From Verrucomicrobiota bacterium (GTDB lineage Bacteria; Verrucomicrobiota; Kiritimatiellia; JAHIZV01), in the NCBI GenBank assembly GCA_018814445.1, contig JAHIZV010000237.1:49729-113728 (forward strand): a stretch of DNA of 64,000 nucleotides, written 5' to 3'. A program made the translations under genes and the position numbers. The notes below the pieces were generated by a model. That model saw only the letters and a list, made by a program, of their open reading frames with translations, was not told the DNA's origin and did no database searches. Position 1 is the first letter of the stretch. Every line of letters starts with the position of its first letter. Positions 1 through 64,000 of the stretch are shown here, piece by piece.

Positions 1-3000
1 AATGGATCCAGTTGTTGGAGTTTGCGGCTCCAACGAGATTTGTCTCGTAAAGGAACACTTCAGCGACAGTGTCCGTTCCTTCGATGGATCGCACATACGG
101 CCAATAAACAACTTCTGCGTCATCGGTGATGATGCTTCCTGAGAACGGGATTCTGTATACATCAACCGTTGCGACTCCCAGTGTCGGAAGACCGTGGAAG
201 CTACCGCTTGAATCGATTTCCGCAGTTAGGTAGTGGCCTCCTGTGAGCCAAAGAGTCTCGTTGTGGTAGCTGACCTTTGCTCCCACTTCAGCGGATTCAT
301 CAACACCGAGAACCAAGTTGGTTGCGGCAACAAGATAGATGTAGTTCGTTCCCTTGCGCGGGCCGGTAAGGAACTTCTGAAATCCGGCAGCTGATCCGTG
401 TGGAAGGTTCTCGGCAGACGGCCACCAGTATTCGGTGTTGCCATGAAATAGCCAGTTCGTGTTGATGCCAGATGCCGGCAGTTTGCTTCGCGGGTTGCTC
501 CCGGAGCCAACTTCCAAGCCATCGTCGATCCCATCACCATCGGTATCGACCAGAGTTACATCGGTCAGAGAGACGAAGCGCTCGAAATAGTCGCTAAGCC
601 CATCGCCATCACTGTCGACCGCCTCTTCCAAGAACTTAACGCTGTACTCGCCGGAAGATGGATCGAACTCAATCAAGCAATGAATATTCGTTCGCGTAAC
701 GTAGATATCGACTAGATCGTCATTGTTGACTCCTGGAATCCATGCTTCAGCCGTTCCAGTCATCAACGGATCGGGCAACGAATCTGTCTGATTGGTCTCA
801 GCCCAGAAGACATGCCACGGTTTCCCTTCATCCTCCTCAACAATGCTGAAATAGCGGGGATTTGTTGGGAAGTTGGTTACGACTTTTGCAGTCACTTGGT
901 ACTTCCCTGACGACACGGGAATAAAGACATTTGTATAATGGTACTTGTAAATCCCCAATTCAATCGAGAGCTTCGAAGCCAACCGGTACGTTGGACAGAG
1001 GTCCCCGAAATCCTCGGGTACTGAACTCACAGATTGGACGGAGCTATTGCTGATAGCTTCGTTGAGCTGAATAAGATACCAGCCGCTTTCTTCGGCAAAA
1101 AACTGGTTAGTGCTCGGTCGTTCAGACACGTACATCAGTTCTTGCGTGCTTCCACTGATCAGAAGATTGGTCGATGTCGGCGACCACCCTGCTTCAGTGT
1201 ATTCCTTGTTGTTGAAGTTGAGGCTATGGAACTCGAAGGCGAACTCGTTCGTCGTGTATTCTTCGAAATAGAGATATGCCGACCAGATGTTTTTGCTGGT
1301 GAGCACCATGTTCGTTGAAGGAACCCAGTCGCTGAATTCCCCATTGAGATAGATGGCAGCACTCCGAGACGTGTAGGCCATCGGGTGTGTGCCTGCGAGG
1401 TATTCATTAGATGACAATACTCCGTCTGAGTCAGGGTCGGCACCTCCGTCACTCGCATCTACCGGATTCAAACAATGCGCCACTTCCCAACCGTCCGGCA
1501 TACCGTCTCCATCACTGTCTGTCTGCATTGGATTCGCCTGCCACCAGTACTCCTCACCAAGAGTCAGCCAGTCCTGATCAGGATCCGCGTAGACGCTGTT
1601 CGACAACTCGTGGTCAAGGCCATATCTCATCTCCCACCAATCAGGCAGGGAGTCACCATCCGAATCAGGGTCTGACATCTCAAAGCTAATGCCGGTCACC
1701 TGACCTGTGATAGTAACCAGATTTGTGTAATAGCCGTTTGCCTCGAACGACTCGGCTACTGTGTCACCATCCAGATCTCGAAAGGCTTTAATCCAGTAGT
1801 TCGAAGGTGGCAGTTTGGTTATCTGGTACCAGCCGGGTCCTGAACTTACAGATGAGTAGTTCGTTGCCCATGCGTTCGACTGCACAACGGCGACAACCCA
1901 TACGTCTCCGGTCTGAAAGCCGTAATACGAGATGAAGCCCGAGACATTCGGTGGATCATCAGAATTGAGGGGATCAGTTCCATCGTTGATTTCGCCACCA
2001 TCAGACACTCCATCGTCATCCGTGTCCCAATCGTTGGTACTCGTTCTGTGTAGAAAGATTTCTCGAGCGTCCGCAAGTGAGTCACTGTCGGCATCACGAT
2101 CCGCATTTCCTGCTACGTAGTATCGTCTGACACAGTTGCTGATATCGTTGTCTGTCCAGGTGATGACATTTGTTCCGACCGTCTCAAGATTCGTCGCGCG
2201 CAATTCCCAGCTCCAAGTCAGCACATTTGTTGTCGAGAACATCTCCAAATCATTGGTGAAGTCGATAGGGATATGCGCGAGGATGTCGATGACTCCCCAC
2301 ACGTCCTGAACCGGGCCATGAATACTCAGCCATAAGTCATTGCTCGACGGCGTCGACATCATGTAGCCGCCATCCCCGCTTGATGGAGACAAAGCAGCGT
2401 ATTGCGCTGCTGCCGCCTCAGCGTACAAATACAACTCCAGATCATCTTCCTCAACAAGGGTTATTGAAACTTCGATTCGTGACGGATCCCATAGTGCATA
2501 TTGCATCGATATCCACCACCTTGGGTAGGTGCCTGTCCCGATAAGGGGATACAGATGAAAGAGGTATGCATAGGGGTCGTAGTCATCCGATGCCGGCAGC
2601 GAGTAGATAACTTCTTCATTGCTGTTGACGAAGAGTGCGGCCCTAGTTTCCTGATCTTCGGCGACTGTTACAGGGTATGTAAGCACGCTGTTTTTATACT
2701 CACCAACCAAACCATCGTTGAACTCTTTAGGAAAATCGGTCATGTCGAACGGGAGAACCCGGGCGCCTATTCCTTGCCGCAGAATGAAGCCTTCACCTGG
2801 TGGAAGCACAGGGATCAAAGTGTCCTGCTCATCACGAAATCGATCCTCTAGGTCGGCTATCCCAGTGAGCTTTGAAGACATCAGCGTTTGATACTGATTG
2901 AGGTCCACAGACGCCGCTTCGCTTGTGCGTGCGGACAGGAAGACGGTGATAATCAAGAGGGGCAACAGAACACCTCGGGTGCCTCGTCCGTATTGCTTCA

Positions 3001-3001
3001 T
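1..3001 (-). CDS. Large secreted protein with thrombospondin-type-3-like Asp-rich Ca-binding repeats (partial; C-terminus lies beyond window start)
   Basis: Minus-strand frame is open from the window edge to an ATG at 2999-3001, preceded by a GGAAGGA RBS. N-terminus MKQYGRGTRGVLLPLLIITVFLSARTSEAAS looks like a signal peptide. Internal motifs include DSDGDGLSDYF and DTDGDGIDDGLEVGSGSNP. The ORF is absent from the ORF track because it runs off the window. Confidence 0.6.
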   Translation of the reverse strand, partial: MKQYGRGTRGVLLPLLIITVFLSARTSEAASVDLNQYQTLMSSKLTGIADLEDRFRDEQDTLIPVLPPGEGFILRQGIGARVLPFDMTDFPKEFNDGLVGEYKNSVLTYPVTVAEDQETRAALFVNSNEEVIYSLPASDDYDPYAYLFHLYPLIGTGTYPRWWISMQYALWDPSRIEVSITLVEEDDLELYLYAEAAAAQYAALSPSSGDGGYMMSTPSSNDLWLSIHGPVQDVWGVIDILAHIPIDFTNDLEMFSTTNVLTWSWELRATNLETVGTNVITWTDNDISNCVRRYYVAGNADRDADSDSLADAREIFLHRTSTNDWDTDDDGVSDGGEINDGTDPLNSDDPPNVSGFISYYGFQTGDVWVVAVVQSNAWATNYSSVSSGPGWYQITKLPPSNYWIKAFRDLDGDTVAESFEANGYYTNLVTITGQVTGISFEMSDPDSDGDSLPDWWEMRYGLDHELSNSVYADPDQDWLTLGEEYWWQANPMQTDSDGDGMPDGWEVAHCLNPVDASDGGADPDSDGVLSSNEYLAGTHPMAYTSRSAAIYLNGEFSDWVPSTNMVLTSKNIWSAYLYFEEYTTNEFAFEFHSLNFNNKEYTEAGWSPTSTNLLISGSTQELMYVSERPSTNQFFAEESGWYLIQLNEAISNSSVQSVSSVPEDFGDLCPTYRLASKLSIELGIYKYHYTNVFIPVSSGKYQVTAKVVTNFPTNPRYFSIVEEDEGKPWHVFWAETNQTDSLPDPLMTGTAEAWIPGVNNDDLVDIYVTRTNIHCLIEFDPSSGEYSVKFLEEAVDSDGDGLSDYFERFVSLTDVTLVDTDGDGIDDGLEVGSGSNPRSKLPASGINTNWLFHGNTEYWWPSAENLPHGSAAGFQKFLTGPRKGTNYIYLVAATNLVLGVDESAEVGAKVSYHNETLWLTGGHYLTAEIDSSGSFHGLPTLGVATVDVYRIPFSGSIITDDAEVVYWPYVRSIEGTDTVAEVFLYETNLVGAANSNNWIH

Positions 3002-3252
3002 ATATCCTTCCTTCCGCTATCTTGACACTGTCAGAAACGACCGTAGTCGCCCAGAGATAATGCCCCTCGTTTCGCCGGTCTATTTGCCCTCCTCGGACAT
3101 AAGAAAAGGCTACTCTATTGATGGCGTTCTGTCTTGTCGGGAAAAACCCCACATTTCGTTTATGAGCTCAGTCAGTCTCCGCTCGTGCTGAATCAGTGCA
3201 TCTCTTGCCGGATCTTCTTCTGCCGAGACAAGGCGAACTCCTTACGACTATG

Positions 3253-3280
3253 CCCCCACGCATGGCGCGAAAAGAGGCGG
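3253..3280. terminator. Putative bidirectional intrinsic terminator hairpin between two secreted-protein genes
   Basis: Imperfect stem AGAGGCGG-atacgga-CCGCaTCTCT, flanked by an A-run (gcgaaaag) upstream and a T-run (ctcttttt) downstream. It lies just 3' of the 3300..4523 gene on the minus strand. Confidence 0.3.
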
Positions 3281-3299
3281 ATACGGACCGCATCTCTTT

Positions 3300-4523
3300 T
3301 TACGGCGTCCTCGTCGACCAGACGCTGAAAGCGCTCTCCAGCGGTTCCGTGCGGTCCCTGATGTAGACTTCGATGTCATTCACGACCACCTGATCACCGG
3401 GATCCAGACTCCCGTCTCCGAGCGCAGCATTGACTTGCGGCGTGATGTCTACGTACTCGTGACCGTTCGGAAGGTGCCCATCCGGCGTGACATACCGGCG
3501 TTCTGTATTCCAGTCCAACGCACACCAGAACGGCTCCGTGAGTGCAGGACCGCCTGCCCCCGAGTCATTCCGCAGCGTCAAAGTTCCGAAGAACGTACCG
3601 CGCTGACGGTCGAGAGTCCAAGTGAGCTTCGGAGACATAAGCATCGCTGTGACATTCGTGAATACCCCTGAAGCGACTTCGCCTGCCCACCACTCTTCGG
3701 CAGTCACCTGCCACGACGCACCGTTCGCCAGCGATTCACTGCGCCATTGCAGCGCGTACGCCGCGTCATGAATAGACGCATCCACCGTATCGGGAAGCGT
3801 TCCCCACTTACATGCGTTCCGCACGAGTTGAAAGTGGGCTTCATGGTGAGTGTCAGCGAGAGAGCCCCCCACCCCCTTCAACCCCATGAAGACCGGAGGA
3901 TCATTCGTGGTCAGCACGTACACGGTATTGGAACCTGCGCCCCAATGACCTGTCGCGACATCCTCGCCGGATGGAGATACATCACCGCCGTGGACAAAGC
4001 GAAGATTGTTGAAAGAGACGCCGGAACCGTTGGCGATAGTCCACTGCAGGGAGAAAAAAGGGTTCCCGTTCACATAAGAAACCAACTGGGTCACGACCAC
4101 ACCGCGTTGTCCCGCGCGAAGCGCTGTCTCAATCGACCAGGCATCGGGCATCGAATGGGAGACGGGCGTAAACCGGTCCGTACTCTCATCATCCCACAAC
4201 GCAAACGTGCTGGTACCGTTGCCAAATCGTGACGAAGCATTTGTGCCGTCGAGAAACAGAGCGGACCCTGTCGCAAAGGCAGAGTAGAATTGCGGCCGCG
4301 TCTCCGTCCCCTCCTGCCGCGTGACACCGATCGTTCCGTATTCGTCCACGCTGATCCGGAGAGGGTCGCCAGAGATTTGGAGCGTCTGCGTTGTCGCCGC
4401 CAACGGCAGCAGAACAAGAAGAGCTCCCAACATCGTACATCGAACATAACGCACCGAACATCGAAGGACTCCTGCAGTTCGGTGTTCGATGTTCAATGTT
4501 TGATGTTCGATGTTCCCGCTCAT
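3300..4523 (-). CDS. Secreted hypothetical protein (about 377 aa mature)
   Basis: The long ORF has an ATG at 4523 whose stop/start overlap with the upstream β-barrel gene is TGATG (one shared nucleotide). An alternative ATG at 4433 sits immediately before the hydrophobic signal sequence MLGALLVLLPLAATTQTLQ. The segment between the two starts is encoded by the palindromic repeat. No homolog is recognised by eye. Confidence 0.55.
   Translation of the reverse strand: MSGNIEHQTLNIEHRTAGVLRCSVRYVRCTMLGALLVLLPLAATTQTLQISGDPLRISVDEYGTIGVTRQEGTETRPQFYSAFATGSALFLDGTNASSRFGNGTSTFALWDDESTDRFTPVSHSMPDAWSIETALRAGQRGVVVTQLVSYVNGNPFFSLQWTIANGSGVSFNNLRFVHGGDVSPSGEDVATGHWGAGSNTVYVLTTNDPPVFMGLKGVGGSLADTHHEAHFQLVRNACKWGTLPDTVDASIHDAAYALQWRSESLANGASWQVTAEEWWAGEVASGVFTNVTAMLMSPKLTWTLDRQRGTFFGTLTLRNDSGAGGPALTEPFWCALDWNTERRYVTPDGHLPNGHEYVDITPQVNAALGDGSLDPGDQVVVNDIEVYIRDRTEPLESAFSVWSTRTP
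4434..4516. repeat. Imperfect palindromic (AACATCG)n repeat element, copy A of 3
   Basis: The left arm carries catcgaacat...ccgaacatcgaa. The right arm carries ttcggtgttcgatgttcaatgtttgatgttcgatgttc, with a CTGCAG centre. The same element is present at 20064-20158 and 33731-33832. Confidence 0.6.
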
Positions 4524-5788
4524 CAGAATCTCCTCCCGCCCTCAACACTCACCGAGTACCCGCTGATATCAATCGTCAACTCGTTCGGACCGATACTCCC
4601 CTTGAACTCATCGGGCACCCAGTCGTACCCGCCTGTCAGGACGGCGAACCAACTCTCGCCAAGTGCCACTTCCACACCCCCATGAAGTCCGAGACCGAAC
4701 AGCACATCGGATTCACACAGATCGTCCCGCCAACTTCCGAGGGTCGACGTCTGCCCGTTTTCCTCCGCCATCCATATCTCCCTACGATCGGCTTCGACAT
4801 CGACCAGATTCATGGAAACAATCGGGTTCAGGAAGAACGTCAAACCGCCTCCCGTCATCCACGTGAATTGAGGACCAATCCACAGCTCCAGGATCTGTGC
4901 TTCCACGTCAAAAGACACCTGATTGTAGGCCGTGATCCGGGAACTCGATCCGCCGCCGGCCGTGTAGTCCAACACTGCGCCGACCACATCCAACGACTCG
5001 GGGCGATTGGGAATGAGCGGTGATGGCGGAGGCCAGCCATCAAGGCTACCGGCGTACGGAGGCGAAGGAGGAACCACCCCCATCAAGTCATAGGTATATG
5101 TGGAGTCCTGAACGTAAGACACCGAGCCGCCTGTCCTGGTTCTGCTGATCTCTTCTGCGTACGGGGCCGCATTGAGATCAGACTCAATCCCCGGGAACCA
5201 TGTCACGCCCATGCGCAGATCGAAGGAGAAGCCCTCGTCTCGTTTGAGTCCGAGCGTTGCGCTAAGGTCGACGCCCAACGCGTCAAGATCGTCATCCAGA
5301 GAAACCGCGCTGCTCCACAACTCATCAATCGTCGTTCTCTGCTGCGATGCGCTCAACTGGAACATATCGTTGCGATGGAAGGTCAATGTGTCGGCTATGG
5401 GACTGTACTGACCCGCATTGTCATATCCCCAGTACCACGTGTCCCCGTCGTTCGGCGTTCCCGCGTCCATGAACACATACCCGTCATCGAACTGCCTGTC
5501 GGCATACTGCGTGATGTCATCAAGCGTCGGCACGGTGTACTGAAGACCCGAGTTACCGGCCGACGCGGCATGAAGCCCGTTCATCTGTACATACGACGAA
5601 CCCTCAATTTCCAGTCTCATGCCCGCGCGATAGGCGAGGCCCGCGGAGAAGCGCCAAGCGTCCGCCACGCTTCGCGTCGGCGCTAGAACAAACAACAAGA
5701 AACCAACAAGAAACAACGCATAACGGACGGGGAGCCGCGTTCCAGTGCTTGAGCGTTGATCGTTATCAGTTGATAGTTGAGCGTTCAT
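4523..5788 (-). CDS. Putative outer-membrane β-barrel protein
   Basis: ATG at 5786-5788 with a GAGGAAA RBS. Signal peptide MNAQL...LFLVGFLLFVLAPTRSVADA. Alternating amphipathic composition and a C-terminal ...SVEGGRRF ending in an aromatic residue are typical of outer-membrane β-barrels. Its start overlaps the upstream stop as ATGA. Confidence 0.6.
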   Translation of the reverse strand: MNAQLSTDNDQRSSTGTRLPVRYALFLVGFLLFVLAPTRSVADAWRFSAGLAYRAGMRLEIEGSSYVQMNGLHAASAGNSGLQYTVPTLDDITQYADRQFDDGYVFMDAGTPNDGDTWYWGYDNAGQYSPIADTLTFHRNDMFQLSASQQRTTIDELWSSAVSLDDDLDALGVDLSATLGLKRDEGFSFDLRMGVTWFPGIESDLNAAPYAEEISRTRTGGSVSYVQDSTYTYDLMGVVPPSPPYAGSLDGWPPPSPLIPNRPESLDVVGAVLDYTAGGGSSSRITAYNQVSFDVEAQILELWIGPQFTWMTGGGLTFFLNPIVSMNLVDVEADRREIWMAEENGQTSTLGSWRDDLCESDVLFGLGLHGGVEVALGESWFAVLTGGYDWVPDEFKGSIGPNELTIDISGYSVSVEGGRRF

Positions 5789-7395
5789 CACGGTTTCCTC
5801 ACCCTGAAATATCCTTTGCGATCCTCCGGCGGTGTGACCTTTGTTGTCACGCCCGTAACGGGTCCGCCCATCGGCATCCAATTCGTTCCCGGCAGAACCG
5901 GACTGAATTCGATGAGGTATACCCCGCCCTCCGATTTTCCGCTGCCGCCCTCATCCCACGTTATGGCTTTCAACCCGGCCTTGTCGTGGCCGAAGAGAAC
6001 AATACCGAGGAACTCCTTCGTGCCGCCGCCACCCCCTGCTCCGCCGCCGCCAATCCCGGGCAGTCCTGTCCATGCGTACGTGTCGTCCAGATAGACCGTT
6101 CCGGCTGACCCCGACACCCAGGAACCGGATCCCCCCGCGCTGACCATAGTCATCCCATTGGTGTTGCTGGAACCGGAAGGATAATAGACCGCGACCCTCC
6201 CCCCGCCTCCCGCGACTTCGTTGCCGCCGCCGTTAGCCCGAATGGTTCCATTGCCTGTCAGCCCGCCCGTCTCAATGTAGATCGTGCCTCCAGAACCACC
6301 CCCGGCCCCATCGCCACCCCCCGCGGAACCGTCGGCCGTTATGACACCATCCAGATCAAGCGATCCGGCCAGAATCCTGATCCAGCCGCCACCATCGCCG
6401 CCTGCCCACGAGTCACTGCCACCGCGTGATCCACCGGATCCCAGTGCCGCGGGATTCGTCGCGGTTCCGTAAACCGGATTGGGCGTGCCGCCCCCAGCGC
6501 CGCCGAGACCTCCGTACGATCCGCCGGATCGCTGTGAAGAACCGGTTGCATTGTTCAACGTGCGTCCGGAGTTGAAATTGATGTTAGGCGAGTGCTCTCC
6601 ACCCAGGTACCCGCGTCCGATCACATTGATCGAACTGTTGCTCGAAATTTGAAGTCTCTCGGCAAGTAATTGCAGCCGCGATTCCATAACCGTGGATGCA
6701 TCGAAGTGCGTCACCCCCCCGAACTGAGCCACGACCATGTTGCTCGTCACATGCAGAACATCGCCGAGAACAAGGAATCCCCCGCGTCGGAAAAAGACAT
6801 TGTCGTATACATGGACGGCAGCATAGGTGTCTCCAATCGAGGCGACATCTGTGAGCATTGTCCCACCGCTCACATCCACGGTAATGGACGTCGCGGTATT
6901 ACCGCTGACCGTGAAGACTTCTGTCTGATCCAGATTCGGGTTGACGGTGAGACCCACGAGTCCGCCCGGGAGCAGGGCCACCTTCTGATCTGTTGAGAAT
7001 TCATTGGAACTGACGGCCTGAATAGTCCCGTATCCCACCCGTGTCAAAGGAGTCCAACGCGTGGACGTGGAGCCGGATTTGTTGTCGTCAATGTACAGAT
7101 CGCCATACGTTTGTGCGTGCTGCCTCATCACAATCGTTCCGGCACTGCCCGGCGACCAAGATCCCGATCCGCCAAAAACCGTCACATTGCTGAGACTATT
7201 GAGATTATCACCTCCACCACCCAGCGCACCGTAGGTGATTCCGATCCGGCCTCCCGCACCCCCGACTTCATTTCCTCCGCCGTTCGCGGATACAGTTCCG
7301 GTGCCACGCAGGGTTCCCACTTGAATCTTAACGGACCCTCCGGACCCGCCCCCGGCTCCGTCACCATGACCGGGACCGCCCGCAGCCGTGATCGT
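5788..7395 (-). CDS. C-terminal segment of the giant Gly-rich repeat protein (same frame as 7396..15054, downstream of an in-frame TGA); ends in an FN3-like domain
   Basis: Same reading frame as the 2552-aa ORF. The repeat motifs (GDGAGGGSGG, ANGGGNEVGG, YGDLYIDDNK) continue uninterrupted across the stop. C-terminus ...GYFRVRKP. Confidence 0.5.
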   Translation of the reverse strand, partial: TITAAGGPGHGDGAGGGSGGSVKIQVGTLRGTGTVSANGGGNEVGGAGGRIGITYGALGGGGDNLNSLSNVTVFGGSGSWSPGSAGTIVMRQHAQTYGDLYIDDNKSGSTSTRWTPLTRVGYGTIQAVSSNEFSTDQKVALLPGGLVGLTVNPNLDQTEVFTVSGNTATSITVDVSGGTMLTDVASIGDTYAAVHVYDNVFFRRGGFLVLGDVLHVTSNMVVAQFGGVTHFDASTVMESRLQLLAERLQISSNSSINVIGRGYLGGEHSPNINFNSGRTLNNATGSSQRSGGSYGGLGGAGGGTPNPVYGTATNPAALGSGGSRGGSDSWAGGDGGGWIRILAGSLDLDGVITADGSAGGGDGAGGGSGGTIYIETGGLTGNGTIRANGGGNEVAGGGGRVAVYYPSGSSNTNGMTMVSAGGSGSWVSGSAGTVYLDDTYAWTGLPGIGGGGAGGGGGTKEFLGIVLFGHDKAGLKAITWDEGGSGKSEGGVYLIEFSPVLPGTNWMPMGGPVTGVTTKVTPPEDRKGYFRVRKP

Positions 7396-10300
7396 TCAAT
7401 TGACCGTCAGGTCATTCGAGACGACGAGATCGATTCGTCCACCACCGCTTCCACCGGCCCATGAATCGCTTCCGCCTCGCGAACCACCCGAACCGAGGTA
7501 GATGGGATTATGAGGGTCGCCATAGGCAGGATTGGGAGATCCTGCTCCGTAGGAAGCCCCATATCCGCCAAACGAGCCGCCCGACCTCTCCGATGAACCT
7601 ATCTGCCCCGCGAGCGTCAGTCCGTTGTTATTGTCCGTGTTGCCCGGCCTCTCACCACCTCGATAGCCTCGCGCGGTCACATCTATCGAACTCCCGGCGT
7701 CGATCTCAATGTTGTTCGCGTGAACCTGAAGGCCGTTTTCGTTGCTGAGTGTATGCGTCAGGACGCTGTTCGTCTGGAGCCGCAAGGCACCGGCCACGTT
7801 CAAGCCCGCATCTGCGGTCACCCGGGCCTTGTTCCTGAAGATGATGTTGTCGAATTCATAGCCGTCCAGGATAGGACACTTATCGATCGCGGGTTTCACA
7901 TTGTGCCCGTCAACGACCAGATCCCCATAAGTCTGGCTGGAATGCTTCAGGAACAGCGTGCCATTGCCTCCATTCGTCCAATTTCCGCTTCCGGCTCTGG
8001 CTTCAAGGTGACTCTGGTCGATAGCAAGCGTGTTGTAGCGAATGGCTATCCTTCCACCGCCACCACCGACCTCGTTGCCCCCGCCATTCGCGCGAATGAT
8101 GCCGCTTCCCGAAAGACTGTCTGCGTGTATGTCAATCGTTCCGCCCGAACCGCCTCCGGCCCCATCACCATGACCGCCCTGCCCGTTCGCGGAGATGATC
8201 CCATCATTCGCGATCGCACCCGCGGTTATGCGGACCCAACCACCGCCATCGCCACCCCACCAGGAATCACTGCCGCCACGCGAACCGCCCGAACCCAACT
8301 CCTCCGGGTTTGTCATGCTTCCATAGACGGAATTCGGCGCCCCAGCACCCCAATGACCTCCAAGTCCACCGTAGGAACCGCCCGCCCGCTCCGTGGAGCC
8401 GGCGGAGTTGTTCTCTGTCCGTCCCGAATTCACGCCGACGTTCTGATGGTGTTCGCCACCGAGATAGCCGACCGCATCGGCGTTGATATACCCGTTGCTG
8501 CTCAGTTCCAGCGTGCCTACCGTCAGATCCAGCCGTGATTCAAAGGTCGTCGTCGCTTTGAAATGCGTCAGTTTCCCGTGCTCATCGATTCTTACCGTAT
8601 CGCCAACAACGACCTTGTCTCCGCATCTGAGGGAACCGCCTCGCCGGAAGAAAATATTGTCAAAGCGATGTATCGCAGCATAACCGTCACCGGGCGCTGC
8701 CACGTCCGTGAGATTCGTGCCACCGCTCACATCGACCGTTATGGATGTCGCCGAGTTGCCGATAATGTCGAAGGTTGTCTGCTGCGTCAGGTCAGGATTG
8801 ATCTCCAGTCCGACGAGACCGCCGGGAAGGACGCGAACCGTCTGGTCCAGCAAGAGCATATTCGAGGACAACGCCTGCACCGTTCCGAAACCGACGTGCG
8901 TCAACCATGTGTAGTTTGTGGATGTCGAGACCTTGTTGTCGTCCACATACAGGTCACCGTAGCTTTGACTATGCCGCCTCATGACGACCGTTCCCGCCCC
9001 GCCCGGCGCACTCCACGTCCCGGATCCCCCGAACGCGCCGATATTGCGCAAGTCATTCAGATCGTCACTTTTCCCGCCGAGATAGTCATAGTCGATCAGA
9101 ATCCGACCGCCGCCACCGCCGATTTCGTTCCCGCCGCCATTCGCGCTGATACTACCGCTTCCTCGCAGAAGCGAGGTGTCGATCTTGATAGACCCGCCCG
9201 AGCCACCACCGGCGCCATCACCTGCACCAACCTGCCCGTCTGCCCTGATAACCCCTTCAACAACAACGGCTTCGGACGCTTCTATCGTGACCCTTCCGCC
9301 GCCGTTTCCGCCCGCCCAAGAGTCACTGCCTCCTCTCGATCCGCCGGAACCGAGGTACGCCGGGTTAAGATCCGAACCGTAAACAGGATTCGGAACCCCC
9401 GCGGAGGCGCCTCCGTATCCGCCGTACGATCCGCCTGCACTTTGAGAGGACCCCATCTGTTCCGCCAGCGTGAACCCGCTATTGTTAGGATTTCCATCGC
9501 GCTCGCCGCCGCGATAGCCCTTGGCACCCACATCGATCGAGCTGGAGGAGTCTATCTCCAGACGCTTGCACGTAATGCGTACGCCGTCGGTCAGCATCAG
9601 CGAATGCGTCATGATGCTACCGGTCAGAATCTCGATCTTGTTGCTGACTACGAGTTCATCATCGGCGACGACACGCGCCGTGTTCCTGATGATGATATTG
9701 TCGAAGACATGGCCCGGCGGGATCGGCAAAGCCGAGAAACTGGAACCCGCGCCCTGTCCATCAACGACGAGTGTTCCACCACCTTCATCGACCCCCTTGA
9801 GAAACACCGTGCCGTTTCCGCCATCGACCCAGTTGCCCTGACCGCCCAGGGCATGGAGCAGCGTCGTATCCCAAGTGTCGATGTCCACGTAGTGGACCGC
9901 AATCCGTCCACCCCCGCCCGCAACCTCGTTGCCGCCACCATCCGCGGTCAAATCGCCTCTTCCGCTCGCGGTCGTGACAATCAGGTAGACTGACCCGCCG
10001 GAACCGCCGCCGGCGCCATAGCCGTGCCCCGCCTGTCCGTCCGAAGTGATCAGGCCGTCGTTCACAATATTGATGGCCTGGATGAGAATCTTCCCGCCGC
10101 CGTCACCGCCCCACCAGGAATCACTCCCCCCGCGTGAACCACCCGACCCCAATTCGGAAGGCGCCGTTAAATCACCGTATAACGCGCACGGCGTCCCGCC
10201 CCATGCTCCACCTGTGCCTCCGTATGATCCTCCCGAACGCTGTGTAGAACCTGCGACGTTCCCTGACGTCCTCCCCTCATTCATGCCCGTGTTCGGAGCA

Positions 10301-13300
10301 TGTTCTCCGCCCAGATAGCCCAACTCGTCGACGTTGACGGCACTGTTCGAGTCAACGGTGACGGTCCATGCATCGATATCCACCCCGTATTCCGCCGTTG
10401 TTGTCGTGTCCGGATGCGTCACCACCGCGCCATTCAAGAGTTCAACATTGTGGAACATGTGATGACCGTTGATCGTTACGGTCACACCGTCTATACGCAG
10501 ATTCACATTGTCGTAGGCCGTATTTCCGAGCGAAATATTCGTGGGAGAGGATATGGTGATCCAGACCGTCCCGGCGCTGAACGCGCGCACTTCATCCGCC
10601 GTGACTACGCCGGTTGCATTGGTCGGCGGAAGTCCGCGGTTGCCGTATTGGTCGACACCTATCGAGTAGAATTCGTATGTTCCGTCCCCACCCATCTTCG
10701 CCGAATCGAAGATCAGGCTCCCCACGGCGACGCCGCCTGGATCGTAATGACCCAGTGAGTTCCCACCGTCAGCATCTGTGTAGCGGTTAAACGTCCCGTA
10801 GCCATCTCGCCGGAAGTAGATTTCAACGTGATCCAGATCGTCGAGGCCATCGGTGACCTCGTACGTCACCGTGGCAGTCGTACCTACCCCGGGATCGGCT
10901 ACGGCAGTCACCTCCGTCGCCGGAGGCGTGATATCAGCATCTGACAACACGATCGGCACATTGATCGCCGTCCCTTTATTATTTTCGTCGTCCCACGCCT
11001 CCGCATGCAGCGTAACGTCAGGATACGGCGCGCCGAAGGGAACGGATATGCTGAATACCTCATTTGTGCCACCGACCGATGCCCCGTAGATACGCGTCTC
11101 GTCAGAACTGAGTGCGCCTGTCGCGTAACACCGCACTATCTTGACACCGACTGCATCCGAAGCCACTACGACGACGGTCACCGTTTCTCCATAGCCATAC
11201 GCCGTTTCCGGAATCGGCGATGAGATGAATACTTGCGGCGATGTCCCGTCGCCAAGCTGAAGCACGATGCTGTCGACCGTCGAGGTGTGTGCGCTCGTAT
11301 CGACAGCCCATGTCCTGACAGTGATGACGCCGCTGATGGGTGCGTTACTTGAAACCGTGAAGTTGAAGACCTGCGTCGTATCCTTCTTCGATGGAGATAT
11401 CTGGCGTTGATCCGTGAATGTCGTCGCACCGGATACCGCGAGATAGATGCGGGTCACGCCATTCGTCGGATCCTGCGCCCGCACAGAAACCGGAACCAAC
11501 TCGTTGCGCTCGACGCCGGAACCGCTGGGCGGACTGAGAATATCAACGGTCGGAGGCGGATCCATTCCCGTATCAACGCTCACGTTAACAAACGCGGACG
11601 GCAGCCCTGAGCGATACACGGATATCTGCGTCAGCCCGTCGGATACCGCCGTAATCAGGCCCGAAAGTGAAACCGTCGCAATGGCGGGATTGCCGCTGAC
11701 AAATGTGTTTCCAGAATTCAGCGGCCCGCTTGTGCCGTTGTTGTACTGCCCGGTGACAGCAAGTTGTCTCGTGTTGCCCACGCCCGCCAACAACACCGAT
11801 TTCGGCGCTGCCGTGATGTTGGTGAGCTTGACAATATCCGCGAAGATCTCGGCCGTTGCCGCATTCGACCCCACAGCCGCCGATATCGTTGCGGCACCTC
11901 GTTTCAGAGCGACAACACGACCCGCACTGCTCACCGATGCCACAGATGGAACACTCGAAGAGAAGGTCGCTTTCCCGGTAACGTTGGATGCCGAACCTCC
12001 CTGGTAAAACCCAGTCACGACGAGATCCACAAATGCCCCCGCAGAGGGCAGAACGGCATTCGACGGGTAGGCTCTGATCGACATAATCACTGGTTTCGGC
12101 GGCACGACCGCAACGGTCGGAGGGCTCGGATCCGGACTCTGGGTGAAGTCATAGGCCACCAAACTGAGAACATTCCCGACGTTCGCGTTGATCGTCGCGG
12201 TGAAAGCGCCGGAACTATTTGCATATACACTGACGGCGACGTTCTGGTTCGTGTTCCGAATGTTAATCCGAGCGTTGGCCACGCTGGTACCGGTGACTTT
12301 CGAGGCGAGGCCTTCCGGCGGCGACACACCCGTGACCATCGGCGCAGCAGGAGGCACACCGGGGGGCGGCTCGATGATCGTGAACTCCAGATAGGAATCC
12401 GGATCGAATCTGTCGTTCGCAACACCGAGGTTGTTAGTCGCCAGCACAATGACCCTGTGCGTTCCGAGCGCGAGATTGGTGGTGTTGATCAGGATGGGAG
12501 AGGCGTTGGTACTGACCAGGTTCGTGGCACTCGCGATAAATACGTGGATGGAACGGACTCCGACATCATCCTCGACACTCGGATCAATCGAGAAGATGTC
12601 ACCCATTACGTACACCGCACCGTCCGACTCGTTGAAACTGATGACAGGCATGTTCAGATTCTCAACCAACTCGAAGTCGTAGTCATCGAATCCTGTCTGC
12701 CCCAAACCGTCTTCGGCCACCGCGCGGACGACATGCGTGGTGAGGCTCATGGTCAGCGTCGACAGCGTCGCCTGCCACGGAGGAAGCGTGACCGTTTTGT
12801 AAGGAACAAGCGCACCATCCAGAAAATATCTGACACGGCGCACACCGCCGGTCAGCGCTACCGGCTTCAACCTCACGGATATGCCCTGCAACTGAGGCGC
12901 GACAGGATCACCTGGAAGAACGATGGTAGGCGGATCGGCGGTCGGAGCCATGACAATCGAGATGGTCGCATTCTGACCGTTGAAGAGCCCGTCATAGGCC
13001 GTGGCCATGAGCTGGTATGTCCGTCCGGTCGTCAGATTCGATGAATCGAGTGCGAAGATGAACGGCGGCTCGTTGCCATGGAACACGCTCTTCTGATCCA
13101 CCAGTTTGTACAGGTTTGTAGGATTGGACATGTCCTTGATGCGCAGTTCCACACGGGCAACACCGCTTCCCTGATCGGATGCGTAGGCATTAACGCGGAC
13201 GATCTCACCGGGAAGGACGTAGTTAGGGTTCACAGGCGGCTCGATGGAAAGAGTCAGCAGAGGAGGATCCACATCACCCAGTCCCGTCGTGGTTGTCTTG

Positions 13301-15054
13301 AATACGCTGAGCCACTCATTATACAGGTGATTGCCGTCGCGGTCTCTTATCGCCTGGCTGACCCAGACCGTGTACTTCTCGCCGGGACGCCAGCGATTGA
13401 GCACACCGTCATCGACCTGCCAGATCGCCATGGAGCGGGAGCTCAGGTTCGTCTCGATCCTGATCTTCCCTTTCACCAGCCTGCCGGTGTCGTCGTAGAC
13501 GTTGAACGTACCGTTGGATCCCGTCGTTATGGTGTCGTGATTCATCAACTCGCTGAAGAACGCGACCACGGGCGACTCCGTCGAAATCCCCTGGGCGTTG
13601 TGCGCGGGCGCAACGGAGACAGCGGGAATACCCGCCGGAACGTCTGTCATCGGAGGATTGTGTCCGACCGCGCACCCGAGAGTCCCGACGACGACCTGGA
13701 GGCTGACATTCTGATCGGAGATGCCCATGCAGGATGAAATAGCCCCGCTTTCCGACGGGAGAACGGTGAAGGTCTCACTGATCGTCTCGCCCGGATCCAG
13801 ATGACCGAGCGCTCGCGTGACGGGCTCCTGCACGTATTCGCAGTCCGGCTCTCCCGTTGCCGCGTCCAGTTCACAATTCACAAGCTGCGCATCGGCGCTC
13901 ACATCGAGTTCAAGGCTGGCGTACATGGCGGGCAGTTCGCCGGTATTGAGTATTCTCACGGTCAGGTCATATGGCTCGCCGGCGATGACGAAGTCAGGAT
14001 GAAGCACGGTCACCTGGAAGTCCGGCGGCCCTTTCACTTCCACATCCGTTGTCGCGCTGCCATTAAAGGGGACGGCATCATCCCCCGCGATGCCCGGACC
14101 GACCACACTGCCCCCGAAGTTCACTGTGACGTCATGAATACCGATCTCATCGCCGCGAATGATGAACTCACGTTCCAGTTGACCCGGCTCGTCGGGGGTC
14201 CCCGGCAGAATGTCGCCGAAGGACACGATGCCATCGGCCGGTAGAGTGTGGCTCAAACCGCCGGCAGGAAACCCGATCTCGGCGACCACGTTGGAAAGCG
14301 TGAAAATACCCGATGTATTCATCAGCATCAGTCGAACAGAGAAGAACTCCTTCAGGCTCTTGATGCGGCCTTCAATAATGATCACGCCCGGTATGGGAGG
14401 AACTTCGATCGTTCCCGACGGTGAGACTTCCTGCGCGAAGAAGATGATCTCAGGCGGCAGTCTGGGTGCGTGTTTTTGCCCGGCAGGGTCGTCGGGCGGT
14501 GGCATCCTGTATGTCTCCGAACCTCCGCTGTTCCCGCCTGATCCTTTTGGAAACACAATGGGAAGGGAGATGGGGACCTCCTCTTTATCGATCGTCAGGA
14601 CGATCGTGAATGTCGACACGTTGAAGTTCTCCGGATCTTCAAGATCGATCACCCCGTCCGCAACCAACTGCTCAACTTCTTCCGTCGACAGCCGCTCCGA
14701 AGTGAGGCGCGAGACGACGATCTGATCGAGAGACAACTGCGTTACAGCGAGTTCAGCCGCTTCTGTGTTCCCGTACGAATCTGTCGCCGTCACCTGGATG
14801 TTGTTCACCGCGTTGCGGTTCAGAGGCAAATTGACCTCAAACGATCCACCCTCATCGGGAAGAACAGCGCTACCGGCGCCGCCCGGGGCGGTGACGTTGA
14901 CGGTGATTGCGGCGTCGGTCGGCATGGAGAGGCTTACGATGAGAAGAGAAAGCAGGAGAGCTGAGATGCGAATGGGAGAAAGGGAGAATGGGAGAGAGGG
15001 AGAGAATCTGCGTCTCCCATTCCTCCACTCTTCCTTTCTCCCACTCACCCTCAT
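7396..15054 (-). CDS. Giant secreted Gly-rich β-helix/β-roll repeat protein with Big_2-like Ig domains (2552 aa before the in-frame TGA)
   Basis: Long ORF with N-terminal hydrophobic segment ISALLLSLLIVSLSMPTDAA. It has at least five copies of an approximately 250-aa unit (GYLGGEH...GGSRGGSDSWxGGDGGG...GDGAGGGSGG...ANGGGNEVGGGGGRI...YGDLxVDxxNV). Big_2-like segments are also present (for example AGRVVALKRGAATISAAVGS). Its ATG overlaps the upstream stop as ATGA at 15051-15054. Confidence 0.7.
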   Translation of the reverse strand: MRVSGRKEEWRNGRRRFSPSLPFSLSPIRISALLLSLLIVSLSMPTDAAITVNVTAPGGAGSAVLPDEGGSFEVNLPLNRNAVNNIQVTATDSYGNTEAAELAVTQLSLDQIVVSRLTSERLSTEEVEQLVADGVIDLEDPENFNVSTFTIVLTIDKEEVPISLPIVFPKGSGGNSGGSETYRMPPPDDPAGQKHAPRLPPEIIFFAQEVSPSGTIEVPPIPGVIIIEGRIKSLKEFFSVRLMLMNTSGIFTLSNVVAEIGFPAGGLSHTLPADGIVSFGDILPGTPDEPGQLEREFIIRGDEIGIHDVTVNFGGSVVGPGIAGDDAVPFNGSATTDVEVKGPPDFQVTVLHPDFVIAGEPYDLTVRILNTGELPAMYASLELDVSADAQLVNCELDAATGEPDCEYVQEPVTRALGHLDPGETISETFTVLPSESGAISSCMGISDQNVSLQVVVGTLGCAVGHNPPMTDVPAGIPAVSVAPAHNAQGISTESPVVAFFSELMNHDTITTGSNGTFNVYDDTGRLVKGKIRIETNLSSRSMAIWQVDDGVLNRWRPGEKYTVWVSQAIRDRDGNHLYNEWLSVFKTTTTGLGDVDPPLLTLSIEPPVNPNYVLPGEIVRVNAYASDQGSGVARVELRIKDMSNPTNLYKLVDQKSVFHGNEPPFIFALDSSNLTTGRTYQLMATAYDGLFNGQNATISIVMAPTADPPTIVLPGDPVAPQLQGISVRLKPVALTGGVRRVRYFLDGALVPYKTVTLPPWQATLSTLTMSLTTHVVRAVAEDGLGQTGFDDYDFELVENLNMPVISFNESDGAVYVMGDIFSIDPSVEDDVGVRSIHVFIASATNLVSTNASPILINTTNLALGTHRVIVLATNNLGVANDRFDPDSYLEFTIIEPPPGVPPAAPMVTGVSPPEGLASKVTGTSVANARINIRNTNQNVAVSVYANSSGAFTATINANVGNVLSLVAYDFTQSPDPSPPTVAVVPPKPVIMSIRAYPSNAVLPSAGAFVDLVVTGFYQGGSASNVTGKATFSSSVPSVASVSSAGRVVALKRGAATISAAVGSNAATAEIFADIVKLTNITAAPKSVLLAGVGNTRQLAVTGQYNNGTSGPLNSGNTFVSGNPAIATVSLSGLITAVSDGLTQISVYRSGLPSAFVNVSVDTGMDPPPTVDILSPPSGSGVERNELVPVSVRAQDPTNGVTRIYLAVSGATTFTDQRQISPSKKDTTQVFNFTVSSNAPISGVITVRTWAVDTSAHTSTVDSIVLQLGDGTSPQVFISSPIPETAYGYGETVTVVVVASDAVGVKIVRCYATGALSSDETRIYGASVGGTNEVFSISVPFGAPYPDVTLHAEAWDDENNKGTAINVPIVLSDADITPPATEVTAVADPGVGTTATVTYEVTDGLDDLDHVEIYFRRDGYGTFNRYTDADGGNSLGHYDPGGVAVGSLIFDSAKMGGDGTYEFYSIGVDQYGNRGLPPTNATGVVTADEVRAFSAGTVWITISSPTNISLGNTAYDNVNLRIDGVTVTINGHHMFHNVELLNGAVVTHPDTTTTAEYGVDIDAWTVTVDSNSAVNVDELGYLGGEHAPNTGMNEGRTSGNVAGSTQRSGGSYGGTGGAWGGTPCALYGDLTAPSELGSGGSRGGSDSWWGGDGGGKILIQAINIVNDGLITSDGQAGHGYGAGGGSGGSVYLIVTTASGRGDLTADGGGNEVAGGGGRIAVHYVDIDTWDTTLLHALGGQGNWVDGGNGTVFLKGVDEGGGTLVVDGQGAGSSFSALPIPPGHVFDNIIIRNTARVVADDELVVSNKIEILTGSIMTHSLMLTDGVRITCKRLEIDSSSSIDVGAKGYRGGERDGNPNNSGFTLAEQMGSSQSAGGSYGGYGGASAGVPNPVYGSDLNPAYLGSGGSRGGSDSWAGGNGGGRVTIEASEAVVVEGVIRADGQVGAGDGAGGGSGGSIKIDTSLLRGSGSISANGGGNEIGGGGGRILIDYDYLGGKSDDLNDLRNIGAFGGSGTWSAPGGAGTVVMRRHSQSYGDLYVDDNKVSTSTNYTWLTHVGFGTVQALSSNMLLLDQTVRVLPGGLVGLEINPDLTQQTTFDIIGNSATSITVDVSGGTNLTDVAAPGDGYAAIHRFDNIFFRRGGSLRCGDKVVVGDTVRIDEHGKLTHFKATTTFESRLDLTVGTLELSSNGYINADAVGYLGGEHHQNVGVNSGRTENNSAGSTERAGGSYGGLGGHWGAGAPNSVYGSMTNPEELGSGGSRGGSDSWWGGDGGGWVRITAGAIANDGIISANGQGGHGDGAGGGSGGTIDIHADSLSGSGIIRANGGGNEVGGGGGRIAIRYNTLAIDQSHLEARAGSGNWTNGGNGTLFLKHSSQTYGDLVVDGHNVKPAIDKCPILDGYEFDNIIFRNKARVTADAGLNVAGALRLQTNSVLTHTLSNENGLQVHANNIEIDAGSSIDVTARGYRGGERPGNTDNNNGLTLAGQIGSSERSGGSFGGYGASYGAGSPNPAYGDPHNPIYLGSGGSRGGSDSWAGGSGGGRIDLVVSNDLTVN

Positions 15055-18000
15055 TCCACAACCTCTACACTAAGCACTCCAAGTGGCAGACCGTCTTCAT
15101 GGTAATAGCCACAGCCATCCGCCGTCAGTTCAGTCACCTCAAAGCCGTTCACCTTCACGATGACCGTCGCACCGGGGATGGGATTACCATCACCGTCTTT
15201 TGCCACGCCGGAGACGGCCTGGCTTGTCGCGGGAGCAGTCTGCCGTCTGACCCTCGTTGAAAGGGAAACGCCGCTGATGTAAGGACCGTTTGCGGCTGCT
15301 CGCCCGGTCAGATAATTATCGCCCGTGTTCAGAGGCACGTTGTTAACGATGAAGTCGTTGTCGTTCCCGGTAAAAACGAGCGGATAGCTTCCTCCGCTTG
15401 CGTCAAGCGTACCGCCTGTAAGCGTGAAGTCCGTGTCCGCCGGAAAGATCGTTCCGCGAACCGTGACGGTCCCGTTCGACACGATCTCTCCGTCAGCCGG
15501 TGACGTGATCACCACGCAGGGCGCCGGGCGAAGCGTGGATCCGCATCGCCAATCGATAACGATGTCTTCCGTGAAGTTAGTCAGAGGATGACTGACATCC
15601 AGGATGCCGACTGACGCGGCTGTATAGCCGCCGAAGGTGTAGTAGCCATTTCCATCCGCCAGCGTCTTCTCCTCGCCGCCAGCAGTGATAAGCTTTACAA
15701 CCGCGCCGACAAGCGGCTGGTCGTCCTCCGTCAGCGCCCTTCCCGTAAACCCGAAACGGGTGTACTGCACGCCCGCGTCCGTAACGTAGATGAGCGCCTT
15801 CCCGTCATCTGCGATCGCCACATCCATCGGATGTGGAACGTTCTCGATAAAGGTGTACGCGGTCATGAGCTCGGAATATTGCGCGGGATCGGAAGGGACA
15901 AGTAGCGGGAGGTCGCTGACGGGAACTCTGAGTATCCGGTTGGCCGCCATATCAGCAATAAACAGGTAGGTCGCGTAGCGTGACTCGCAGAACGCGCATG
16001 AGGTCGCATTATCGAAAACCGTGCCGTTGATGAAGAGGCCCTGCGCTGTATCTCCTTTCGTCCGCACGATGTTGTTCCCCTGGGTGATGTAGAGCCATTC
16101 CTTCGTCAAGTCGAACTCCAAATCGGTCCACGCGTCGAACGCAAAGATATCGGGCCACGTCGACCAGCTCTCGTTCTCGCCCCACAAGCCTTTTGCCACG
16201 TTGTGATACGCGACGGCCAGGTTGGCGTAGTTACTTCCGAGATACTGCTCACTCCAACTCACGTCGATCTTCTTGACCGTCGTATCGTAGTTGTCGGCAA
16301 GGTACAGTTCCTCGTCGTATGCGTCCGTTCCCTTGCTGCCCATCGCGATGTCCTGGATTGATGTCGGTCGCCCGCGCAGCAGCGTTTGTGAGAAGTAGTT
16401 CACGTTGGCTACGTGAGAACGCCCGGTCGCAAGACCCGTCACAGCATCCATGTAGAATTTGAATATCTTCCCGCCGTAAGCCATCTGTGACGCCCCGTTG
16501 ACCGCGTACAGATCACCGTCCGAATCCATGGTCATGCCCACTTGACCAGGCTGCATGAATAGACTGTTGTGCGACACGGCTTCAACCATCTCGCTCTTCT
16601 CTGGGCGATACAGGAAGATCGCACCGCTCCCGCGATCGTTGTTGAATTTGAAGTCGGGAATACTGATGTAGATCCGGTCGGGCTTGTCGTAGTCCGCAAC
16701 AAGATCTATATGCCCGAAAGGTGCGAAACCTGTCCCGGCGCCGCGCACAAAGACCGATCCGACGCGCGACAGGGCGCTGACATCGAGCCGCTCCCCTTCG
16801 ATGAAGGCTTTGCCCGGATGAATATTGCGGGTGCCCAGCTTCAGCACCTGGTCCTGCGAAGCCGCGAGCGGATCATCCAGATATCCCGAGAGCCATGGCT
16901 TCACTTTTGCCAGCGTATTTGTGTTATCGAGAGCCTTCTTCACCACATTCTCGCTTCCGCGTATGCAGTCGATCCGGTAATACTGGTGACCCGGCTCAGG
17001 GAACGGCACGCGGAAAACCAGTTTCGCCGTATCGTTGGTGTCTCTGTGAGGAGAGAAGAAATCACTTCTGTCGGTGGTTTCCTGCCCGGCGGCGACAATC
17101 TTCATCGCCGCCCGTTCGGAAACAGTGGTGCCTTTGGGCTGCCACTGCCATAGCCGGTAAGCGTAAGTTTCTTCCTTCTTCACCCGCTCATCCGGACTCG
17201 GATAGAACAGAATTTCGACAAAGGGAATGTACAGCGGGTTGTACGCGCTTCCTATATTCCGCCGCACTTCCTTCACGGAATGGAGATACGGCGCCGCAGG
17301 GGCGAGAGACTTGATCAGTACCGCCGAGGTCACCGTCGGATCTGTGCCAAGCGCAAGGAACATCATCGGCGACAGGGTTCCATGTCCCCAACTGACTTTG
17401 AATGGCGCCCAGATGCTGCCGCTGCTGTAGTCGCGTCCGGCAATCGCAATGAAGTTCGTGCGAAGATGAATATCCGTCGCCGTAATGCGAACAAGACTGG
17501 TGACGGCCGCCACTACCCCGTACTTGTCCTTGTTGAAGATGTTGGCGATCGTCGGATTACCGGGAAATGCATTCTCCAGTTGCAGTCGTGCCGCGGCGAG
17601 CGAGTTGGTCGTGCCGTCCATGTAGTACTTGCTGAGGATGTCCTCAAACCCCGGCAATTCACGGTTCACGGCATTCGTTGAGTTGAAAACAGCCTCTGTC
17701 GGATAGTCCCCCATCTCCTGCGCCAACCTCTCCCACGTGATCGTATACGTGCCCGCCTTTCCGCCCGGAACCTGGGCCACAGCATCGGGCCCGCACACGA
17801 AGTCGTGGACGGCTTTGGACAAGGATTCGCCGAGAGACATCACGAAGGCATCTTCCGGCGGGGTCGGAGCCCAGACCCAATCATCACGATGGTGATACGC
17901 CGCACTCATGAAGCCGCTGACCATGATGAAGGCCTGCAGTTTGGTCAGCCTGGTCGCACCGTTCAGGACGGGAGGATTAGGGCTGAGATTGCGCCCCGTG

Positions 18001-20165
18001 TTGAATGCCGCTATGGCGGCCGCGTTGTTCGGGTCACTCGGATTCGCCCACGCATCGTTCAGAATCTGCTGTAGTGCTGCAATCCATTCCGTGAAGGAGG
18101 GCGTACTCCCACTCTTCCACTTGATGCCGAAGCTCAGGTCGTAGAGCAGATCGATCAACCGCACATCTTCGCCGCGCGCGTGTCGGCGCGCATACAGTTC
18201 GACACCCTTGTGGCTGATGCTGAACAGGTTGTTTGTGTCCAATGAAGGATTCAACTCGTTGCCGAATTCATCCCATACCCCGACTTCTTCCGCGCCGAGG
18301 GTCAGAAACGTATCTCTGACCAACTCAATCGCGTCCTGCAGGTCTATCCTCCCCGACAAATCACCAAGTCCACGGCCAAGAATACTGAAAAGGCTGGCAG
18401 AAGCGGCAGACGACGGATCATAGACCGTCGGCTCAGTGGCCAGTTCGCCCACGTCCACCGGCACCCCCTGCTCGACCCCGATCGGCAGGCGGATGAGCTT
18501 GTGGTTCGTCGGATTGAGCAGAAGAATCCGGGTCCCTATCGGGACGTTAAGAAGTGTGAAGCTGCCGTCGAGAAGAGACAACGTACTGATGACCGTTCCC
18601 TCAATCGATATCAGCGCCCCGACGATCGGGCTTCCCGTCTCTGAGTCAACCAGTCTTCCACTTACCGTCGTCAGACCTTCCTTTACATGGAATGCAGGGA
18701 CCGCGACGGCTGTCTCGCTCCCAGTCTTCAACTTTACGCCCCGCGCCCCCGTCGCGGCGGACGCCGCCACGGAGATATTCGCGATCGCTTGAGTCCCATT
18801 GTTTACGGTCAGCGAGTTGACTGTGATGCCGTCACCGAACGACGCGCTGCTGCCCCCCGCCGCAAAATGTGTGACGTAGGCGCCCGTTCCCTTGCCACTG
18901 ATGAGTACGCTGACGTTGGTATCGCCCTGGCGCGCGTCTGAAGGAAAAAGCCCCGTGATCAGAGAGGCGATGATCTTCTGCGCCGGAGGAAGGTTTGTCC
19001 CCGCGTTTACGCGGCCCGTCACTCGCTGTTCCGTGAGCAGCGTCGGACTCTCGGAATCGTCCACCACCAGAACGAGTTGATTGCTTTCGGCGGTCGCCTC
19101 GATATTGCTGACGGTGACGCTGACGATCGTGTCCGTGCTGTAGAGTGATCCGTCATACGAGCGGCACGTGATGTTGTAGGTGCCGTCCTGCGAGTAGTCG
19201 GGCGCAAAGGTGATACCTCCCCCCGCCTGAACGAAAATCGCATTATCCGGCAGTGGAGAACATTCGATGCTGATTGGGTCTCCGTCGGGATCCGAGCCCG
19301 TGACCGGGATCATGACATTTTGTCCTTCATTCACCGACACCGACGCTGGCGCGGAAATGGTAGGCGGATTGTTGGTCGGTGTGACAAGAATCTGCACGAC
19401 CCTGCTCGTCGACAGGCCTGATTCATCCCACGCAGTGAACGTAACGGCGTAGACACCTTGCTGCCCCGGACTGGTTGCAAGCACGTAATCGCCTGTCGCG
19501 TTGAGACTGCTTGCAGATGTGAAGGCGGCATTAGGAAGGATAGGAGAAGCCCCGATGGAGACGACCTCCCCATCCGCATCATAACCGTAGAGTCTAAGGG
19601 CAAGCGTCTCACCCTCCATCACCACGTATGGCGGAACCTGTACAATATTCAATGTGGGCGGATGCTGCTGAAGAAGTCCACCCCGCGGACCGGGGTTATA
19701 CATGAAGCGGTCATATTTGGGCCGCTCAAATTGAAGGGCCTGACCAACGAAATGTCCTGACGCGAATTGCCCCGCCGTGAACTTCGCATCCAGATTGAAA
19801 TAGTACTTACTATACGGACCCGAGCCCTGCCCTCCGGACGCGCCCGGCATAACCACGCGATCGACGCGTCCGGAAACCAGGTCAACGGTCAGATCAATCG
19901 GCGGCATGGCTGCGGAACCGGAGTGATTCGCGGCAACGGAGGCGACCGTGGAAACCAGCGTCCCGTTCGCGCGATCCAACGCCGTGCGCGTTCTTCCCGA
20001 CATAACCTCAATCTGCGCGCTGATATCAGGAGCCTGTGCGGCGGCGTTGCGGCCCCCTAATCCCAACATCGAACATAGAACAACCAACATCGAACATCGA
20101 ATGATAAGGTGTCTTCTGTGTTGAATGTTCGGAGTTCGATGTTCGATGTTCGATGTTCTTATCAC
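15051..20165 (-). CDS. Large secreted multidomain protein (Ig/cadherin-like repeats, carboxypeptidase-regulatory-like β-sandwiches, NHL/β-propeller-like region), 1704 aa
   Basis: Long ORF. A GTG at 20163-20165 overlaps the stop of the upstream small gene as GTGA. An alternative ATG at 20090 immediately precedes the signal sequence MLVVLCSMLGLGGRNAAAQA. Motifs: PPTISAPASVSVNEGQNVMIPVTGSDPDGDPISI, GRLVDSETGSPIVGALISIEG and DGDLYAVNG...KIFKF. Confidence 0.65.
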   Translation of the reverse strand: MIRTSNIEHRTPNIQHRRHLIIRCSMLVVLCSMLGLGGRNAAAQAPDISAQIEVMSGRTRTALDRANGTLVSTVASVAANHSGSAAMPPIDLTVDLVSGRVDRVVMPGASGGQGSGPYSKYYFNLDAKFTAGQFASGHFVGQALQFERPKYDRFMYNPGPRGGLLQQHPPTLNIVQVPPYVVMEGETLALRLYGYDADGEVVSIGASPILPNAAFTSASSLNATGDYVLATSPGQQGVYAVTFTAWDESGLSTSRVVQILVTPTNNPPTISAPASVSVNEGQNVMIPVTGSDPDGDPISIECSPLPDNAIFVQAGGGITFAPDYSQDGTYNITCRSYDGSLYSTDTIVSVTVSNIEATAESNQLVLVVDDSESPTLLTEQRVTGRVNAGTNLPPAQKIIASLITGLFPSDARQGDTNVSVLISGKGTGAYVTHFAAGGSSASFGDGITVNSLTVNNGTQAIANISVAASAATGARGVKLKTGSETAVAVPAFHVKEGLTTVSGRLVDSETGSPIVGALISIEGTVISTLSLLDGSFTLLNVPIGTRILLLNPTNHKLIRLPIGVEQGVPVDVGELATEPTVYDPSSAASASLFSILGRGLGDLSGRIDLQDAIELVRDTFLTLGAEEVGVWDEFGNELNPSLDTNNLFSISHKGVELYARRHARGEDVRLIDLLYDLSFGIKWKSGSTPSFTEWIAALQQILNDAWANPSDPNNAAAIAAFNTGRNLSPNPPVLNGATRLTKLQAFIMVSGFMSAAYHHRDDWVWAPTPPEDAFVMSLGESLSKAVHDFVCGPDAVAQVPGGKAGTYTITWERLAQEMGDYPTEAVFNSTNAVNRELPGFEDILSKYYMDGTTNSLAAARLQLENAFPGNPTIANIFNKDKYGVVAAVTSLVRITATDIHLRTNFIAIAGRDYSSGSIWAPFKVSWGHGTLSPMMFLALGTDPTVTSAVLIKSLAPAAPYLHSVKEVRRNIGSAYNPLYIPFVEILFYPSPDERVKKEETYAYRLWQWQPKGTTVSERAAMKIVAAGQETTDRSDFFSPHRDTNDTAKLVFRVPFPEPGHQYYRIDCIRGSENVVKKALDNTNTLAKVKPWLSGYLDDPLAASQDQVLKLGTRNIHPGKAFIEGERLDVSALSRVGSVFVRGAGTGFAPFGHIDLVADYDKPDRIYISIPDFKFNNDRGSGAIFLYRPEKSEMVEAVSHNSLFMQPGQVGMTMDSDGDLYAVNGASQMAYGGKIFKFYMDAVTGLATGRSHVANVNYFSQTLLRGRPTSIQDIAMGSKGTDAYDEELYLADNYDTTVKKIDVSWSEQYLGSNYANLAVAYHNVAKGLWGENESWSTWPDIFAFDAWTDLEFDLTKEWLYITQGNNIVRTKGDTAQGLFINGTVFDNATSCAFCESRYATYLFIADMAANRILRVPVSDLPLLVPSDPAQYSELMTAYTFIENVPHPMDVAIADDGKALIYVTDAGVQYTRFGFTGRALTEDDQPLVGAVVKLITAGGEEKTLADGNGYYTFGGYTAASVGILDVSHPLTNFTEDIVIDWRCGSTLRPAPCVVITSPADGEIVSNGTVTVRGTIFPADTDFTLTGGTLDASGGSYPLVFTGNDNDFIVNNVPLNTGDNYLTGRAAANGPYISGVSLSTRVRRQTAPATSQAVSGVAKDGDGNPIPGATVIVKVNGFEVTELTADGCGYYHEDGLPLGVLSVEVVE
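20064..20158. repeat. Imperfect palindromic (AACATCG)n repeat element, copy B
   Basis: Left arm caacatcgaacatagaacaaccaacatcgaacatcgaatg, loop ataaggtgtcttctgtg, right arm ttgaatgttcggagttcgatgttcgatgttcgatgttc. It lies in the junction between the small secreted-protein gene and the 1704-aa gene. Confidence 0.6.
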
Positions 20166-20728
20166 GGCGTCCCCCCCGCCGTAACGGCCACGTTGTCCAC
20201 CCGCACCGCGCTATCCCCGGCGACGAAGTTCAGGTCGTAGAGCTCGAAGATAACGATGACGTACGTGTGACTGTTGTTGAACGTACCGGAGAAATGCGAC
20301 CAGCCCGCGCCTTTCGGCGAATCGCCGATCGTTCCATTGATGTTGAAGTTTCCGTTTGCGTCGCAGTCGAAAAGGCCCTGCGACGCGTCGAACTTGTCGT
20401 TCTCGGTGATAAAATCGGAAAGCGTGTCGACGTAATAGACAGACGCATAGAAGGAATCATTGAAAGCGCCATCGGGGACCTCCACCGAAAGTGCGCTGCG
20501 GAAGTCGAATTCAATCGTGAACTGCCCCGCACCGACCTCATCCGCCTGAAACACAAACGCATGAACATCCTGCGTGTCCGCGAGCACGGCCTCGCCACCA
20601 GCTGACGTCACATGCCAGGCGGTCTTCCAATGGATAAGCGCAGAAGTGAAATCGCCGTTCAGAATCGCGGACGCACTGGTTGCGCCAACGAACAGCGCCA
20701 AAGCCCAAGCCAGTCCTAACCTCCTCAC
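20162..20728 (-). CDS. Small secreted β-sandwich protein (NGDF-type carbohydrate-binding/galactose-binding-like N-terminal motif), first gene of the giant-protein cluster
   Basis: GTG start at 20726-20728, 5 nt after a strong AAGGAGG RBS. Signal peptide VRRLGLAWALALFVGATSASA followed by ILNGDFTS. The upstream part of the longer tracked ORF (from 20815) lacks an RBS. Confidence 0.5.
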   Translation of the reverse strand: MRRLGLAWALALFVGATSASAILNGDFTSALIHWKTAWHVTSAGGEAVLADTQDVHAFVFQADEVGAGQFTIEFDFRSALSVEVPDGAFNDSFYASVYYVDTLSDFITENDKFDASQGLFDCDANGNFNINGTIGDSPKGAGWSHFSGTFNNSHTYVIVIFELYDLNFVAGDSAVRVDNVAVTAGGTP

Positions 20729-20744
20729 ACAAGCCTCCTTAGCC

Positions 20745-20790
20745 TCCACGGCTAATATTTTATTAGACTCTTTTTCGTTCAGGAATACAA
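20745..20790 (-). promoter_or_regulatory. Candidate σ70-type promoter for the giant-protein cluster
   Basis: On the minus strand: TTGTAT (revcomp of 20775-20780), 17 bp spacer, TCTAAT (revcomp of 20752-20757). It sits in an AT-rich stretch about 25 nt upstream of the AAGGAGG RBS. Confidence 0.25.
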
Positions 20791-20838
20791 GAACCGGGAG
20801 GAACAATTCCCACATGTCCCCATAGAACTCCTGTCATC

Positions 20839-20878
20839 TGTCACATTCAGGTGTGCGATCGCACACCTGAATGTGACA
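20839..20878. promoter_or_regulatory. 40-bp perfect palindrome in divergent intergenic region; candidate dimeric-regulator operator
   Basis: The sequence is TGTCACATTCAGGTGTGCGA immediately followed by its exact reverse complement TCGCACACCTGAATGTGACA. It lies between the cluster promoter (minus strand) and the trmFO start (plus strand). Confidence 0.5.
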
Positions 20879-20912
20879 ACTTCCCGGCTTTCGCTTCCTT
20901 TGCCGCGGCGGA

Positions 20913-22289
20913 ATGACGCTCGCAACGCAAGCCATTGGCCCTTACATTTTCCGAATGACGCAACTTATCATCATCGGCGGAGGCCTCGCCGGCAGCGAAG
21001 CCGCGTGGCAGGCGGCTGAGCGCGGAATCTCAGTTGCTCTGGTGGAGATGCGACCGGGAACGACGACGGGAGCACACCGAACCGGAAACCTGGCTGAACT
21101 TGTCTGTTCCAACTCTCTTGGTTCCGATCTGCCTGACCGGGCATCCGGCGTGTTGAAATCTGAACTGCGCCGACTGGGTTCGCTTCTCATGACGTGCGCA
21201 GACAGGACAGCCGTGCCTGCCGGAGGTGCGCTGGCTGTGGATCGCGATGCCTTCGCCGAACTTGTCTCGCAGAAACTGTCCGGAAATCCGAATATTGAAA
21301 TCGTTCGTGAGGAGGCGGTCTCCGTTCCCGACGGACCCGCCATCATCGCGTCTGGGCCCCTTACGTCTTCAAGACTTTCCCGCGCAATAGCGGAACTGAG
21401 CGGCGAAGAGCATCTCTTCTTCTTCGACGCCATCGCACCGGTTGTCAGCGCCGATTCAATCAACATGAATATCGCTTTCTGCGCATCGCGTTACGGACGC
21501 GGCGAGCAGGATGAAGGCGACTACATCAACTGTCCTTTCACGAGGGAGGAATACGAAGTCTTCGTCGACGCGCTCCTGACAGCGGAGAGGATTTCCCTTC
21601 GCTCCTTTGAGAAGCTTGTGGAGTCTGGCGTACGGGCAGGCCCGCATCATTTCTTCGAGGGCTGTCTGCCTATTGAGATCCTCGCCCAACGGGGACGCGA
21701 TGCGCTCGCTTACGGCCCCATGCGACCTGTTGGCCTGACCGATCCGCGCACTGGCAGGCGTCCTTACGCGGCCCTTCAGCTCCGCCAGGATAACCTGGCG
21801 GCGAGCATGTACAACCTGGTGGGCTTTCAGACCAACCTGAAGTTCCCCGAGCAGAAGCGTGTATTCAGTCTGATCCCCGGACTGGAGAAAGCCGACTTCA
21901 TCAAGTATGGCCAGATGCACCGGAACACCTTCATCGCCGCTCCGAAACTGCTGAGACCTACGCTTCAATGGCATGATCGCGACGACCTGCTCTTCGCAGG
22001 ACAACTTACGGGTGTGGAAGGGTATGCCGGAAACATTGCGACCGGATTGCTGGCGGGAATCAACATGTGCCGAATACTGAACTGTGAGGAGCCGATGGTC
22101 TTTCCTCAGACAACCATGCTCGGTGCTCTGTGCCACTACGTGACACACGCAGACATGAAGGACTTCCAACCCATGAAAGCCAACTTCGGCATCCTTCCCC
22201 AGCTCGCCAATCCGCCCAAGGGTAAAAGGCCAAGAGCCGAAGCATATGCTGAGCGGGCAAAGGATGCGCTCGAGGATTCCCTAAGGTAG
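20913..22289 (+). CDS. trmFO: Methylenetetrahydrofolate--tRNA-(uracil-5)-methyltransferase TrmFO
   Basis: [42 protein letters not shown] and the overall length match the TrmFO/Gid family. An alternative start lies at 20955. Confidence 0.85.
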
Positions 22290-22333
22290 GGACGACCGGC
22301 TCGATCATCCACGGATGATTCAGCGAATCATCC

Positions 22334-23644
22334 CTACCCCACTTTGCCGACCAAGTCATACTCTTCACCATCTGTAATGGTCACATCATAGAACTCGCCC
22401 ACCTCCAGACCCGGCGACTCCACGATGACTTCGTTGTCGATGTCGGGTGAATCGAACTCGGTACGGCCAATGGCTACAGTGCCTTCTTCGCGATCGATGA
22501 TGGTCTTCATGACCTGCCCGATCCGAGCCTTGTTGAGCTCAAGTGAGATGTTCTGCTGAAGCAGCATGACCTGATCCAGGCGCTGCTCTTTCACTTCAGC
22601 CGGAACGTCATCATCGAAAGTGTACGAGTGCGTATTCTCCTCGTGAGAGTAGATGAACGCCCCCACCCTCTCCAGACGAGTCTCTTTCAGAAAGTCCAGA
22701 AGCTCCTCATGTTCACGCTCCGTCTCGCCCGGATGACCGACGAGCAAGGTACTGCGGATCGCCACACCGGGCACTTCATCGCGGATTCGTTTGATGAGAT
22801 CGGTCAGTTTTGCCCGCGAAGTCGCTCGCCGCATTCTCTTGAGCATCGCGTCAGACGCGTGCTGAATCGGCATGTCGAGGTACTTGCAGATATTTGAGCG
22901 GTCACGAATGGTGGGAAGGATGTCCAAAGGAAAATGCGACGGATACGCGTAGTGCAGTCGGATCCATTCGAGGCCTTCGACGTCCGACAGACGCAACAGC
23001 AGTTCGTTGAGCCGGCGTTCCTTGTAAAGGTCCAGACCGTAGAAGGTCAGATCCTGTGCTATCAGCATGATTTCTTTCACGCCTCGTTTAACGAGGTGTT
23101 CGGCTTCATCTACCAGAAAATCGATACTGCGTGAAACATGCTTTCCGCGCATCAGAGGAATAGCGCAGAAACTGCATCCCCGGTCGCAACCCTCAGAGAC
23201 CTTCAGATAAGCATAATGACCTTCCGTTACGGTAATCCGGTCACCCAGAAGCTCCTTCCTGTAGTCAGCCCCCAGCGTCTTCAGCAAGTCGGGCAGATCG
23301 TGCGTTCCGAAGTAGCCATCGACATCCGGCAGATCACGCATGAGTTCGGGCTTATAGCGTTGGGACAAACAGCCCGTGACAAAAACGCGCTTGATGGCCC
23401 CCTCTTTCTTCAGCTCGAGAAAGTCCACAATGGTTTGAATAGACTGCTCTTTCGCCCGGTCGATGAATCCGCACGTGTTGATGACAACGGTGCCCGCGTT
23501 GCCCTGCCGGGATTCGTGAGAAACATCGAACTTACTGGCCCGCAACTGGGTCAGCAGCACTTCAGAATCCACGATATTCTTCGCGCAGCCCAGGGTTACG
23601 ATATTGATCTTATCCGGGTCGGGCTTTGTCTGTTTTGTTCTCAT
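22334..23644 (-). CDS. rimO: Ribosomal protein S12 methylthiotransferase RimO (radical-SAM MTTase with TRAM domain)
   Basis: N-terminal INIVTLGCAKNIVDSE, radical-SAM motif GCDRGCSFCAIP, and a C-terminal TRAM-like segment. The GCxKNxVDSE N-terminus favours RimO over MiaB. Confidence 0.75.
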   Translation of the reverse strand: MRTKQTKPDPDKINIVTLGCAKNIVDSEVLLTQLRASKFDVSHESRQGNAGTVVINTCGFIDRAKEQSIQTIVDFLELKKEGAIKRVFVTGCLSQRYKPELMRDLPDVDGYFGTHDLPDLLKTLGADYRKELLGDRITVTEGHYAYLKVSEGCDRGCSFCAIPLMRGKHVSRSIDFLVDEAEHLVKRGVKEIMLIAQDLTFYGLDLYKERRLNELLLRLSDVEGLEWIRLHYAYPSHFPLDILPTIRDRSNICKYLDMPIQHASDAMLKRMRRATSRAKLTDLIKRIRDEVPGVAIRSTLLVGHPGETEREHEELLDFLKETRLERVGAFIYSHEENTHSYTFDDDVPAEVKEQRLDQVMLLQQNISLELNKARIGQVMKTIIDREEGTVAIGRTEFDSPDIDNEVIVESPGLEVGEFYDVTITDGEEYDLVGKVG

Positions 23645-23816
23645 CCGTCAGAATTCCAGGCTGGTAGACCTGTAGCCACCTTAGAGGATGCAGAGGAGAA
23701 GTGATAGCCCGGATGCAGAAAGAAGGAGTTGACCCGGACCGTCTTCGGCGCAGACTTCCAATGCTTGGAACTTTTTCTCAGAAAACTTCCAAGGTATGGA
23801 AGTTTCCGGGTACGAT

Positions 23817-25952
23817 ATGAACACGATGAAGAAACTTACAGGATTCTTGGCAATAGGAACAGCCCTCGTCATGAGCATAACTTCCTCACTCGCAACGAAT
23901 GTAGTAACCGTCATGACGTTCAATCTCCGGTATGCTTCCGCACCGGACGGCGACAATACATGGGAGAACGCCGACCAGGTTCCCGACCGAAGGCAGGTTG
24001 CCCTGTCGGTACTGCAGGATTATGCACCCGACATAGTCGGATTTCAGGAAGGCGAAGATCAGCAACTCGACTACCTGGCGGCGAATCTGCCCGCGTATTC
24101 TTTCGAACGCCAGAAGCCCAGCGGCGGATCCGGCAATGAGAATGCGGCGATTGCCTACGACACAAACAAACTGGAGTTGCTCGACCGGGGCGTTATCTCT
24201 CTCGGCAACAGTCCGGGCGGGGGATACTGGAACAACACACCGGGCGTTGATTTCAAACCGTGGGATATCTTCCCCGAGAACAACTTCGCATTCCCCCGTC
24301 TTGCTCTCTGGGGCAGATTCCGGTGGACCGCGACGCAACAGGAATTCATCTTCTACTCGACCCATTTCGATGTGTTCAACGGGAGCAACGACGGTGAGTC
24401 GCAGGTTAAAAGCGCGCGTCTTGTTACAGACGATGCGCTTTCCCGGAACGACCGTATGCCCGCTTCTCCGCTCGCCATCGTCGTCGGAGACTTCAACGGC
24501 AGTCAGAACAACCGGGCCTGGAAACTCTTCACAGGCGCCTACACCAACAACGGCATCTCCGGCGATTTCACGGACAGTTGGCAGCAGGTTCACGGCACGT
24601 GGACAGACTCCGGCACGTTTCATGGTTTCGCGGGAGGCACCTTACCGGGAAGCTCGCGCATCGATTGGATACTGCACCGCGGCGGTTTAGCGGCTACGCA
24701 GGCGGTGATCATCACCGATTCCGCCATATCGACGAATCAGTCCGGCGGAGGAACACATACGCTTTACCCCTCAGATCATTATCCTGTGCTCGCGCGGCTC
24801 AGACTTCCCGATCTTTTTGCCGATTTCGACAAAGACGGCTTGCCCGACGCGCTGGAATTGGCGTCGCCCCTCTCCCTGCCCGCTGATCCAGACACCGATG
24901 GAGACAGACTTCTTGACGGCGAGGAGAATCTGAACGGAGACAGCGCCGTGGACGGCGGAGAGAGTGATCCGCAAAACGGCACCGACACCCAACTCCCGAC
25001 GGACATCCGGAACTACCAGATGGATGGTCTTGCCGACTATCAAAGCTCTCAACTCGGGGCGAACGGACTGGAACTCTACTGGCGGTTTGACGGCCGCCAT
25101 CTCTATCTCGCCACGCAGGATGCCGGCGAGGGCAGCGACCACTTCATCTTCGTTGCCCCGACGCCGGACAATCCCGTTTCGGCGCCCTGGGCAAAGACGG
25201 GACAGGTCTCCGCCTGGGACGCCTATCTCGCCGACGAAAACGACGGGGGCTTCACGGGCTGGTTTGACGCGACAGGCAGTCAGATCACAAACCAGTTCGC
25301 CGCGCGGGCCACAACCTACTTCGAAAACGGAGGATGGGTGGAAGGCGTCATTGACCTGGCGCAGATTTACGGGAGCGGTTTCACAAACTCCTTTTATATC
25401 GCGGCGGGCCCATACGGGACCGCTGACGGCGGCGCCCTGTACCCTCCGGCACAAGTGCCCGGCGGCAACAGTGACGGCGATATTCTGGGCGCCGATGAGT
25501 ACATCGTTGTTCACCCCGGCGACTTCGACGGCGACGGGATCAACGATTATGCAGACCCGGACAGAGACGGCGACCACTTGCCCGACAAATGGGAGACCGC
25601 GCACGGACTTGATCCGGACGATGCCTCCGGTGACAACGGCACTGCGGGCGACCCGGACGGAGATCATCTGGACAACTTATCCGAGCTTCGCGCCTGCACG
25701 TCGCCTTCACTTGCGGGTTCCGTACTCGACATAAGGGCAGGACTGCTCGGCGGGAATCTCCGGCTCACGTGGCCGGGAGTCCACAGCAATCGATACGTTG
25801 TGGAGCATCTGACGGAACCATTAACTGTTTTCAAGCCGTGGTTCGGAATCTACACCAACCACAGCAATCCAGTCTTCCCGGTCGCAACAAACAGCCTCCT
25901 TCACACTCTGGAAAGTGCGCATGGATTCTATCGAATCCGAGTGCTTCAGTGA
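23817..25952 (+). CDS. Secreted endonuclease/exonuclease/phosphatase (EEP)-family enzyme with Asp-rich Ca-binding repeats and a C-terminal FN3-like domain
   Basis: Signal peptide MNTMKKLTGFLAIGTALVMSITSSLA. EEP motifs: VMTFNLR, GFQEG, STHFD, SDHYPV. Repeats DKDGLPD and DPDTDGDRLLDGEENLNGDS. C-terminus ...GFYRIRVLQ. Confidence 0.7.
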   Translation: MNTMKKLTGFLAIGTALVMSITSSLATNVVTVMTFNLRYASAPDGDNTWENADQVPDRRQVALSVLQDYAPDIVGFQEGEDQQLDYLAANLPAYSFERQKPSGGSGNENAAIAYDTNKLELLDRGVISLGNSPGGGYWNNTPGVDFKPWDIFPENNFAFPRLALWGRFRWTATQQEFIFYSTHFDVFNGSNDGESQVKSARLVTDDALSRNDRMPASPLAIVVGDFNGSQNNRAWKLFTGAYTNNGISGDFTDSWQQVHGTWTDSGTFHGFAGGTLPGSSRIDWILHRGGLAATQAVIITDSAISTNQSGGGTHTLYPSDHYPVLARLRLPDLFADFDKDGLPDALELASPLSLPADPDTDGDRLLDGEENLNGDSAVDGGESDPQNGTDTQLPTDIRNYQMDGLADYQSSQLGANGLELYWRFDGRHLYLATQDAGEGSDHFIFVAPTPDNPVSAPWAKTGQVSAWDAYLADENDGGFTGWFDATGSQITNQFAARATTYFENGGWVEGVIDLAQIYGSGFTNSFYIAAGPYGTADGGALYPPAQVPGGNSDGDILGADEYIVVHPGDFDGDGINDYADPDRDGDHLPDKWETAHGLDPDDASGDNGTAGDPDGDHLDNLSELRACTSPSLAGSVLDIRAGLLGGNLRLTWPGVHSNRYVVEHLTEPLTVFKPWFGIYTNHSNPVFPVATNSLLHTLESAHGFYRIRVLQ

Positions 25953-25999
25953 GCACGGACTTCGGCACTCGACTCGCTATTCGACAAGCTTGATTCACG

Positions 26000-27568
26000 T
26001 CAGTGCTCAACGCTGGAGTAAAGCTCTTCACCCGTTTCCGCATTGATGATGCTGAAATCCTCCTGGTGCATCCCCGGCTCCGAAACGAACGTGAGTTGAC
26101 CGCCGAATTTCCGTTCGATCTCGATCAACATCTGCTCGTCCTCGCTCCGCAGTCGATCGAGAACAGTCGGATTGATCGTGATCTTCAGCGAAATCTTCGC
26201 TTTGTCTCTCCGGTTTCTCCTGAAGACCTCGCCGATGCGGCGATGAATCTCGATGCTCATACTTTCGACGGACTTGATCTTTCCCCTGCCCTTGCAGTGC
26301 GGACAGTCGGAATATGCCGTATCACGAATGCTGACATCAGCCCGCTGACGAGTCATCTCAAGCAGACCCAGATCACTGATCGGAAGAATATTCGTACGCG
26401 CCCGGTCCCGGCGTAAAGCATCTCGTATTGCCCGATACACCTGTGTCTGATGGCGTTTGTGCTTCATGTCGATGAAGTCCACGACGATGAGTCCGCCAAC
26501 ATTCCGCAACCTGAGTTGACGACCTATCTCCGCCGCCGCCTCCATGTTCACTTCAAGAATGGATTCCTCCTGCGTCTTACCCCCTTTGTGCCGCCCTGTA
26601 TTGATGTCAATGGCCACCAAAGCTTCCGTTTCGTCGAAGACAAGATATCCACCCGACTTCAGCCAGATCTTCCGGCGGAAGACGCTCTCCAACTGGCGCT
26701 CGACGTCAAAGTGGTCGAAAACGGCCGCTTCGCCGTCATACAGTTTCACTTTCCCCTTCGCGCGGCGGGAAGTTTTCGAAACGAGGCCCTTGATCTGCTC
26801 GTATCTCTCCCGTGAATCCAAGACGATACGGTCGACGTCTTCGGTAAGAGAATCCCGCACGACGCGCTCAACCAGGTCCGGCTCTTTGTAGAGCCGACAC
26901 GGAGCGGGCATCTCTTTGATGCCCCTCTCGATATCCGCCCATGTTTCCAGAAGCGCGCGCATATCCCGGGCAAAGCTCGTTTTCCGCGCGCCCGATCCCG
27001 CAGTCCTGATAATGAATCCGTTATCCTTCGGCACAGGCAGACGCCCCAGGATTGTCTTCAGACGCTGGCGTTCTTTCGCATCACCTATCTTGCGTGAAAC
27101 GCCTTTTAAACCACTTCCGGGCATCATCACCAAATACCTTCCCGGAATGCTCAAGTTGGCGGTCACCCTGGGTCCCTTGGTTCCTATAGCCCCTTTTGTC
27201 ACCTGGACAACAATTTCGGAACCTACCGGAAATTTCTTGATCATTTCGCCCGGCGGATACTTCTTGCGCCGTCCTGAACGGGCTGTCTTGACTCCTTCTT
27301 CCGCTTCAAGCCGGACGGTATCTTCCGGGATCATGTCCCAGTAGTGAATGAACGCGTTCTTCTTCTGCCCGATGTCGACAAATGCCGCCTGCAGTCCATC
27401 TTCCAGGTTCTGGATCTTGCCTTTGAAGACACTGCCGACGATTTGCACCTCGCCGGTCCTTTCGATAAAGAAATCGTCCAGTTTGCCGTCATCAAGCACG
27501 GCAACCCGCGTTTCAAGCGGCTCCATGTTGATGATGATTTCTTTCTTATTTTCCTGTCGTGATGACAT
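26000..27568 (-). CDS. rng: Ribonuclease E/G family protein (RNase G-like, no long C-terminal scaffold)
   Basis: S1-domain region KEIIINMEPLETRVAVLDDG...VFKGKIQNLEDGLQAAFVDIGQKKNAFIHY. Start chosen at the ATG preceded by a GGGAG RBS. Confidence 0.8.
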   Translation of the reverse strand: MSSRQENKKEIIINMEPLETRVAVLDDGKLDDFFIERTGEVQIVGSVFKGKIQNLEDGLQAAFVDIGQKKNAFIHYWDMIPEDTVRLEAEEGVKTARSGRRKKYPPGEMIKKFPVGSEIVVQVTKGAIGTKGPRVTANLSIPGRYLVMMPGSGLKGVSRKIGDAKERQRLKTILGRLPVPKDNGFIIRTAGSGARKTSFARDMRALLETWADIERGIKEMPAPCRLYKEPDLVERVVRDSLTEDVDRIVLDSRERYEQIKGLVSKTSRRAKGKVKLYDGEAAVFDHFDVERQLESVFRRKIWLKSGGYLVFDETEALVAIDINTGRHKGGKTQEESILEVNMEAAAEIGRQLRLRNVGGLIVVDFIDMKHKRHQTQVYRAIRDALRRDRARTNILPISDLGLLEMTRQRADVSIRDTAYSDCPHCKGRGKIKSVESMSIEIHRRIGEVFRRNRRDKAKISLKITINPTVLDRLRSEDEQMLIEIERKFGGQLTFVSEPGMHQEDFSIINAETGEELYSSVEH

Positions 27569-27601
27569 TTTTAATCGCTCCCACATATATCACTCTCCAT
27601 A

Positions 27602-28714
27602 TCAACGTCGATATCTCTGCACATAAACACTCTGCACAAGACCCAGAGAGATCATTGTGCATACCATGAACGAACCGCCGTAACTGATCAGAGGAAGAGG
27701 AAGCCCAGTAATGGGCATCAGACCTACAGTCATGGCGATGTTAACGAAAACGTGCGCGAACAGCATGGTCATGACACCTACCACGACCAAGCGACCGAAC
27801 TTATCGCGCGCGACCAAACTGGTTCGGAGCCCCGCCGCCAGAACGGCGGCGTAGAGAGCCAGGATCAGCGCAGATCCGAGAAACCCCGTCTCCTCCGCTA
27901 TTACGGAGAATATGAAGTCTGTCGGCGCCACCGTTCTCGGCAGAAACCCCAGAACATTCTGTGTTCCTTTGAGATAACCCTTGCCGAGCAACCCGCCCGA
28001 ACCCACTGCAATTTCCGATTGGATCTTGTTCCAGCCGGCCCCAAGTGGATCACGGCCGGGATCGAAAAAGACAAGTATCCGTTCCTGCTGATAGCCTCCA
28101 AGCCCCAGCCATCCAACCGGCAGCAGAAATATCCCTATCACCACAAGCAAGCCTATCGCCCTTGCCGGAACACCCGCGACATAGGCCATGACCAATGTGA
28201 CCGGCAGCAGCATGGCGGCAGTTCCCAGATCCGGCTCCTTCAGGATCAGCAGGAAGGGAACGGCAGCGATCAGCAGAGCGACAAACATGGTCCTGGCTTC
28301 ACGGAGATTTCTCCCGGGACGGCTGAGGTGCCTTGCCAGAACCAGGATCGTGGCGATCTTCGCGAACTCCGAGGGCTGAACGCGTATACCGAACAGATCC
28401 AGCCACCTGCGCGCGCCGTAGACAACCTTTCCACTCACAAGGACAACGATCAGGAGCACCAGCGCGGAGGCGTAGAGAGCCCAGGCCAGCTCCTTCCCCT
28501 TATTGTAATCTATCACGGCCAGACCAAAGAAGCACAGAATACCAACGACCGCCCACACTATCTGCTTCTTGTAGAAGGAACTGACCGGAACTGCATCGCT
28601 TCTGTAGCATGCGCTGTAGATAAAGAGCACACCCAGAACGAGAAGAAACAGAACCGCGAGTGCAAGCATCCAGTCCGCCCTGCGAATCTTTCGATATATG
28701 CTCGTCCAGTCCAT
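27602..28714 (-). CDS. rodA: Rod shape-determining SEDS-family protein RodA
   Basis: Multi-TM FtsW/RodA family (…LFIYSACY…, …PSEFAKIATIL…). It lies immediately downstream of the PBP2 gene in a mreBCD-mrdA-rodA arrangement. Confidence 0.85.
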   Translation of the reverse strand: MDWTSIYRKIRRADWMLALAVLFLLVLGVLFIYSACYRSDAVPVSSFYKKQIVWAVVGILCFFGLAVIDYNKGKELAWALYASALVLLIVVLVSGKVVYGARRWLDLFGIRVQPSEFAKIATILVLARHLSRPGRNLREARTMFVALLIAAVPFLLILKEPDLGTAAMLLPVTLVMAYVAGVPARAIGLLVVIGIFLLPVGWLGLGGYQQERILVFFDPGRDPLGAGWNKIQSEIAVGSGGLLGKGYLKGTQNVLGFLPRTVAPTDFIFSVIAEETGFLGSALILALYAAVLAAGLRTSLVARDKFGRLVVVGVMTMLFAHVFVNIAMTVGLMPITGLPLPLISYGGSFMVCTMISLGLVQSVYVQRYRR

Positions 28715-30540
28715 TACCCTTCGCCTTTCCCCTCTGCAGGACTGAAAAGTTGTGTGAGCAGCTTCTTCAGCTTCGGCCCTACCGTACTGCCTCCGCTGTC
28801 AGCGTTTTCGACCACCATGGCGATAGCATATTGAGGTTTCTCGAAAGGTGCATAGGCGATCATCCATCCTCGGTACTTCCTCTCATCTTTCCTTCCGTAT
28901 TCGGCGGTTCCCGTTTTTCCGGCGAAAACGAGACCCGGCACCGCTGCCGCCCGGCCCGTTCCGTGATCGGACATGATCACGTCTTTAAGACCGTTGCGAA
29001 CGGTGCTGAGCCGCTCGACCGACCACTTCAAATCGTTGACCTTCTGAGGCGGAAAAGCGCGGAACTTCTCCTCTTCAGCAGCTTTGAGCCCCATGATCAG
29101 GCGCGGCTTGTAGACTATGCCGCCGTTCGCGAGGGCCGAGGTCACAACAGCCATCTGCAGGGGAGTGACCGTGAGCGCGCCCTGACCGATTGACAGATTC
29201 ACAGTGTCACCAGCGCTCCAACCATGTCCGTACATGCGCCTCATCCAACCCTCATCCGGAAGTAAACCCGGTACCTCATAGTCGATGTCTATTCCGGTTT
29301 TCTCCCCGAGGCCCAGCGCGGCCGCCATATGGGAGACCGCATCATGTCCGCAAGCAAGGCCTAGGTGGTAGAAGTAGACATTGCAGGAACGCGCGATGGC
29401 CTCGCGCATGGCAATATTTCCGTGCGCCCGTCCATGTGCGCAGCGGAATACCACGTTGCCAAGCGTCATGCGGCCGTTGCATTCATAGTGTGTATTACCG
29501 GAAACCTTACCGTTCTCCAGAGCAGCCATCGCCACAACCGGCTTGAACGTACTGCCGGGCGGATACGCGCCCGCAACCGCGCGGTTCAGCAACGGCTTAT
29601 TTGCATCACCGACCAACTGCCTCCATTTTGACGACGATATATAGGGGACAAACTCGTTCGGGTTGAACCCGGGAGTGCTGGCGATAGCCAGCACGTCTCC
29701 ATTGTTCGGATCCATGACCACGACCGCGCCCGGATCATCTCCGAGCGCCTCCTCAGCGAGAGTCTGAACCTTTACGTCCAGGGTCAGCCAGATGTCGTCG
29801 CCCGCCCTTGGCTCGCGGGTGAGTTTCTCCAGTTCCGCATCATGGTGCCTGTAGCCGGTCACATCAACTCGCATGAGCTGTCCTCCGGCCTCTCCCCGCA
29901 GGAGCGCATCAAAGCGCCTCTCAATGCCACTCTTGCCGGCCATCTCGGGAAGGTAGTAGTGGTAGCTTCCCTCATCGGGCGCAATGGTCGCGCGCCCCAC
30001 GTAGCCCAGTGTATGGCAAGCCGTGCTGCCTCTTGGGTATATCCGTACGGCTTCCGTATAGATATCGACCCCCGGCGTGTTGGACGCCAACTCCGCCCAC
30101 TTAGCCAATGTCTGCTGGTCAATATCCTTCCATGCAAGCAGCGGCAGAGGAAGGCGACGTTTGATGTGGGCTTCAATCTCACTCCGCGTCAACTGAGGCG
30201 GAATGCCCAATTTATCCGAGAGATCAGCGACCATTCCTTCTATCCTCTCTACCGTCTTAGCCCAGGTGCCCGGCTGTCGCAGTTCTTCCAGGTAGATGGC
30301 TATGCAATGACTCGGCCTGTTGGCGGCAAGCTGTTCACCGTTCCTGTCATAGATATGACCACGCAGTCCGGGCAGCCGAACCCGCCTGATGCTTTGCCGC
30401 TCCAGGTTCTGCTGAAATTCATGTCCGCGGGCTACCTGAATCCGCCACAGCATCATGCAGATGAAGGCGAGCGCGCCCACCATCAACGCGAAAGCGATGC
30501 GCAGACGTATGATTTCATCATGGAATACTCGTATGGCCAT
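28714..30540 (-). CDS. mrdA: Penicillin-binding protein 2 (peptidoglycan D,D-transpeptidase MrdA)
   Basis: N-terminal TM helix. Transpeptidase motifs STFK (GSTFKPVV), SCN (RSCNVYF) and KTGT (AGKTGTAEY). Confidence 0.85.
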   Translation of the reverse strand: MAIRVFHDEIIRLRIAFALMVGALAFICMMLWRIQVARGHEFQQNLERQSIRRVRLPGLRGHIYDRNGEQLAANRPSHCIAIYLEELRQPGTWAKTVERIEGMVADLSDKLGIPPQLTRSEIEAHIKRRLPLPLLAWKDIDQQTLAKWAELASNTPGVDIYTEAVRIYPRGSTACHTLGYVGRATIAPDEGSYHYYLPEMAGKSGIERRFDALLRGEAGGQLMRVDVTGYRHHDAELEKLTREPRAGDDIWLTLDVKVQTLAEEALGDDPGAVVVMDPNNGDVLAIASTPGFNPNEFVPYISSSKWRQLVGDANKPLLNRAVAGAYPPGSTFKPVVAMAALENGKVSGNTHYECNGRMTLGNVVFRCAHGRAHGNIAMREAIARSCNVYFYHLGLACGHDAVSHMAAALGLGEKTGIDIDYEVPGLLPDEGWMRRMYGHGWSAGDTVNLSIGQGALTVTPLQMAVVTSALANGGIVYKPRLIMGLKAAEEEKFRAFPPQKVNDLKWSVERLSTVRNGLKDVIMSDHGTGRAAAVPGLVFAGKTGTAEYGRKDERKYRGWMIAYAPFEKPQYAIAMVVENADSGGSTVGPKLKKLLTQLFSPAEGKGEG

Positions 30541-31043
30541 CAGTAGGCATCCGCCTCCATATTGCCGAGAAAGCGGTCCAGATCTTCAACCGCCCTGAAA
30601 ACGAATGGGACCGCAATAGCACCCAGAACCAGCGAGCCGGCACATTTGAGAATGACCCACTGCGGGTAGGGAGTAATGAAACCGGTACTGGAGAGAAGAA
30701 AAGACATCATGAGAGTCGTGATAAGATAGCCAAGAGCACCGAACATCATGTGCGTCACGGCCCTGTACCCGAAGACTATGTCCTTGAATCGATTGGTGGC
30801 CAGACCGGCGATGCAGAAACAGAATGAGCTGTACCCGAGCGGGCTCATCCCGAGGGCATCCTGAAGAACACCCGCGAAGATGGCGGCTCGCAACATCGCA
30901 TTCCGCTCTCTCGTCAGAGCATAGTAGAGGACGATACCGAGGAGAATCGGCGCCTTCGAATCTCCCAGATGGGTCCACGATGGTATCACAGCCTGGAGGA
31001 CAGCGCCGACGATCATCACGAAAACCATGACCAGTCCGTTCAT
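30540..31043 (-). CDS. mreD: Rod shape-determining protein MreD
   Basis: 167-aa polytopic membrane protein between mreC and mrdA, with overlapping start/stop on both sides. Confidence 0.6.
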   Translation of the reverse strand: MNGLVMVFVMIVGAVLQAVIPSWTHLGDSKAPILLGIVLYYALTRERNAMLRAAIFAGVLQDALGMSPLGYSSFCFCIAGLATNRFKDIVFGYRAVTHMMFGALGYLITTLMMSFLLSSTGFITPYPQWVILKCAGSLVLGAIAVPFVFRAVEDLDRFLGNMEADAY

Positions 31044-31951
31044 CGAGCCCCCCCCGCTCCCGGAAGGCCCTTTTTCTTCAGCAGAGAAGCGATCGGATCC
31101 TCTTCCTCCATCACGACAAACGCGTAGGAGAGGGATCCCAGATCCGCCTTAGGAATCACATCCGCGTACTGATAGAGACCTGTGCGTTCCGTGTAGACCT
31201 TCTCAACGTAACCTATCAGCAGGCCCTGCGGGAAAACACCGCCGAGACCGGAACTCACTACTTCATCACCCGGCCTGACCGGCACGTTGACATTTATGAA
31301 ATCCATTCTGCACACGACCTGACCGTTCCAGGACAGCCCCTGCCCTGACACGACACCAAAGGCGCCCGTCCGCGTAATCTTCGCCGACACTTTGCATCCG
31401 GAATCGGAGATAAGAAGAACATCGGACGTTCTTACAGAAGTGTCCACAGTCTTGCCGATGACGCCATCGGTCGTAACGACAGCACGCTGCGGGACGACAC
31501 CGTCAATTGCGCCCTTGTTCAGCCTCACCGTCTGCCACCAACCGGCAATATCGCGGGCAATGATCTCACACGGAATTAACGTTCTCTCACTCTGCTTGAG
31601 AAATTGAAGCTGTTGTCTGAGTTGGAGGTTTTCGTCTTCAAGATAGTCGCGGGCACGGACATCGTTTCTCAGCCGAACCAGATCCGAAGCCATCTCGCGA
31701 TTCTCTTCAACAATGCCGCCAAGCCCTCGGACTACCGTGACGGTTTCCTTGATGTTGCCGGAAATGCCTCCGATCAACCCCTGCAGAGGCGAGAGACCTT
31801 CCCGCACCGCTGCTTTGATCTGGTGGGATACTGAACCGGGGAGGTTCAGGACTATCAGAAGAACAGCGCCCAGGATCACCCAGACTAAAAAACCTTTGTG
31901 TCTCACGTTCCCAAAAAGCTTTCTCAAAAGGCCAGTCGGCCCAGGCCGCAA
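31040..31951 (-). CDS. mreC: Rod shape-determining protein MreC
   Basis: N-terminal TM segment and coiled-coil (LRQQLQFLKQSE), followed by β domains (VVTTDGVIGKTVD...SGLGGVFPQGLLIGYV). Confidence 0.8.
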   Translation of the reverse strand: MRPGPTGLLRKLFGNVRHKGFLVWVILGAVLLIVLNLPGSVSHQIKAAVREGLSPLQGLIGGISGNIKETVTVVRGLGGIVEENREMASDLVRLRNDVRARDYLEDENLQLRQQLQFLKQSERTLIPCEIIARDIAGWWQTVRLNKGAIDGVVPQRAVVTTDGVIGKTVDTSVRTSDVLLISDSGCKVSAKITRTGAFGVVSGQGLSWNGQVVCRMDFINVNVPVRPGDEVVSSGLGGVFPQGLLIGYVEKVYTERTGLYQYADVIPKADLGSLSYAFVVMEEEDPIASLLKKKGLPGAGGAR

Positions 31952-31989
31952 GGGATACGTTTCAGGCGGGGAACAGCGGTATACAGATC

Positions 31990-33084
<1,095 letters not shown>

Positions 33085-33136
33085 CTATACGTCAATATAG
33101 CGTCAAGCGATAAAAAGGATAACGCGCGAGGGTTCC

Positions 33137-33721
33137 ATGCAGGGATTAGACCCGCTTCTATGCCGTCACAGCCAATTGCTTGTTCTAAGGTGTCTGTACC
33201 GCGCCAAGGAATCGCTGACCGGCCGTGAAATAGAACGGAGAACGGGCCTCTCGAACCGGGCTACGATGCTTGCGCTTGAAAGCCTGGTTGAAGCATCAGC
33301 CGTCAACCTCGACATCACTTCAACGGCGCATTGGTACGAGCTCAACCAGAACCACTACTTTGTCGCCAAAGCCCTGAAACCCGCTTTTGAGGCCGAAGAC
33401 CTGTTCTGGGACGACCTGAGGAAGACGGTCAGGAAGATCGTTCATCCACGCCCGCTGGCGGCTGTCGCGACGGGTCCCCTGGCTCGAGACGAAACCGCCT
33501 TTGCGGGACGTGTTGACCTGTCCATGGTGTTTTCGACCGGCAGGGCTCGAATCCGCGCCTTCAAATCAATCGAAGAACTGAAAGAGGGCGTATGGGACCG
33601 CTACGCCATCCAGATCGAGCCCATCCTTCTGGATGTAAATACGATGGACGAGGAGGAATACGACACGCTCTGGCGCCGGGTGGAAAGAGAAGGTATTCTG
33701 CTGTTCGGAACGCTGCCCTAG
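33137..33721 (+). CDS. Hypothetical winged-helix DNA-binding protein with an uncharacterised C-terminal domain
   Basis: N-terminal segment LLVLRCLYRAKESLTGREIERRTGLSNRATMLALESLVEA resembles a MarR/ArsR-type winged helix. It is divergent from mreB. No catalytic motifs recognised. Confidence 0.4.
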   Translation: MQGLDPLLCRHSQLLVLRCLYRAKESLTGREIERRTGLSNRATMLALESLVEASAVNLDITSTAHWYELNQNHYFVAKALKPAFEAEDLFWDDLRKTVRKIVHPRPLAAVATGPLARDETAFAGRVDLSMVFSTGRARIRAFKSIEELKEGVWDRYAIQIEPILLDVNTMDEEEYDTLWRRVEREGILLFGTLP

Positions 33722-33730
33722 CCGCTGCGC

Positions 33731-33832
33731 GGAACATCGAACGCCGAACATGAAACATCGAACTTCAAATCGAAGTCATTGATGTCCATACTTCGATGTT
33801 CGTTGTTCGAAGTTTGATATGTTCGTTGTTTC
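33731..33832. repeat. Imperfect palindromic (AACATCG)n repeat element, copy C
   Basis: Left arm ggaacatcgaacgccgaacatgaaacatcgaacttcaaatcgaagt. Right arm acttcgatgttcgttgttcgaagtttgatatgttcgttgtttc. It ends at the maf start codon. Confidence 0.55.
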
Positions 33833-34414
33833 ATGAAGCTAATCCTCGCATCTCATTCCCTCGCGCGGGCAGCCTTGATGGAGGCTGCGGGCTATCAGTT
33901 CACGCGTATTCCCTCGGACGTCCCCGAACCGCCTTTGCGGGCTGATGAAGATCTGGAGTCGTATGCGGTTCGCCTTGCGGAGTTGAAAGCAAGAGAAGTC
34001 TCCAGGCTTCACCCCGACTCTTTTGTTCTCGGTGCGGATACGATCCTCTACCTGGATCACGAAACGATCGGCAAACCGGCGGATCTTGATGACGCATTTC
34101 AGATCCTGAAGAAACTCGGCGGGAGGACACACGAACTCTCCTCAGGAATCTGCGTCGTGTCACCCGGAGCGGACAACGTTTTCACCGACGCCGACACAGC
34201 ACATGTGACGATGCGGGAATGGAGTGACGACCGAATACGACAACACGTCGAACTGGTGAGACCTCTTCGTTTTGCAGGAGCCTATGCGCTGCAAGGAGAA
34301 GGCGCAGTTATGGTGAAACATCTGGACGGAGACCCCAACACCGTGATCGGCCTTCCGATGGGACTGGTTGAGGACCTGCTGGATAAAGCGGGATACCGGA
34401 TGCCGGATACCTGA
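33833..34414 (+). CDS. maf: Maf-like nucleoside triphosphate pyrophosphatase
   Basis: MKLILASHSLARAALMEAAGYQF... matches the Maf/YhdE N-terminus. 193 aa. Confidence 0.8.
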   Translation: MKLILASHSLARAALMEAAGYQFTRIPSDVPEPPLRADEDLESYAVRLAELKAREVSRLHPDSFVLGADTILYLDHETIGKPADLDDAFQILKKLGGRTHELSSGICVVSPGADNVFTDADTAHVTMREWSDDRIRQHVELVRPLRFAGAYALQGEGAVMVKHLDGDPNTVIGLPMGLVEDLLDKAGYRMPDT

Positions 34415-34582
34415 TACCGGATTCCGGGGGCCGTCTTCGCGAGCTAAGTCCATGGGATTCGGGAGGAATACGGTGAAGGCGAAGCGATCCAACGTGCAAC
34501 GAGGCTGGATTGCTTCACCGTCGATCTGGTGAAAACGTCAGGGCAAACAGTTCACAATGACGCTCGCGGCATCCGGCATCAA

Positions 34583-34598
34583 GCGTCCTGAAGGACGC
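34583..34598. terminator. Perfect 6-bp stem hairpin in a convergent intergenic region (possible terminator)
   Basis: GCGTCC-tgaa-GGACGC, just 3' of fabF (minus strand) and 3' of maf (plus strand). No clear U-tract, so the call is weak. Confidence 0.2.
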
Positions 34599-34601
34599 GC
34601 C

Positions 34602-35852
34602 TCACGCGATGCTCTTGAAACACAAGGTCGCATTGTGCCCGCCGAACCCGAGTGAGTTCGACAAACAGGCGTTCACCTTTGCCTCACGCGCGGTATTCGG
34701 AACATAATCCAGATCGCAGTCCGGGTCAGGATTCTCAAGATTGATGGTCGGAGGAATAATGCCGTTCCTGATGATCAGGGCAGACGCGATCGCTTCAACA
34801 CCGCCGGCCGCACCCAGGAGGTGACCCGTCATCGATTTGGTGGAGCTGATGGCAACCTTGCGCGCGTTGTTTTCGCCCAGCGCGGTCTTGATAGCCAGCG
34901 TTTCACCTTTGTCGTTCAGCTTCGTGCTTGTGCCATGCGCGTTGATATAGTCAATCTCGTCAGCATTAAGTCCGGCATCTTCGTATGCAAGTTTCATTCC
35001 GCGAGCGCCGCCCTCGCCTTCCGAGTCCGGAGCAGTGATATGATATGCGTCACAAGTGCGGCCGTATCCCGCCAGTTCGCAGTAGATATTGGCGCCGCGT
35101 TTCACGGCATGATCGTACTCCTCAACCACGAGAAGCCCCGCCCCCTCACCAATAACAAACCCGTCACGATCCATATCAAAAGGACGTGACGCACGCGTCG
35201 GCTCATCATTACGCGTGCTCAGCGCGCGCATCGCACAGAAGCCGCCCACTCCCAGCTCGTTGATAGCGCCCTCCGTACCTCCCGCAACCATTATGTCGGC
35301 TTCCCCGCGCTCAATCATTCTCAAGGATTCGCCAAGGCAGTGAGTCGCCGAAGCGCATGCTGATGTAATGCAGAAATTGGGACCTTTCAGGCCGTATTCA
35401 ATCGCTATCTGTCCCGCGATGATATTCGTGATCATCTGAGGAATCATGAAGGGCGAGAAACGGGATGGGCCACGACTGTCCAGCGTTCTCATCTGCGAAA
35501 TCAGAATCTGAAGTCCGCCTATCCCCGAGCCGACAAGCACACCGGCGCGCGTCGTATCACACGCGGAGAAATCAATGCCGGAATCATTAACAGCCATCTT
35601 GGCCGCAGCCAGGCCGTAGAGGCTGAAGGGATCCATCCGGCGGGCTTCTTTCTTCTCTACGAAATCCTCGGGATTGAACTCGATTACCTCGCCGGCGATC
35701 TGAGATGTGTAATCCGAAACATTAAAGGTCTGAATGTTCCGGATGCCTGATGTCCCCGCAACCAGACGCCCCCAGAAATCGTCAAGCTTGCACCCCAGCG
35801 GGGACACGACACCCATTCCCGTAATGACTACCCTACGCCGGTTCATGGTCAC
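34602..35852 (-). CDS. fabF: 3-oxoacyl-ACP synthase II (KAS II)
   Basis: RRVVITGMGVVSPLG and a thiolase-fold β-ketoacyl synthase throughout. 416 aa. Adjacent to acpP. Confidence 0.9.
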   Translation of the reverse strand: MTMNRRRVVITGMGVVSPLGCKLDDFWGRLVAGTSGIRNIQTFNVSDYTSQIAGEVIEFNPEDFVEKKEARRMDPFSLYGLAAAKMAVNDSGIDFSACDTTRAGVLVGSGIGGLQILISQMRTLDSRGPSRFSPFMIPQMITNIIAGQIAIEYGLKGPNFCITSACASATHCLGESLRMIERGEADIMVAGGTEGAINELGVGGFCAMRALSTRNDEPTRASRPFDMDRDGFVIGEGAGLLVVEEYDHAVKRGANIYCELAGYGRTCDAYHITAPDSEGEGGARGMKLAYEDAGLNADEIDYINAHGTSTKLNDKGETLAIKTALGENNARKVAISSTKSMTGHLLGAAGGVEAIASALIIRNGIIPPTINLENPDPDCDLDYVPNTAREAKVNACLSNSLGFGGHNATLCFKSIA

Positions 35853-35925
35853 ACCCTTATATACACCAACGGCAAACGGCCGGAGAAGGCGACGATGCCC
35901 TCTCCGGCCTCTAAGACCGGAACGG

Positions 35926-36165
35926 TTATTCCCCGAAGCCCTTTTCTTTCAGGTACTCGGTCACCGCACCAACCGTCGTCAGCTTCTCGGCGTCCTCGTC
36001 AGGAATCTCAGCCCCGAATTCCTCTTCGAAGGCCATGACCAATTCGACCGTATCCAGAGAGTCAGCGCCAAGATCCTCGATGAAAGAGGCCTCGGACGTT
36101 ACCTGCTCCGCATTCACACCAAGCTGTTCGACGATGATATCTTTTACTTTATCTTCAAGCGCCAT
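35926..36165 (-). CDS. acpP: Acyl carrier protein
   Basis: 79 aa with the DSLD phosphopantetheine-attachment motif ([19 protein letters not shown]). Confidence 0.9.
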
Positions 36166-36194
36166 CGGATTCCCTCCTTATTACGCGCGTTCAC

Positions 36195-36938
36195 TCAGGT
36201 TACCATTCCGCCGCAAACCGTCAGAACCTGACCGGTTACATAGGAAGCTTCTTCACTTGCCAAAAACGCCACGACGTTCGCGACGTCCTCGACCACACCA
36301 AATTTCTTAAGCGGGATCGCTTCCAGCATCTTCTGCCGGACCTCTTCCGGAAGCTGCTGAGTCATCGCCGTGTCGATAAAGCCGGGAGCAACAGCATTCG
36401 CCCGAATGTTCCTTCCCGCGAGCTCTTTGGCGACCGTCTTCGTGAAAGCGATCAACCCGCCCTTTGAAGCTGCATAGTTCGCCTGCCCCGGATTCCCGAT
36501 AAGACCGATTATGGAGGCCACGTTGACGATCGCGCCCGCACGCTGTTTCATCATGATCCTGCCTACGGCTTTTGTGAAAAGGAAAGAGCCCTTCAGATTG
36601 ACGTTCAGGACCGCATCCCAATCATCCTCTGACATGCGCGCGAGCAAACCGTCTTTTGTGATGCCCGCATTGTTAACCAGCACGTCAATACGCCCCAGAT
36701 CCTTATTGATTTGCTCCACCGTTGACTGGACAGCCTGTCCGTTGCTTACGTCGACAGAGTAGCATTCGGCCTTACGACCCAACTCCGCAACTTTTCCGGC
36801 TGTTTCCTCTAACCACTCCTTCTGCAGGTCACAGAGAGCCAGATCCGCGCCTCCCCGGGCGAACCTGATGGCAATCGCCTGTCCTATTCCGCGGGCAGCG
36901 CCGGTCACAAGTGCAATTTTACCTTCGAATTGAGCCAT
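36195..36938 (-). CDS. fabG: 3-oxoacyl-ACP reductase (SDR family)
   Basis: [18 protein letters not shown] Rossmann motif. SDR catalytic YxxxK region. 247 aa within the fab cluster. Confidence 0.85.
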
Positions 36939-36949
36939 GCTGATTTCCC

Positions 36950-37879
36950 CTAACCATCGTTCAACGAAGTTACGGCCGATTCCAAGCTAGTCAAATCCTG
37001 TATGTTAAGGAGGGATATCTCCTTGTCAATACGCTTCACCAGTCCTGAGAGCACCTTGCCCGGCCCACATTCTACGCAATGTGTAACCCCTTGATCTACA
37101 ATCCATTGTACATTCTTCACCCATTGGACTGAACTGACGATCTGCTGTGTCATGGAGGCGGGGATCTTGTCGGCACTGCCGTGCGGTCCACCTTTGACAT
37201 TTGAGAGCACGGGCAAAGACGGCTCCTGAATCTCAACATCTGAGAGAAACCGGCCAAAGTCCTGTGCCGCTGATTCCATCAACGGCGAGTGAAACGCGCC
37301 GGCTACATTGAGTCTTACAGCTCTTTTGGCGCCGGCGGCCTGCGCCAGCGTTTCAGCCTCAGCTATGCCCGCCAGATCACCCGAAAGAACAGTCTGCGCG
37401 GGGGAATTGTAGTTGGCAGCCTGGACGCCGCACTGTCTTGCGATGTCTTCCGATTCTTCCGCAGACAGGCCGATGATACTGAGCATGCCCCCCTGCGTAT
37501 TCGTGCAGGCCTCCTGCATGAAACGGCCGCGCGCTTCGAGTATCCTCAATGCATCCTCAAACGACACGGCCCCGGATAAATGCAATGCCGTCCATTCACC
37601 TGAGCTCAAACCCGCCATGGCGGCGACATCAAGATTCGGAGCCCTCTCTTTCAGCGCGTGATAGGCCGCCACGCTCACGACGAAAATACCCGGCTGAGCG
37701 TGATCGGAGCGGGTCAACTCCCCCTCGGGCCCATCGAAACAAATCGCACTCAGGTCATATCCAAGGACTTCGCCGGCCTTATCAAATAGAGAACGTGCCG
37801 AAGGAATGGACTCCGCCAGTTCCTTACCCATCCCGACGAATTGTGCTCCCTGACCGGGAAAAAGAAACGCTGTTTTCAT
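36950..37879 (-). CDS. fabD: Malonyl-CoA:ACP transacylase
   Basis: [14 protein letters not shown], a GxSxG nucleophile elbow (GLSSGE) and AGAFHSPLM. 309 aa. Confidence 0.85.
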
Positions 37880-38934
37880 CCTTCAAACCACTCCAGCAAA
37901 GTTGCGCCCCATGTGAAACCAGCCCCGAACACCACGAGAAGAACAAGGTCATGATTCTTGACCCTTCCCGCCCGAACGGCCTCATCAAGCGCGACAATCA
38001 CGGACGCGGCTGAGGTGTTGCCGTACTTATCAACGTTGATGAACATCTTATCCATCGACGCGCCCACGCGCTGCGCGATGGCCTGAAGAATTCGCGCGTT
38101 CGCCTGATGAGGAATGATACAGTCAATCTCGTCAATCGTCAGCCCGCAGCGATCCAACGTCGCTGTAACAGCCTCGCTCATGTTCGTCACTGCGTGTTTG
38201 AAGACTTCCCTTCCCATCATCTTGATGTAGTGCCGCTTGTTCTTGACCGTATCCGCAGAAGTCGGTTCACGGCTTCCGCCCCCCGGCACCATTAGCAGGT
38301 CTCCCAGAGACCCGTCAGACCCTAGAACAGAAGTCAAAATGCCGTGTTTGGCGCCCCGCGACTGAAGAACTGCCGCTCCCGCTCCATCGCCGAAGAGAAC
38401 GCAGGTGGACCGATCGCTCCAATCGGTGATACAGCTCATCTTCTCCGCGCCGATGATCAACGCGGTCTCGACTGAACCCGACCCGACAAACTGCTGGCCC
38501 ACTTCGAGCCCGTAGAGAAACCCCGAACAGGCCGCCGACAGGTCAAAACAGACGGCGTTTTCCGCTCCGATCATGTCCTGAACCAGACAGGCCGTACTCG
38601 GAAACGACATGTCGGGTGTGCTGGTGGAAACCAGGAGCAGGCCGATATCGTCCGCCGTCACACCGGCCGATTCCATCGCTCGCCGTGCCGCCTCCGCAGC
38701 CATATCAGATGTGAATTCACCATCCGCGGCAATTCTTCGTTCGTGCATGCCGGTTCGCGACACGATCCATTCGTCGGTAGTATCGACCATGTCCGCGAGT
38801 TCATGATTCGTCATGACCCGCTCGGGCATGTAGGAGCCGGTACCGACGATTGAGACGGCCCGCGTATTGGCGGGACGGGGATGCAGCATCCCGCTGTTCC
38901 TAGTTCGTTTCACTCTTGAAATCCAATTGAGCAA
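37876..38934 (-). CDS. fabH: 3-oxoacyl-ACP synthase III (KAS III)
   Basis: AVSIVGTGSYMPERVMTNHELADMVDTTDEWIVSRTGMHERRIA matches the FabH N-terminus. An alternative start lies at 38889. Confidence 0.85.
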   Translation of the reverse strand: MLNWISRVKRTRNSGMLHPRPANTRAVSIVGTGSYMPERVMTNHELADMVDTTDEWIVSRTGMHERRIAADGEFTSDMAAEAARRAMESAGVTADDIGLLLVSTSTPDMSFPSTACLVQDMIGAENAVCFDLSAACSGFLYGLEVGQQFVGSGSVETALIIGAEKMSCITDWSDRSTCVLFGDGAGAAVLQSRGAKHGILTSVLGSDGSLGDLLMVPGGGSREPTSADTVKNKRHYIKMMGREVFKHAVTNMSEAVTATLDRCGLTIDEIDCIIPHQANARILQAIAQRVGASMDKMFINVDKYGNTSAASVIVALDEAVRAGRVKNHDLVLLVVFGAGFTWGATLLEWFEG

Positions 38935-39919
38935 TCCCGTCTTCGATCATATCCGTTACCTGGTGAGCAACAGACTCACAGGCTACACGAATGCCGTTTC
39001 TCACGGCGAGCGCGTTCGAGGAGCCGTGGCCGATAATGCATATTCCATTGACCCCCAACAGGGGAGCCCCGCCATATGTGGCAGGGTCCCAAGCCTTCTT
39101 GACACGGCTCATGGATCTCTTCAGAAGCAAAGCCCCGACAACACTGACGGGATTGCAGAGAAAGGCCCGCTTCAGCCAGCTGCTCACGGCATGCGCGACG
39201 GCCTCGCTTGTTTTCAGCACAACATTACCCACAAACCCGTCGCAGACGACCACGTCGACTTCCCCGTCGAACAAGTGGCTGCCCTCGACATTGCCCGCGA
39301 AATTCAGATGCGACCGCTCGAGAATGCTGAATGTCTCCTTGGTCATGCCACTGCCCTTGGCATCTTCTTCTCCAATGCTGAGCAACCCGATCTTCGGAGA
39401 TTCCGTTCCCAGAATTACACGGGAATAGACACTTCCCATAACCGCAAACTGCGCCAGAAGCCTGGCGTCGCACTCGGGATTGGCACCGGCATCGATAAGA
39501 ATAAAAGGCTTCGACGGCGTTGGCATGACGGTGGCAATTGCGGGCCGGTCGACGCCGGCGAGCGTTCTCAACCAGAGAGTTGTCGCCGCGACGGCAGCTC
39601 CCGTATTACCAGCTGTGAAGATAGCTTCGGCCCGGCCCTCTTTAACCAACTCGACAACGCGACGAATCGAGGAGTCCTTCTTCCGCCTTAAAGCAATAGC
39701 TGGAGCTTCGGACATCTCGACGACTTCCGATGCATGAACAATCTCGATCTTCGGTGAGATCCTGCCGGACACGGCATCCAGTTCCGCCCTGATCGCATCC
39801 TCACGCCCCACCAGATACAGTCCTGATAGACCGGACACGTCAGACGCCGCCTGAATGGCGCCTCTGACTATCTCGCCGGGGGCGTAATCGCCACCCATAG
39901 CATCCACGGCGATGCGCAT
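38900..39919 (-). CDS. plsX: Phosphate acyltransferase PlsX
   Basis: MRIAVDAMGGDYAP... matches the PlsX N-terminus. 339 aa, upstream of fabH. Confidence 0.85.
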   Translation of the reverse strand: MRIAVDAMGGDYAPGEIVRGAIQAASDVSGLSGLYLVGREDAIRAELDAVSGRISPKIEIVHASEVVEMSEAPAIALRRKKDSSIRRVVELVKEGRAEAIFTAGNTGAAVAATTLWLRTLAGVDRPAIATVMPTPSKPFILIDAGANPECDARLLAQFAVMGSVYSRVILGTESPKIGLLSIGEEDAKGSGMTKETFSILERSHLNFAGNVEGSHLFDGEVDVVVCDGFVGNVVLKTSEAVAHAVSSWLKRAFLCNPVSVVGALLLKRSMSRVKKAWDPATYGGAPLLGVNGICIIGHGSSNALAVRNGIRVACESVAHQVTDMIEDGIAQLDFKSETN

Positions 39920-39921
39920 GC

Positions 39922-40107
39922 TTACTCGTCAGCTTCTATGGTAAGAACCTGTTTCCCGCGGTATTTGCCCGTTTCCGGGCAGACGCGGTGAGGAATGGAA
40001 TATCCCTCGGCGCTTGGCGAGAAGTTTGCCTGACTCTGCTGAGTTTTGTGTGAACGCTTACGCATTCGAATCTTGCTTTTCGACGTTCTTCTTTTTGGAA
40101 CTGCCAT
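39922..40107 (-). CDS. rpmF: 50S ribosomal protein L32
   Basis: MAVPKRRTSKSKIRMRKRSHK... is the canonical L32 N-terminus. The shorter internal ATG was chosen over the tracked 76-aa ORF. Confidence 0.85.
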   Translation of the reverse strand: MAVPKRRTSKSKIRMRKRSHKTQQSQANFSPSAEGYSIPHRVCPETGKYRGKQVLTIEADE

Positions 40108-40159
40108 AACACTGCCTCCATCCAGAAAGCTCTTAGAAACTGCGGATACCAATCAGCCA

Positions 40160-40630
40160 TCACTTCGAATCAAGCTGATCCAACGCCCCCCAACGGTTCT
40201 CCCAGTGGGGCGGTTCACAGGCGCACGTGCCCGCATTGAGATCCTGTCCGCACTGCAGGCAGACACCTTTGCACTGTGAACTGCACAGTGGAAAGTTCGG
40301 CACCTTCAGGAGGACGGCCTCGCGAATATCCTCCGTAAGATCCACTGTTTCCACTTCTTCGGAGATTTCGTAAGCGCGTAGAAAAGAGGAATCCTCTATA
40401 TATGTCGAGAAAAAAGCCCCACATCTTACGCATTCCAACGATAACTGCGTGTTCACACTTCCCTTGACTACAAGTTCGCGGGACACCACTTGAACGAAGA
40501 AGTCATATTTTACGGGTTCTTGAGCCCTGATACCTTGATTTTCCCCTATATCCAGGATTGAGGGAGCTTCCTCGCCTGCAATATGGGATCCATCAGGCGA
40601 TATTTTTCTGGAATGGATTGTTAGAGGCAT
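40160..40630 (-). CDS. yceD: YceD/DUF177-family protein (large-ribosomal-subunit accumulation protein)
   Basis: 156 aa with C-terminal Cys cluster CxxC...CLQCGQDL..C.CE. It holds the conserved position immediately upstream of rpmF-plsX. Confidence 0.65.
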   Translation of the reverse strand: MPLTIHSRKISPDGSHIAGEEAPSILDIGENQGIRAQEPVKYDFFVQVVSRELVVKGSVNTQLSLECVRCGAFFSTYIEDSSFLRAYEISEEVETVDLTEDIREAVLLKVPNFPLCSSQCKGVCLQCGQDLNAGTCACEPPHWENRWGALDQLDSK

Positions 40631-40664
40631 CTTGTGCGCACCTTGTTCGACCCGTCACGCGAAT

Positions 40665-41156
40665 CTACTGCCGGGACTGGACCAGCTTATCCTTCAATGC
40701 CTTTCCGACGCACAGCGGTACAAACTGTCCGAAACTCCCTCCCAGCGCAGCGATTTCCTTGACCGTGTTTGAGCTTACGTAGCTGTATTCCTCTTTGGGC
40801 ATGAGAAACATGGTCTCTATCTCGGGAGCAAGCTTTCTATTCGTGAGAGCCATCTGGAATTCAAACTCGAAATCGGAGAAGGCGCGGAGCCCCCGGATCA
40901 ACACATGGGCCTTTTTCGCCCGTGCATACTCGACCAGAAGTCCGTTGAAGGAGTCCACCTCGATATTTTCAAAAGGAGCGGAGGCCTCTTCCGCCAGCCC
41001 CACACGCTCCTCCAGGGTGAACAGAGGCTTCTTCCTGACACTTTCAGCCACCGCCAGAATAAGCTTGCCGAAAATGAGCGAGGCCCGCTCCATGACATCA
41101 AGATGACCTAACGTTATCGGATCAAACGTACCCGCATATATAGCCGTCGAATTCAA
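40665..41156 (-). CDS. coaD: Phosphopantetheine adenylyltransferase
   Basis: IYAGTFDPITLGHLDVMERA (the T/HxGH nucleotidyltransferase motif). 163 aa. Confidence 0.85.
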   Translation of the reverse strand: MNSTAIYAGTFDPITLGHLDVMERASLIFGKLILAVAESVRKKPLFTLEERVGLAEEASAPFENIEVDSFNGLLVEYARAKKAHVLIRGLRAFSDFEFEFQMALTNRKLAPEIETMFLMPKEEYSYVSSNTVKEIAALGGSFGQFVPLCVGKALKDKLVQSRQ

Positions 41157-41165
41157 TATCCCACC

Positions 41166-41747
41166 TCACTCACTTATGTCTCTGACCTCTCCCAGTCGAA
41201 AAAAGACCAAACGCGTCTCCCCGTACACCTTGTCTCGTACGATGTTCCACCCGTCCAGATCATTGTGAGGACAGCCGGCACTCAGTTCAAACACAACCAA
41301 ACCCCGCGCTGAAAGCATAGAACGGCGTTGAATAGTGCGCAAGGCCTTTCCCGGGAGACCCGCCGGGATTGCCTCATCATAAGGGGGATCCGCCATAATC
41401 AAGTCAAACGGCCGCCTGTTGTCGGCTGTTCCAATATAGGCATCAGCTTTCATTTGCACACACTGAGTCCTGTCTTCAGCGTTTCCGCAAAGCTCCCCCA
41501 CATTCCTCTTCAGGTTTCGATATGTTGGCCCATGGCTTTCAACCCAGCAGACAAAAGACGCCCCCCTGCTCCATGCTTCCAGGCCCAATGCCCCTGATCC
41601 GGCATACAGGTCCAGCACCCGCGCACCGACAATATCCTCACCTATGCTGGAGAACAGGGCTTCCCTCACCCTTTCCTGAGTCGGCCGAAGGCCCTTGCGG
41701 GGAACGCGCAGAACGCGACCGCGAAGTATTCCACCGGTTATTCTCAT
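41166..41747 (-). CDS. rsmD: 16S rRNA (guanine966-N2)-methyltransferase RsmD-like
   Basis: VLDLYAGSGALGLEA and DPPY motifs. 193 aa. Upstream of coaD as in many bacteria. Confidence 0.75.
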   Translation of the reverse strand: MRITGGILRGRVLRVPRKGLRPTQERVREALFSSIGEDIVGARVLDLYAGSGALGLEAWSRGASFVCWVESHGPTYRNLKRNVGELCGNAEDRTQCVQMKADAYIGTADNRRPFDLIMADPPYDEAIPAGLPGKALRTIQRRSMLSARGLVVFELSAGCPHNDLDGWNIVRDKVYGETRLVFFRLGEVRDISE

Positions 41748-41903
41748 CTCATGATCTCTTTACTTCGATTTTGCGGCCTCTTATATTAGAAAGGTAGTTC
41801 TCATTTTTGCGATTCAATAAAGCTGTTCCGGGGCGAATCTTACAGCAGGCGTATTTGGGGTACAGGTCAATGATGTTACTCCTTCTTGCGCATAGGGTAT
41901 AGC

Positions 41904-44900
41904 ATGAGAAAGACAGCAGTCTATTTGGCGATGCTTGTTATCCCTCTCCAGGGATTTGCTCAGCTGAAGATCAATGAAGTCTACTACAACGTCACACCGC
42001 AAGGCGGGAATCAGTTTGTCGAACTGTACAACGCCGCCTCTTCAAACCTGTACCTGGACGGTTTGATCATAACGGATGAGGCAGGCACGGGCGTCGAGGG
42101 CATCTACAAGTTCCCCGGTGATCCAGGAGAAACCAATTACCCCGTCACACCCGGTGAGTACGTGATGATCGCGGTGGACGCAAAAGACGCCACGTCCAAC
42201 GCCCATTGGGAGTGTTACGCGCAAGGCGCCGACTCCGACAACCCGCTTGTCCCTAACCTCGAACTGGTCAGCGGGGTTACCGACCTCGCGCTCTACGGAA
42301 ACGGTGATAATCTGATCCTCGCGGACGGAACGGATACCAACGCACCGATCGACCATTCAACTATCATCGACGGCATGAACTACGGCGGCGGAGGCGGAGA
42401 ACTGGCTCCGCTTTCTTCCTCTGCACCCGACACCGATCCGTCGGTCATCGCCTCGTCTAATTTCTCGCTTGGAAGGTGTCCCGACGGATGGGATCTCGAC
42501 GCAGCCAGCTCATATGACTTCATCGAACTGTCGCCCACGCCGGGTGCCGCGAACGCATGCGAGACACCAGTGTTCAGCGTGCAGGATGTCAGCCTCAACG
42601 AGGGCGATTCGGGAACTTCCGAGGCGATGTTCACAGTTACGCTGTTGCCCGCGCCAACGCAGAATGTGTCGGTAACACTGTCGACTGCTGACGGGACGGC
42701 CACGGCGGGAAGCGACTACACGGCAGTAGCAGCAACGGCACTCGTGTTCACCGCGGGAGTAACCCAGCAGACATTTGATGTTTCCATTCTTGGTGACACA
42801 CAGACTTCAACGAATGAGATCTTCTACCTGAATCTCAGCAATCCGACGAACGGCATGATCACGGACTCCCAGGCTGTATGCACCATTCTGAACGATGATG
42901 GCATATCCATGTTTTCGATCAATGACTCTTCCATCCTGGAGGGCGATTCAGGAACAGTGAATATGCCCTTTGCAGTGAGCCTGTCGCCGCCCTCGGAACT
43001 CACTGCACGGGTTACGTACTCCACATCCAACGGTACGGCAAGCGCGGGAGCGGATTTCACTGGCATTGGCGGTCTGCCCCTCCAGTTCACGGCGGGCGTC
43101 ACGTCGCAGACCTTTTCGATTTCAGTCATTGGAGATACCACTGATACGGCGGACGAATCCTTCTACGTCCATCTCAGCGGACCCACCAATGCAGCCATCG
43201 ATGACGGAGATGGCATCGGAACCATCATAGATGACGACGGTATTCCGATCGTGTCGGTCTCCGACACCAATATCATGGAAGGTGACTCGGGGACAACCAA
43301 CGTTGTCTTCATAATCACGCTTAACAGAACTAATGACTCCGCGACTTCCATCAATTTCGCAACTTCGGACGGCACCGCTGAGGCAGGTCAGGATTACGTC
43401 GCCGTTGCCGCGACAACCCTTGTATTCTCTGCCGGCATCTCAACACAAATCGTGGAAGTTGACGTCCTTGGAGACACACTCGCCAGCGGAGATGAGATAT
43501 TCTATGCCGTTCTCTCCTCCCCGACCAATCTGCTCCTGCTCGACAATCAAGGCGCATGTACCATCATCAACGACGACGGAACAAGCAGCGTAGTGATCGC
43601 AAACGTCAATATTAACGAAGGCAACACCGGGACCAGCAATATGGTGTTTGCCGTCACGATGAGTGCGGAAAACGAGAGCGATGCCTCGGTCAATTATCTT
43701 ACTCAGGACGGATCGGCAAAGGCGGGCTCCGACTACATTGCCATAGGCGAGACAGCCCTGATCATACCGGCCGGAGAAACGGTAACGTCGATTACTGTTC
43801 AGGCTGTCAGCGACGCTCTGGCCAGCCCGCACGAATACATGGTCGTGAACCTGGTAAATCCAACGAACACCACCATCGCAGACTCTCAGGCCTCCGGGTG
43901 GATATTCAATGATGACGGCAGTTCCGCATTCTCGATCAACGATTCTTCTGTAGACGAGGGCGATTCAGGCACAACCAACCTGCCGTTCACCATCACGCTG
44001 TCTCCCGGCAACGAGGACGAGACATCCGTGGTATTTGCATCATCCAACGGCACCGCCCTGGCCGGCAGCGACTACACTGCCGTGGCGCCCACCACAGTAT
44101 TGTTCAGCGCCGGCACACTGAATGCAGTTGTAGACGTCGAAGTCCTGGGCGATACGGACATCGAAGCCAACAAGACATTCTTCGGCCTCCTCTCATCTCC
44201 GGTTAACGCCTCCATCAGTGACGCCCAGGGCGTCGCGACCATCCTCGATGATGACGCGGGAGCAACAGTCTCCGTATCCGATGCGAGCGCCCTGGAGGGC
44301 AATGCGGGTACCACCGGCCTCACCTTCATGATCACTCTTTCTGAACCCGCAGGAGGAGGAGAATCGATCAACTTCTCCACCGACGACGATACGGCCCTCG
44401 CGGGATCGGACTATACGTCTATCGCGACAACCACGCTGGTCTTCTCCGGGGGTTCAACTGCCGTCGCAGTAGAGGTGACGGCTTTTGGCGATACAGCCGC
44501 CAGTGAAGACGAAACCTTCTTCCTTAATCTTTCCTCGCCAACAGGCCTCGTTGTGGGCGACAGCCTGGCAACCGGAACGATCATCAATGATGACGGGACC
44601 TCCTCCGTGTCGATTGCTGACGCCTCGCTGCCCGAGGGCGATGCCGGGACCGCGGACATGACTTTCACGTCGACGCTCAGCGTCGCCAACGAGAATGACG
44701 TCTCGATCAACTACGCCACCAGTGACGGGTCGGCCTCCTCAGGCACGGATTACACGGGCGTGAGCAGTTCCCTTGTCTTCACCGCCGGGGCAACAAGCGA
44801 GACCTTTTTCATCTCCATTATCGGCGATGAGCTGGCCACCACCAATGAGTCGTTTACCATTGATCTGTCATCCCCGACCAACGCGCTCATTGACGACGGA

Positions 44901-45494
44901 CAGGCAACCGGAACGATCATCAACGATGACGGGACCTCCTCCGTGTCGATTGCTGACAATGCCATGCTGGAAGGCGACTCAGGAACAGCCAACCTGTCCT
45001 TTGCCCTGGAGATACTGCCCGCCGCCGAAGACTCCGCCTCGGTGACCTACTCTACCGCAGATAACACTGCACTCGCCGGGACCGATTATGTGGCCATCGT
45101 ATCAACACCCTATGTCTTCGCAGCCGGTGACACTTCCGGGGTTATCAACGTCGCAGTCATGGGCGACGGAACAGAGGAAAGCCCTGAGACCTTCTTTGTT
45201 AATCTGACAAGTCCCACGAACGCAGTCATCGCAGATGGCCAGGCGACCGGCGGCATTACCGATGACGATGACAATATGTTCACACTTTCAATCGACTACA
45301 ACTTGCCGGGGAACATCGCGACGGTGAACTGGGATTCCGTTGTTGCTGAAACCTACTACATCCAGTTCTCAACCAATCTTTACTCGGGAATTTGGAGCAA
45401 CCTGACAAGCCTGACAGCAGTCGGACCGACCTCGACCGCAGTAGATGCAACCGGTTCAGTAACATCCCGCTACTATCGCGGACTCAGGGAGTAG
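41904..45494 (+). CDS. Secreted protein with N-terminal lamin-tail-like domain, at least 8 Calx-β repeats and a C-terminal FN3-like domain
   Basis: ATG at 41904 with an AGGGTA RBS (the tracked ORF starts at a TTG at 41886). Signal peptide MRKTAVYLAMLVIPLQGFAQ. LTD-like segment LKINEVYYN...NQFVELYN. Repeated units xSVxDxSxxEGDSGT...YxTxDGTAxAGSDY...GDTxxExxExFxxxL...GTIxDDD. C-terminus ...SRYYRGLRE. Confidence 0.75.
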   Translation: MRKTAVYLAMLVIPLQGFAQLKINEVYYNVTPQGGNQFVELYNAASSNLYLDGLIITDEAGTGVEGIYKFPGDPGETNYPVTPGEYVMIAVDAKDATSNAHWECYAQGADSDNPLVPNLELVSGVTDLALYGNGDNLILADGTDTNAPIDHSTIIDGMNYGGGGGELAPLSSSAPDTDPSVIASSNFSLGRCPDGWDLDAASSYDFIELSPTPGAANACETPVFSVQDVSLNEGDSGTSEAMFTVTLLPAPTQNVSVTLSTADGTATAGSDYTAVAATALVFTAGVTQQTFDVSILGDTQTSTNEIFYLNLSNPTNGMITDSQAVCTILNDDGISMFSINDSSILEGDSGTVNMPFAVSLSPPSELTARVTYSTSNGTASAGADFTGIGGLPLQFTAGVTSQTFSISVIGDTTDTADESFYVHLSGPTNAAIDDGDGIGTIIDDDGIPIVSVSDTNIMEGDSGTTNVVFIITLNRTNDSATSINFATSDGTAEAGQDYVAVAATTLVFSAGISTQIVEVDVLGDTLASGDEIFYAVLSSPTNLLLLDNQGACTIINDDGTSSVVIANVNINEGNTGTSNMVFAVTMSAENESDASVNYLTQDGSAKAGSDYIAIGETALIIPAGETVTSITVQAVSDALASPHEYMVVNLVNPTNTTIADSQASGWIFNDDGSSAFSINDSSVDEGDSGTTNLPFTITLSPGNEDETSVVFASSNGTALAGSDYTAVAPTTVLFSAGTLNAVVDVEVLGDTDIEANKTFFGLLSSPVNASISDAQGVATILDDDAGATVSVSDASALEGNAGTTGLTFMITLSEPAGGGESINFSTDDDTALAGSDYTSIATTTLVFSGGSTAVAVEVTAFGDTAASEDETFFLNLSSPTGLVVGDSLATGTIINDDGTSSVSIADASLPEGDAGTADMTFTSTLSVANENDVSINYATSDGSASSGTDYTGVSSSLVFTAGATSETFFISIIGDELATTNESFTIDLSSPTNALIDDGQATGTIINDDGTSSVSIADNAMLEGDSGTANLSFALEILPAAEDSASVTYSTADNTALAGTDYVAIVSTPYVFAAGDTSGVINVAVMGDGTEESPETFFVNLTSPTNAVIADGQATGGITDDDDNMFTLSIDYNLPGNIATVNWDSVVAETYYIQFSTNLYSGIWSNLTSLTAVGPTSTAVDATGSVTSRYYRGLRE

Positions 45495-45565
45495 GCTCTG
45501 GCGCGATCCAAGTGGAACTGCTGCGGCAAAACGGCGCGGCCAGCCATGGAATTGCCTTATACCGT

Positions 45566-48500
45566 CTAGAACGAGCCGGCTTCGTAGTATTCCCACACGA
45601 TTCGATACAACCTGCGCTCACGGTTTGTGGACTCGACATCCTGATAGAAGAAGTCGCCGCCGATGTCCGAGAGGAAGTTGGCATCCTGATTCACGCCCGG
45701 GCCATCCATGGCATTGGACCACGTGGTACTGTTTTCAGAATACTGCACCTGGTATATCTCATCCCATGCTCCCCGCCACTTGATCTGGCGGAGGCCGCTG
45801 GCCTTCTTGATTTCAGAGATGGCGAACTCACCGAAGAAAAGCGCCGCACGGTTGTCGTTCGTATCCACGTAAACGACTCCGTTTGTCTCGCCGATGAACC
45901 TCCACCACGCTTTGTAGGAGTTGTGACTCGGCGTCGGCTGCCAGATGATATACTCTTGATAGACATCCACAGCGGTGTCCAGGTCGATCCACGAATCACC
46001 GTCATCGCCGGAGTACTGAATCCGGACTTTGAGATTTGTGGGTATATTGACGGCACTCCATATAAGCGGCCACGTGCTGTTGGTTTCACTGATTTTGACG
46101 GAGTTGTTCCACGTGCGAACATACTGAATCACATTCGTGTTGCTCTTGCTCGCGTAGATCGTGTTCCCGTACGCACCCATGTTGACCCGATTCGCATTTG
46201 TTTCCGGTTCATCGGCGTAGTCCGAATCAGGATTACCCTTGTCGAGAGCCCACGCGTCACTCGTATCACTGGTCACCCAGCCAACTCCGTCAACGTATCG
46301 TCCGCCACGCGATTTGAGATGGAAGTCCCCGCCCGTCGCATCTGCAATGCCGGCGTTGGTGAGGGCGCTTCGATAGTCGTGCCCTACGGCGAGCTGCCAG
46401 GGCAGGAGTTGCTTGTAGGAACTGCCATCCTTGAAGATGAAGGCATTTGTTTGAAGATCATACACGTTGTAGTCGATGAAGACATTGAAGGGCGTTCCCC
46501 CAACAGCCGCCACCGATCCCGTGCTGTGGTTGAACTGGAAGATGTTATTCTGTATGACACCGTTCACGCTGCCGTTATAGACATGATACTCGGGGCGGCC
46601 GGCGAAGGTGTTGTTCTCGATTGTGAAGTCACTGCCCGAAAACACCCTGACTCCCCTGCCCCAGTTATTCCAGAACCGGCCGTTCCTCACTGCAAGCGTC
46701 GTGCTATTCGACGCTACAACGGCGACACGATTGCTGACGAAAAGGAGCCCTTCCAACGTGGCGTTTTCGCTGTAGTCGAGACTCACGGCCGCTCTCGCAT
46801 TTCGCAACGCCAGATCCTGAAAGGTGACGCGCGAGCCGAATATCTTCAACCCGACTCCAGTGGACGTGTTCTGACGGTCCAGCACGGCGCCTCCGGCGGC
46901 GAAATTTGTACTGCCTCTGACCATAACGTCACCATAGTCATCATCACCCCCGTCGGACCATATAAAGGTCGTCGCGGTCGGAAGAGTGTAGACGCCGGTG
47001 TCGATGTAGACCGTATCGCTTCCTTCCATGTCATATGTATCGAGTACCCGCTGGAGCGAATCCATCGGTGTCGCCGGAGTCAGACCATCCGCAAATGCAG
47101 AGCCAATATCCGTGGCGAATACGTCGTTGTTGGTAGAGCCGTCGTTCACATAGAACTTGCGGATGTCGTTTCTCACTGCAAAGATGTTATCGACTTCGTC
47201 GAATATGTTCGTATCTGAATCAAGCACGACACGCCAGAGAGCGAATACACTGGATGTCACCAGCGTTGTATCCCACGAATACTGATTGGTGCTACTGAGA
47301 ACTCCGAAGGCGAACGAAGTCCAGGTCAACCCGTTGTTCGGAGAGTAGTCGAGCCTCAGTGTGTCACCTCCACCCAGGTTACCTGACCTCCACCAAATCG
47401 TGTTTGTGCCCTTGAGAACGCCGCCATCGTTAATGGTCACGGCCAACAGCCATTTATTTGTCAGGCTTTTGCTCGCTTCACTCGTATTGCCATACGCGCC
47501 GATGTTAATCCGTGGGCCTCTTGGCGTCAGTTCGTTCGTGTACACGGAATCGGGATCACCGGCATCGATGAGCGGCGAATGTTGAGCATCGACAACAAAG
47601 CTTCCTCCGGAATATCGCCCTTCTATGCTTTTAGGGTGGAAATCTCCTCCCGCCTCGCTGGCGAATAGCGGCTCGTGCGAAAGGCTGTGCTCTTCCAACC
47701 CTGACTCTCGCTGCCAGTAGATTAGTTTTTCCCAGTTTCCGTTTACGATGCCATTCTTATTCCCTATCCAGGCGTTGTTGCGGGCAATCAAGTTGTTGTA
47801 ATCGGAGGACAGACTCCCCGCGGCCAGCAACACGCAGAACTTGTCTGTACCATCCGCAATGACAACGCTGTTCTTCATCGTCACACTCGACAACCCCCGC
47901 TGGATGAGCTGTGACGCACCCGAAATCTTGAGAGTCGCATTCCTCAATCCCACGTTTTGACTGTTGATGACGTGAACAGCCACCGTATCAGACCCGTAAA
48001 CCAACGCATTCCGGATATCGATCAGGAGGCAGCTCTGCAGGTCAATGTGGCCATTCTTGAGATGGACGCCTCGAATTGTCGCATTTGTAGTCGCCCCGAT
48101 TTCCAGATCTCCGCCATTGACCATGAGATTGTTGATCGTCTTTCCCGTACCCGATATCTTGACCGTCCCGTTTGTGACCGTGATGTTGTTCAGAACGGTG
48201 CCGTTGGCCTCGCCGACCAGATTGCCGCCGTCCAGATACATGTCGGAAACGGTGATGTACGAACCTTGAAGTTTCCAGAAGTCGCTGCTTCCGGCATCGT
48301 TCTTGAACACGGAAGGTACTTCTCCGGTGCTTCCCTGAACAACGACCGGAATACCGGCGAGTCCTTGATCGGCAACCGTGTGCAGAATCTTCTCGCCTAC
48401 ATTGTAGTATCCGGCATCGACCAGAATCGTGTCCCCTTCAGCCACAAGCCACTGCTCCAGAACATCCGACATGGAATCGAGCGGCGCAAACGCAAAGATC

Positions 48501-51500
48501 CCCAGGTTGCTGGCCGAGCCTGTTGTTGTCGTATAGATATCACCGTTGGTGGAGCTGTCATTAAGGTAGTAGAAGAACGGCCGGTTTCGCAGGGAGAACC
48601 TGGAATCCGTCATATCCTCGACGTTCGTATCGCTGTTGAGGACAATCCTCCACCGTCCAAGCCGGCTGGAAGGCCACTTCTCATTGCCGGTCTCCTCTGT
48701 GTCACTGATCCAGGCATACTCTCTGTCTCCAATGGCCACATTATTCGCGATTGAGGTCCATGTAATGCCGTTGTCGTAGGAGTAGTCCAAACTCACCTTG
48801 TTTGTCGCGGGAATAGCCGCGCTTCCCCATACCAGCAGAAACGTCCCCTCCAATTGACCGCCGCCCGACGCCGTAATGGCATACACCCACGCGTTCGTGC
48901 GGCTCATGCTCGCTTCACCGGTGTTGCCGTAAAGACCGATATTCCTCCGGCTCCCATTCGGCGCCGGCTCCCTCGAGTATGGAAACGTTGGATTCGCCGT
49001 ATCGATCAGGAATGAGGTGTTCGTATCGCCGGTGACATGGTTCGTCACGGCAGGATCAAACCGGCCGACCTCACTGACCAGATGGAAATCTCCGCCCGCT
49101 GCGTCATAGAATCCCGGGTTGACGGTCAGACTGTGCGTATCCTGGCCGGAAACCTTTGTCCATTGCGGCAAGCCTTTATATTCGACGCCATTGAAGTAGA
49201 CATAGGTTGCACCATTCTGAATATACAGATCGTTGTAGTCCGCTTTTATCGTGGTGTTCGTATTGAGAGTGTAGCAGAAGGATTCAGGTGCGCGGGCATG
49301 CACAACGGAGTGCCTGACCTCGATATTTCCAAGATTGGCCGCCACGGCGTCGGCCGTGTTGGACCAGAATACGCATGAGTAGAAACGATTCGACGTTGAG
49401 GTGATAGAGCCCACTCCACTTTTCTTGCCGGAGACAAGAATGTAGTCGAAATTGTTGTGAGACGCCTGCGACAATGCGATTCCCGAGCCGTTGCCACCTG
49501 TGATGCTGAGATTGCTGGCCACACAGTAGCTTGCCTGAAAGAGTCGGACGCCGTTCGTACCGCCGTCGATGACAAAATCGGACAGCTCGATATACGCGGT
49601 CACATTCAGATTAAACATCGCCGACCCGGAGAAGTTCGACGACGGTTGGAAAACAGTTCCCCCGGCCGCCAGGTTCGTGCTGCCGAGCATTCTCACGCGC
49701 CCGGCGGCAGTTCCCTTATCACCGGACGTAACAAGCACCTCGTTCGTCAGGGGGTAGACTCCTGTGTCGACAAGGATCTTATCTCCCGCGAGAAGCTTGT
49801 ACTGGTCAAGGACCGCAGAGATGCTGCACATCGGAAATGCCGGGCTGGTACCGGGGTTGCCGCAGTTACCAACCGACAACGCATATATATCTCCGTTAGT
49901 CGAGTTGTCATTCACGTAGAAGATGAAGGGGCCGCACCGAACGAACAGATCCGTGCCCGATACGTCGATAATGTTCGTATCGCTCTCGCTTACCACACGC
50001 CAGCGCCCAATGGGAGTCGAAGGCACGATGCATGGATCCAAAGTCACGCCCGTACTGAATACCGATGTGTTCGTGGCGAGCGCCTCAGACCAACTCAATC
50101 CGCCGTCGGTCGAGAACTGCACCTTGACTTTGTCTGAAGGCGTGAAGCCACGGCTTAGCCAGTAGAGAGTCACGGCCTCACCTATGCTTCCTCCGTCGTC
50201 GAGAGACACAGCGAGAAATTCCTTGTTGGTGGGCGACTTACTCGCCTCGCTCGTTCCTCCATAGATACCCAGGTTCGCACGGAAACCATTCGGACTGGGT
50301 TCATTCGCGTAGGGCGAAGTGAAGTTGGCAGCATCGATCGCCCAGGACGAAATGGTATCGTTTGTGAAGGAATCTGTTAGCGGCTCATACCTGCCCGCCG
50401 TGCTTCTGAGGTGGAAATCACCGTTCGTTGGATTGACAAACAGAGGATCACCCAGACGGGAATGGTAATCTGCGCTGCGGTCAGTCTGCCAGTCGAGCAA
50501 CGTTTCGTATTCAATCTTCTTGAATGTGTCATTCGCAAGCTTGCTGACTTTATCCGGATGCAGAAGGTTGTAGTCGCCGCTCACCGAACCCGCCTGCCCG
50601 TAAACATAGATGTAGGTACCCGTCTGGTAGGCGTGAAGTATCGAGTTATTCACCGTCAAGCCGGCACGAACTGACACCGCCCCATTGCGGTTGGACCAGA
50701 TGACACAGTGGTTCATGGCCAGGGGCTGAGAATGACTGACACCGTAACCGTTGTTATCCCACGAAGCGCAATGTTCAAAGACCAGCCCCTGATTCAGACC
50801 GAAGCTGAACCCGTTTGAAGAGTTCCCGTAGCTTTCAATCCAACTGAGCTGGCAGCCCTCGGTGCCGGACATCGCGACACCGATGCTGGCGCCCGTAAAT
50901 CGAATGTGATCCATCTCAATGAAACGTGTTTCGGTGACCTGGAGCCCGTATCTTGTCAGATTCGTTCCGGCCCTGTGAATCACCGTTCCGCCGCAGCCTG
51001 CTGAGTTGTTCGTACTGCCATGGATCATGATCGGGAAGTTGGATGATCCTCGGGAAAGGGCGCCGATGACCCAATCATTCGAGATCATGTAGGTGCCGGT
51101 GTCTATGTAGATCGTGTCTCCCTCCCGAATACTGAAGTTCTGGAAGGCGGTAACCGGGCTGTCCAAAGGTGACGAAGGATCCAGGCCTGAGTTACCCGGA
51201 TCGCCCGGGGCCGTGGCGAATACATCGCAGTTGGTGTCACTGTCGTTGATGTAGATCGTGATAGGATTGTTCCGAATGGAAAAGCTGTCATCAACAGCGT
51301 CCCAGGTATTCGTATAGTCCTCAAGCACTACTCTCCACTTCGCGGCAGACACGGCGGGTTGACTGGAAACATTCCACGTCTGCTCTCCAAGCGAGGCAAG
51401 TTGGTTCGTCCTGAATATGGTCCATTCGACGCCGTTGTTCAGCGAGTACTCAAGTCGGACCGTGTCATCCGTTGCTATTCCGCCGGCAGCCCAGGTCAGG

Positions 51501-54500
51501 CGCACGACACCTTTCACGAACCCTCCATCGTTCACGGATATAGCCAGCACCCACGGGTTGGTCTTGCTCATGCTTGCTTCGTAGGTATTCCCATATCCGC
51601 CCAGATTGATTCTCGTCCCTCTTGGAGCAGGCTCATTTGTGTAGACCGCTGACGGATCCCCCGTATCTATCAACGGGGAGTGTTGAGCGTCCTGAACAAT
51701 ATTGGTTCCGCTGCGACGGCCGGTCACGCTCTTCGGATGAAAGTCTCCACTTACAGTGTTCGCGAACAGAGGCTTATGACTGAGACTATTCTCGTCCTGA
51801 CCGGTTCCGTCCGACCAGAAGATCAACGTCTCGTACAGATCGTTTCCGCCTGTGAACTTCTCCTTCTCCGCTACTATCGCCCCATTTGTGCGAACCAGGT
51901 TGTTGTAGTCCGAAGTAACGGAGCCGCCGATACCCATGTCATAGATTCGAGAACCCGAACCCGACGCCTGCAGGACGCTGTGCCGGAACGTCCCAAGGCC
52001 CTGCTCAATGCTTGCGGCATTCTTGTTATTCCAGACGACGCCCTGGTTCCAATTGAGCGCCCCCTCGGTTGAGACGCCGTTCAGGCCATTGTCATACGAG
52101 AAACAACGGTCGAACGTGCCGACCGAGAACTGATCCAGAAGGAAGCCGTTCGCACCGTTGTTGTGGCTCTTCACATTGACGCCACGCGCACGGGAACGGG
52201 TCATCTTCAGACCGTCTCCACCATTTTTCAGCTTCAGGTCGCGTAATTCAACATCGGCGACGCGGTAGAGGTGGATAGCGGACACGCTGCCGGTTCCCAA
52301 CTGGCGATCGAAAACCGTCCCCGTTGTGGAAATGTTAGTACTCCCCTGGATAATGACGGGGTTATTGGTTGACCCGGAATCAAGATCATCGATCGTGATG
52401 TCCGTATCCACATCGTACTCACCGGTGTCCACGTAAACTATGTCTCCCGGCTGCAGATCGTAGGCGTTCAGTATGGCCTGGAGCGATTCCTTGGGAGCAA
52501 GCGGTGTATAGCCAAGGTTGTCGTCATCGCCAAGCCCCAGAGTGAACACATCCCCTGCGGACGCACCATCATTCACGTAGTACTTGATGAGTCCGCCGTT
52601 GCGCAGGCCGAAGAATGCCCCGTTGGTCTCGGTCAGTCCCGCCTGGTCCTCACTTGAGATGCGCCAGAGACCTACCGGTGTGCTGCTGTAGCCCGTGGAA
52701 TCCCACAGATACTCACCGAAAGAGGCCGAGACACCTGACGTCAGATTACTCCACGTCATCCCCGCATCTCCGGAGAAATCGATGGTCACCGTATGACCGG
52801 TTGCATCGCCCCCCGCAGTCCACCGAAGGGTTATCTGGTCCTCGCCGAATCCACCCGTGTCAAATGTAATCGGTTGAATCCACGCATTCGTCGGCGTCTT
52901 GCTGGCCTGATCCGTGTTCCCGAAGAGGCCTATATTGAGCCGCCCCCCATTGAACAGAGGTTCCTGAGCGTAACTCGAAGCCGGATTGCCCGCATCCAGC
53001 AGGCGAGAGGGAGACTCGAGACTGTTGGTGATAAACACCGATGAACTTATGTCGTACCGGCCGGCCGGACTGCTGATGTGGAAATCAGCGTTCTCACCGT
53101 CCGTGAACTGCGGATCCACGGCCAGCGAATGTTCGTCATACCCGAGTTCCGACACCCAGGCAGACACCGTCGCGTATCGCGTGGTACCGCTCCCCGCGAA
53201 ACCGCCCAGCACCGCCCCGGCCTGCGCCCCATTCTCGAGATAGATGTTGTTGTAGTCCGCGGTCATGGTCCCGGACACATGAAGGTAAGCAAACTGGTCA
53301 CTGCCGTCGGCCACGATGATGCTGTTTCCAAAGCCAAGTGTTCCCGATTCCTGCTTCGCTCCATGTGTGTTCTTCCACATCACACCATGGTCCCATGTTA
53401 CTCCATATGACTGATCCGCGAAGAAGCCTGCATCGCTGTTTTCAAACGCAATACAGTGATTCATGGTGAACCGCGAGGATCTGTCGATCCAGATGCCTAT
53501 TTCACCGCCGTCGCACATTACCCACTCAGCAAGACAGTCATCCGATTTGTAGACCCAGATTCCGGCTTCCGCACTCCTGATCACAAGATCGCGGAAACCG
53601 ATACCATCCGCTTCATCAAGGTGTACTCCATAGCCCGAACCAAAACGCACAAGGACGGTTTTGCTAACGTCATTTGTGCTGCCCTGAATCGTCACCCGTT
53701 CTGAAGGAGTCCCGCCGTCAAACTCATCGATAAGAATCTCCTGAGAAAGAAGGTAGTTGCCCGTATCGACATATATCGTATCGCCCGGTTCCAGATCATA
53801 CGTATCGATGATGGCCTGAATACTGAGTTTCGGCTGATCGGTTGAGAAACCGTGGTTCGTGCTGTTGCCCAACGCTTCAGTATATACGTCGCCCGCCTGA
53901 GAAATGCTGTCGTTAACATAGAAGCTCAAGGGGTCGTTTCTCACGGCAAAAGGCTTCTCGGTCATGTCAAAGATGTTGGTGTCCGTCGTACTTCCCACTT
54001 TCCAGCGGCCGAAGATTGAAGACTCGACCAAGGTGGTGTCCCAGAGTAATTGGCGGTTCGTAGCAGCGATACTGGCCACGACCGTAGTCCAATTAAGGCC
54101 GAAGTCGGGGGAGTACTCAATCGAGACGTTGTGACCGGTTACCGGACCTGAAACCCACCAGTAGATTAGATTCGTGCCTTCCACGCGCCCGCCATCATTC
54201 AGCGACACCGCCGTAAGGCCGGAATTGGCCTCGTTCGTTGTGGTCAGACTGGCTTCCCCGCTGTTTCCGTAGAGTCCCACATTGAGCCAGGCGCCGTTGG
54301 GAGGTGGCTCCGCGGAATAGGCGCTTCCGGGCCGACCTCCATCGAGCAGCGGAGAATTCACCGTGTCATTGGTATACGACTTTGTGGCGGGAACATAGCG
54401 CCCACCTTTGCTCTTCAGATGGAAGTCCCCTGCCGGGGCTGATGTAAAACGAGGATCACCACCGTAGGAATGAGCATCCTCTCCGTAGTCGCGCACCCAG

Positions 54501-57500
54501 CGGGAGAGCGTCTGGTAAATGGTATCAGGTGAGCCCGGAGTGTACAGTCCGGCATAAGCTCCGTTCGTCAGGAACACGCAGTTGTAGTCTGAAGACAGAT
54601 CGGCCTGACTCGAATTGATGACATAGGCATAGTCACCGGCTCCGGACACGCCGATAACGCTGTTGGACATGAACAAGTCGGCATTGCCCATTTCAACGCC
54701 GATCGCGTTGAACCAGATCACTCCATTCTCCCATATCGCGTCCGATGTCGTGATGCTGAGTCCTGCGTCACTCGCGCTTCTGGCCACACAATGCCGCATG
54801 ACACAACCATCTGACTGCTGCATGTAGAAGCCATTCTCAGACGAATTCGCTGTGACCCATTCCAGCAGGACGTTGTCAGCAAGGTTCAGGCTGACGCCAT
54901 TCTTGCCTCCAACCACGGTGACATTACGAATGTTGACGCCGTCTATGCCGTTCAGATAGAAGCCGTGAGAGACAGAGGAGAGCTGATTGAATACCGTTCC
55001 TGAAGAGGCCGTATTCGTACTTCCCTGAATCGTGATCGGCTCCGCCGGCGTGCCATCGTCAAACTGATCGATTGTGACGGCCTGGTTGAGGGTGTAAGTA
55101 CCCGTATCCACATAAACCGTATCGCCCTCTTCCAGGTCGTAGCGGGTGAGAAGATTGATGAGCGACGCCATAGGCGACGATGCAGTGACTCCCGTGTTTG
55201 TCGCATGCCCCAGGGCCGTGGCATAGACATCACCGTTGGTCGTGACGCTATCGTTGACATAGAATAAAAGCGGTTCATTTCTCAAGGCAAAGGTTCTATC
55301 TGTCGCGTCATAGAGGTTTGTGTCGCTGTCGCTCACGACGCGCCACATACCCAGTGCGGAGGACTGGAATTGGGTCGTTCCCCATGAGTAACATCCAAGA
55401 TCGGCATCGACCCCGGTCACGATCGAGGTCCAGCTGACGCCGCCATCGGCCGAGTACTCAAGCGAGACAGTATCGCCCGTAACACTTCCAATAGCCCGCC
55501 AGCAGATATCCTGAACTCCTTCCGTCCGCCCCCCGTCGTTCAGCGATACTGCGATAAGGAACGAGTCGGCTTCATTGGTCGGCGAAAGGCTTGCCTCCGT
55601 TGTGTTGCCGAACATACCGATATTGACGCGGGAGCCGTTCGGCAACGGCTCATTTGTGAATGCGGATGCGGGATTTCCGCTGTCGATCAGCACCGAGGTC
55701 AAAAGATCGTTCGTGTAGACGCCCGTAGAAGGATCGTATCTTCCCTCCACGCTCGCGGGATGGAAGTCACCACTCGATGAGTCAGCGAATCGCGGGTCGT
55801 GACTGAGACTGTGTTTGTCCTGATGGAAGTCCCTGACCCAGCGTGACACCGTTTGGAAGACCTGGTCGGGCGAGGCATTGCTGCTGCCCGCATAAGCTCC
55901 GTTCGTCAGGAAGATGTTGTTGTAGTCGGACACCAGATTTCCGGAAGCGAAGTAGTAGGCATAGCGCCCGGAACCAGAAGCGAAGATCAGCGTGTTTTCT
56001 ACGGACAGATCTCCCTCACCGTCAGGATTCGACTGCTCCCAGACTCCGTAGGCATTATTCCACAACACGCCATGGGTCCAAGTAACATTGGTCGAATTAC
56101 CTCCGTGATAAAAACCCCAGCTTGAGCAATCGATTGCCGACGAGCGGCTGAAATCCACATTGTGCGATTTCTTTACTTCGAACCCGCGGACACAGTCTAC
56201 GGCCTGCACTGCATCCACGGTGACAAAATGGGCCTCTTCCAGCTCGAAGGCAGTGGAAGCGTTTGAAACGGTGATATTCCTGAACTCATAGCCCTGAACC
56301 GTATCGAGATGGAAGCCGTATGACTGAATCACAGATCCTCCCGCGCCGGCATTCGTACTGCCCTGCACCAGGATCCTGTTGGTCGCACTGCCCGTGTCGA
56401 ACGTTCCGATTTCGATGACTCCGGACTCAGGGAACTTACCTGTGTCGATGAATACATTGTCGCCCGGCTCCAGGTCATAGTTGTTGAAGACGGTCCGCAC
56501 ACTCAATGCCGGTTCCGAAGGTGAGACACCCGCGAATGCACCGGATCCCGCGGCACTGCAAAATACGTCTCCGTTGGTGGAACCGTCATTCACATAGAAA
56601 GAAAGTGGCTCGTTCCTCAACGCGAACGAGATATCCGTGTCGTCAAAGACCGAGGACTGCTCACTCGCGACACGCCACATCCCGCGAGCGGTTGACGGGT
56701 AATTTGTCGAGTTCCAGTAGTAGACCCCGTTTGTCGCAGGAATGTTAGTTGCCACGGTCAAGAATGATGCTACCGCATCAGTAGAGAAACGAATCGCAAC
56801 CGTATCAGCAATTGAAGCGCCCCCGGCAATCCAGTACAGGGGGACGTTTGTTCCTTCGGTCCTGCCTCCATCGTTAAACGACACGGCAACGAACCATCCG
56901 TTTGTCGGAGTAATACTCGCTTCCGCCGAACCACCGTACTGCCCTATGTTTCTACGCCCGGCATTGTTCGGAGGTTCATTGGAGAAGGATGCCTCAATGG
57001 CTCCCGCATCGAGCAGGACAGACGTTTCCGTGTCGAAGACCGTCCCGGCAGTCGTGTATCTTCCGCCCTGGCTCTTCGGATGGAAGTCCACAGCGGATCC
57101 CAACGTCAGTTTGGGATTATGCGATAACGTGTGAAGGTCGTTGCCGGATGAACGCGCCCACAAAGACACACTGGGTTCAATCACTCCAGTGGGCGCACGG
57201 TACGCGACGTATGCACTGTTCTTCAAGTGGTAGTCGTTGTAATCCCCGTACACGTTCCCGGAATTGATATAGTGAGCGTATCGTCCAGTCCCAAACGCGC
57301 CTATCACACTATTGCTAAAGGTCAGTTTTCCGCCGTTCAGATATACACCGTACAGATTCGACCACAACACACCGCTATCCCAGAAGGCCGACGTGTTATT
57401 GGTGGTAAAGATCGACAGCCCCGCTTTGCTGGCTTCCGATGCCGAGCAGTGGTCGAACATCGTGTTGGTGGCAGCGTGGACTCTGTAGCCAACGACACCG

Positions 57501-60500
57501 TCTTTCACGTTCACCCACTCGGCTCCGCAGTCTGCCGTTCCGTAGAAGAGCAGACCGGTCGTGGTATTCTCAATCGTCAGATGCTTTATCCTTATGCTGG
57601 ATGTGTTTCGAACAGTGATTCCGCGCTTCCCGCTTCCTCCATCCAGCACAGTCGCGCGTCCGAGCGGCGAATTCGCGCCTTGTATGACGATGGGGTTCGT
57701 CGCCACTCCGACAAGATCACTGGCAATGGCCAGATCGTCTGAGAGGATATACGTTCCGCTGTCGACCAGTATGACTTCGCCGGCCCTTATGCTGTATCTG
57801 TCAAAGACCTGCTGAATAGTCGCGAGCGGTTTATTGCTGGTCACGCCGCTGTTCAGAATACTCCCGGGAGCTTTCGTGTAGACATCGCCGTTCGTCGAGG
57901 AATCGTTCACAAAATACGTGAGCGGCTCGTTATTGATGATGAAGGTCACGTTGCTGAGAACGGGCGAGATGCCGAAGGTGTTCGTGTCCGTATTGCTGAC
58001 GATCCGCCATTTGGCCTCGGGAACGGATGCGAAGGGAGTCGAGTCGAACAGATAGGAACGCACACCCTTCGGAATATTCGTACTGATGTTGGTCCAGCTT
58101 TGACCCGCATCCACAGACAGTTGAAAAGAGAAGCTGTCATTTGTGGCGGTTCCGCCGGCGACCCAGTAGAAGTAGTTCGACCCGCGGAATGTGCCGCCGT
58201 CATTGAGCGTGAGGGCCAGCAACCAACCGTTCGTGCGGCTTAAACTGGCCTCCGAATGGTTCGCGTACAGACCGATATTTGCCCGACGGCCATTCGGCGA
58301 AAGTTCGCGAGCGTAGCTGTCCGCAGGATTCCCCACATCAATCATGGGCGAGGTGACCAGGTCATTCGTTCGCACGCTTGAGCCCGGAACAAAACGCCCT
58401 GCCGCACTCATCGGATGAAAATCGCCCGTTGTCAGATTAGGGAAAAGAGGTTCGTGCGTAAGACTCTGCACGTCTTGCCCCTTCTCCTTGGTCCACGTGT
58501 ACATATTGGCATAACGGTCGCTGCCGAACTTGGCGATCTCGGCAAAATTCTTGGCGAGGATATTGTTGTAGTTCGCCGAATAATCGACTGATCCGCCGAG
58601 GTCGTATGCATAGCGCTCCGTGCCATTGACTAGAACAACAGAATTGCTGAGCCCTATGCTGCCCGCGTTGGCATAAAGGCCCCCGGAAGTATTCGACCAT
58701 ATCACCGAACGGTTGATACGAATCCTGTCGGAACCCGCGGCCCTTATGCCGTAGCCTGCATTCTTCCACGAAAGCACCCGGGAAAGACTCATATTCGTGC
58801 TCGTGTTCAGATCCACACCGTGCGATGCATTGTTCATGGTGCGAATGTTATCGATGTTAATCTGATTTGCGCGGGCGAAGCGCATACCCACATTCGCGTT
58901 CCGCAGAACCAGATTTGAGACGGAAACCAGCGTCGGGGTATCAAACTCAAAAACATACGCTCCGGCGGAGGTGTTGCCGCGATCGAGAACCGATGCCCCG
59001 GAATTTAGATTAGTCGTACCGAATATGCGGACTCGCGCGTTGGTGGCACCGCTGTCGAGGAGTGTGACAACGATATTGGAGCCGTTTGTGTAGACGCCTG
59101 CATCGACATAGACCTTGTCGTTCGGCTCGAGATCATAGGCGGCAAGGGCCGTGGCCAGGGAGTTCAGAGGCTTGGCGGAAGTAGCGACCCAGTTTGTCGG
59201 CGATCCGTTCCCGGTTGTATATTGATCCCCAACCCCCGAGGCATCGTCAATGTAGATACTCAGATTGCCGTTGCGCACGGCAAAGAAGCCGGGTGTCCGG
59301 TCAAAAATGTTTGTGTCGCTGTCGCTGGTAGCCCGCCAGAGGGCCGCAGGCGTATTGCTTACGCTCAACGTATTCCACGCGACAGTCTCATCTGCCGCAT
59401 CCACTCCGTTGTTCAACTCAAACCAAGTGTTTCCGCCATCCACAGACACATCTACTGTGACGGTGATCCCGGTGTCGATGTTCGCGGCAACCCAGTGAAA
59501 CGCCGCCGTGCCTGCCACCCATCCGCCGGAGCGAGGCGAGGCCGCGTGCAGCCACGCATTCGTAACACCTTTGCTGGCTTGGTCCGTATTCCCGTAGAGC
59601 CCGATATTGACCCTTCCCCCATTGAAAGAAGGCTCAGAAGAAAAGGAAGCAGAGGGATTGCCGCTGTCTATCAGCAAAGAGGTCACGGCATCGTTTGTTA
59701 CATAACCTTGGCCCCATACGTACCGCCCCATGGGAGTTACTGTCTTCAGATGAAAATCACCGGTGAGGGGAGCGGCGAACCTGGGATTGACACTCAGGCT
59801 ACGCTTGTCGGAGCCGGTTCGGCTGATCCATGCCGCAAGGGTGTCCTGGTTTCTCTGCTGGCTGACTATATAGCCGACAGCGGCGTTGCTCTCGGCATAC
59901 AGATCGTTGTAGTTGCCGACAATGTTGGTCAGCGTTCCCGCCTGATAACAGCGCGCTTTATGTCCCGACGCCACGACAATGCTGTTGCTGACACCGACAG
60001 AACCGCTGTTGGCCCTGATGCCGGCCGCCCCGTTCCGCCAGATCACATTTCGATCGACGCGCACATTGGAGGAACTGCGCACCCACACGCCGTTGGTCTT
60101 GCTGAGCTGTGTTATGCACCGATGAAGCAAGACATCGGAACTATTCTGAATGTCAAAACCTATGCCGTTGTTTGAGAACGCTTCGACTTCTTTCAGCTCG
60201 ACTTTGTTGGCATTGTAGACTCGGATGCCTCCCGCTCCCCCGGTCGCCCGGATGTTGGAAACACGCACGTAGTTGGCTCCGGAAATGTCTATCGCGTATG
60301 CGCCCCCGACGCCACTGGTACGGTTGAGCACGGTGCCTCCCGCAGCCCTGTTCGTACTGCCGATGATCCGGACGTGGTTGTTCGAATTGCCGGCGTCCGT
60401 GGAGTCAATGACCGTATTGGCCGTCAGATTGAATGTGCCCGTATCGACATAGATAAGATCCTCACCCTCCAGATCGTAAGCGTCCAATATTGCCTTGATG

Positions 60501-63292
60501 GTGGCCTTCGGGCTGCCGACGTCCGTGCCGAGATTGGAATCGTTACCGGGAGCAGTCGTATAGACATCGCCGTTGGTGGAGGAGTCGTTCACGTAATAAA
60601 CGAACGGCCCGTTTTTGAAGAAGAATGTCGCGTCAGTCGCATCGTACACGTTCGTGTTCGATTCAAGCACCACCCTGTACTTGGCATTGGTCGATGAGAA
60701 GAAGTTCGTGTTCGCCCAAGTGTATGTACCTACGGACGCCAGAATATTCGTTTGAACAATCTTCCATGTCTGTCCGTTGTCACGCGTCAGTTCGATGCGG
60801 ACGGTTGATCCGGTAGCGATTTCGCCTGCATTCCAATACACCGCATCGCCCGGCACACTGAGCGTGCCCCGGTCATTATAGGTGAGAGCCAGGAGCCACG
60901 CATTTGTTCGGCTCTTACTCGCCTCGCTGGTACCGCCGAACGCCGACGCATTCAGCCGACTGCCGTTGGGCGAAGGCTCATTTGTATAGGCCGTCGAAGC
61001 GGAACTGCCGAAATCTATCAAAGGCGAGTAGTTTGTGTCGGTCGTTACGAACGCACCTGTCGCAGGATTAAAACGGCCGGAGGGACTGAGAACGTGAAAA
61101 TCAAGCGTCGCGGGGCTCTTGTAATGTGGATTGATCACACTGCTGCGCCACCACCCCCCCTGGCTCTTCTGAAACTCCGCAAAATCGCTGAATCCGGACT
61201 TAACCACCGTTTTCCAGAAGAGACTGTGATCGCCCTTCGGGGTCGTGGATCCGCTGAAAGCCGTGCCGCCCGCCACCACGCTGTTACTGACAGAAAGGGG
61301 GTTACTGCCACCGGTCACGTCAAAGGCAATCGTGTTGCTCCAACTGACGCCATTCTCCCAGGTCCAGCCGTCGTTGCTGATGGAACGCAGGCCGCGCGTG
61401 TTGTTAATCGTAAAACATCCTCTGAAACTGATGTCGTCAGATGCTGAATCCGCCTCGAAACCCGAGGTGTTCTTATACGCGAGAAACCGTTCGAACTCGC
61501 AGTAGGCGCTATCCGTGATCTCCACGGCATATCGGCCGTCCGCCGCCGTGATGTGCTCCAAGCGAACATAGTCGGCGTCATTGATGTTGAATACATTGAT
61601 ACCCGTATTGCCCGTGCGGAATACGGTTCCCGTCAGGGAACTGTTTGTACTACCCCGAATGGTCATGGGGTTGCCGGGCTCACCACGATCCGCAAACGTG
61701 ATCGTGACGGGACTCGGCAGGGTGAAGCGTGCCGTATCGACCAGAATTTCGTCACCGCCGCCAAGGTCGTAGTTATCGAGGACCGTCTGTACGCTATTCA
61801 GCGGATTGGACGAACTGAGACCGTCATTTGCCGGACTGCCAACTGCTGAGGTATACACGTCACCAAGAGTACTGCCATCATTTACATATACGGAGAAGCC
61901 ATGGCCCGGGCTGCGCAGTGTGAAGATAGAGTCACACGCGTCGGCAATATTCGTATCTGCCTCATGCACCACACGCCACTTGGCTTCCAGACTGGAAACA
62001 AGACCCGTCGTGACAATAGTATAGTAATCGCTGGTCACCGGCACACCCGAGGCAAGAGTCGCCCACTGACTGCCGGCGTCCTTTGAGTACTCAATGCGAA
62101 CGGTCGATCCGTTGGTGAAGTTATTGTTGGCCCAGTACACGCGGCCGGTGCCGTTCAAAGTGCCGCCGTCGTTGTAAGTGAGAGCAAGCAGCCACGCGTT
62201 GGTCCGGCCTTTGCTGGCCTGCGGAGTATTGCCGTAACGCCCGATGTTGAGTCGATTCGTCTGCGGCTCATTGACGGCGCTTGCTGACCGAGCTCCGAGG
62301 TCGATGAGCAGAGAGGTTACCGTGTCGGTGGCAAACGTTCCCGAAACCGGATTATAACGGCCATACTGACTTTTTAGATGAAAGTCCGCGTTTGTTAGGT
62401 TTCCGGGATTGTAGAAATTCGGTTGAATGCTGGAACTGTGCCGAAATTCGCCCGTCTGTTTCTGCAATTCACTCAGGAAGGCATACGGACCTCCAGAACC
62501 TGAGCTCATGATCGTCGTCTTCCAGAAAATATTGTAATCGCCCGAGGGCTGTGCGGTGCCGGAAAAGGCAGTGCCTCCCATAATAACGGTATTGCTGACG
62601 GGCGTCGCGAGAGCGAACTGGAATGCCGTCACGTTACTCCAGCAGACGGAGCTCTGCAGGCTCCCGCCCACCCGATCATTGCGGAATCCCAGGGTGTTCC
62701 GAGAGAACACGGACCTCGCAACCGTATTGTAGCCGCCGGCTATGATTTCCATTCCGCTCGTATTCGATCGCAGAGTCAGCCGTTGAAATGCGTTGGACTG
62801 GCTCTGTATCAGTACGCCGACCCGAGACTGCGAGATGGTCAGATCCTCCAGGTTGATATGGTTCGCACCTGTCTCGAGTCGGATCGCATCGGCGGCAATA
62901 CTGTTCCGGCGAATGATGCTTCCCCCAGCTAAAAGATTCGTACTCCCCCGCAACGTTACCGGATTGCCACCAGCCCCTTTGTCAGGGGAGGTTATCGAGA
63001 TTGTGTAGTTAGAGTAGATCCCCGTATCGATATAGACCACATCGCCCGGCTCAAGGTCATAGGACGCAAGAATATTGGTCACGGTGCGCATCGGGGTGAG
63101 AGAATTGGTTCCCCGGCCGGGAATATCCAGACCGCCCGCCGCCGTATAGACATCGCCGTTCGTGCTGGAGTCGTTTACGAAGTAATTGGCCCCCTCGACC
63201 GGCAGAACTGCCGGGAGAAACGCGGCGATGAGTGCTATCAGAATGTAGTCTCTAAGTCTCATAACTCCACAAAAAACAACCATGCCGAGCAT
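45566..63292 (-). CDS. Giant (5908 aa) secreted protein of 13 tandem right-handed β-helix-type modules, each followed by a β-sandwich segment; C-terminal FN3-like domain
   Basis: Single uninterrupted 17.7-kb ORF. N-terminal signal sequence (MRLRDYILIALIAAFLPAVLPVEGA). 13 recurrences of the module start Y[YF]VNDSSTNGDVYTxAxG...P...T...A...YDLxxGDxIYVDTGxY, each followed by Asn-ladder β-helix-like segments (NVRVDRNVIWRNGAAGIRANSGSVGVSNS). Module ends carry GDFHLKS...NIGxYGNTxEASKSxTN...WRVVSxSDTN. C-terminus ...RLYRIVWEYYEAGSF. Confidence 0.8.
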   Translation of the reverse strand: MLGMVVFCGVMRLRDYILIALIAAFLPAVLPVEGANYFVNDSSTNGDVYTAAGGLDIPGRGTNSLTPMRTVTNILASYDLEPGDVVYIDTGIYSNYTISITSPDKGAGGNPVTLRGSTNLLAGGSIIRRNSIAADAIRLETGANHINLEDLTISQSRVGVLIQSQSNAFQRLTLRSNTSGMEIIAGGYNTVARSVFSRNTLGFRNDRVGGSLQSSVCWSNVTAFQFALATPVSNTVIMGGTAFSGTAQPSGDYNIFWKTTIMSSGSGGPYAFLSELQKQTGEFRHSSSIQPNFYNPGNLTNADFHLKSQYGRYNPVSGTFATDTVTSLLIDLGARSASAVNEPQTNRLNIGRYGNTPQASKGRTNAWLLALTYNDGGTLNGTGRVYWANNNFTNGSTVRIEYSKDAGSQWATLASGVPVTSDYYTIVTTGLVSSLEAKWRVVHEADTNIADACDSIFTLRSPGHGFSVYVNDGSTLGDVYTSAVGSPANDGLSSSNPLNSVQTVLDNYDLGGGDEILVDTARFTLPSPVTITFADRGEPGNPMTIRGSTNSSLTGTVFRTGNTGINVFNINDADYVRLEHITAADGRYAVEITDSAYCEFERFLAYKNTSGFEADSASDDISFRGCFTINNTRGLRSISNDGWTWENGVSWSNTIAFDVTGGSNPLSVSNSVVAGGTAFSGSTTPKGDHSLFWKTVVKSGFSDFAEFQKSQGGWWRSSVINPHYKSPATLDFHVLSPSGRFNPATGAFVTTDTNYSPLIDFGSSASTAYTNEPSPNGSRLNASAFGGTSEASKSRTNAWLLALTYNDRGTLSVPGDAVYWNAGEIATGSTVRIELTRDNGQTWKIVQTNILASVGTYTWANTNFFSSTNAKYRVVLESNTNVYDATDATFFFKNGPFVYYVNDSSTNGDVYTTAPGNDSNLGTDVGSPKATIKAILDAYDLEGEDLIYVDTGTFNLTANTVIDSTDAGNSNNHVRIIGSTNRAAGGTVLNRTSGVGGAYAIDISGANYVRVSNIRATGGAGGIRVYNANKVELKEVEAFSNNGIGFDIQNSSDVLLHRCITQLSKTNGVWVRSSSNVRVDRNVIWRNGAAGIRANSGSVGVSNSIVVASGHKARCYQAGTLTNIVGNYNDLYAESNAAVGYIVSQQRNQDTLAAWISRTGSDKRSLSVNPRFAAPLTGDFHLKTVTPMGRYVWGQGYVTNDAVTSLLIDSGNPSASFSSEPSFNGGRVNIGLYGNTDQASKGVTNAWLHAASPRSGGWVAGTAAFHWVAANIDTGITVTVDVSVDGGNTWFELNNGVDAADETVAWNTLSVSNTPAALWRATSDSDTNIFDRTPGFFAVRNGNLSIYIDDASGVGDQYTTGNGSPTNWVATSAKPLNSLATALAAYDLEPNDKVYVDAGVYTNGSNIVVTLLDSGATNARVRIFGTTNLNSGASVLDRGNTSAGAYVFEFDTPTLVSVSNLVLRNANVGMRFARANQINIDNIRTMNNASHGVDLNTSTNMSLSRVLSWKNAGYGIRAAGSDRIRINRSVIWSNTSGGLYANAGSIGLSNSVVLVNGTERYAYDLGGSVDYSANYNNILAKNFAEIAKFGSDRYANMYTWTKEKGQDVQSLTHEPLFPNLTTGDFHPMSAAGRFVPGSSVRTNDLVTSPMIDVGNPADSYARELSPNGRRANIGLYANHSEASLSRTNGWLLALTLNDGGTFRGSNYFYWVAGGTATNDSFSFQLSVDAGQSWTNISTNIPKGVRSYLFDSTPFASVPEAKWRIVSNTDTNTFGISPVLSNVTFIINNEPLTYFVNDSSTNGDVYTKAPGSILNSGVTSNKPLATIQQVFDRYSIRAGEVILVDSGTYILSDDLAIASDLVGVATNPIVIQGANSPLGRATVLDGGSGKRGITVRNTSSIRIKHLTIENTTTGLLFYGTADCGAEWVNVKDGVVGYRVHAATNTMFDHCSASEASKAGLSIFTTNNTSAFWDSGVLWSNLYGVYLNGGKLTFSNSVIGAFGTGRYAHYINSGNVYGDYNDYHLKNSAYVAYRAPTGVIEPSVSLWARSSGNDLHTLSHNPKLTLGSAVDFHPKSQGGRYTTAGTVFDTETSVLLDAGAIEASFSNEPPNNAGRRNIGQYGGSAEASITPTNGWFVAVSFNDGGRTEGTNVPLYWIAGGASIADTVAIRFSTDAVASFLTVATNIPATNGVYYWNSTNYPSTARGMWRVASEQSSVFDDTDISFALRNEPLSFYVNDGSTNGDVFCSAAGSGAFAGVSPSEPALSVRTVFNNYDLEPGDNVFIDTGKFPESGVIEIGTFDTGSATNRILVQGSTNAGAGGSVIQSYGFHLDTVQGYEFRNITVSNASTAFELEEAHFVTVDAVQAVDCVRGFEVKKSHNVDFSRSSAIDCSSWGFYHGGNSTNVTWTHGVLWNNAYGVWEQSNPDGEGDLSVENTLIFASGSGRYAYYFASGNLVSDYNNIFLTNGAYAGSSNASPDQVFQTVSRWVRDFHQDKHSLSHDPRFADSSSGDFHPASVEGRYDPSTGVYTNDLLTSVLIDSGNPASAFTNEPLPNGSRVNIGMFGNTTEASLSPTNEADSFLIAVSLNDGGRTEGVQDICWRAIGSVTGDTVSLEYSADGGVSWTSIVTGVDADLGCYSWGTTQFQSSALGMWRVVSDSDTNLYDATDRTFALRNEPLLFYVNDSVTTNGDVYATALGHATNTGVTASSPMASLINLLTRYDLEEGDTVYVDTGTYTLNQAVTIDQFDDGTPAEPITIQGSTNTASSGTVFNQLSSVSHGFYLNGIDGVNIRNVTVVGGKNGVSLNLADNVLLEWVTANSSENGFYMQQSDGCVMRHCVARSASDAGLSITTSDAIWENGVIWFNAIGVEMGNADLFMSNSVIGVSGAGDYAYVINSSQADLSSDYNCVFLTNGAYAGLYTPGSPDTIYQTLSRWVRDYGEDAHSYGGDPRFTSAPAGDFHLKSKGGRYVPATKSYTNDTVNSPLLDGGRPGSAYSAEPPPNGAWLNVGLYGNSGEASLTTTNEANSGLTAVSLNDGGRVEGTNLIYWWVSGPVTGHNVSIEYSPDFGLNWTTVVASIAATNRQLLWDTTLVESSIFGRWKVGSTTDTNIFDMTEKPFAVRNDPLSFYVNDSISQAGDVYTEALGNSTNHGFSTDQPKLSIQAIIDTYDLEPGDTIYVDTGNYLLSQEILIDEFDGGTPSERVTIQGSTNDVSKTVLVRFGSGYGVHLDEADGIGFRDLVIRSAEAGIWVYKSDDCLAEWVMCDGGEIGIWIDRSSRFTMNHCIAFENSDAGFFADQSYGVTWDHGVMWKNTHGAKQESGTLGFGNSIIVADGSDQFAYLHVSGTMTADYNNIYLENGAQAGAVLGGFAGSGTTRYATVSAWVSELGYDEHSLAVDPQFTDGENADFHISSPAGRYDISSSVFITNSLESPSRLLDAGNPASSYAQEPLFNGGRLNIGLFGNTDQASKTPTNAWIQPITFDTGGFGEDQITLRWTAGGDATGHTVTIDFSGDAGMTWSNLTSGVSASFGEYLWDSTGYSSTPVGLWRISSEDQAGLTETNGAFFGLRNGGLIKYYVNDGASAGDVFTLGLGDDDNLGYTPLAPKESLQAILNAYDLQPGDIVYVDTGEYDVDTDITIDDLDSGSTNNPVIIQGSTNISTTGTVFDRQLGTGSVSAIHLYRVADVELRDLKLKNGGDGLKMTRSRARGVNVKSHNNGANGFLLDQFSVGTFDRCFSYDNGLNGVSTEGALNWNQGVVWNNKNAASIEQGLGTFRHSVLQASGSGSRIYDMGIGGSVTSDYNNLVRTNGAIVAEKEKFTGGNDLYETLIFWSDGTGQDENSLSHKPLFANTVSGDFHPKSVTGRRSGTNIVQDAQHSPLIDTGDPSAVYTNEPAPRGTRINLGGYGNTYEASMSKTNPWVLAISVNDGGFVKGVVRLTWAAGGIATDDTVRLEYSLNNGVEWTIFRTNQLASLGEQTWNVSSQPAVSAAKWRVVLEDYTNTWDAVDDSFSIRNNPITIYINDSDTNCDVFATAPGDPGNSGLDPSSPLDSPVTAFQNFSIREGDTIYIDTGTYMISNDWVIGALSRGSSNFPIMIHGSTNNSAGCGGTVIHRAGTNLTRYGLQVTETRFIEMDHIRFTGASIGVAMSGTEGCQLSWIESYGNSSNGFSFGLNQGLVFEHCASWDNNGYGVSHSQPLAMNHCVIWSNRNGAVSVRAGLTVNNSILHAYQTGTYIYVYGQAGSVSGDYNLLHPDKVSKLANDTFKKIEYETLLDWQTDRSADYHSRLGDPLFVNPTNGDFHLRSTAGRYEPLTDSFTNDTISSWAIDAANFTSPYANEPSPNGFRANLGIYGGTSEASKSPTNKEFLAVSLDDGGSIGEAVTLYWLSRGFTPSDKVKVQFSTDGGLSWSEALATNTSVFSTGVTLDPCIVPSTPIGRWRVVSESDTNIIDVSGTDLFVRCGPFIFYVNDNSTNGDIYALSVGNCGNPGTSPAFPMCSISAVLDQYKLLAGDKILVDTGVYPLTNEVLVTSGDKGTAAGRVRMLGSTNLAAGGTVFQPSSNFSGSAMFNLNVTAYIELSDFVIDGGTNGVRLFQASYCVASNLSITGGNGSGIALSQASHNNFDYILVSGKKSGVGSITSTSNRFYSCVFWSNTADAVAANLGNIEVRHSVVHARAPESFCYTLNTNTTIKADYNDLYIQNGATYVYFNGVEYKGLPQWTKVSGQDTHSLTVNPGFYDAAGGDFHLVSEVGRFDPAVTNHVTGDTNTSFLIDTANPTFPYSREPAPNGSRRNIGLYGNTGEASMSRTNAWVYAITASGGGQLEGTFLLVWGSAAIPATNKVSLDYSYDNGITWTSIANNVAIGDREYAWISDTEETGNEKWPSSRLGRWRIVLNSDTNVEDMTDSRFSLRNRPFFYYLNDSSTNGDIYTTTTGSASNLGIFAFAPLDSMSDVLEQWLVAEGDTILVDAGYYNVGEKILHTVADQGLAGIPVVVQGSTGEVPSVFKNDAGSSDFWKLQGSYITVSDMYLDGGNLVGEANGTVLNNITVTNGTVKISGTGKTINNLMVNGGDLEIGATTNATIRGVHLKNGHIDLQSCLLIDIRNALVYGSDTVAVHVINSQNVGLRNATLKISGASQLIQRGLSSVTMKNSVVIADGTDKFCVLLAAGSLSSDYNNLIARNNAWIGNKNGIVNGNWEKLIYWQRESGLEEHSLSHEPLFASEAGGDFHPKSIEGRYSGGSFVVDAQHSPLIDAGDPDSVYTNELTPRGPRINIGAYGNTSEASKSLTNKWLLAVTINDGGVLKGTNTIWWRSGNLGGGDTLRLDYSPNNGLTWTSFAFGVLSSTNQYSWDTTLVTSSVFALWRVVLDSDTNIFDEVDNIFAVRNDIRKFYVNDGSTNNDVFATDIGSAFADGLTPATPMDSLQRVLDTYDMEGSDTVYIDTGVYTLPTATTFIWSDGGDDDYGDVMVRGSTNFAAGGAVLDRQNTSTGVGLKIFGSRVTFQDLALRNARAAVSLDYSENATLEGLLFVSNRVAVVASNSTTLAVRNGRFWNNWGRGVRVFSGSDFTIENNTFAGRPEYHVYNGSVNGVIQNNIFQFNHSTGSVAAVGGTPFNVFIDYNVYDLQTNAFIFKDGSSYKQLLPWQLAVGHDYRSALTNAGIADATGGDFHLKSRGGRYVDGVGWVTSDTSDAWALDKGNPDSDYADEPETNANRVNMGAYGNTIYASKSNTNVIQYVRTWNNSVKISETNSTWPLIWSAVNIPTNLKVRIQYSGDDGDSWIDLDTAVDVYQEYIIWQPTPSHNSYKAWWRFIGETNGVVYVDTNDNRAALFFGEFAISEIKKASGLRQIKWRGAWDEIYQVQYSENSTTWSNAMDGPGVNQDANFLSDIGGDFFYQDVESTNRERRLYRIVWEYYEAGSF

Positions 63293-63516
63293 TAACCGCT
63301 TCAGCCTGCACCTAAACTACACCTTCGAGGAAGCTGCCTGCGACCCCTCTACGTCTAATCTGTCAATAGTTAGCATACAACATTTGAGAATATCCGTTAA
63401 CATTGCAAATGAAAACATACCTGTTTTCGGGGGCTTTTCCATGGGTCCGGCAACTGTCGGCAGGTCTCGATCTTGCATTGCCAAACGGAAGTTTCACGGG
63501 TACAAATCTGAGTCCG

Positions 63517-64000
63517 ATGCGGGAAACTACCATTTCAGTGCTGCAAAAGCGTTTCGGAGAGATCCTGCGGGGGCTTTTTCTCGTGCTTTCCGTGGCGGCA
63601 CTGGCAACTTCTGTTGTGTGGAAATTCGCCCCGCAGGCGATCGAATGCGTTGATCGGGCCGTCGTCCTCCGCCATCTCGATCGTTTTGAGAAACGTCTGC
63701 TGGCAGCGCGTCAACTGGTGGAATCCGATGAAAAGGCGGCCGCGGCCGCCTACGAGGCGATACTTCTGGATCTTAAGGAAATCAAGAAAGGCGACCGGCT
63801 CGGAAGGAAGAAACGGGAGGCGCTGAACGAACTCTCTCTTGTCCTGTCGACAGCAGGCAAAACAGACCGGGCTCTTTCCGTCTGTGAAGAATGGGTGGAA
63901 TTCGATGATCGGGACTTGATCCCGAAAATCCACAAAGCCGACCTCTTGCTTCGAGGACAGAACACGAGAGTCGAGGGCGAAGAGTACCTGATGTCCCTCG
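63517..64000 (+). CDS. Hypothetical membrane-anchored protein with helical/TPR-like repeats (partial, continues beyond window)
   Basis: ATG at 63517. Frame open to the window end with coding-like GC3-rich codons. TM helix ILRGLFLVLSVAALATSVVW, followed by a helical Ala/Glu/Lys-rich sequence. Preferred over the antisense 132-aa ORF 63535..63933. Confidence 0.4.
   Translation, partial: MRETTISVLQKRFGEILRGLFLVLSVAALATSVVWKFAPQAIECVDRAVVLRHLDRFEKRLLAARQLVESDEKAAAAAYEAILLDLKEIKKGDRLGRKKREALNELSLVLSTAGKTDRALSVCEEWVEFDDRDLIPKIHKADLLLRGQNTRVEGEEYLMSL

What the first reader, a model, noticed from the sequence alone, without database searches (positions are those of the whole stretch)
45285..45790. 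Shared FN3-like C-terminal domain at the extreme C-terminus of four different large secreted proteins
Four proteins end in a related FN3-like segment. The 5908-aa protein ends ...LRQIKWRGAWDEIYQVQYSENSTTW...RLYRIVWEYYEAGSF. The Calx-β protein ends ...ATVNWDSVVAETYYIQFSTNLYSGIW...SRYYRGLRE. The EEP enzyme (25750-25952) ends ...LRLTWPGVHSNRYVVEHLTEPL...GFYRIRVLQ. The Gly-rich protein (5788-6000) ends ...ITWDEGGSG..GVYLIEFSPVL..NWMPM...GYFRVRKP. All share the pattern [LV]x[ILV]xW ... Yx[VI][QE][FYH][SL] ... [FY][YF]R[IVG]R at the very end of the polypeptide. Conserved C-terminal domains shared across otherwise unrelated secreted proteins are typically sorting or anchoring signals, as with T9SS CTDs and PEP-CTERM. 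This one matches none of the classical signatures.
Basis: partly seen in the sequence, partly recalled or inferred. Interest (0 to 1): 0.55.

Follow-up and report, generated by a model that had tools for sequence, protein, structure and literature searches.

The report
Truncated FN3 module ending secreted proteins
Four large secreted proteins in this window end in the same small domain, a fibronectin-III fold lacking its last strand; it closes thousands of unrelated secreted proteins in Verrucomicrobia-type bacteria, matches no searched family model, and may be a surface-anchoring or sorting tag, though that role is unproven.

Summary
All four proteins end as quoted. Their pairwise similarity is not significant, but a 313-sequence profile containing no window sequence (it does include orthologues of the EEP enzyme) ranks exactly these four C-termini as the top four hits in the six-frame window: Calx-beta 1e-10, EEP 1e-8, Gly-rich 1e-3, 5908-aa protein 2.5e-3.

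The domain is a real, very large family with no Pfam or NCBIfam match. It belongs to the FN3 superfamily. Its consensus lines up with bacterial FN3 through strand F (RFYRVRL against YYYRVRA). The chain then stops, so the FG loop and strand G are missing. Models show six strands.

In Verrucomicrobiota genomes, 19 of 24 independently found copies end within 5 residues of the stop codon. For ordinary FN3 in the same DNA the figure is 0 of 14. Carriers are unrelated enzymes and adhesins, mostly with signal peptides.

The module also forms tandem arrays in some proteins. It diverges fast among orthologues, and no partner machinery was found. It is not a T9SS CTD or a PEP-CTERM signal. A surface-retention or sorting role is plausible but unproven.

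Verdict: a new variant of a known kind, of moderate interest.

The parts
45261..45494 (+). C-terminal six-stranded FN3-like module of the 1202-aa LTD/Calx-beta protein. It covers the last 77 aa plus the stop codon and ends ...SRYYRGLRE*.
45566..45814 (-). Divergent C-terminal module of the 5908-aa protein. It ends ...RLYRIVWEYYEAGSF* and has a longer E-F loop and a 12-residue tail after the YR motif.
   Evidence: Translation. The family HMM scores 13.7 bits, E 0.0025, over model positions 12-78. The AF2 model built on the family alignment has pLDDT 72.4 and the same strand order.
25716..25952 (+). C-terminal module of the 718-aa endonuclease/exonuclease/phosphatase protein. It ends ...GFYRIRVLQ* and follows TSP3-like Asp-rich repeats.
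   Evidence: The family HMM scores 30.7 bits, E 1.2e-8, though that model includes orthologues of this protein; the HMM built only from unrelated enzymes gives 14.7 bits, E 1e-3. All 89 aligned full-length orthologues keep the module at the C-terminus. Median identity to the window protein is 23% in the module against 64-65% in the catalytic and middle parts.
5788..6018 (-). Divergent C-terminal module of the Gly-rich giant protein. It ends ...GYFRVRKP*.
   Evidence: Translation. The family HMM scores 14.7 bits, E 0.0012 for the whole segment, with domain iE 0.019. It ranked third with the independent setB model.
41886..45494 (+). Carrier 1: 1202-aa secreted protein with a signal-peptide-like N-terminus, a Lamin Tail Domain, eight Calx-beta stretches and the terminal module.
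45566..63292 (-). Carrier 2: 5908-aa secreted giant protein. Beta-helix/NosD-like repeats were found in the last 1000 aa, followed by the terminal module.
23796..25952 (+). Carrier 3: 718-aa EEP-family enzyme with a signal-peptide-like N-terminus, TSP3-like repeats and the terminal module.
5788..15054 (-). Carrier 4: one reading frame of about 3087 aa (bacterial Ig-like domains plus Gly-rich repeats) with the terminal module. It is interrupted by a single in-frame TGA at 7396-7398.

Best explanation
Shown. The four C-termini belong to one very large domain family that is unannotated in the Pfam and NCBIfam copies searched. It is an FN3-superfamily beta-sandwich of about 70-78 aa that keeps strands A, B, C, C', E and F. 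It retains the conserved Trp, Tyr, Trp and the Y-x-R-V strand F motif. The chain ends 4-6 residues after strand F, usually in ...FYRVxLxP-COOH, so the FG loop and strand G of ordinary FN3 are absent. The canonical form is concentrated in Verrucomicrobiota, and the window carries divergent copies. The window organism's closest labelled relatives are called Verrucomicrobia, Opitutae, Lentisphaerota and Kiritimatiellia. In genomes the usual arrangement is one copy at the very end of a signal-peptide-bearing protein whose other domains are unrelated from protein to protein.

Inferred. After Sec export the module acts as a common handle that keeps or places these enzymes and adhesins on the cell envelope. 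I think non-covalent attachment to an envelope component or partner protein is the most likely form. The strand F edge left uncovered by the missing G strand is a candidate docking surface. Tandem copies in some adhesin-like proteins would raise avidity or reach, as with other repeated wall-binding modules. No step of this mechanism has been observed directly. The confidence of 0.4 refers to this inferred mechanism; the identity of the domain (the 'shown' part) I hold at about 0.85.
For: Family membership:
- Profiles built without window sequences pick the four C-termini as the top four window hits.
- An exhaustive profile search found 27,313 cluster representatives at E <= 1e-3 and 1,349 at E <= 1e-10. 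This count includes cross-hits to ordinary FN3.
- Of the top 150 hits, 94 are this type. In 70 of those the last module ends exactly at the C-terminus, and the last residue is Pro in 60.

FN3 relationship and the missing strand:
- The family consensus ...VTLTWSAVPGKTYRVQYSTNL..NWTDL...RFYRVRLLP aligns with the bacterial FN3 consensus ...ITLSWTAVTGATGYRVERS....WTTI...YYYRVRA-INAAGTSAYSAVVSATT. The family stops where FN3 continues.
- The best PDB sequence hit is the gp130 FN3 domain, E 0.005, aligned over strands B to F only.
- The AF2 model has six strands at pLDDT 88.7.
- The tandem period is 70-89 aa, against 80-99 aa for ordinary FN3 arrays.

Position:
- In 850 kb of mostly Verrucomicrobiota-labelled DNA, 19 of 24 module copies that were not used as seeds end within 5 aa of the stop. 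Ordinary FN3 gives 0 of 14.
- 98 of 99 seeded ORFs carry a single copy.

Cargo diversity and export:
- Cargo in and near the window includes EEP nuclease, alpha-amylase and metallophosphatase.
- Cargo in the genome loci includes S1/P1 nuclease, NHL, Kelch, LTD plus Ig, DUF11 and GH57 plus CBM.
- A crude signal-peptide test is positive for 35 of 50 carriers against 81 of 180 control ORFs, p = 0.002.

Taxonomy:
- The DNA pattern for QRFYRVxLxP-stop found at least 120 loci where I estimated about 4 by chance. Nearly all are Verrucomicrobiota.

Retention:
- All 89 aligned EEP orthologues keep the module at the C-terminus even though its sequence drifts to 23% identity.
Against: - No partner, receptor or processing gene was identified. 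The window's neighbours are housekeeping genes: mreBCD, rodA, PBP2, the fab genes, RNase G, TrmFO and RimO. Clustering the neighbours of 120 loci gave nothing recurrent.
- The conserved residues are the ordinary FN3 core, so nothing in the sequence points to a specific binding site.
- The module evolves much faster than its cargo. This fits a loosely constrained accessory domain.
- Some copies are internal and followed by other domains.
- The six-strand claim rests on predicted models and alignment, not on a solved structure.
- The signal-peptide test is a crude heuristic with a 45% background rate.
Confidence: 0.4

Rival explanations
1. It is an ordinary accessory FN3-like domain that serves as a stabilising cap, spacer or generic adhesion unit, with no sorting or anchoring role. 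The C-terminal bias would reflect how the module spreads: as a 3'-terminal cassette that ends with a stop codon and is easily added to genes.
For: - The conserved positions are exactly the FN3 fold signature.
- The family profile cross-hits ordinary Pfam fn3 arrays.
- The module forms tandem arrays like other FN3 and Ig spacers.
- It diverges fast among orthologues, at 23% identity against 64-65% for the catalytic and middle domains.
- No machinery was found.
Against: - A spacer has nothing to space at the very end of a chain.
- Ordinary FN3 in the same genomes is never terminal (0 of 14), whereas this type is terminal in 19 of 24 copies.
- All 89 aligned EEP orthologues retain it despite the sequence drift.
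- The same truncation after strand F is kept across thousands of proteins.
Confidence: 0.3
2. It is a true secretion signal: a functional analogue of the T9SS C-terminal domain. It would be recognised in the periplasm by a dedicated outer-membrane translocon specific to these bacteria, and possibly cleaved off afterwards.
For: - The outward properties match T9SS CTDs. It is a beta-sandwich of about 75 aa at the extreme C-terminus of many unrelated Sec-dependent proteins.
- It is lineage-restricted, occurs several times per genome (four copies in this 64-kb window), and has poor sequence conservation.
- T9SS itself is reported only from the Bacteroidetes/FCB group (abstracts of PMC5445135 and PMC12398890, listed). 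A different route would therefore be needed here.
Against: - Tandem arrays and some internal copies are not expected of an export signal.
- No candidate translocon gene is linked to the module.
Confidence: 0.2
3. It is a chance resemblance: four unrelated beta-rich C-termini that happen to share W...Y...YR.
For: Pairwise BLASTP E values are 0.09-2. Leave-one-out HMMs fail to recover the omitted member.
Against: Profiles built without window sequences rank the four C-termini first to fourth in the window, with E from 1e-10 to 2.5e-3. Models of the best and of the weakest-scoring member (by E-value) have the same six-strand order.
Confidence: 0.03

Closest known systems
Fibronectin type III domain (Pfam fn3, PF00041; FN3 superfamily)
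   Same: - Same core signature: strand B Trp, strand C Tyr, and the strand F motif Y-x-[FV]-R-V.
- The family profile cross-hits genuine fn3 arrays.
- The Calx-beta copy scores 13.8 bits on a bacterial FN3 model built here from those arrays.
   Different: - PF00041 does not detect it, in the window copies or in consensus-like copies.
- It is about 12-18 residues shorter. The chain ends after strand F, giving six strands instead of seven.
- It is overwhelmingly at the extreme C-terminus, whereas ordinary FN3 in the same genomes is internal.
- The canonical form is concentrated in Verrucomicrobiota.
T9SS C-terminal sorting domains (type A TIGR04183 / Pfam Por_Secre_tail; type B TIGR04131)
   Same: It is a small beta-sandwich at the extreme C-terminus of many unrelated Sec-dependent secreted proteins. 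It is lineage-specific, has many carriers per genome and shows low sequence conservation.
   Different: - No match to any NCBIfam or Pfam model.
- It can be repeated in tandem.
- The hosts are Verrucomicrobia-type bacteria, whereas T9SS is described as restricted to Bacteroidetes/FCB (abstracts of PMC5445135 and PMC12398890).
- Cleavage and lipid or LPS attachment are unknown.
PEP-CTERM / exosortase and related short C-terminal sorting signals (TIGR02595 and relatives)
   Same: These are C-terminal tags shared by many secreted proteins in environmental bacteria. From my own knowledge, this includes Verrucomicrobia.
   Different: Those signals are a short motif plus a transmembrane helix plus a basic tail. 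The window C-termini have no hydrophobic helix and no PEP motif (read directly), and there is no NCBIfam hit.
Incomplete Ig-like fold of chaperone-usher pilins (donor-strand complementation)
   Same: Both are beta-sandwiches that lack the last (G) strand. In pilins this leaves an edge and groove that a strand from another protein fills. That is established knowledge for pilins. For this module the missing strand is inferred.
   Different: No sequence or fold-search link to pilins was found. No donor strand or partner was identified. The analogy is a lead only.

Membership tests
FN3 superfamily / Pfam fn3 (PF00041) | Significant match to the PF00041 profile | tested here: not met
   No fn3 hit on the four window proteins or on their isolated C-termini, even at E <= 10. 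No fn3 hit on consensus-like members either. Genuine fn3 arrays in the same searches were detected with 10-16 stretches.
FN3 superfamily / Pfam fn3 (PF00041) | FN3 beta-sandwich fold with the conserved strand B Trp, strand C Tyr and strand F Tyr motif | tested here: met
   - AF2 model at pLDDT 88.7.
- The family profile hits the gp130 FN3 domain at E 0.005 over strands B to F.
- The two consensus sequences align motif by motif.
FN3 superfamily / Pfam fn3 (PF00041) | Seven strands A-B-C-C'-E-F-G | tested here: not met
   - Six strands in both models.
- The family consensus ends at ...RFYRVRLLP, where bacterial FN3 continues with about 18 more residues.
- The tandem period is 70-89 aa against 80-99 aa.
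This rests on predictions and alignments, not on a solved structure.
T9SS C-terminal domain (TIGR04183, TIGR04131, Por_Secre_tail) | Match to the curated CTD profiles | tested here: not met
   NCBIfam and Pfam scans of the window proteins, of the isolated C-termini and of consensus-like members gave no CTD hit.
T9SS C-terminal domain (TIGR04183, TIGR04131, Por_Secre_tail) | Located at the extreme C-terminus of diverse proteins that carry Sec signal peptides | tested here: met
   - 4 of 4 in the window.
- 19 of 24 independent copies end within 5 aa of the stop.
- Cargo is diverse.
- Signal-peptide-like N-termini are enriched by a crude test.
T9SS C-terminal domain (TIGR04183, TIGR04131, Por_Secre_tail) | One copy per protein | tested here: inconclusive
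   98 of 99 seeded genomic ORFs have a single copy. However, 94 top-scoring proteins carry 338 copies in total, mostly as tandem arrays.
T9SS C-terminal domain (TIGR04183, TIGR04131, Por_Secre_tail) | Co-occurrence with T9SS machinery (PorK/L/M/N, SprA, PorU/V), and removal of the CTD by PorU | not testable with these tools
   Whole genomes could not be retrieved. No such gene is in the window. The hosts are labelled Verrucomicrobiota or related.
PEP-CTERM / exosortase-type signals | Short signature motif followed by a transmembrane helix and a basic tail at the C-terminus | tested here: not met
   The last 25 residues of all four proteins are polar or beta-like, with no hydrophobic helix (read). 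No NCBIfam hit.
Donor-strand-complemented incomplete Ig folds (chaperone-usher pilins) | The fold lacks its final strand | tested here: met
   Six-strand models and truncation after strand F. This is a predicted feature only.
Donor-strand-complemented incomplete Ig folds (chaperone-usher pilins) | A partner supplies the missing strand | not testable with these tools
   No complex prediction was available, and no candidate partner was identified.

The most novel reading that the evidence does not exclude
The G-strand-less FN3 module is the cargo tag of a sorting or anchoring pathway in Verrucomicrobiota, Kiritimatiellota and their relatives that I found no description of. It would be a counterpart of the T9SS CTD system. 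The exposed strand F edge would be completed by a strand donated from an outer-membrane receptor or anchor protein, by donor-strand complementation. This would fix hundreds of different enzymes and adhesins per cell to the surface.
Probability: 0.2. Interest if true: 0.85.

Novelty: new variant of a known kind. Interest (0 to 1): 0.5.

Why it matters
How Verrucomicrobia, Kiritimatiellia and their relatives place their large sets of polysaccharide-degrading enzymes and giant adhesins on or outside the cell is, to my knowledge, poorly understood. T9SS is described as confined to Bacteroidetes and its relatives.

A single recognisable C-terminal module would be useful in three ways:
- It gives an immediate bioinformatic marker for the surface and secreted proteome of these ecologically important bacteria. 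It ends thousands of unrelated signal-peptide proteins in these lineages.
- Through phylogenetic profiling, it gives a direct route to any machinery that reads it.
- A profile for it would fill an annotation gap that now leaves the ends of very many proteins unlabelled.

A naturally G-strand-less FN3 domain is also a neat case for protein-fold studies.

If the module proves to be only a structural cap, the finding reduces to a new FN3 subfamily.

Tried and rejected
Searches that led nowhere:
- Word-indexed homology searches with the four C-termini and with a 37-sequence alignment found nothing. The domain is too short and too divergent for that index.
I replaced it with a degenerate DNA pattern.
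- A metagenome scan for relatives of the last 244 aa of the 5908-aa protein found none. That member's assignment therefore rests on the family profile and a model built on the family alignment.
- The afdb50 fold library was unavailable.
- Four literature searches found no description of this module.
- Clustering the ORFs that neighbour 120 module loci revealed no recurrent non-carrier gene.

Explanations considered and rejected:
- T9SS CTD: no profile match, a different nearest fold, and the wrong lineage.
- PEP-CTERM-type signals: no transmembrane helix.
- Chance similarity: refuted by profiles built without window sequences.
- The conserved Arg of FYR as a family-specific recognition residue: dropped, because the same Arg is part of the general FN3 strand F consensus.
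- TGA-to-Gly recoding for the in-frame TGA: set aside, because it is one codon only.
Full report
**1. What is in the window**

- A 5908-aa protein at 45566..63292 (minus).
- A 1202-aa protein at 41886..45494 (plus), with a Lamin Tail Domain and eight Calx-beta stretches.
- A 718-aa endonuclease/exonuclease/phosphatase (EEP) enzyme at 23796..25952 (plus).
- A Gly-rich ORF at 5788..7320 (minus).

The finding's coordinates cover the convergent ends of the first two genes, which lie 71 bases apart. By my reading of the sequences, all four start with a signal-peptide-like N-terminus.

One correction is needed. The Gly-rich ORF continues the reading frame of the 2552-aa ORF 7396..15054 after a single TGA, so it is the tail of a protein of about 3087 aa.

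The genes lying among and between the four carriers are housekeeping: RNase G, RodA, PBP2, MreD/C/B, Maf, FabF/G/D/H, PlsX, CoaD-like, TrmFO and RimO. The carriers are not in a dedicated island.

**2. Is the similarity more than chance?**

Not from the four sequences alone. Pairwise BLASTP gives E = 0.09 to 2, and leave-one-out HMMs do not recover the omitted member. Pfam and NCBIfam give no hit on the C-terminal segments even at permissive thresholds.

The evidence came from outside the window. A search with the whole EEP enzyme returned 120 proteins. About 100 are orthologues. Seventeen have quite different enzymes at the N-terminus (alpha-amylase, metallophosphatase) followed by TSP3 repeats. 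All of these end in the same segment of about 75 aa, closing ...FYRVRLxP.

An HMM made only from those unrelated enzymes ranks the four window C-termini first to fourth among 633 six-frame segments. A 313-sequence model with no window sequence (94 of its sequences are EEP orthologues, so the EEP score is not independent) gives these scores:

| Protein | Bits | E-value |
|---|---|---|
| Calx-beta | 37.3 | 1.1e-10 |
| EEP | 30.7 | 1.2e-8 |
| Gly-rich | 14.7 | 0.0012 |
| 5908-aa | 13.7 | 0.0025 |

Two members are clear and two are divergent.

A model of the Calx-beta copy is confident: pLDDT 88.7, six strands. A model of the 5908-aa copy on the family alignment is moderate (pLDDT 72.4) with the same strand order. 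That second test is partly circular, because the alignment guided it.

**3. What the domain is**

An exhaustive profile search of 1.84 billion cluster representatives found 27,313 proteins at E <= 1e-3 and 1,349 at E <= 1e-10. The top 150 fall into two groups:
- Ninety-four proteins carry high-scoring copies (median 37 bits) with a period of 70-89 aa. Their last copy ends at the C-terminus, exactly at the last residue in 70 cases. The final residue is Pro in 60.
- Fifty-four proteins carry low-scoring copies (median 17 bits) with a period of 80-99 aa that do not reach the C-terminus. The two of these that were scanned are ordinary Pfam fn3 arrays with 10 and 16 stretches. Pfam does not recognise the five first-group proteins that were scanned.

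The family is thus a distinct relative of FN3. Several results agree:
- The family profile's best hit among PDB sequences is the gp130 FN3 domain (E 0.005), aligned over strands B to F only.
- The two consensus sequences show the difference directly. Bacterial FN3 reads ...ITLSWTAVTGATGYRVERS...WTTI...YYYRVRAINAAGTSAYSAVVSATT. The family reads ...VTLTWSAVPGKTYRVQYSTNL..NWTDL...RFYRVRLLP and then stops.

**4. Position, cargo and taxonomy**

My own back-of-envelope estimate of the chance expectation is about 4. Nearly all loci are from Verrucomicrobiota: Pedosphaera, Limisphaerales, Chthoniobacterales and Verrucomicrobiia.

The seed pattern forces terminal position, so I counted only other copies in the same 850 kb:
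- 19 of 24 other copies end within 5 residues of the stop.
- None of 14 ordinary FN3 domains in the same DNA does.
- 98 of 99 seeded ORFs carry one copy. The tandem arrays that dominate the score-ranked list are therefore the exception in genomes.

The cargo domains are unrelated to one another: S1/P1 nuclease, NHL, Kelch, LTD plus Ig, DUF11 and GH57 plus CBM. In and near the window they are EEP, amylase and metallophosphatase.

A crude signal-peptide heuristic is positive for 35 of 50 carriers against 81 of 180 control ORFs (p = 0.002).

The window organism's closest labelled relatives are called Verrucomicrobia, Opitutae, Lentisphaerota and Kiritimatiellia. Its phylum was not pinned down.

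Among 89 EEP orthologues the module is always kept at the C-terminus. Its median identity to the window copy is 23%, against 64-65% for the catalytic and middle parts.

**5. How it most likely works**

Shown: this is a lineage-restricted, G-strand-less FN3 module that normally terminates signal-peptide proteins of unrelated function.

Inferred: it is a shared handle for placing or holding these proteins on the cell envelope after Sec export.

I favour non-covalent retention (confidence 0.4) for four reasons:
- The module is repeated in tandem in adhesin-like proteins, as wall-binding modules are.
- A spacer makes no sense at a chain's end.
- The module is never lost among the orthologues examined.
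- The uncovered strand F edge offers a docking surface.

Three rivals remain:
- A plain structural FN3-like cap (0.3). This is supported by the purely fold-type conservation, the fast drift and the absence of any machinery.
- A true export signal analogous to the T9SS CTD (0.2). This is weakened by the tandem and internal copies.
- Chance (0.03).

No partner gene was found, either in the window or by clustering the neighbours of 120 loci.

**6. Comparison with known systems**

The module works like, but is not, a T9SS CTD. It has no profile match, its nearest fold is different, and it sits in a different lineage. T9SS is described as limited to Bacteroidetes/FCB (abstracts of PMC5445135 and PMC12398890).

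It is not a PEP-CTERM-type signal, because there is no transmembrane helix.

It belongs to the FN3 superfamily by fold and core motifs. It fails two defining tests of Pfam fn3: it has no profile match, and it has six strands rather than seven.

The missing last strand recalls chaperone-usher pilins. That is an analogy only.

Four literature searches found no description of this module. The library is incomplete, so prior description cannot be excluded.

**7. Verdict**

This is a new variant of a known kind: an FN3-derived C-terminal module that is very abundant and has no match in the Pfam and NCBIfam copies searched. Interest is moderate (0.5).

The most novel reading not excluded is a dedicated sorting or anchoring pathway that reads this tag by strand complementation. 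I put its probability at about 0.2.

Noticed in passing
window 7396-7398 (minus strand): A single in-frame TGA splits one giant gene of about 3087 aa into the 2552-aa ORF and the 'Gly-rich protein'. In the neighbouring copy of the same Gly-rich repeat, the aligned position is Gly, so the change could be GGA to TGA. It may be a nonsense mutation, an assembly or polymorphism artefact, or read-through. One codon is no evidence for recoding.
   Followed up: partly
window 4428-4515, 20064-20158 and 33732-33808: There are three palindromic elements, each made of tandem GAACATC heptamers facing their reverse complement GATGTTC. The search found 18 matches to GAACATCGAACATC with up to 2 mismatches, against 0.85 expected. 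Two of the elements lie at the 5' ends of the secreted-protein ORFs 3300-4523 and 15051-20165, where they produce the odd 'NIEHRTSNIEH' N-terminal translations. The third lies between ORFs 33137-33721 and 33833-34414. They could be hairpin-forming regulatory or repeat elements.
   Followed up: partly
window 4523-5881 (minus strand): This ORF lies immediately downstream of the Gly-rich giant gene and slightly overlaps it. It has a signal-peptide-like start (…FLLFVLAPTRSVADA) and ends …GYSVSVEGGRRF, like an outer-membrane beta-barrel protein. It has no Pfam or NCBIfam match. It is a possible envelope partner of the giant protein, but this is untested.
   Followed up: partly
window 25400-25715, and P0104-P0120: In the EEP enzyme, and in unrelated amylases and metallophosphatases, the terminal module is directly preceded by bacterial TSP3-type Asp-rich (calcium-binding-like) repeats ending ...AGT[DN]PxDxxS. 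The pair may travel together as a two-part C-terminal cassette.
   Followed up: partly
loci L005, L031, L033, L054, L055, L080: Several MAGs titled 'uncultured Bifidobacterium/Bifidobacteriaceae (binchicken ...)' carry canonical QRFYRVxLxP-terminal proteins of the type otherwise seen in Verrucomicrobiota. L080 also has a second, non-seed carrier, an S1/P1 nuclease. This is probably mislabelled or misbinned records rather than true Actinobacteria. A few loci labelled Acidoferrum, Binatia and Methylomirabilota also matched.
   Followed up: no
window 2-3016 and 15051-20165 (minus strand): Two other large ORFs in the window do not end in the module. One is a 1704-aa protein with Big_9/cadherin-like and CarboxypepD_reg domains and a signal-peptide-like start. 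The other is a TSP3-repeat ORF cut off by the window start. The tag therefore does not end every large surface-type ORF here.
   Followed up: partly
window 41886-42330, and locus L019: The Calx-beta carrier starts with a Lamin Tail Domain. A Verrucomicrobiia protein in L019 has the layout LTD, Ig, LTD, terminal module. This points to a recurrent LTD-to-module architecture across these phyla.
   Followed up: no

What the first reader, a model, noticed from the sequence alone, without database searches (positions are those of the whole stretch)
45566..63292. Single 5908-aa ORF of 13 tandem, roughly 450-aa β-helix modules
This is one of the largest bacterial ORF sizes and is uninterrupted over 17.7 kb. 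Thirteen modules each begin with Y[YF]VNDSSTNGDVYTxAxG...YDLxxGDxIYVDTGxY, the N-terminal cap motif typical of right-handed parallel β-helix (pectate-lyase-like, NosD-like) domains. Each ends with a conserved β-sandwich-like segment (...NIGxYGNTxEASKSxTN...WRVVSxSDTN). The modules are diverged at DNA level, with no long exact repeats, which argues for an old, stably maintained array rather than an assembly artefact. The likely role is a surface fibre, adhesin or polysaccharide-binding scaffold. It is convergent with the Calx-β protein and divergent from a TPR-like membrane protein.
Basis: partly seen in the sequence, partly recalled or inferred. Interest (0 to 1): 0.6.

Follow-up and report, generated by a model that had tools for sequence, protein, structure and literature searches.

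The report
Conserved 13-module giant beta-helix protein
The 17.7-kb gene is real and encodes a secreted 633-kDa protein made of 13 ancient, position-specific beta-helix-plus-Ig-like modules; it belongs to an unstudied but widespread family in Kiritimatiellia-type (PVC) bacteria and most likely forms a non-enzymatic, sugar-associated surface fibre.

Summary

The protein is not unique. An exhaustive search found about 35 cluster representatives of 5400-6400 aa with 12-14 modules, and 55 loci in Kiritimatiellia, Verrucomicrobiota and Lentisphaerota MAGs. These carry only generic annotation. Across proteins, 77% of best module matches fall at the same position (chance 8%), so the array is ancestral.

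The helix body is the least conserved region and carries no conserved acid/base cluster. This argues against 13 lyase active sites.

In 21 of 28 related loci, GT2 glycosyltransferase genes lie upstream of the giant gene. The window ends 708 bp upstream, so this cannot be checked here.

Best reading: a secreted, non-catalytic, glycan-associated fibre or scaffold (confidence about 0.5). The function is inferred, not shown. The "one of the largest ORFs" claim is overstated.

The parts
45566..63292 (-). Giant ORF, 5908 aa, 633 kDa, pI 4.7. The only hydrophobic segment is the N-terminal signal.
63188..63292 (-). Sec-type signal peptide (aa 1-35; an alternative start at M11 gives MRLRD + hydrophobic core + VEGA). 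Module 1 starts directly after it. All full-length orthologues share this layout.
   Evidence: cleavage site inferred
61892..63184 (-). Module 1 (aa 37-467): beta-helix + post-helix cap + Asp-box beta-sandwich
60599..61891 (-). Module 2 (aa 468-898)
59258..60598 (-). Module 3 (aa 899-1345)
57917..59257 (-). Module 4 (aa 1346-1792)
56600..57916 (-). Module 5 (aa 1793-2231). Modules 5-8 form a more closely related subgroup.
55265..56599 (-). Module 6 (aa 2232-2676)
53924..55264 (-). Module 7 (aa 2677-3123), the module modelled: beta-helix at module residues 49-241, helix 253-260, loop-rich conserved segment about 262-348, beta-sandwich 349-441
52583..53923 (-). Module 8 (aa 3124-3570)
51257..52582 (-). 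Module 9 (aa 3571-4012). The only position with several orthologue-conserved charged residues in or near the helix body (R114, D115, R212, D225, E239, D248).
49922..51256 (-). Module 10 (aa 4013-4457)
48572..49921 (-). Module 11 (aa 4458-4907)
47156..48571 (-). Module 12 (aa 4908-5379), the longest, with an extra insertion in the helix
45821..47155 (-). Module 13 (aa 5380-5824), the most divergent paralogue (23-30% to the others) but 95% positionally conserved among orthologues
45569..45820 (-). Family-specific C-terminal domain (aa 5825-5908; WRGAW..YQVQYS..W.NA..GGDF.Y.D..S...R.YRV). It is present at the C-terminus of all complete orthologues and duplicated in a few. No Pfam or NCBIfam match. 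Not found in other ORFs of the window.
41886..45494 (+). Convergent neighbour: 1202-aa LTD + 8x Calx-beta protein. Not found next to the giant gene in related loci, so probably not a functional partner.
63409..64000 (+). Divergent upstream gene, truncated by the window end. It has one hydrophobic helix and no family match.

Best explanation
The gene encodes the local orthologue of an uncharacterised giant-protein family of Kiritimatiellia, Verrucomicrobiota and Lentisphaerota. After Sec export, the 633-kDa chain folds into 13 serial units. Each unit is a short (about 8-9 rung) pectate-lyase-type right-handed beta-helix capped at both ends, joined with almost no linker to an Asp-box Ig-like beta-sandwich. 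The chain ends in a family-specific 84-aa domain. I read it as a long, non-catalytic fibre or scaffold outside the cytoplasmic membrane, roughly 100 nm if extended (inference from rung and domain counts). Its variable helix faces would provide 13 different, position-specific binding surfaces, most likely for glycans. In most relatives it is encoded next to GT2 glycosyltransferases. That suggests it either binds and organises a polysaccharide made by those enzymes or is itself glycosylated. Shown: the architecture, the fold, the signal peptide, family membership, the antiquity and positional orthology of the array, the lack of conserved catalytic clusters, and the GT2 linkage in relatives. Inferred: extracellular location, rod shape, glycan binding, and any link to a specific polysaccharide.
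Against: There is no experimental or localisation evidence. No recognised outer-membrane secretion or anchoring signal was found (no T9SS, PEP-CTERM, LPXTG, autotransporter, TPS or RTX element), so export beyond the periplasm is an assumption. In the window itself no GT2 gene is visible: none in the 45 kb downstream, and only 708 bp upstream. The two-module AF2 model was poor (pLDDT 67, pTM 0.53), so rod-like rigidity is not supported by computation. The closest solved folds are mostly enzymes (PL9, PL6, PL31, GH, epimerases). Conservation was judged on sequence alignments, not on a structural superposition, so a small or shifted active site could be missed. Module 9 does carry several conserved charged residues.
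Confidence: 0.5

Rival explanations
1. It is a multi-enzyme: 13 different polysaccharide lyase, hydrolase or epimerase modules on one chain, a secreted 'assembly line' for degrading or remodelling complex, possibly sulfated, polysaccharides. This would fit the glycan-degrading lifestyle known for Kiritimatiellota.
Against: For every module position, the helix body is the least conserved part among 21 orthologues and lacks the conserved acidic/basic clusters that PL and GH beta-helix enzymes need. The AlgE catalytic motif YG(F/I)DPH(D/E) is absent. No CAZy-type catalytic family was matched by Pfam or NCBIfam; only generic Beta_helix and NosD matched. The neighbours in related loci are biosynthetic glycosyltransferases, not sulfatases or degradative enzymes.
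Confidence: 0.2
2. It is a cell-envelope structural glycoprotein that stays cell-bound, either S-layer-like or a periplasmic/envelope scaffold. It would be glycosylated after export with lipid-linked sugars made by the adjacent GT2 enzymes, and its fixed 13-module length would act as a spacer or ruler.
For: Module number and length are almost constant across lineages diverged to about 40% identity. The downstream GT2 in L040 and L054-type loci most resembles polyprenyl-phosphate-sugar synthases such as AglJ (S-layer glycoprotein glycosylation), ArnC and PpgS, all below cut-off. The protein is rich in Ser, Thr and Asn (27%). No outer-membrane secretion signal was found.
Against: There is no S-layer, SLH or anchoring domain. 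The number of N-glycosylation sequons (93) equals the composition expectation (88). The GT2 similarity is below the curated cut-offs. Nothing here shows glycosylation or lattice formation.
Confidence: 0.2
3. It is an assembly artefact: a collapsed, expanded or chimeric repeat array, or a pseudogene read through by chance.
For: Repetitive genes are prone to misassembly, and the same organism is only fragmentarily assembled elsewhere (7-kb Logan contig).
Against: There are no DNA repeats longer than 101 nt, and those present are 60-88% identical. Each of the 13 modules has its own positional orthologue in about 20 independent proteins from NCBI, JGI, ENA and Logan assemblies, some on contigs of 300-600 kb. 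The signal peptide and C-terminal domain are intact. GC content equals that of the surroundings.
Confidence: 0.02

Closest known systems
Unnamed giant 'right-handed parallel beta-helix repeat-containing protein' family of Kiritimatiellia / Verrucomicrobiota / Lentisphaerota MAGs (e.g. HRZ11090.1, 5980 aa; OGV42677.1 fragment)
   Same: Signal peptide + 12-14 (mostly 13) positionally orthologous modules + the same C-terminal domain, at 5400-6400 aa.
   Different: The window protein is only 30-50% identical per module to any of them, and its gene neighbourhood differs: Calx-beta and fab genes instead of visible GT2 genes. None of the family is characterised.
AlgE1-7 secreted mannuronan C5-epimerases of Azotobacter vinelandii (A-module beta-helix + R-modules, repeated)
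   Different: AlgE proteins have at most two A-modules, RTX-type Ca-binding R-modules and T1SS export. The catalytic motif YG(F/I)DPH(D/E) and RTX nonapeptides are absent here. This protein has a Sec signal and Asp-box Ig-like domains.
PL9 / PL6 / PL31 polysaccharide lyases (Pel9A 1ru4, BcAlyPL6 7dmk, 6kfn)
   Different: Sequence identity is 15-16%. No conserved Ca-binding acidic cluster or Lys/Arg base appears in any module position. These are single-domain enzymes, not arrays.
About 6000-aa Sec-secreted tandem CASH beta-helix protein of Ca. Menyafoubacter / PUNC01 (PMC12057145), and giant PVC/Omnitrophota proteins (10.1101/2023.11.21.568195)
   Same: PVC-superphylum, about 6000 aa, signal peptide, no TM helix, tandem beta-helix (CASH) domains, a 'disaggregatase' region hit, and MAG-only evidence.
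   Different: That protein is described with PL6, Rhs, CglD-adhesin, internalin and disordered regions. The present one is a pure 13-fold repeat of one module type. Homology between the two was not tested.
Beta-helix adhesins (S. pneumoniae PfbA; P. aeruginosa CdrA and Bordetella FHA from general knowledge)
   Different: Those are single long helices with LPXTG or two-partner secretion signals. None of these signals is present here.
Giant T9SS-sorted proteins made of about 46 tandem Kre9_KNH / Reelin-subrepeat-B-like Asp-box Ig domains (P0105)
   Same: They carry the same beta-sandwich domain type as the C-terminal part of each module (profile positions 354-435).
   Different: They have no beta-helix modules and carry a Por_Secre_tail. 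This shows the sandwich is an independent stalk-type domain.

Membership tests
Pectate-lyase-like right-handed parallel beta-helix superfamily (Pfam PF13229 Beta_helix / PF05048 NosD-type CASH repeats) | Profile match above the gathering threshold | tested here: met
   PF13229 scores 98.1 and 79.7 bits (cut-off 25.9). PF05048 scores 71.3 and 50.7 bits (cut-off 23.6). Nine of 13 modules match PF13229 individually and 8 match PF05048.
Pectate-lyase-like right-handed parallel beta-helix superfamily | Three-stranded right-handed beta-helix fold | tested here: met
Polysaccharide lyases PL9/PL6/PL1 (catalytic members) | Conserved Ca2+-binding acidic cluster plus a Lys/Arg Bronsted base on the helix face | tested here: not met
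   Among 21 orthologues there are 0-3 conserved charged columns per helix body, mostly the DYN Asp. This is a sequence-based test; no structural superposition output was available.
NosD (nitrous-oxide reductase maturation) | TIGR04247 equivalog-level score and a nos gene context | tested here: not met
   TIGR04247 scores 17.9 bits against a cut-off of 300. No nos genes are in the window.
AlgE-type mannuronan C5-epimerases | Catalytic motif YG(F/I)DPH(D/E) in the helix; RTX nonapeptide R-modules | tested here: not met
   Zero matches to the motif or to DPH[DE]. One chance GGxGxD match in 5908 aa.
Methanosarcina disaggregatase-related proteins (PF08480 Disaggr_assoc) | Full-length match to the family profile | tested here: not met
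   Only profile positions 152-194 of 194 (the shared C-terminal cap element) match, in 5 of 13 modules.
Known surface-sorting / secretion classes (T9SS CTD, PEP-CTERM, LPXTG, autotransporter barrel, TPS domain, T1SS RTX) | Recognisable sorting domain or motif at a terminus | tested here: not met
   No such Pfam or NCBIfam hit on the protein or its last 111 aa. No LPxTG, PEP or RTX motifs. Only a Sec-type signal is seen.
Kiritimatiellia-type 13-module giant beta-helix family (unnamed) | Signal peptide + about 13 positionally orthologous [beta-helix + Asp-box sandwich] modules + conserved C-terminal 85-aa domain | tested here: met
   Window modules 1-4 and 9-13 hit the same-numbered module in most orthologues; modules 5-8 cross-hit within their own group. 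The tail HMM scores E 4.7e-33 at the C-terminus. The signal peptide is aligned with the orthologues.
Asp-box (BNR-motif) Ig-like beta-sandwich (Reelin_subrepeat-B / Kre9_KNH-like) | SxDxGxxW motif in a beta-sandwich; profile match | tested here: inconclusive
   The strict motif is present in 9 of 13 modules, and the sandwich is in the model. PF21471 scores 56.6 and 26.4 bits on the two halves of the protein, but no single stretch passes, and only 3 modules match individually. A clear match is seen in the related repeat protein P0105.

The most novel reading that the evidence does not exclude
The 13 non-interchangeable modules are not just spacers. They would form an ordered extracellular array of 13 distinct glycan-recognition or glycan-processing stations, coupled functionally to the neighbouring membrane GT2 synthase: a fixed-length 'ruler' or template that captures, orders or modifies a nascent exopolysaccharide or envelope glycan. 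That would be a machine type not described for any synthase-dependent polysaccharide system. The segment that is invariant in all 13 modules and all orthologues (DFH...GR...D...EP...N...AS..TN) would then be a ligand or metal site repeated 13 times.
Probability: 0.12. Interest if true: 0.75.

Novelty: new variant of a known kind. Interest (0 to 1): 0.45.

Why it matters
Giant secreted proteins are a hallmark of PVC bacteria, yet almost none has an assigned role. This one is unusually tractable. It is a clean 13-fold repeat of one well-folding module and is conserved in length and module order across many uncultured Kiritimatiellia-type lineages. Each module can be expressed and modelled separately. 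The strict positional orthology, unlike the homogenised repeats of most adhesins, says that each position matters. That makes it a useful model for how long repeat arrays are kept stable and diversified. The recurrent linkage to GT2 glycosyltransferases gives a testable hypothesis about the surface or matrix biology of a phylum known mainly for polysaccharide degradation. If the protein turns out to be enzymatic, it would be a source of 13 or more new carbohydrate-active specificities.

Tried and rejected
1. The word-indexed homologue search with the module profile returned only 9 short proteins, which wrongly suggested rarity. The exhaustive search corrected this: 1611 proteins at E<=1e-30.
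2. The genome scan with the 13-module alignment failed for lack of a conserved stretch. It worked with a 4-sequence alignment.
3. The exact look-up of the window's PlsX found nothing. The organism was traced through RNase G to a 7-kb Logan contig of SRR2540949.
4. BLAST of the window's neighbours (Calx-beta, RsmD, CoaD, PlsX, FabH, the upstream gene, the other giant proteins) against the related loci found no conserved synteny. Functional coupling to Calx-beta or the fab genes is therefore rejected.
5. The two-module AF2 run was meant to test rigidity of the module junction. MAFFT aligned some module pairs out of register (A4, A5), and the model was poor (pLDDT 67, pTM 0.53), so it gives no conclusion.
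6. The profile search with the C-terminal domain, meant to see whether it is a shared sorting signal, gave no hits, not even the family itself. It is uninformative. Locally, the domain occurs only at the ends of family members.
7. The afdb50 fold library was unavailable.
9. No terminator-like or promoter-like sites were found in the convergent 71-bp gap.
10. Literature searches for Kiritimatiell* together with 'parallel beta-helix' or 'giant protein' found no description of this family.

Full report
OBSERVATION. The window contains a single ATG-initiated ORF on the minus strand, 45566..63292, of 5908 codons. Its GC content (0.54-0.56) matches the surrounding chromosome. Motif searches, a MAFFT alignment and an HMM built from it define 13 consecutive modules of 430-472 aa. 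They start at aa 37, 468, 899, 1346, 1793, 2232, 2677, 3124, 3571, 4013, 4458, 4908 and 5380. A 35-aa hydrophobic leader precedes them and an 84-aa tail follows.

Modules are 23-45% identical to each other. At DNA level only 20-101-nt imperfect repeats (60-88% identity) recur at multiples of about 1.33 kb, and TRF reports nothing.

WHAT A MODULE IS. Pfam finds Beta_helix (PF13229; 98 and 80 bits on the two halves of the protein) and NosD-type repeats (PF05048). It also finds the last 43 positions of Disaggr_assoc (PF08480) and sub-threshold Reelin_subrepeat-B. Individually, 9 of 13 modules match PF13229. NCBIfam gives nothing above cut-off; NosD scores 17.9 bits against 300.

An AlphaFold2 model of module 7, built on an alignment of the 13 paralogues plus three homologues, is confident (pLDDT 89.3, pTM 0.88). 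Its parts are:
- an N-terminal cap with one helix;
- about 8-9 three-stranded rungs (residues 49-241);
- a short helix;
- a loop-rich, lower-confidence segment (about 285-348) carrying most of the invariant residues (DFH, GR, D, EP, N, AS, TN);
- a beta-sandwich (349-441).

The sandwich carries an Asp-box (SxDxGxxW) in 9 of 13 modules. It is homologous to a domain that forms about 46 tandem copies in a T9SS-sorted giant protein annotated by Pfam as Kre9_KNH / Reelin_subrepeat-B. So each module is a generic CASH-type beta-helix with both caps plus an Ig-like stalk domain.

THE FAMILY. The word-indexed search found only nine short relatives. The exhaustive HMM search of 1.84 billion cluster representatives found 1611 proteins at E<=1e-30. 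About 35 of these representatives are 5400-6400 aa long with 12-14 full modules. A scan of one genome per GTDB species returned 55 loci. Almost all are Kiritimatiellia, Verrucomicrobiota or Lentisphaerota MAGs, and the ORFs are complete or run off the fetched flanks with 10-13 modules.

NCBI names members only 'right-handed parallel beta-helix repeat-containing protein [Kiritimatiellia bacterium]' or 'hypothetical protein'. Several clusters contain near-identical ~5900-aa copies from independent assemblies, some on contigs of 300-600 kb.

The window's own genome is not among the GTDB representatives. Its RNase G is 100% identical to a gene on a 7-kb Logan contig of SRR2540949 and about 72% identical to proteins of Lentisphaerota and Verrucomicrobiota MAGs. 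All full-length orthologues share a Sec-type signal peptide directly abutting module 1 and the same C-terminal ~85-aa domain (WRGAW..YQVQYS..GGDF.Y.D..R.YRV). In the sequences at hand, that domain is found only at the ends of family members and has no Pfam or NCBIfam match.

AGE AND STABILITY OF THE ARRAY. Window modules 1-4 and 9-13 find their best match at the same ordinal position in most orthologues. Modules 5-8 cross-hit one another. In an all-against-all comparison of 21 thirteen-module proteins, 77% of best cross-protein hits are at the same position, against 7.7% by chance. The figure is 79-99% for positions 2-4 and 9-13, and 42-69% for positions 1 and 5-8. Same-position identity averages 37.6%, against 32.3% for paralogues within one protein.

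The 13-module order therefore predates the divergence of these lineages and has not been homogenised by recombination. Together with the lack of long DNA repeats, this disposes of the assembly-artefact explanation.

ENZYME OR SCAFFOLD? For each of the 13 positions I aligned the 21 orthologues. The helix body (module residues 86-250) is consistently the least conserved region. Its mean major-residue frequency is 0.43, against 0.59 for the N-cap, 0.61 for the post-helix segment and 0.55 for the sandwich. Residues conserved at 90% or more in the body are almost only Gly, Asn, Ser, Trp and the DYN motif.

Columns conserved at 75% or more as acidic, basic or His number 0-3 per module, and most are the DYN Asp. 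Module 9 is the exception with six, and several of those lie at the end of the helix. The AlgE catalytic motif and RTX repeats are absent. Beta-helix lyases, hydrolases and epimerases need conserved clusters of acidic and basic residues on the helix face (established knowledge of PL1/PL6/PL9, GH28 and AlgE). Their absence at every position argues against 13 active sites, although a structural superposition was not available.

The most conserved element, the post-helix segment, overlaps the C-terminal part of PF08480. From memory it resembles the common 'DYHL..SPAIDAG...DIGAYE' tail of CASH-type proteins. That resemblance is a lead, not a test. I regard the segment as a structural cap or junction, but a repeated metal or ligand site is not excluded.

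CONTEXT. In the window the gene is convergent with an LTD + 8x Calx-beta protein. It lies beside rsmD, coaD, yceD, plsX and fabHDGF, with mreBCD, PBP2, rodA and RNase G further on. None of these neighbours accompanies the giant gene in related loci.

Related loci instead show a recurrent association with glycosyltransferases. Of 28 loci with at least 1.5 kb of upstream sequence, 21 carry GT2-type genes upstream, and 12 carry one within 500 bp. These are usually co-oriented, and several are membrane-embedded synthase-like GT2s. Of 8 loci with downstream sequence, 4 have a VanZ-like membrane protein followed by a small GT2. That small GT2 most resembles polyprenyl-phosphate-sugar synthases such as AglJ, ArnC and PpgS, all below cut-off.

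The window ends 708 bp upstream of the start codon, where a divergent gene of unknown family begins. Whether this genome keeps the GT2 linkage cannot be seen.

MECHANISM. Shown:
- a Sec-exported 633-kDa acidic protein (pI 4.7) without other hydrophobic segments;
- 13 serial beta-helix + Ig-like units with almost no linkers;
- position-specific conservation of the modules;
- no conserved catalytic constellation.

Inferred: the units form an elongated fibre outside the cytoplasmic membrane, on the order of 100 nm if extended. Its diversified helix faces would offer 13 distinct binding surfaces. The GT2 linkage suggests either binding and organisation of a self-made polysaccharide, as beta-helix matrix adhesins such as CdrA do (general knowledge), or glycosylation of the protein itself. 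How the protein would cross or attach to the outer membrane is unknown, because no known sorting signal is present. The family-specific C-terminal domain is the obvious candidate. The attempt to test junction rigidity by a two-module model failed (pLDDT 67, pTM 0.53).

COMPARISON AND NOVELTY. Proteins over 5000 aa are comparatively common in PVC phyla, and far larger ones exist (10.1101/2023.11.21.568195; PMC11573180). A ~6000-aa Sec-secreted tandem-CASH protein has been described from another PVC lineage and interpreted as catabolic or predatory (PMC12057145). So size and general type are not new.

I found no description of three things: this specific, widely conserved architecture of 13 positionally orthologous [beta-helix + Asp-box sandwich] modules with its own C-terminal domain; its apparent loss or lack of catalytic residues; and its linkage to GT2 genes. 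I rate it a new variant of a known kind, of moderate interest. The structure call is solid, and the functional assignment is an inference with about 50% confidence.

Noticed in passing
window 3300-20815 (-): An apparent operon of large surface-type proteins. It comprises a 217-aa ORF with no family, a 1704-aa protein (Big_9, CarboxypepD_reg, cadherin-like), a 2552-aa protein (Big_2/5/6/7), and then three ORFs of 510, 452 and 407 aa with no Pfam match. It is a second cluster of giant secreted proteins in the same window.
   Followed up: partly
window 41886-45494 (+): A 1202-aa protein with a lamin-tail domain and 8 Calx-beta domains. It has weak sub-cutoff similarity to the SVAGG GlyGly-CTERM family. 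It is not syntenic with the giant gene in other genomes.
   Followed up: partly
L002, L007, L015, L019, L024, L027, L029, L036, L037, L053 (directly upstream); L035, L040, L043, L052, L054 (downstream): Orthologues of the giant gene are flanked by GT2 glycosyltransferases. These include membrane synthase-like GT2s, and a conserved pair of a VanZ-like membrane protein with a polyprenyl-P-sugar-synthase-like GT2. Multi-TM proteins without any family match (L008 5535-7130 type) also recur.
   Followed up: partly
window 51257-52582 (module 9): This is the only module position with several orthologue-conserved charged residues in or near the helix body (R114, D115, R212, D225, E239, D248 in module numbering). 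It is a possible specific binding or catalytic site.
   Followed up: no
P0105, P0116, P0117, P0130: Proteins of 4100-5400 aa are built of 42-50 tandem copies of the beta-sandwich domain alone. P0105 ends in a T9SS Por_Secre_tail. The sandwich is therefore an independent repeat unit of other giant surface proteins.
   Followed up: partly
P0002 / L001 10001-12454; P0011; L045, P0017: Architectural variants of the family exist. One is a complete 817-aa two-module protein with a signal peptide in another genome. Another is a 14-module, 6371-aa member. Some members carry a duplicated C-terminal domain.
   Followed up: partly
L008 (JBDHVC010000048.1): One locus carrying the giant gene is labelled Sandaracinaceae (Myxococcota), while all others are PVC lineages. 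This is probably a mis-binned contig rather than horizontal transfer.
   Followed up: no
window 23796-25952 (+): A 718-aa protein with an endonuclease/exonuclease/phosphatase domain covering only its first ~330 aa. The same gene sits beside RNase G in the Logan contig of the same organism.
   Followed up: no
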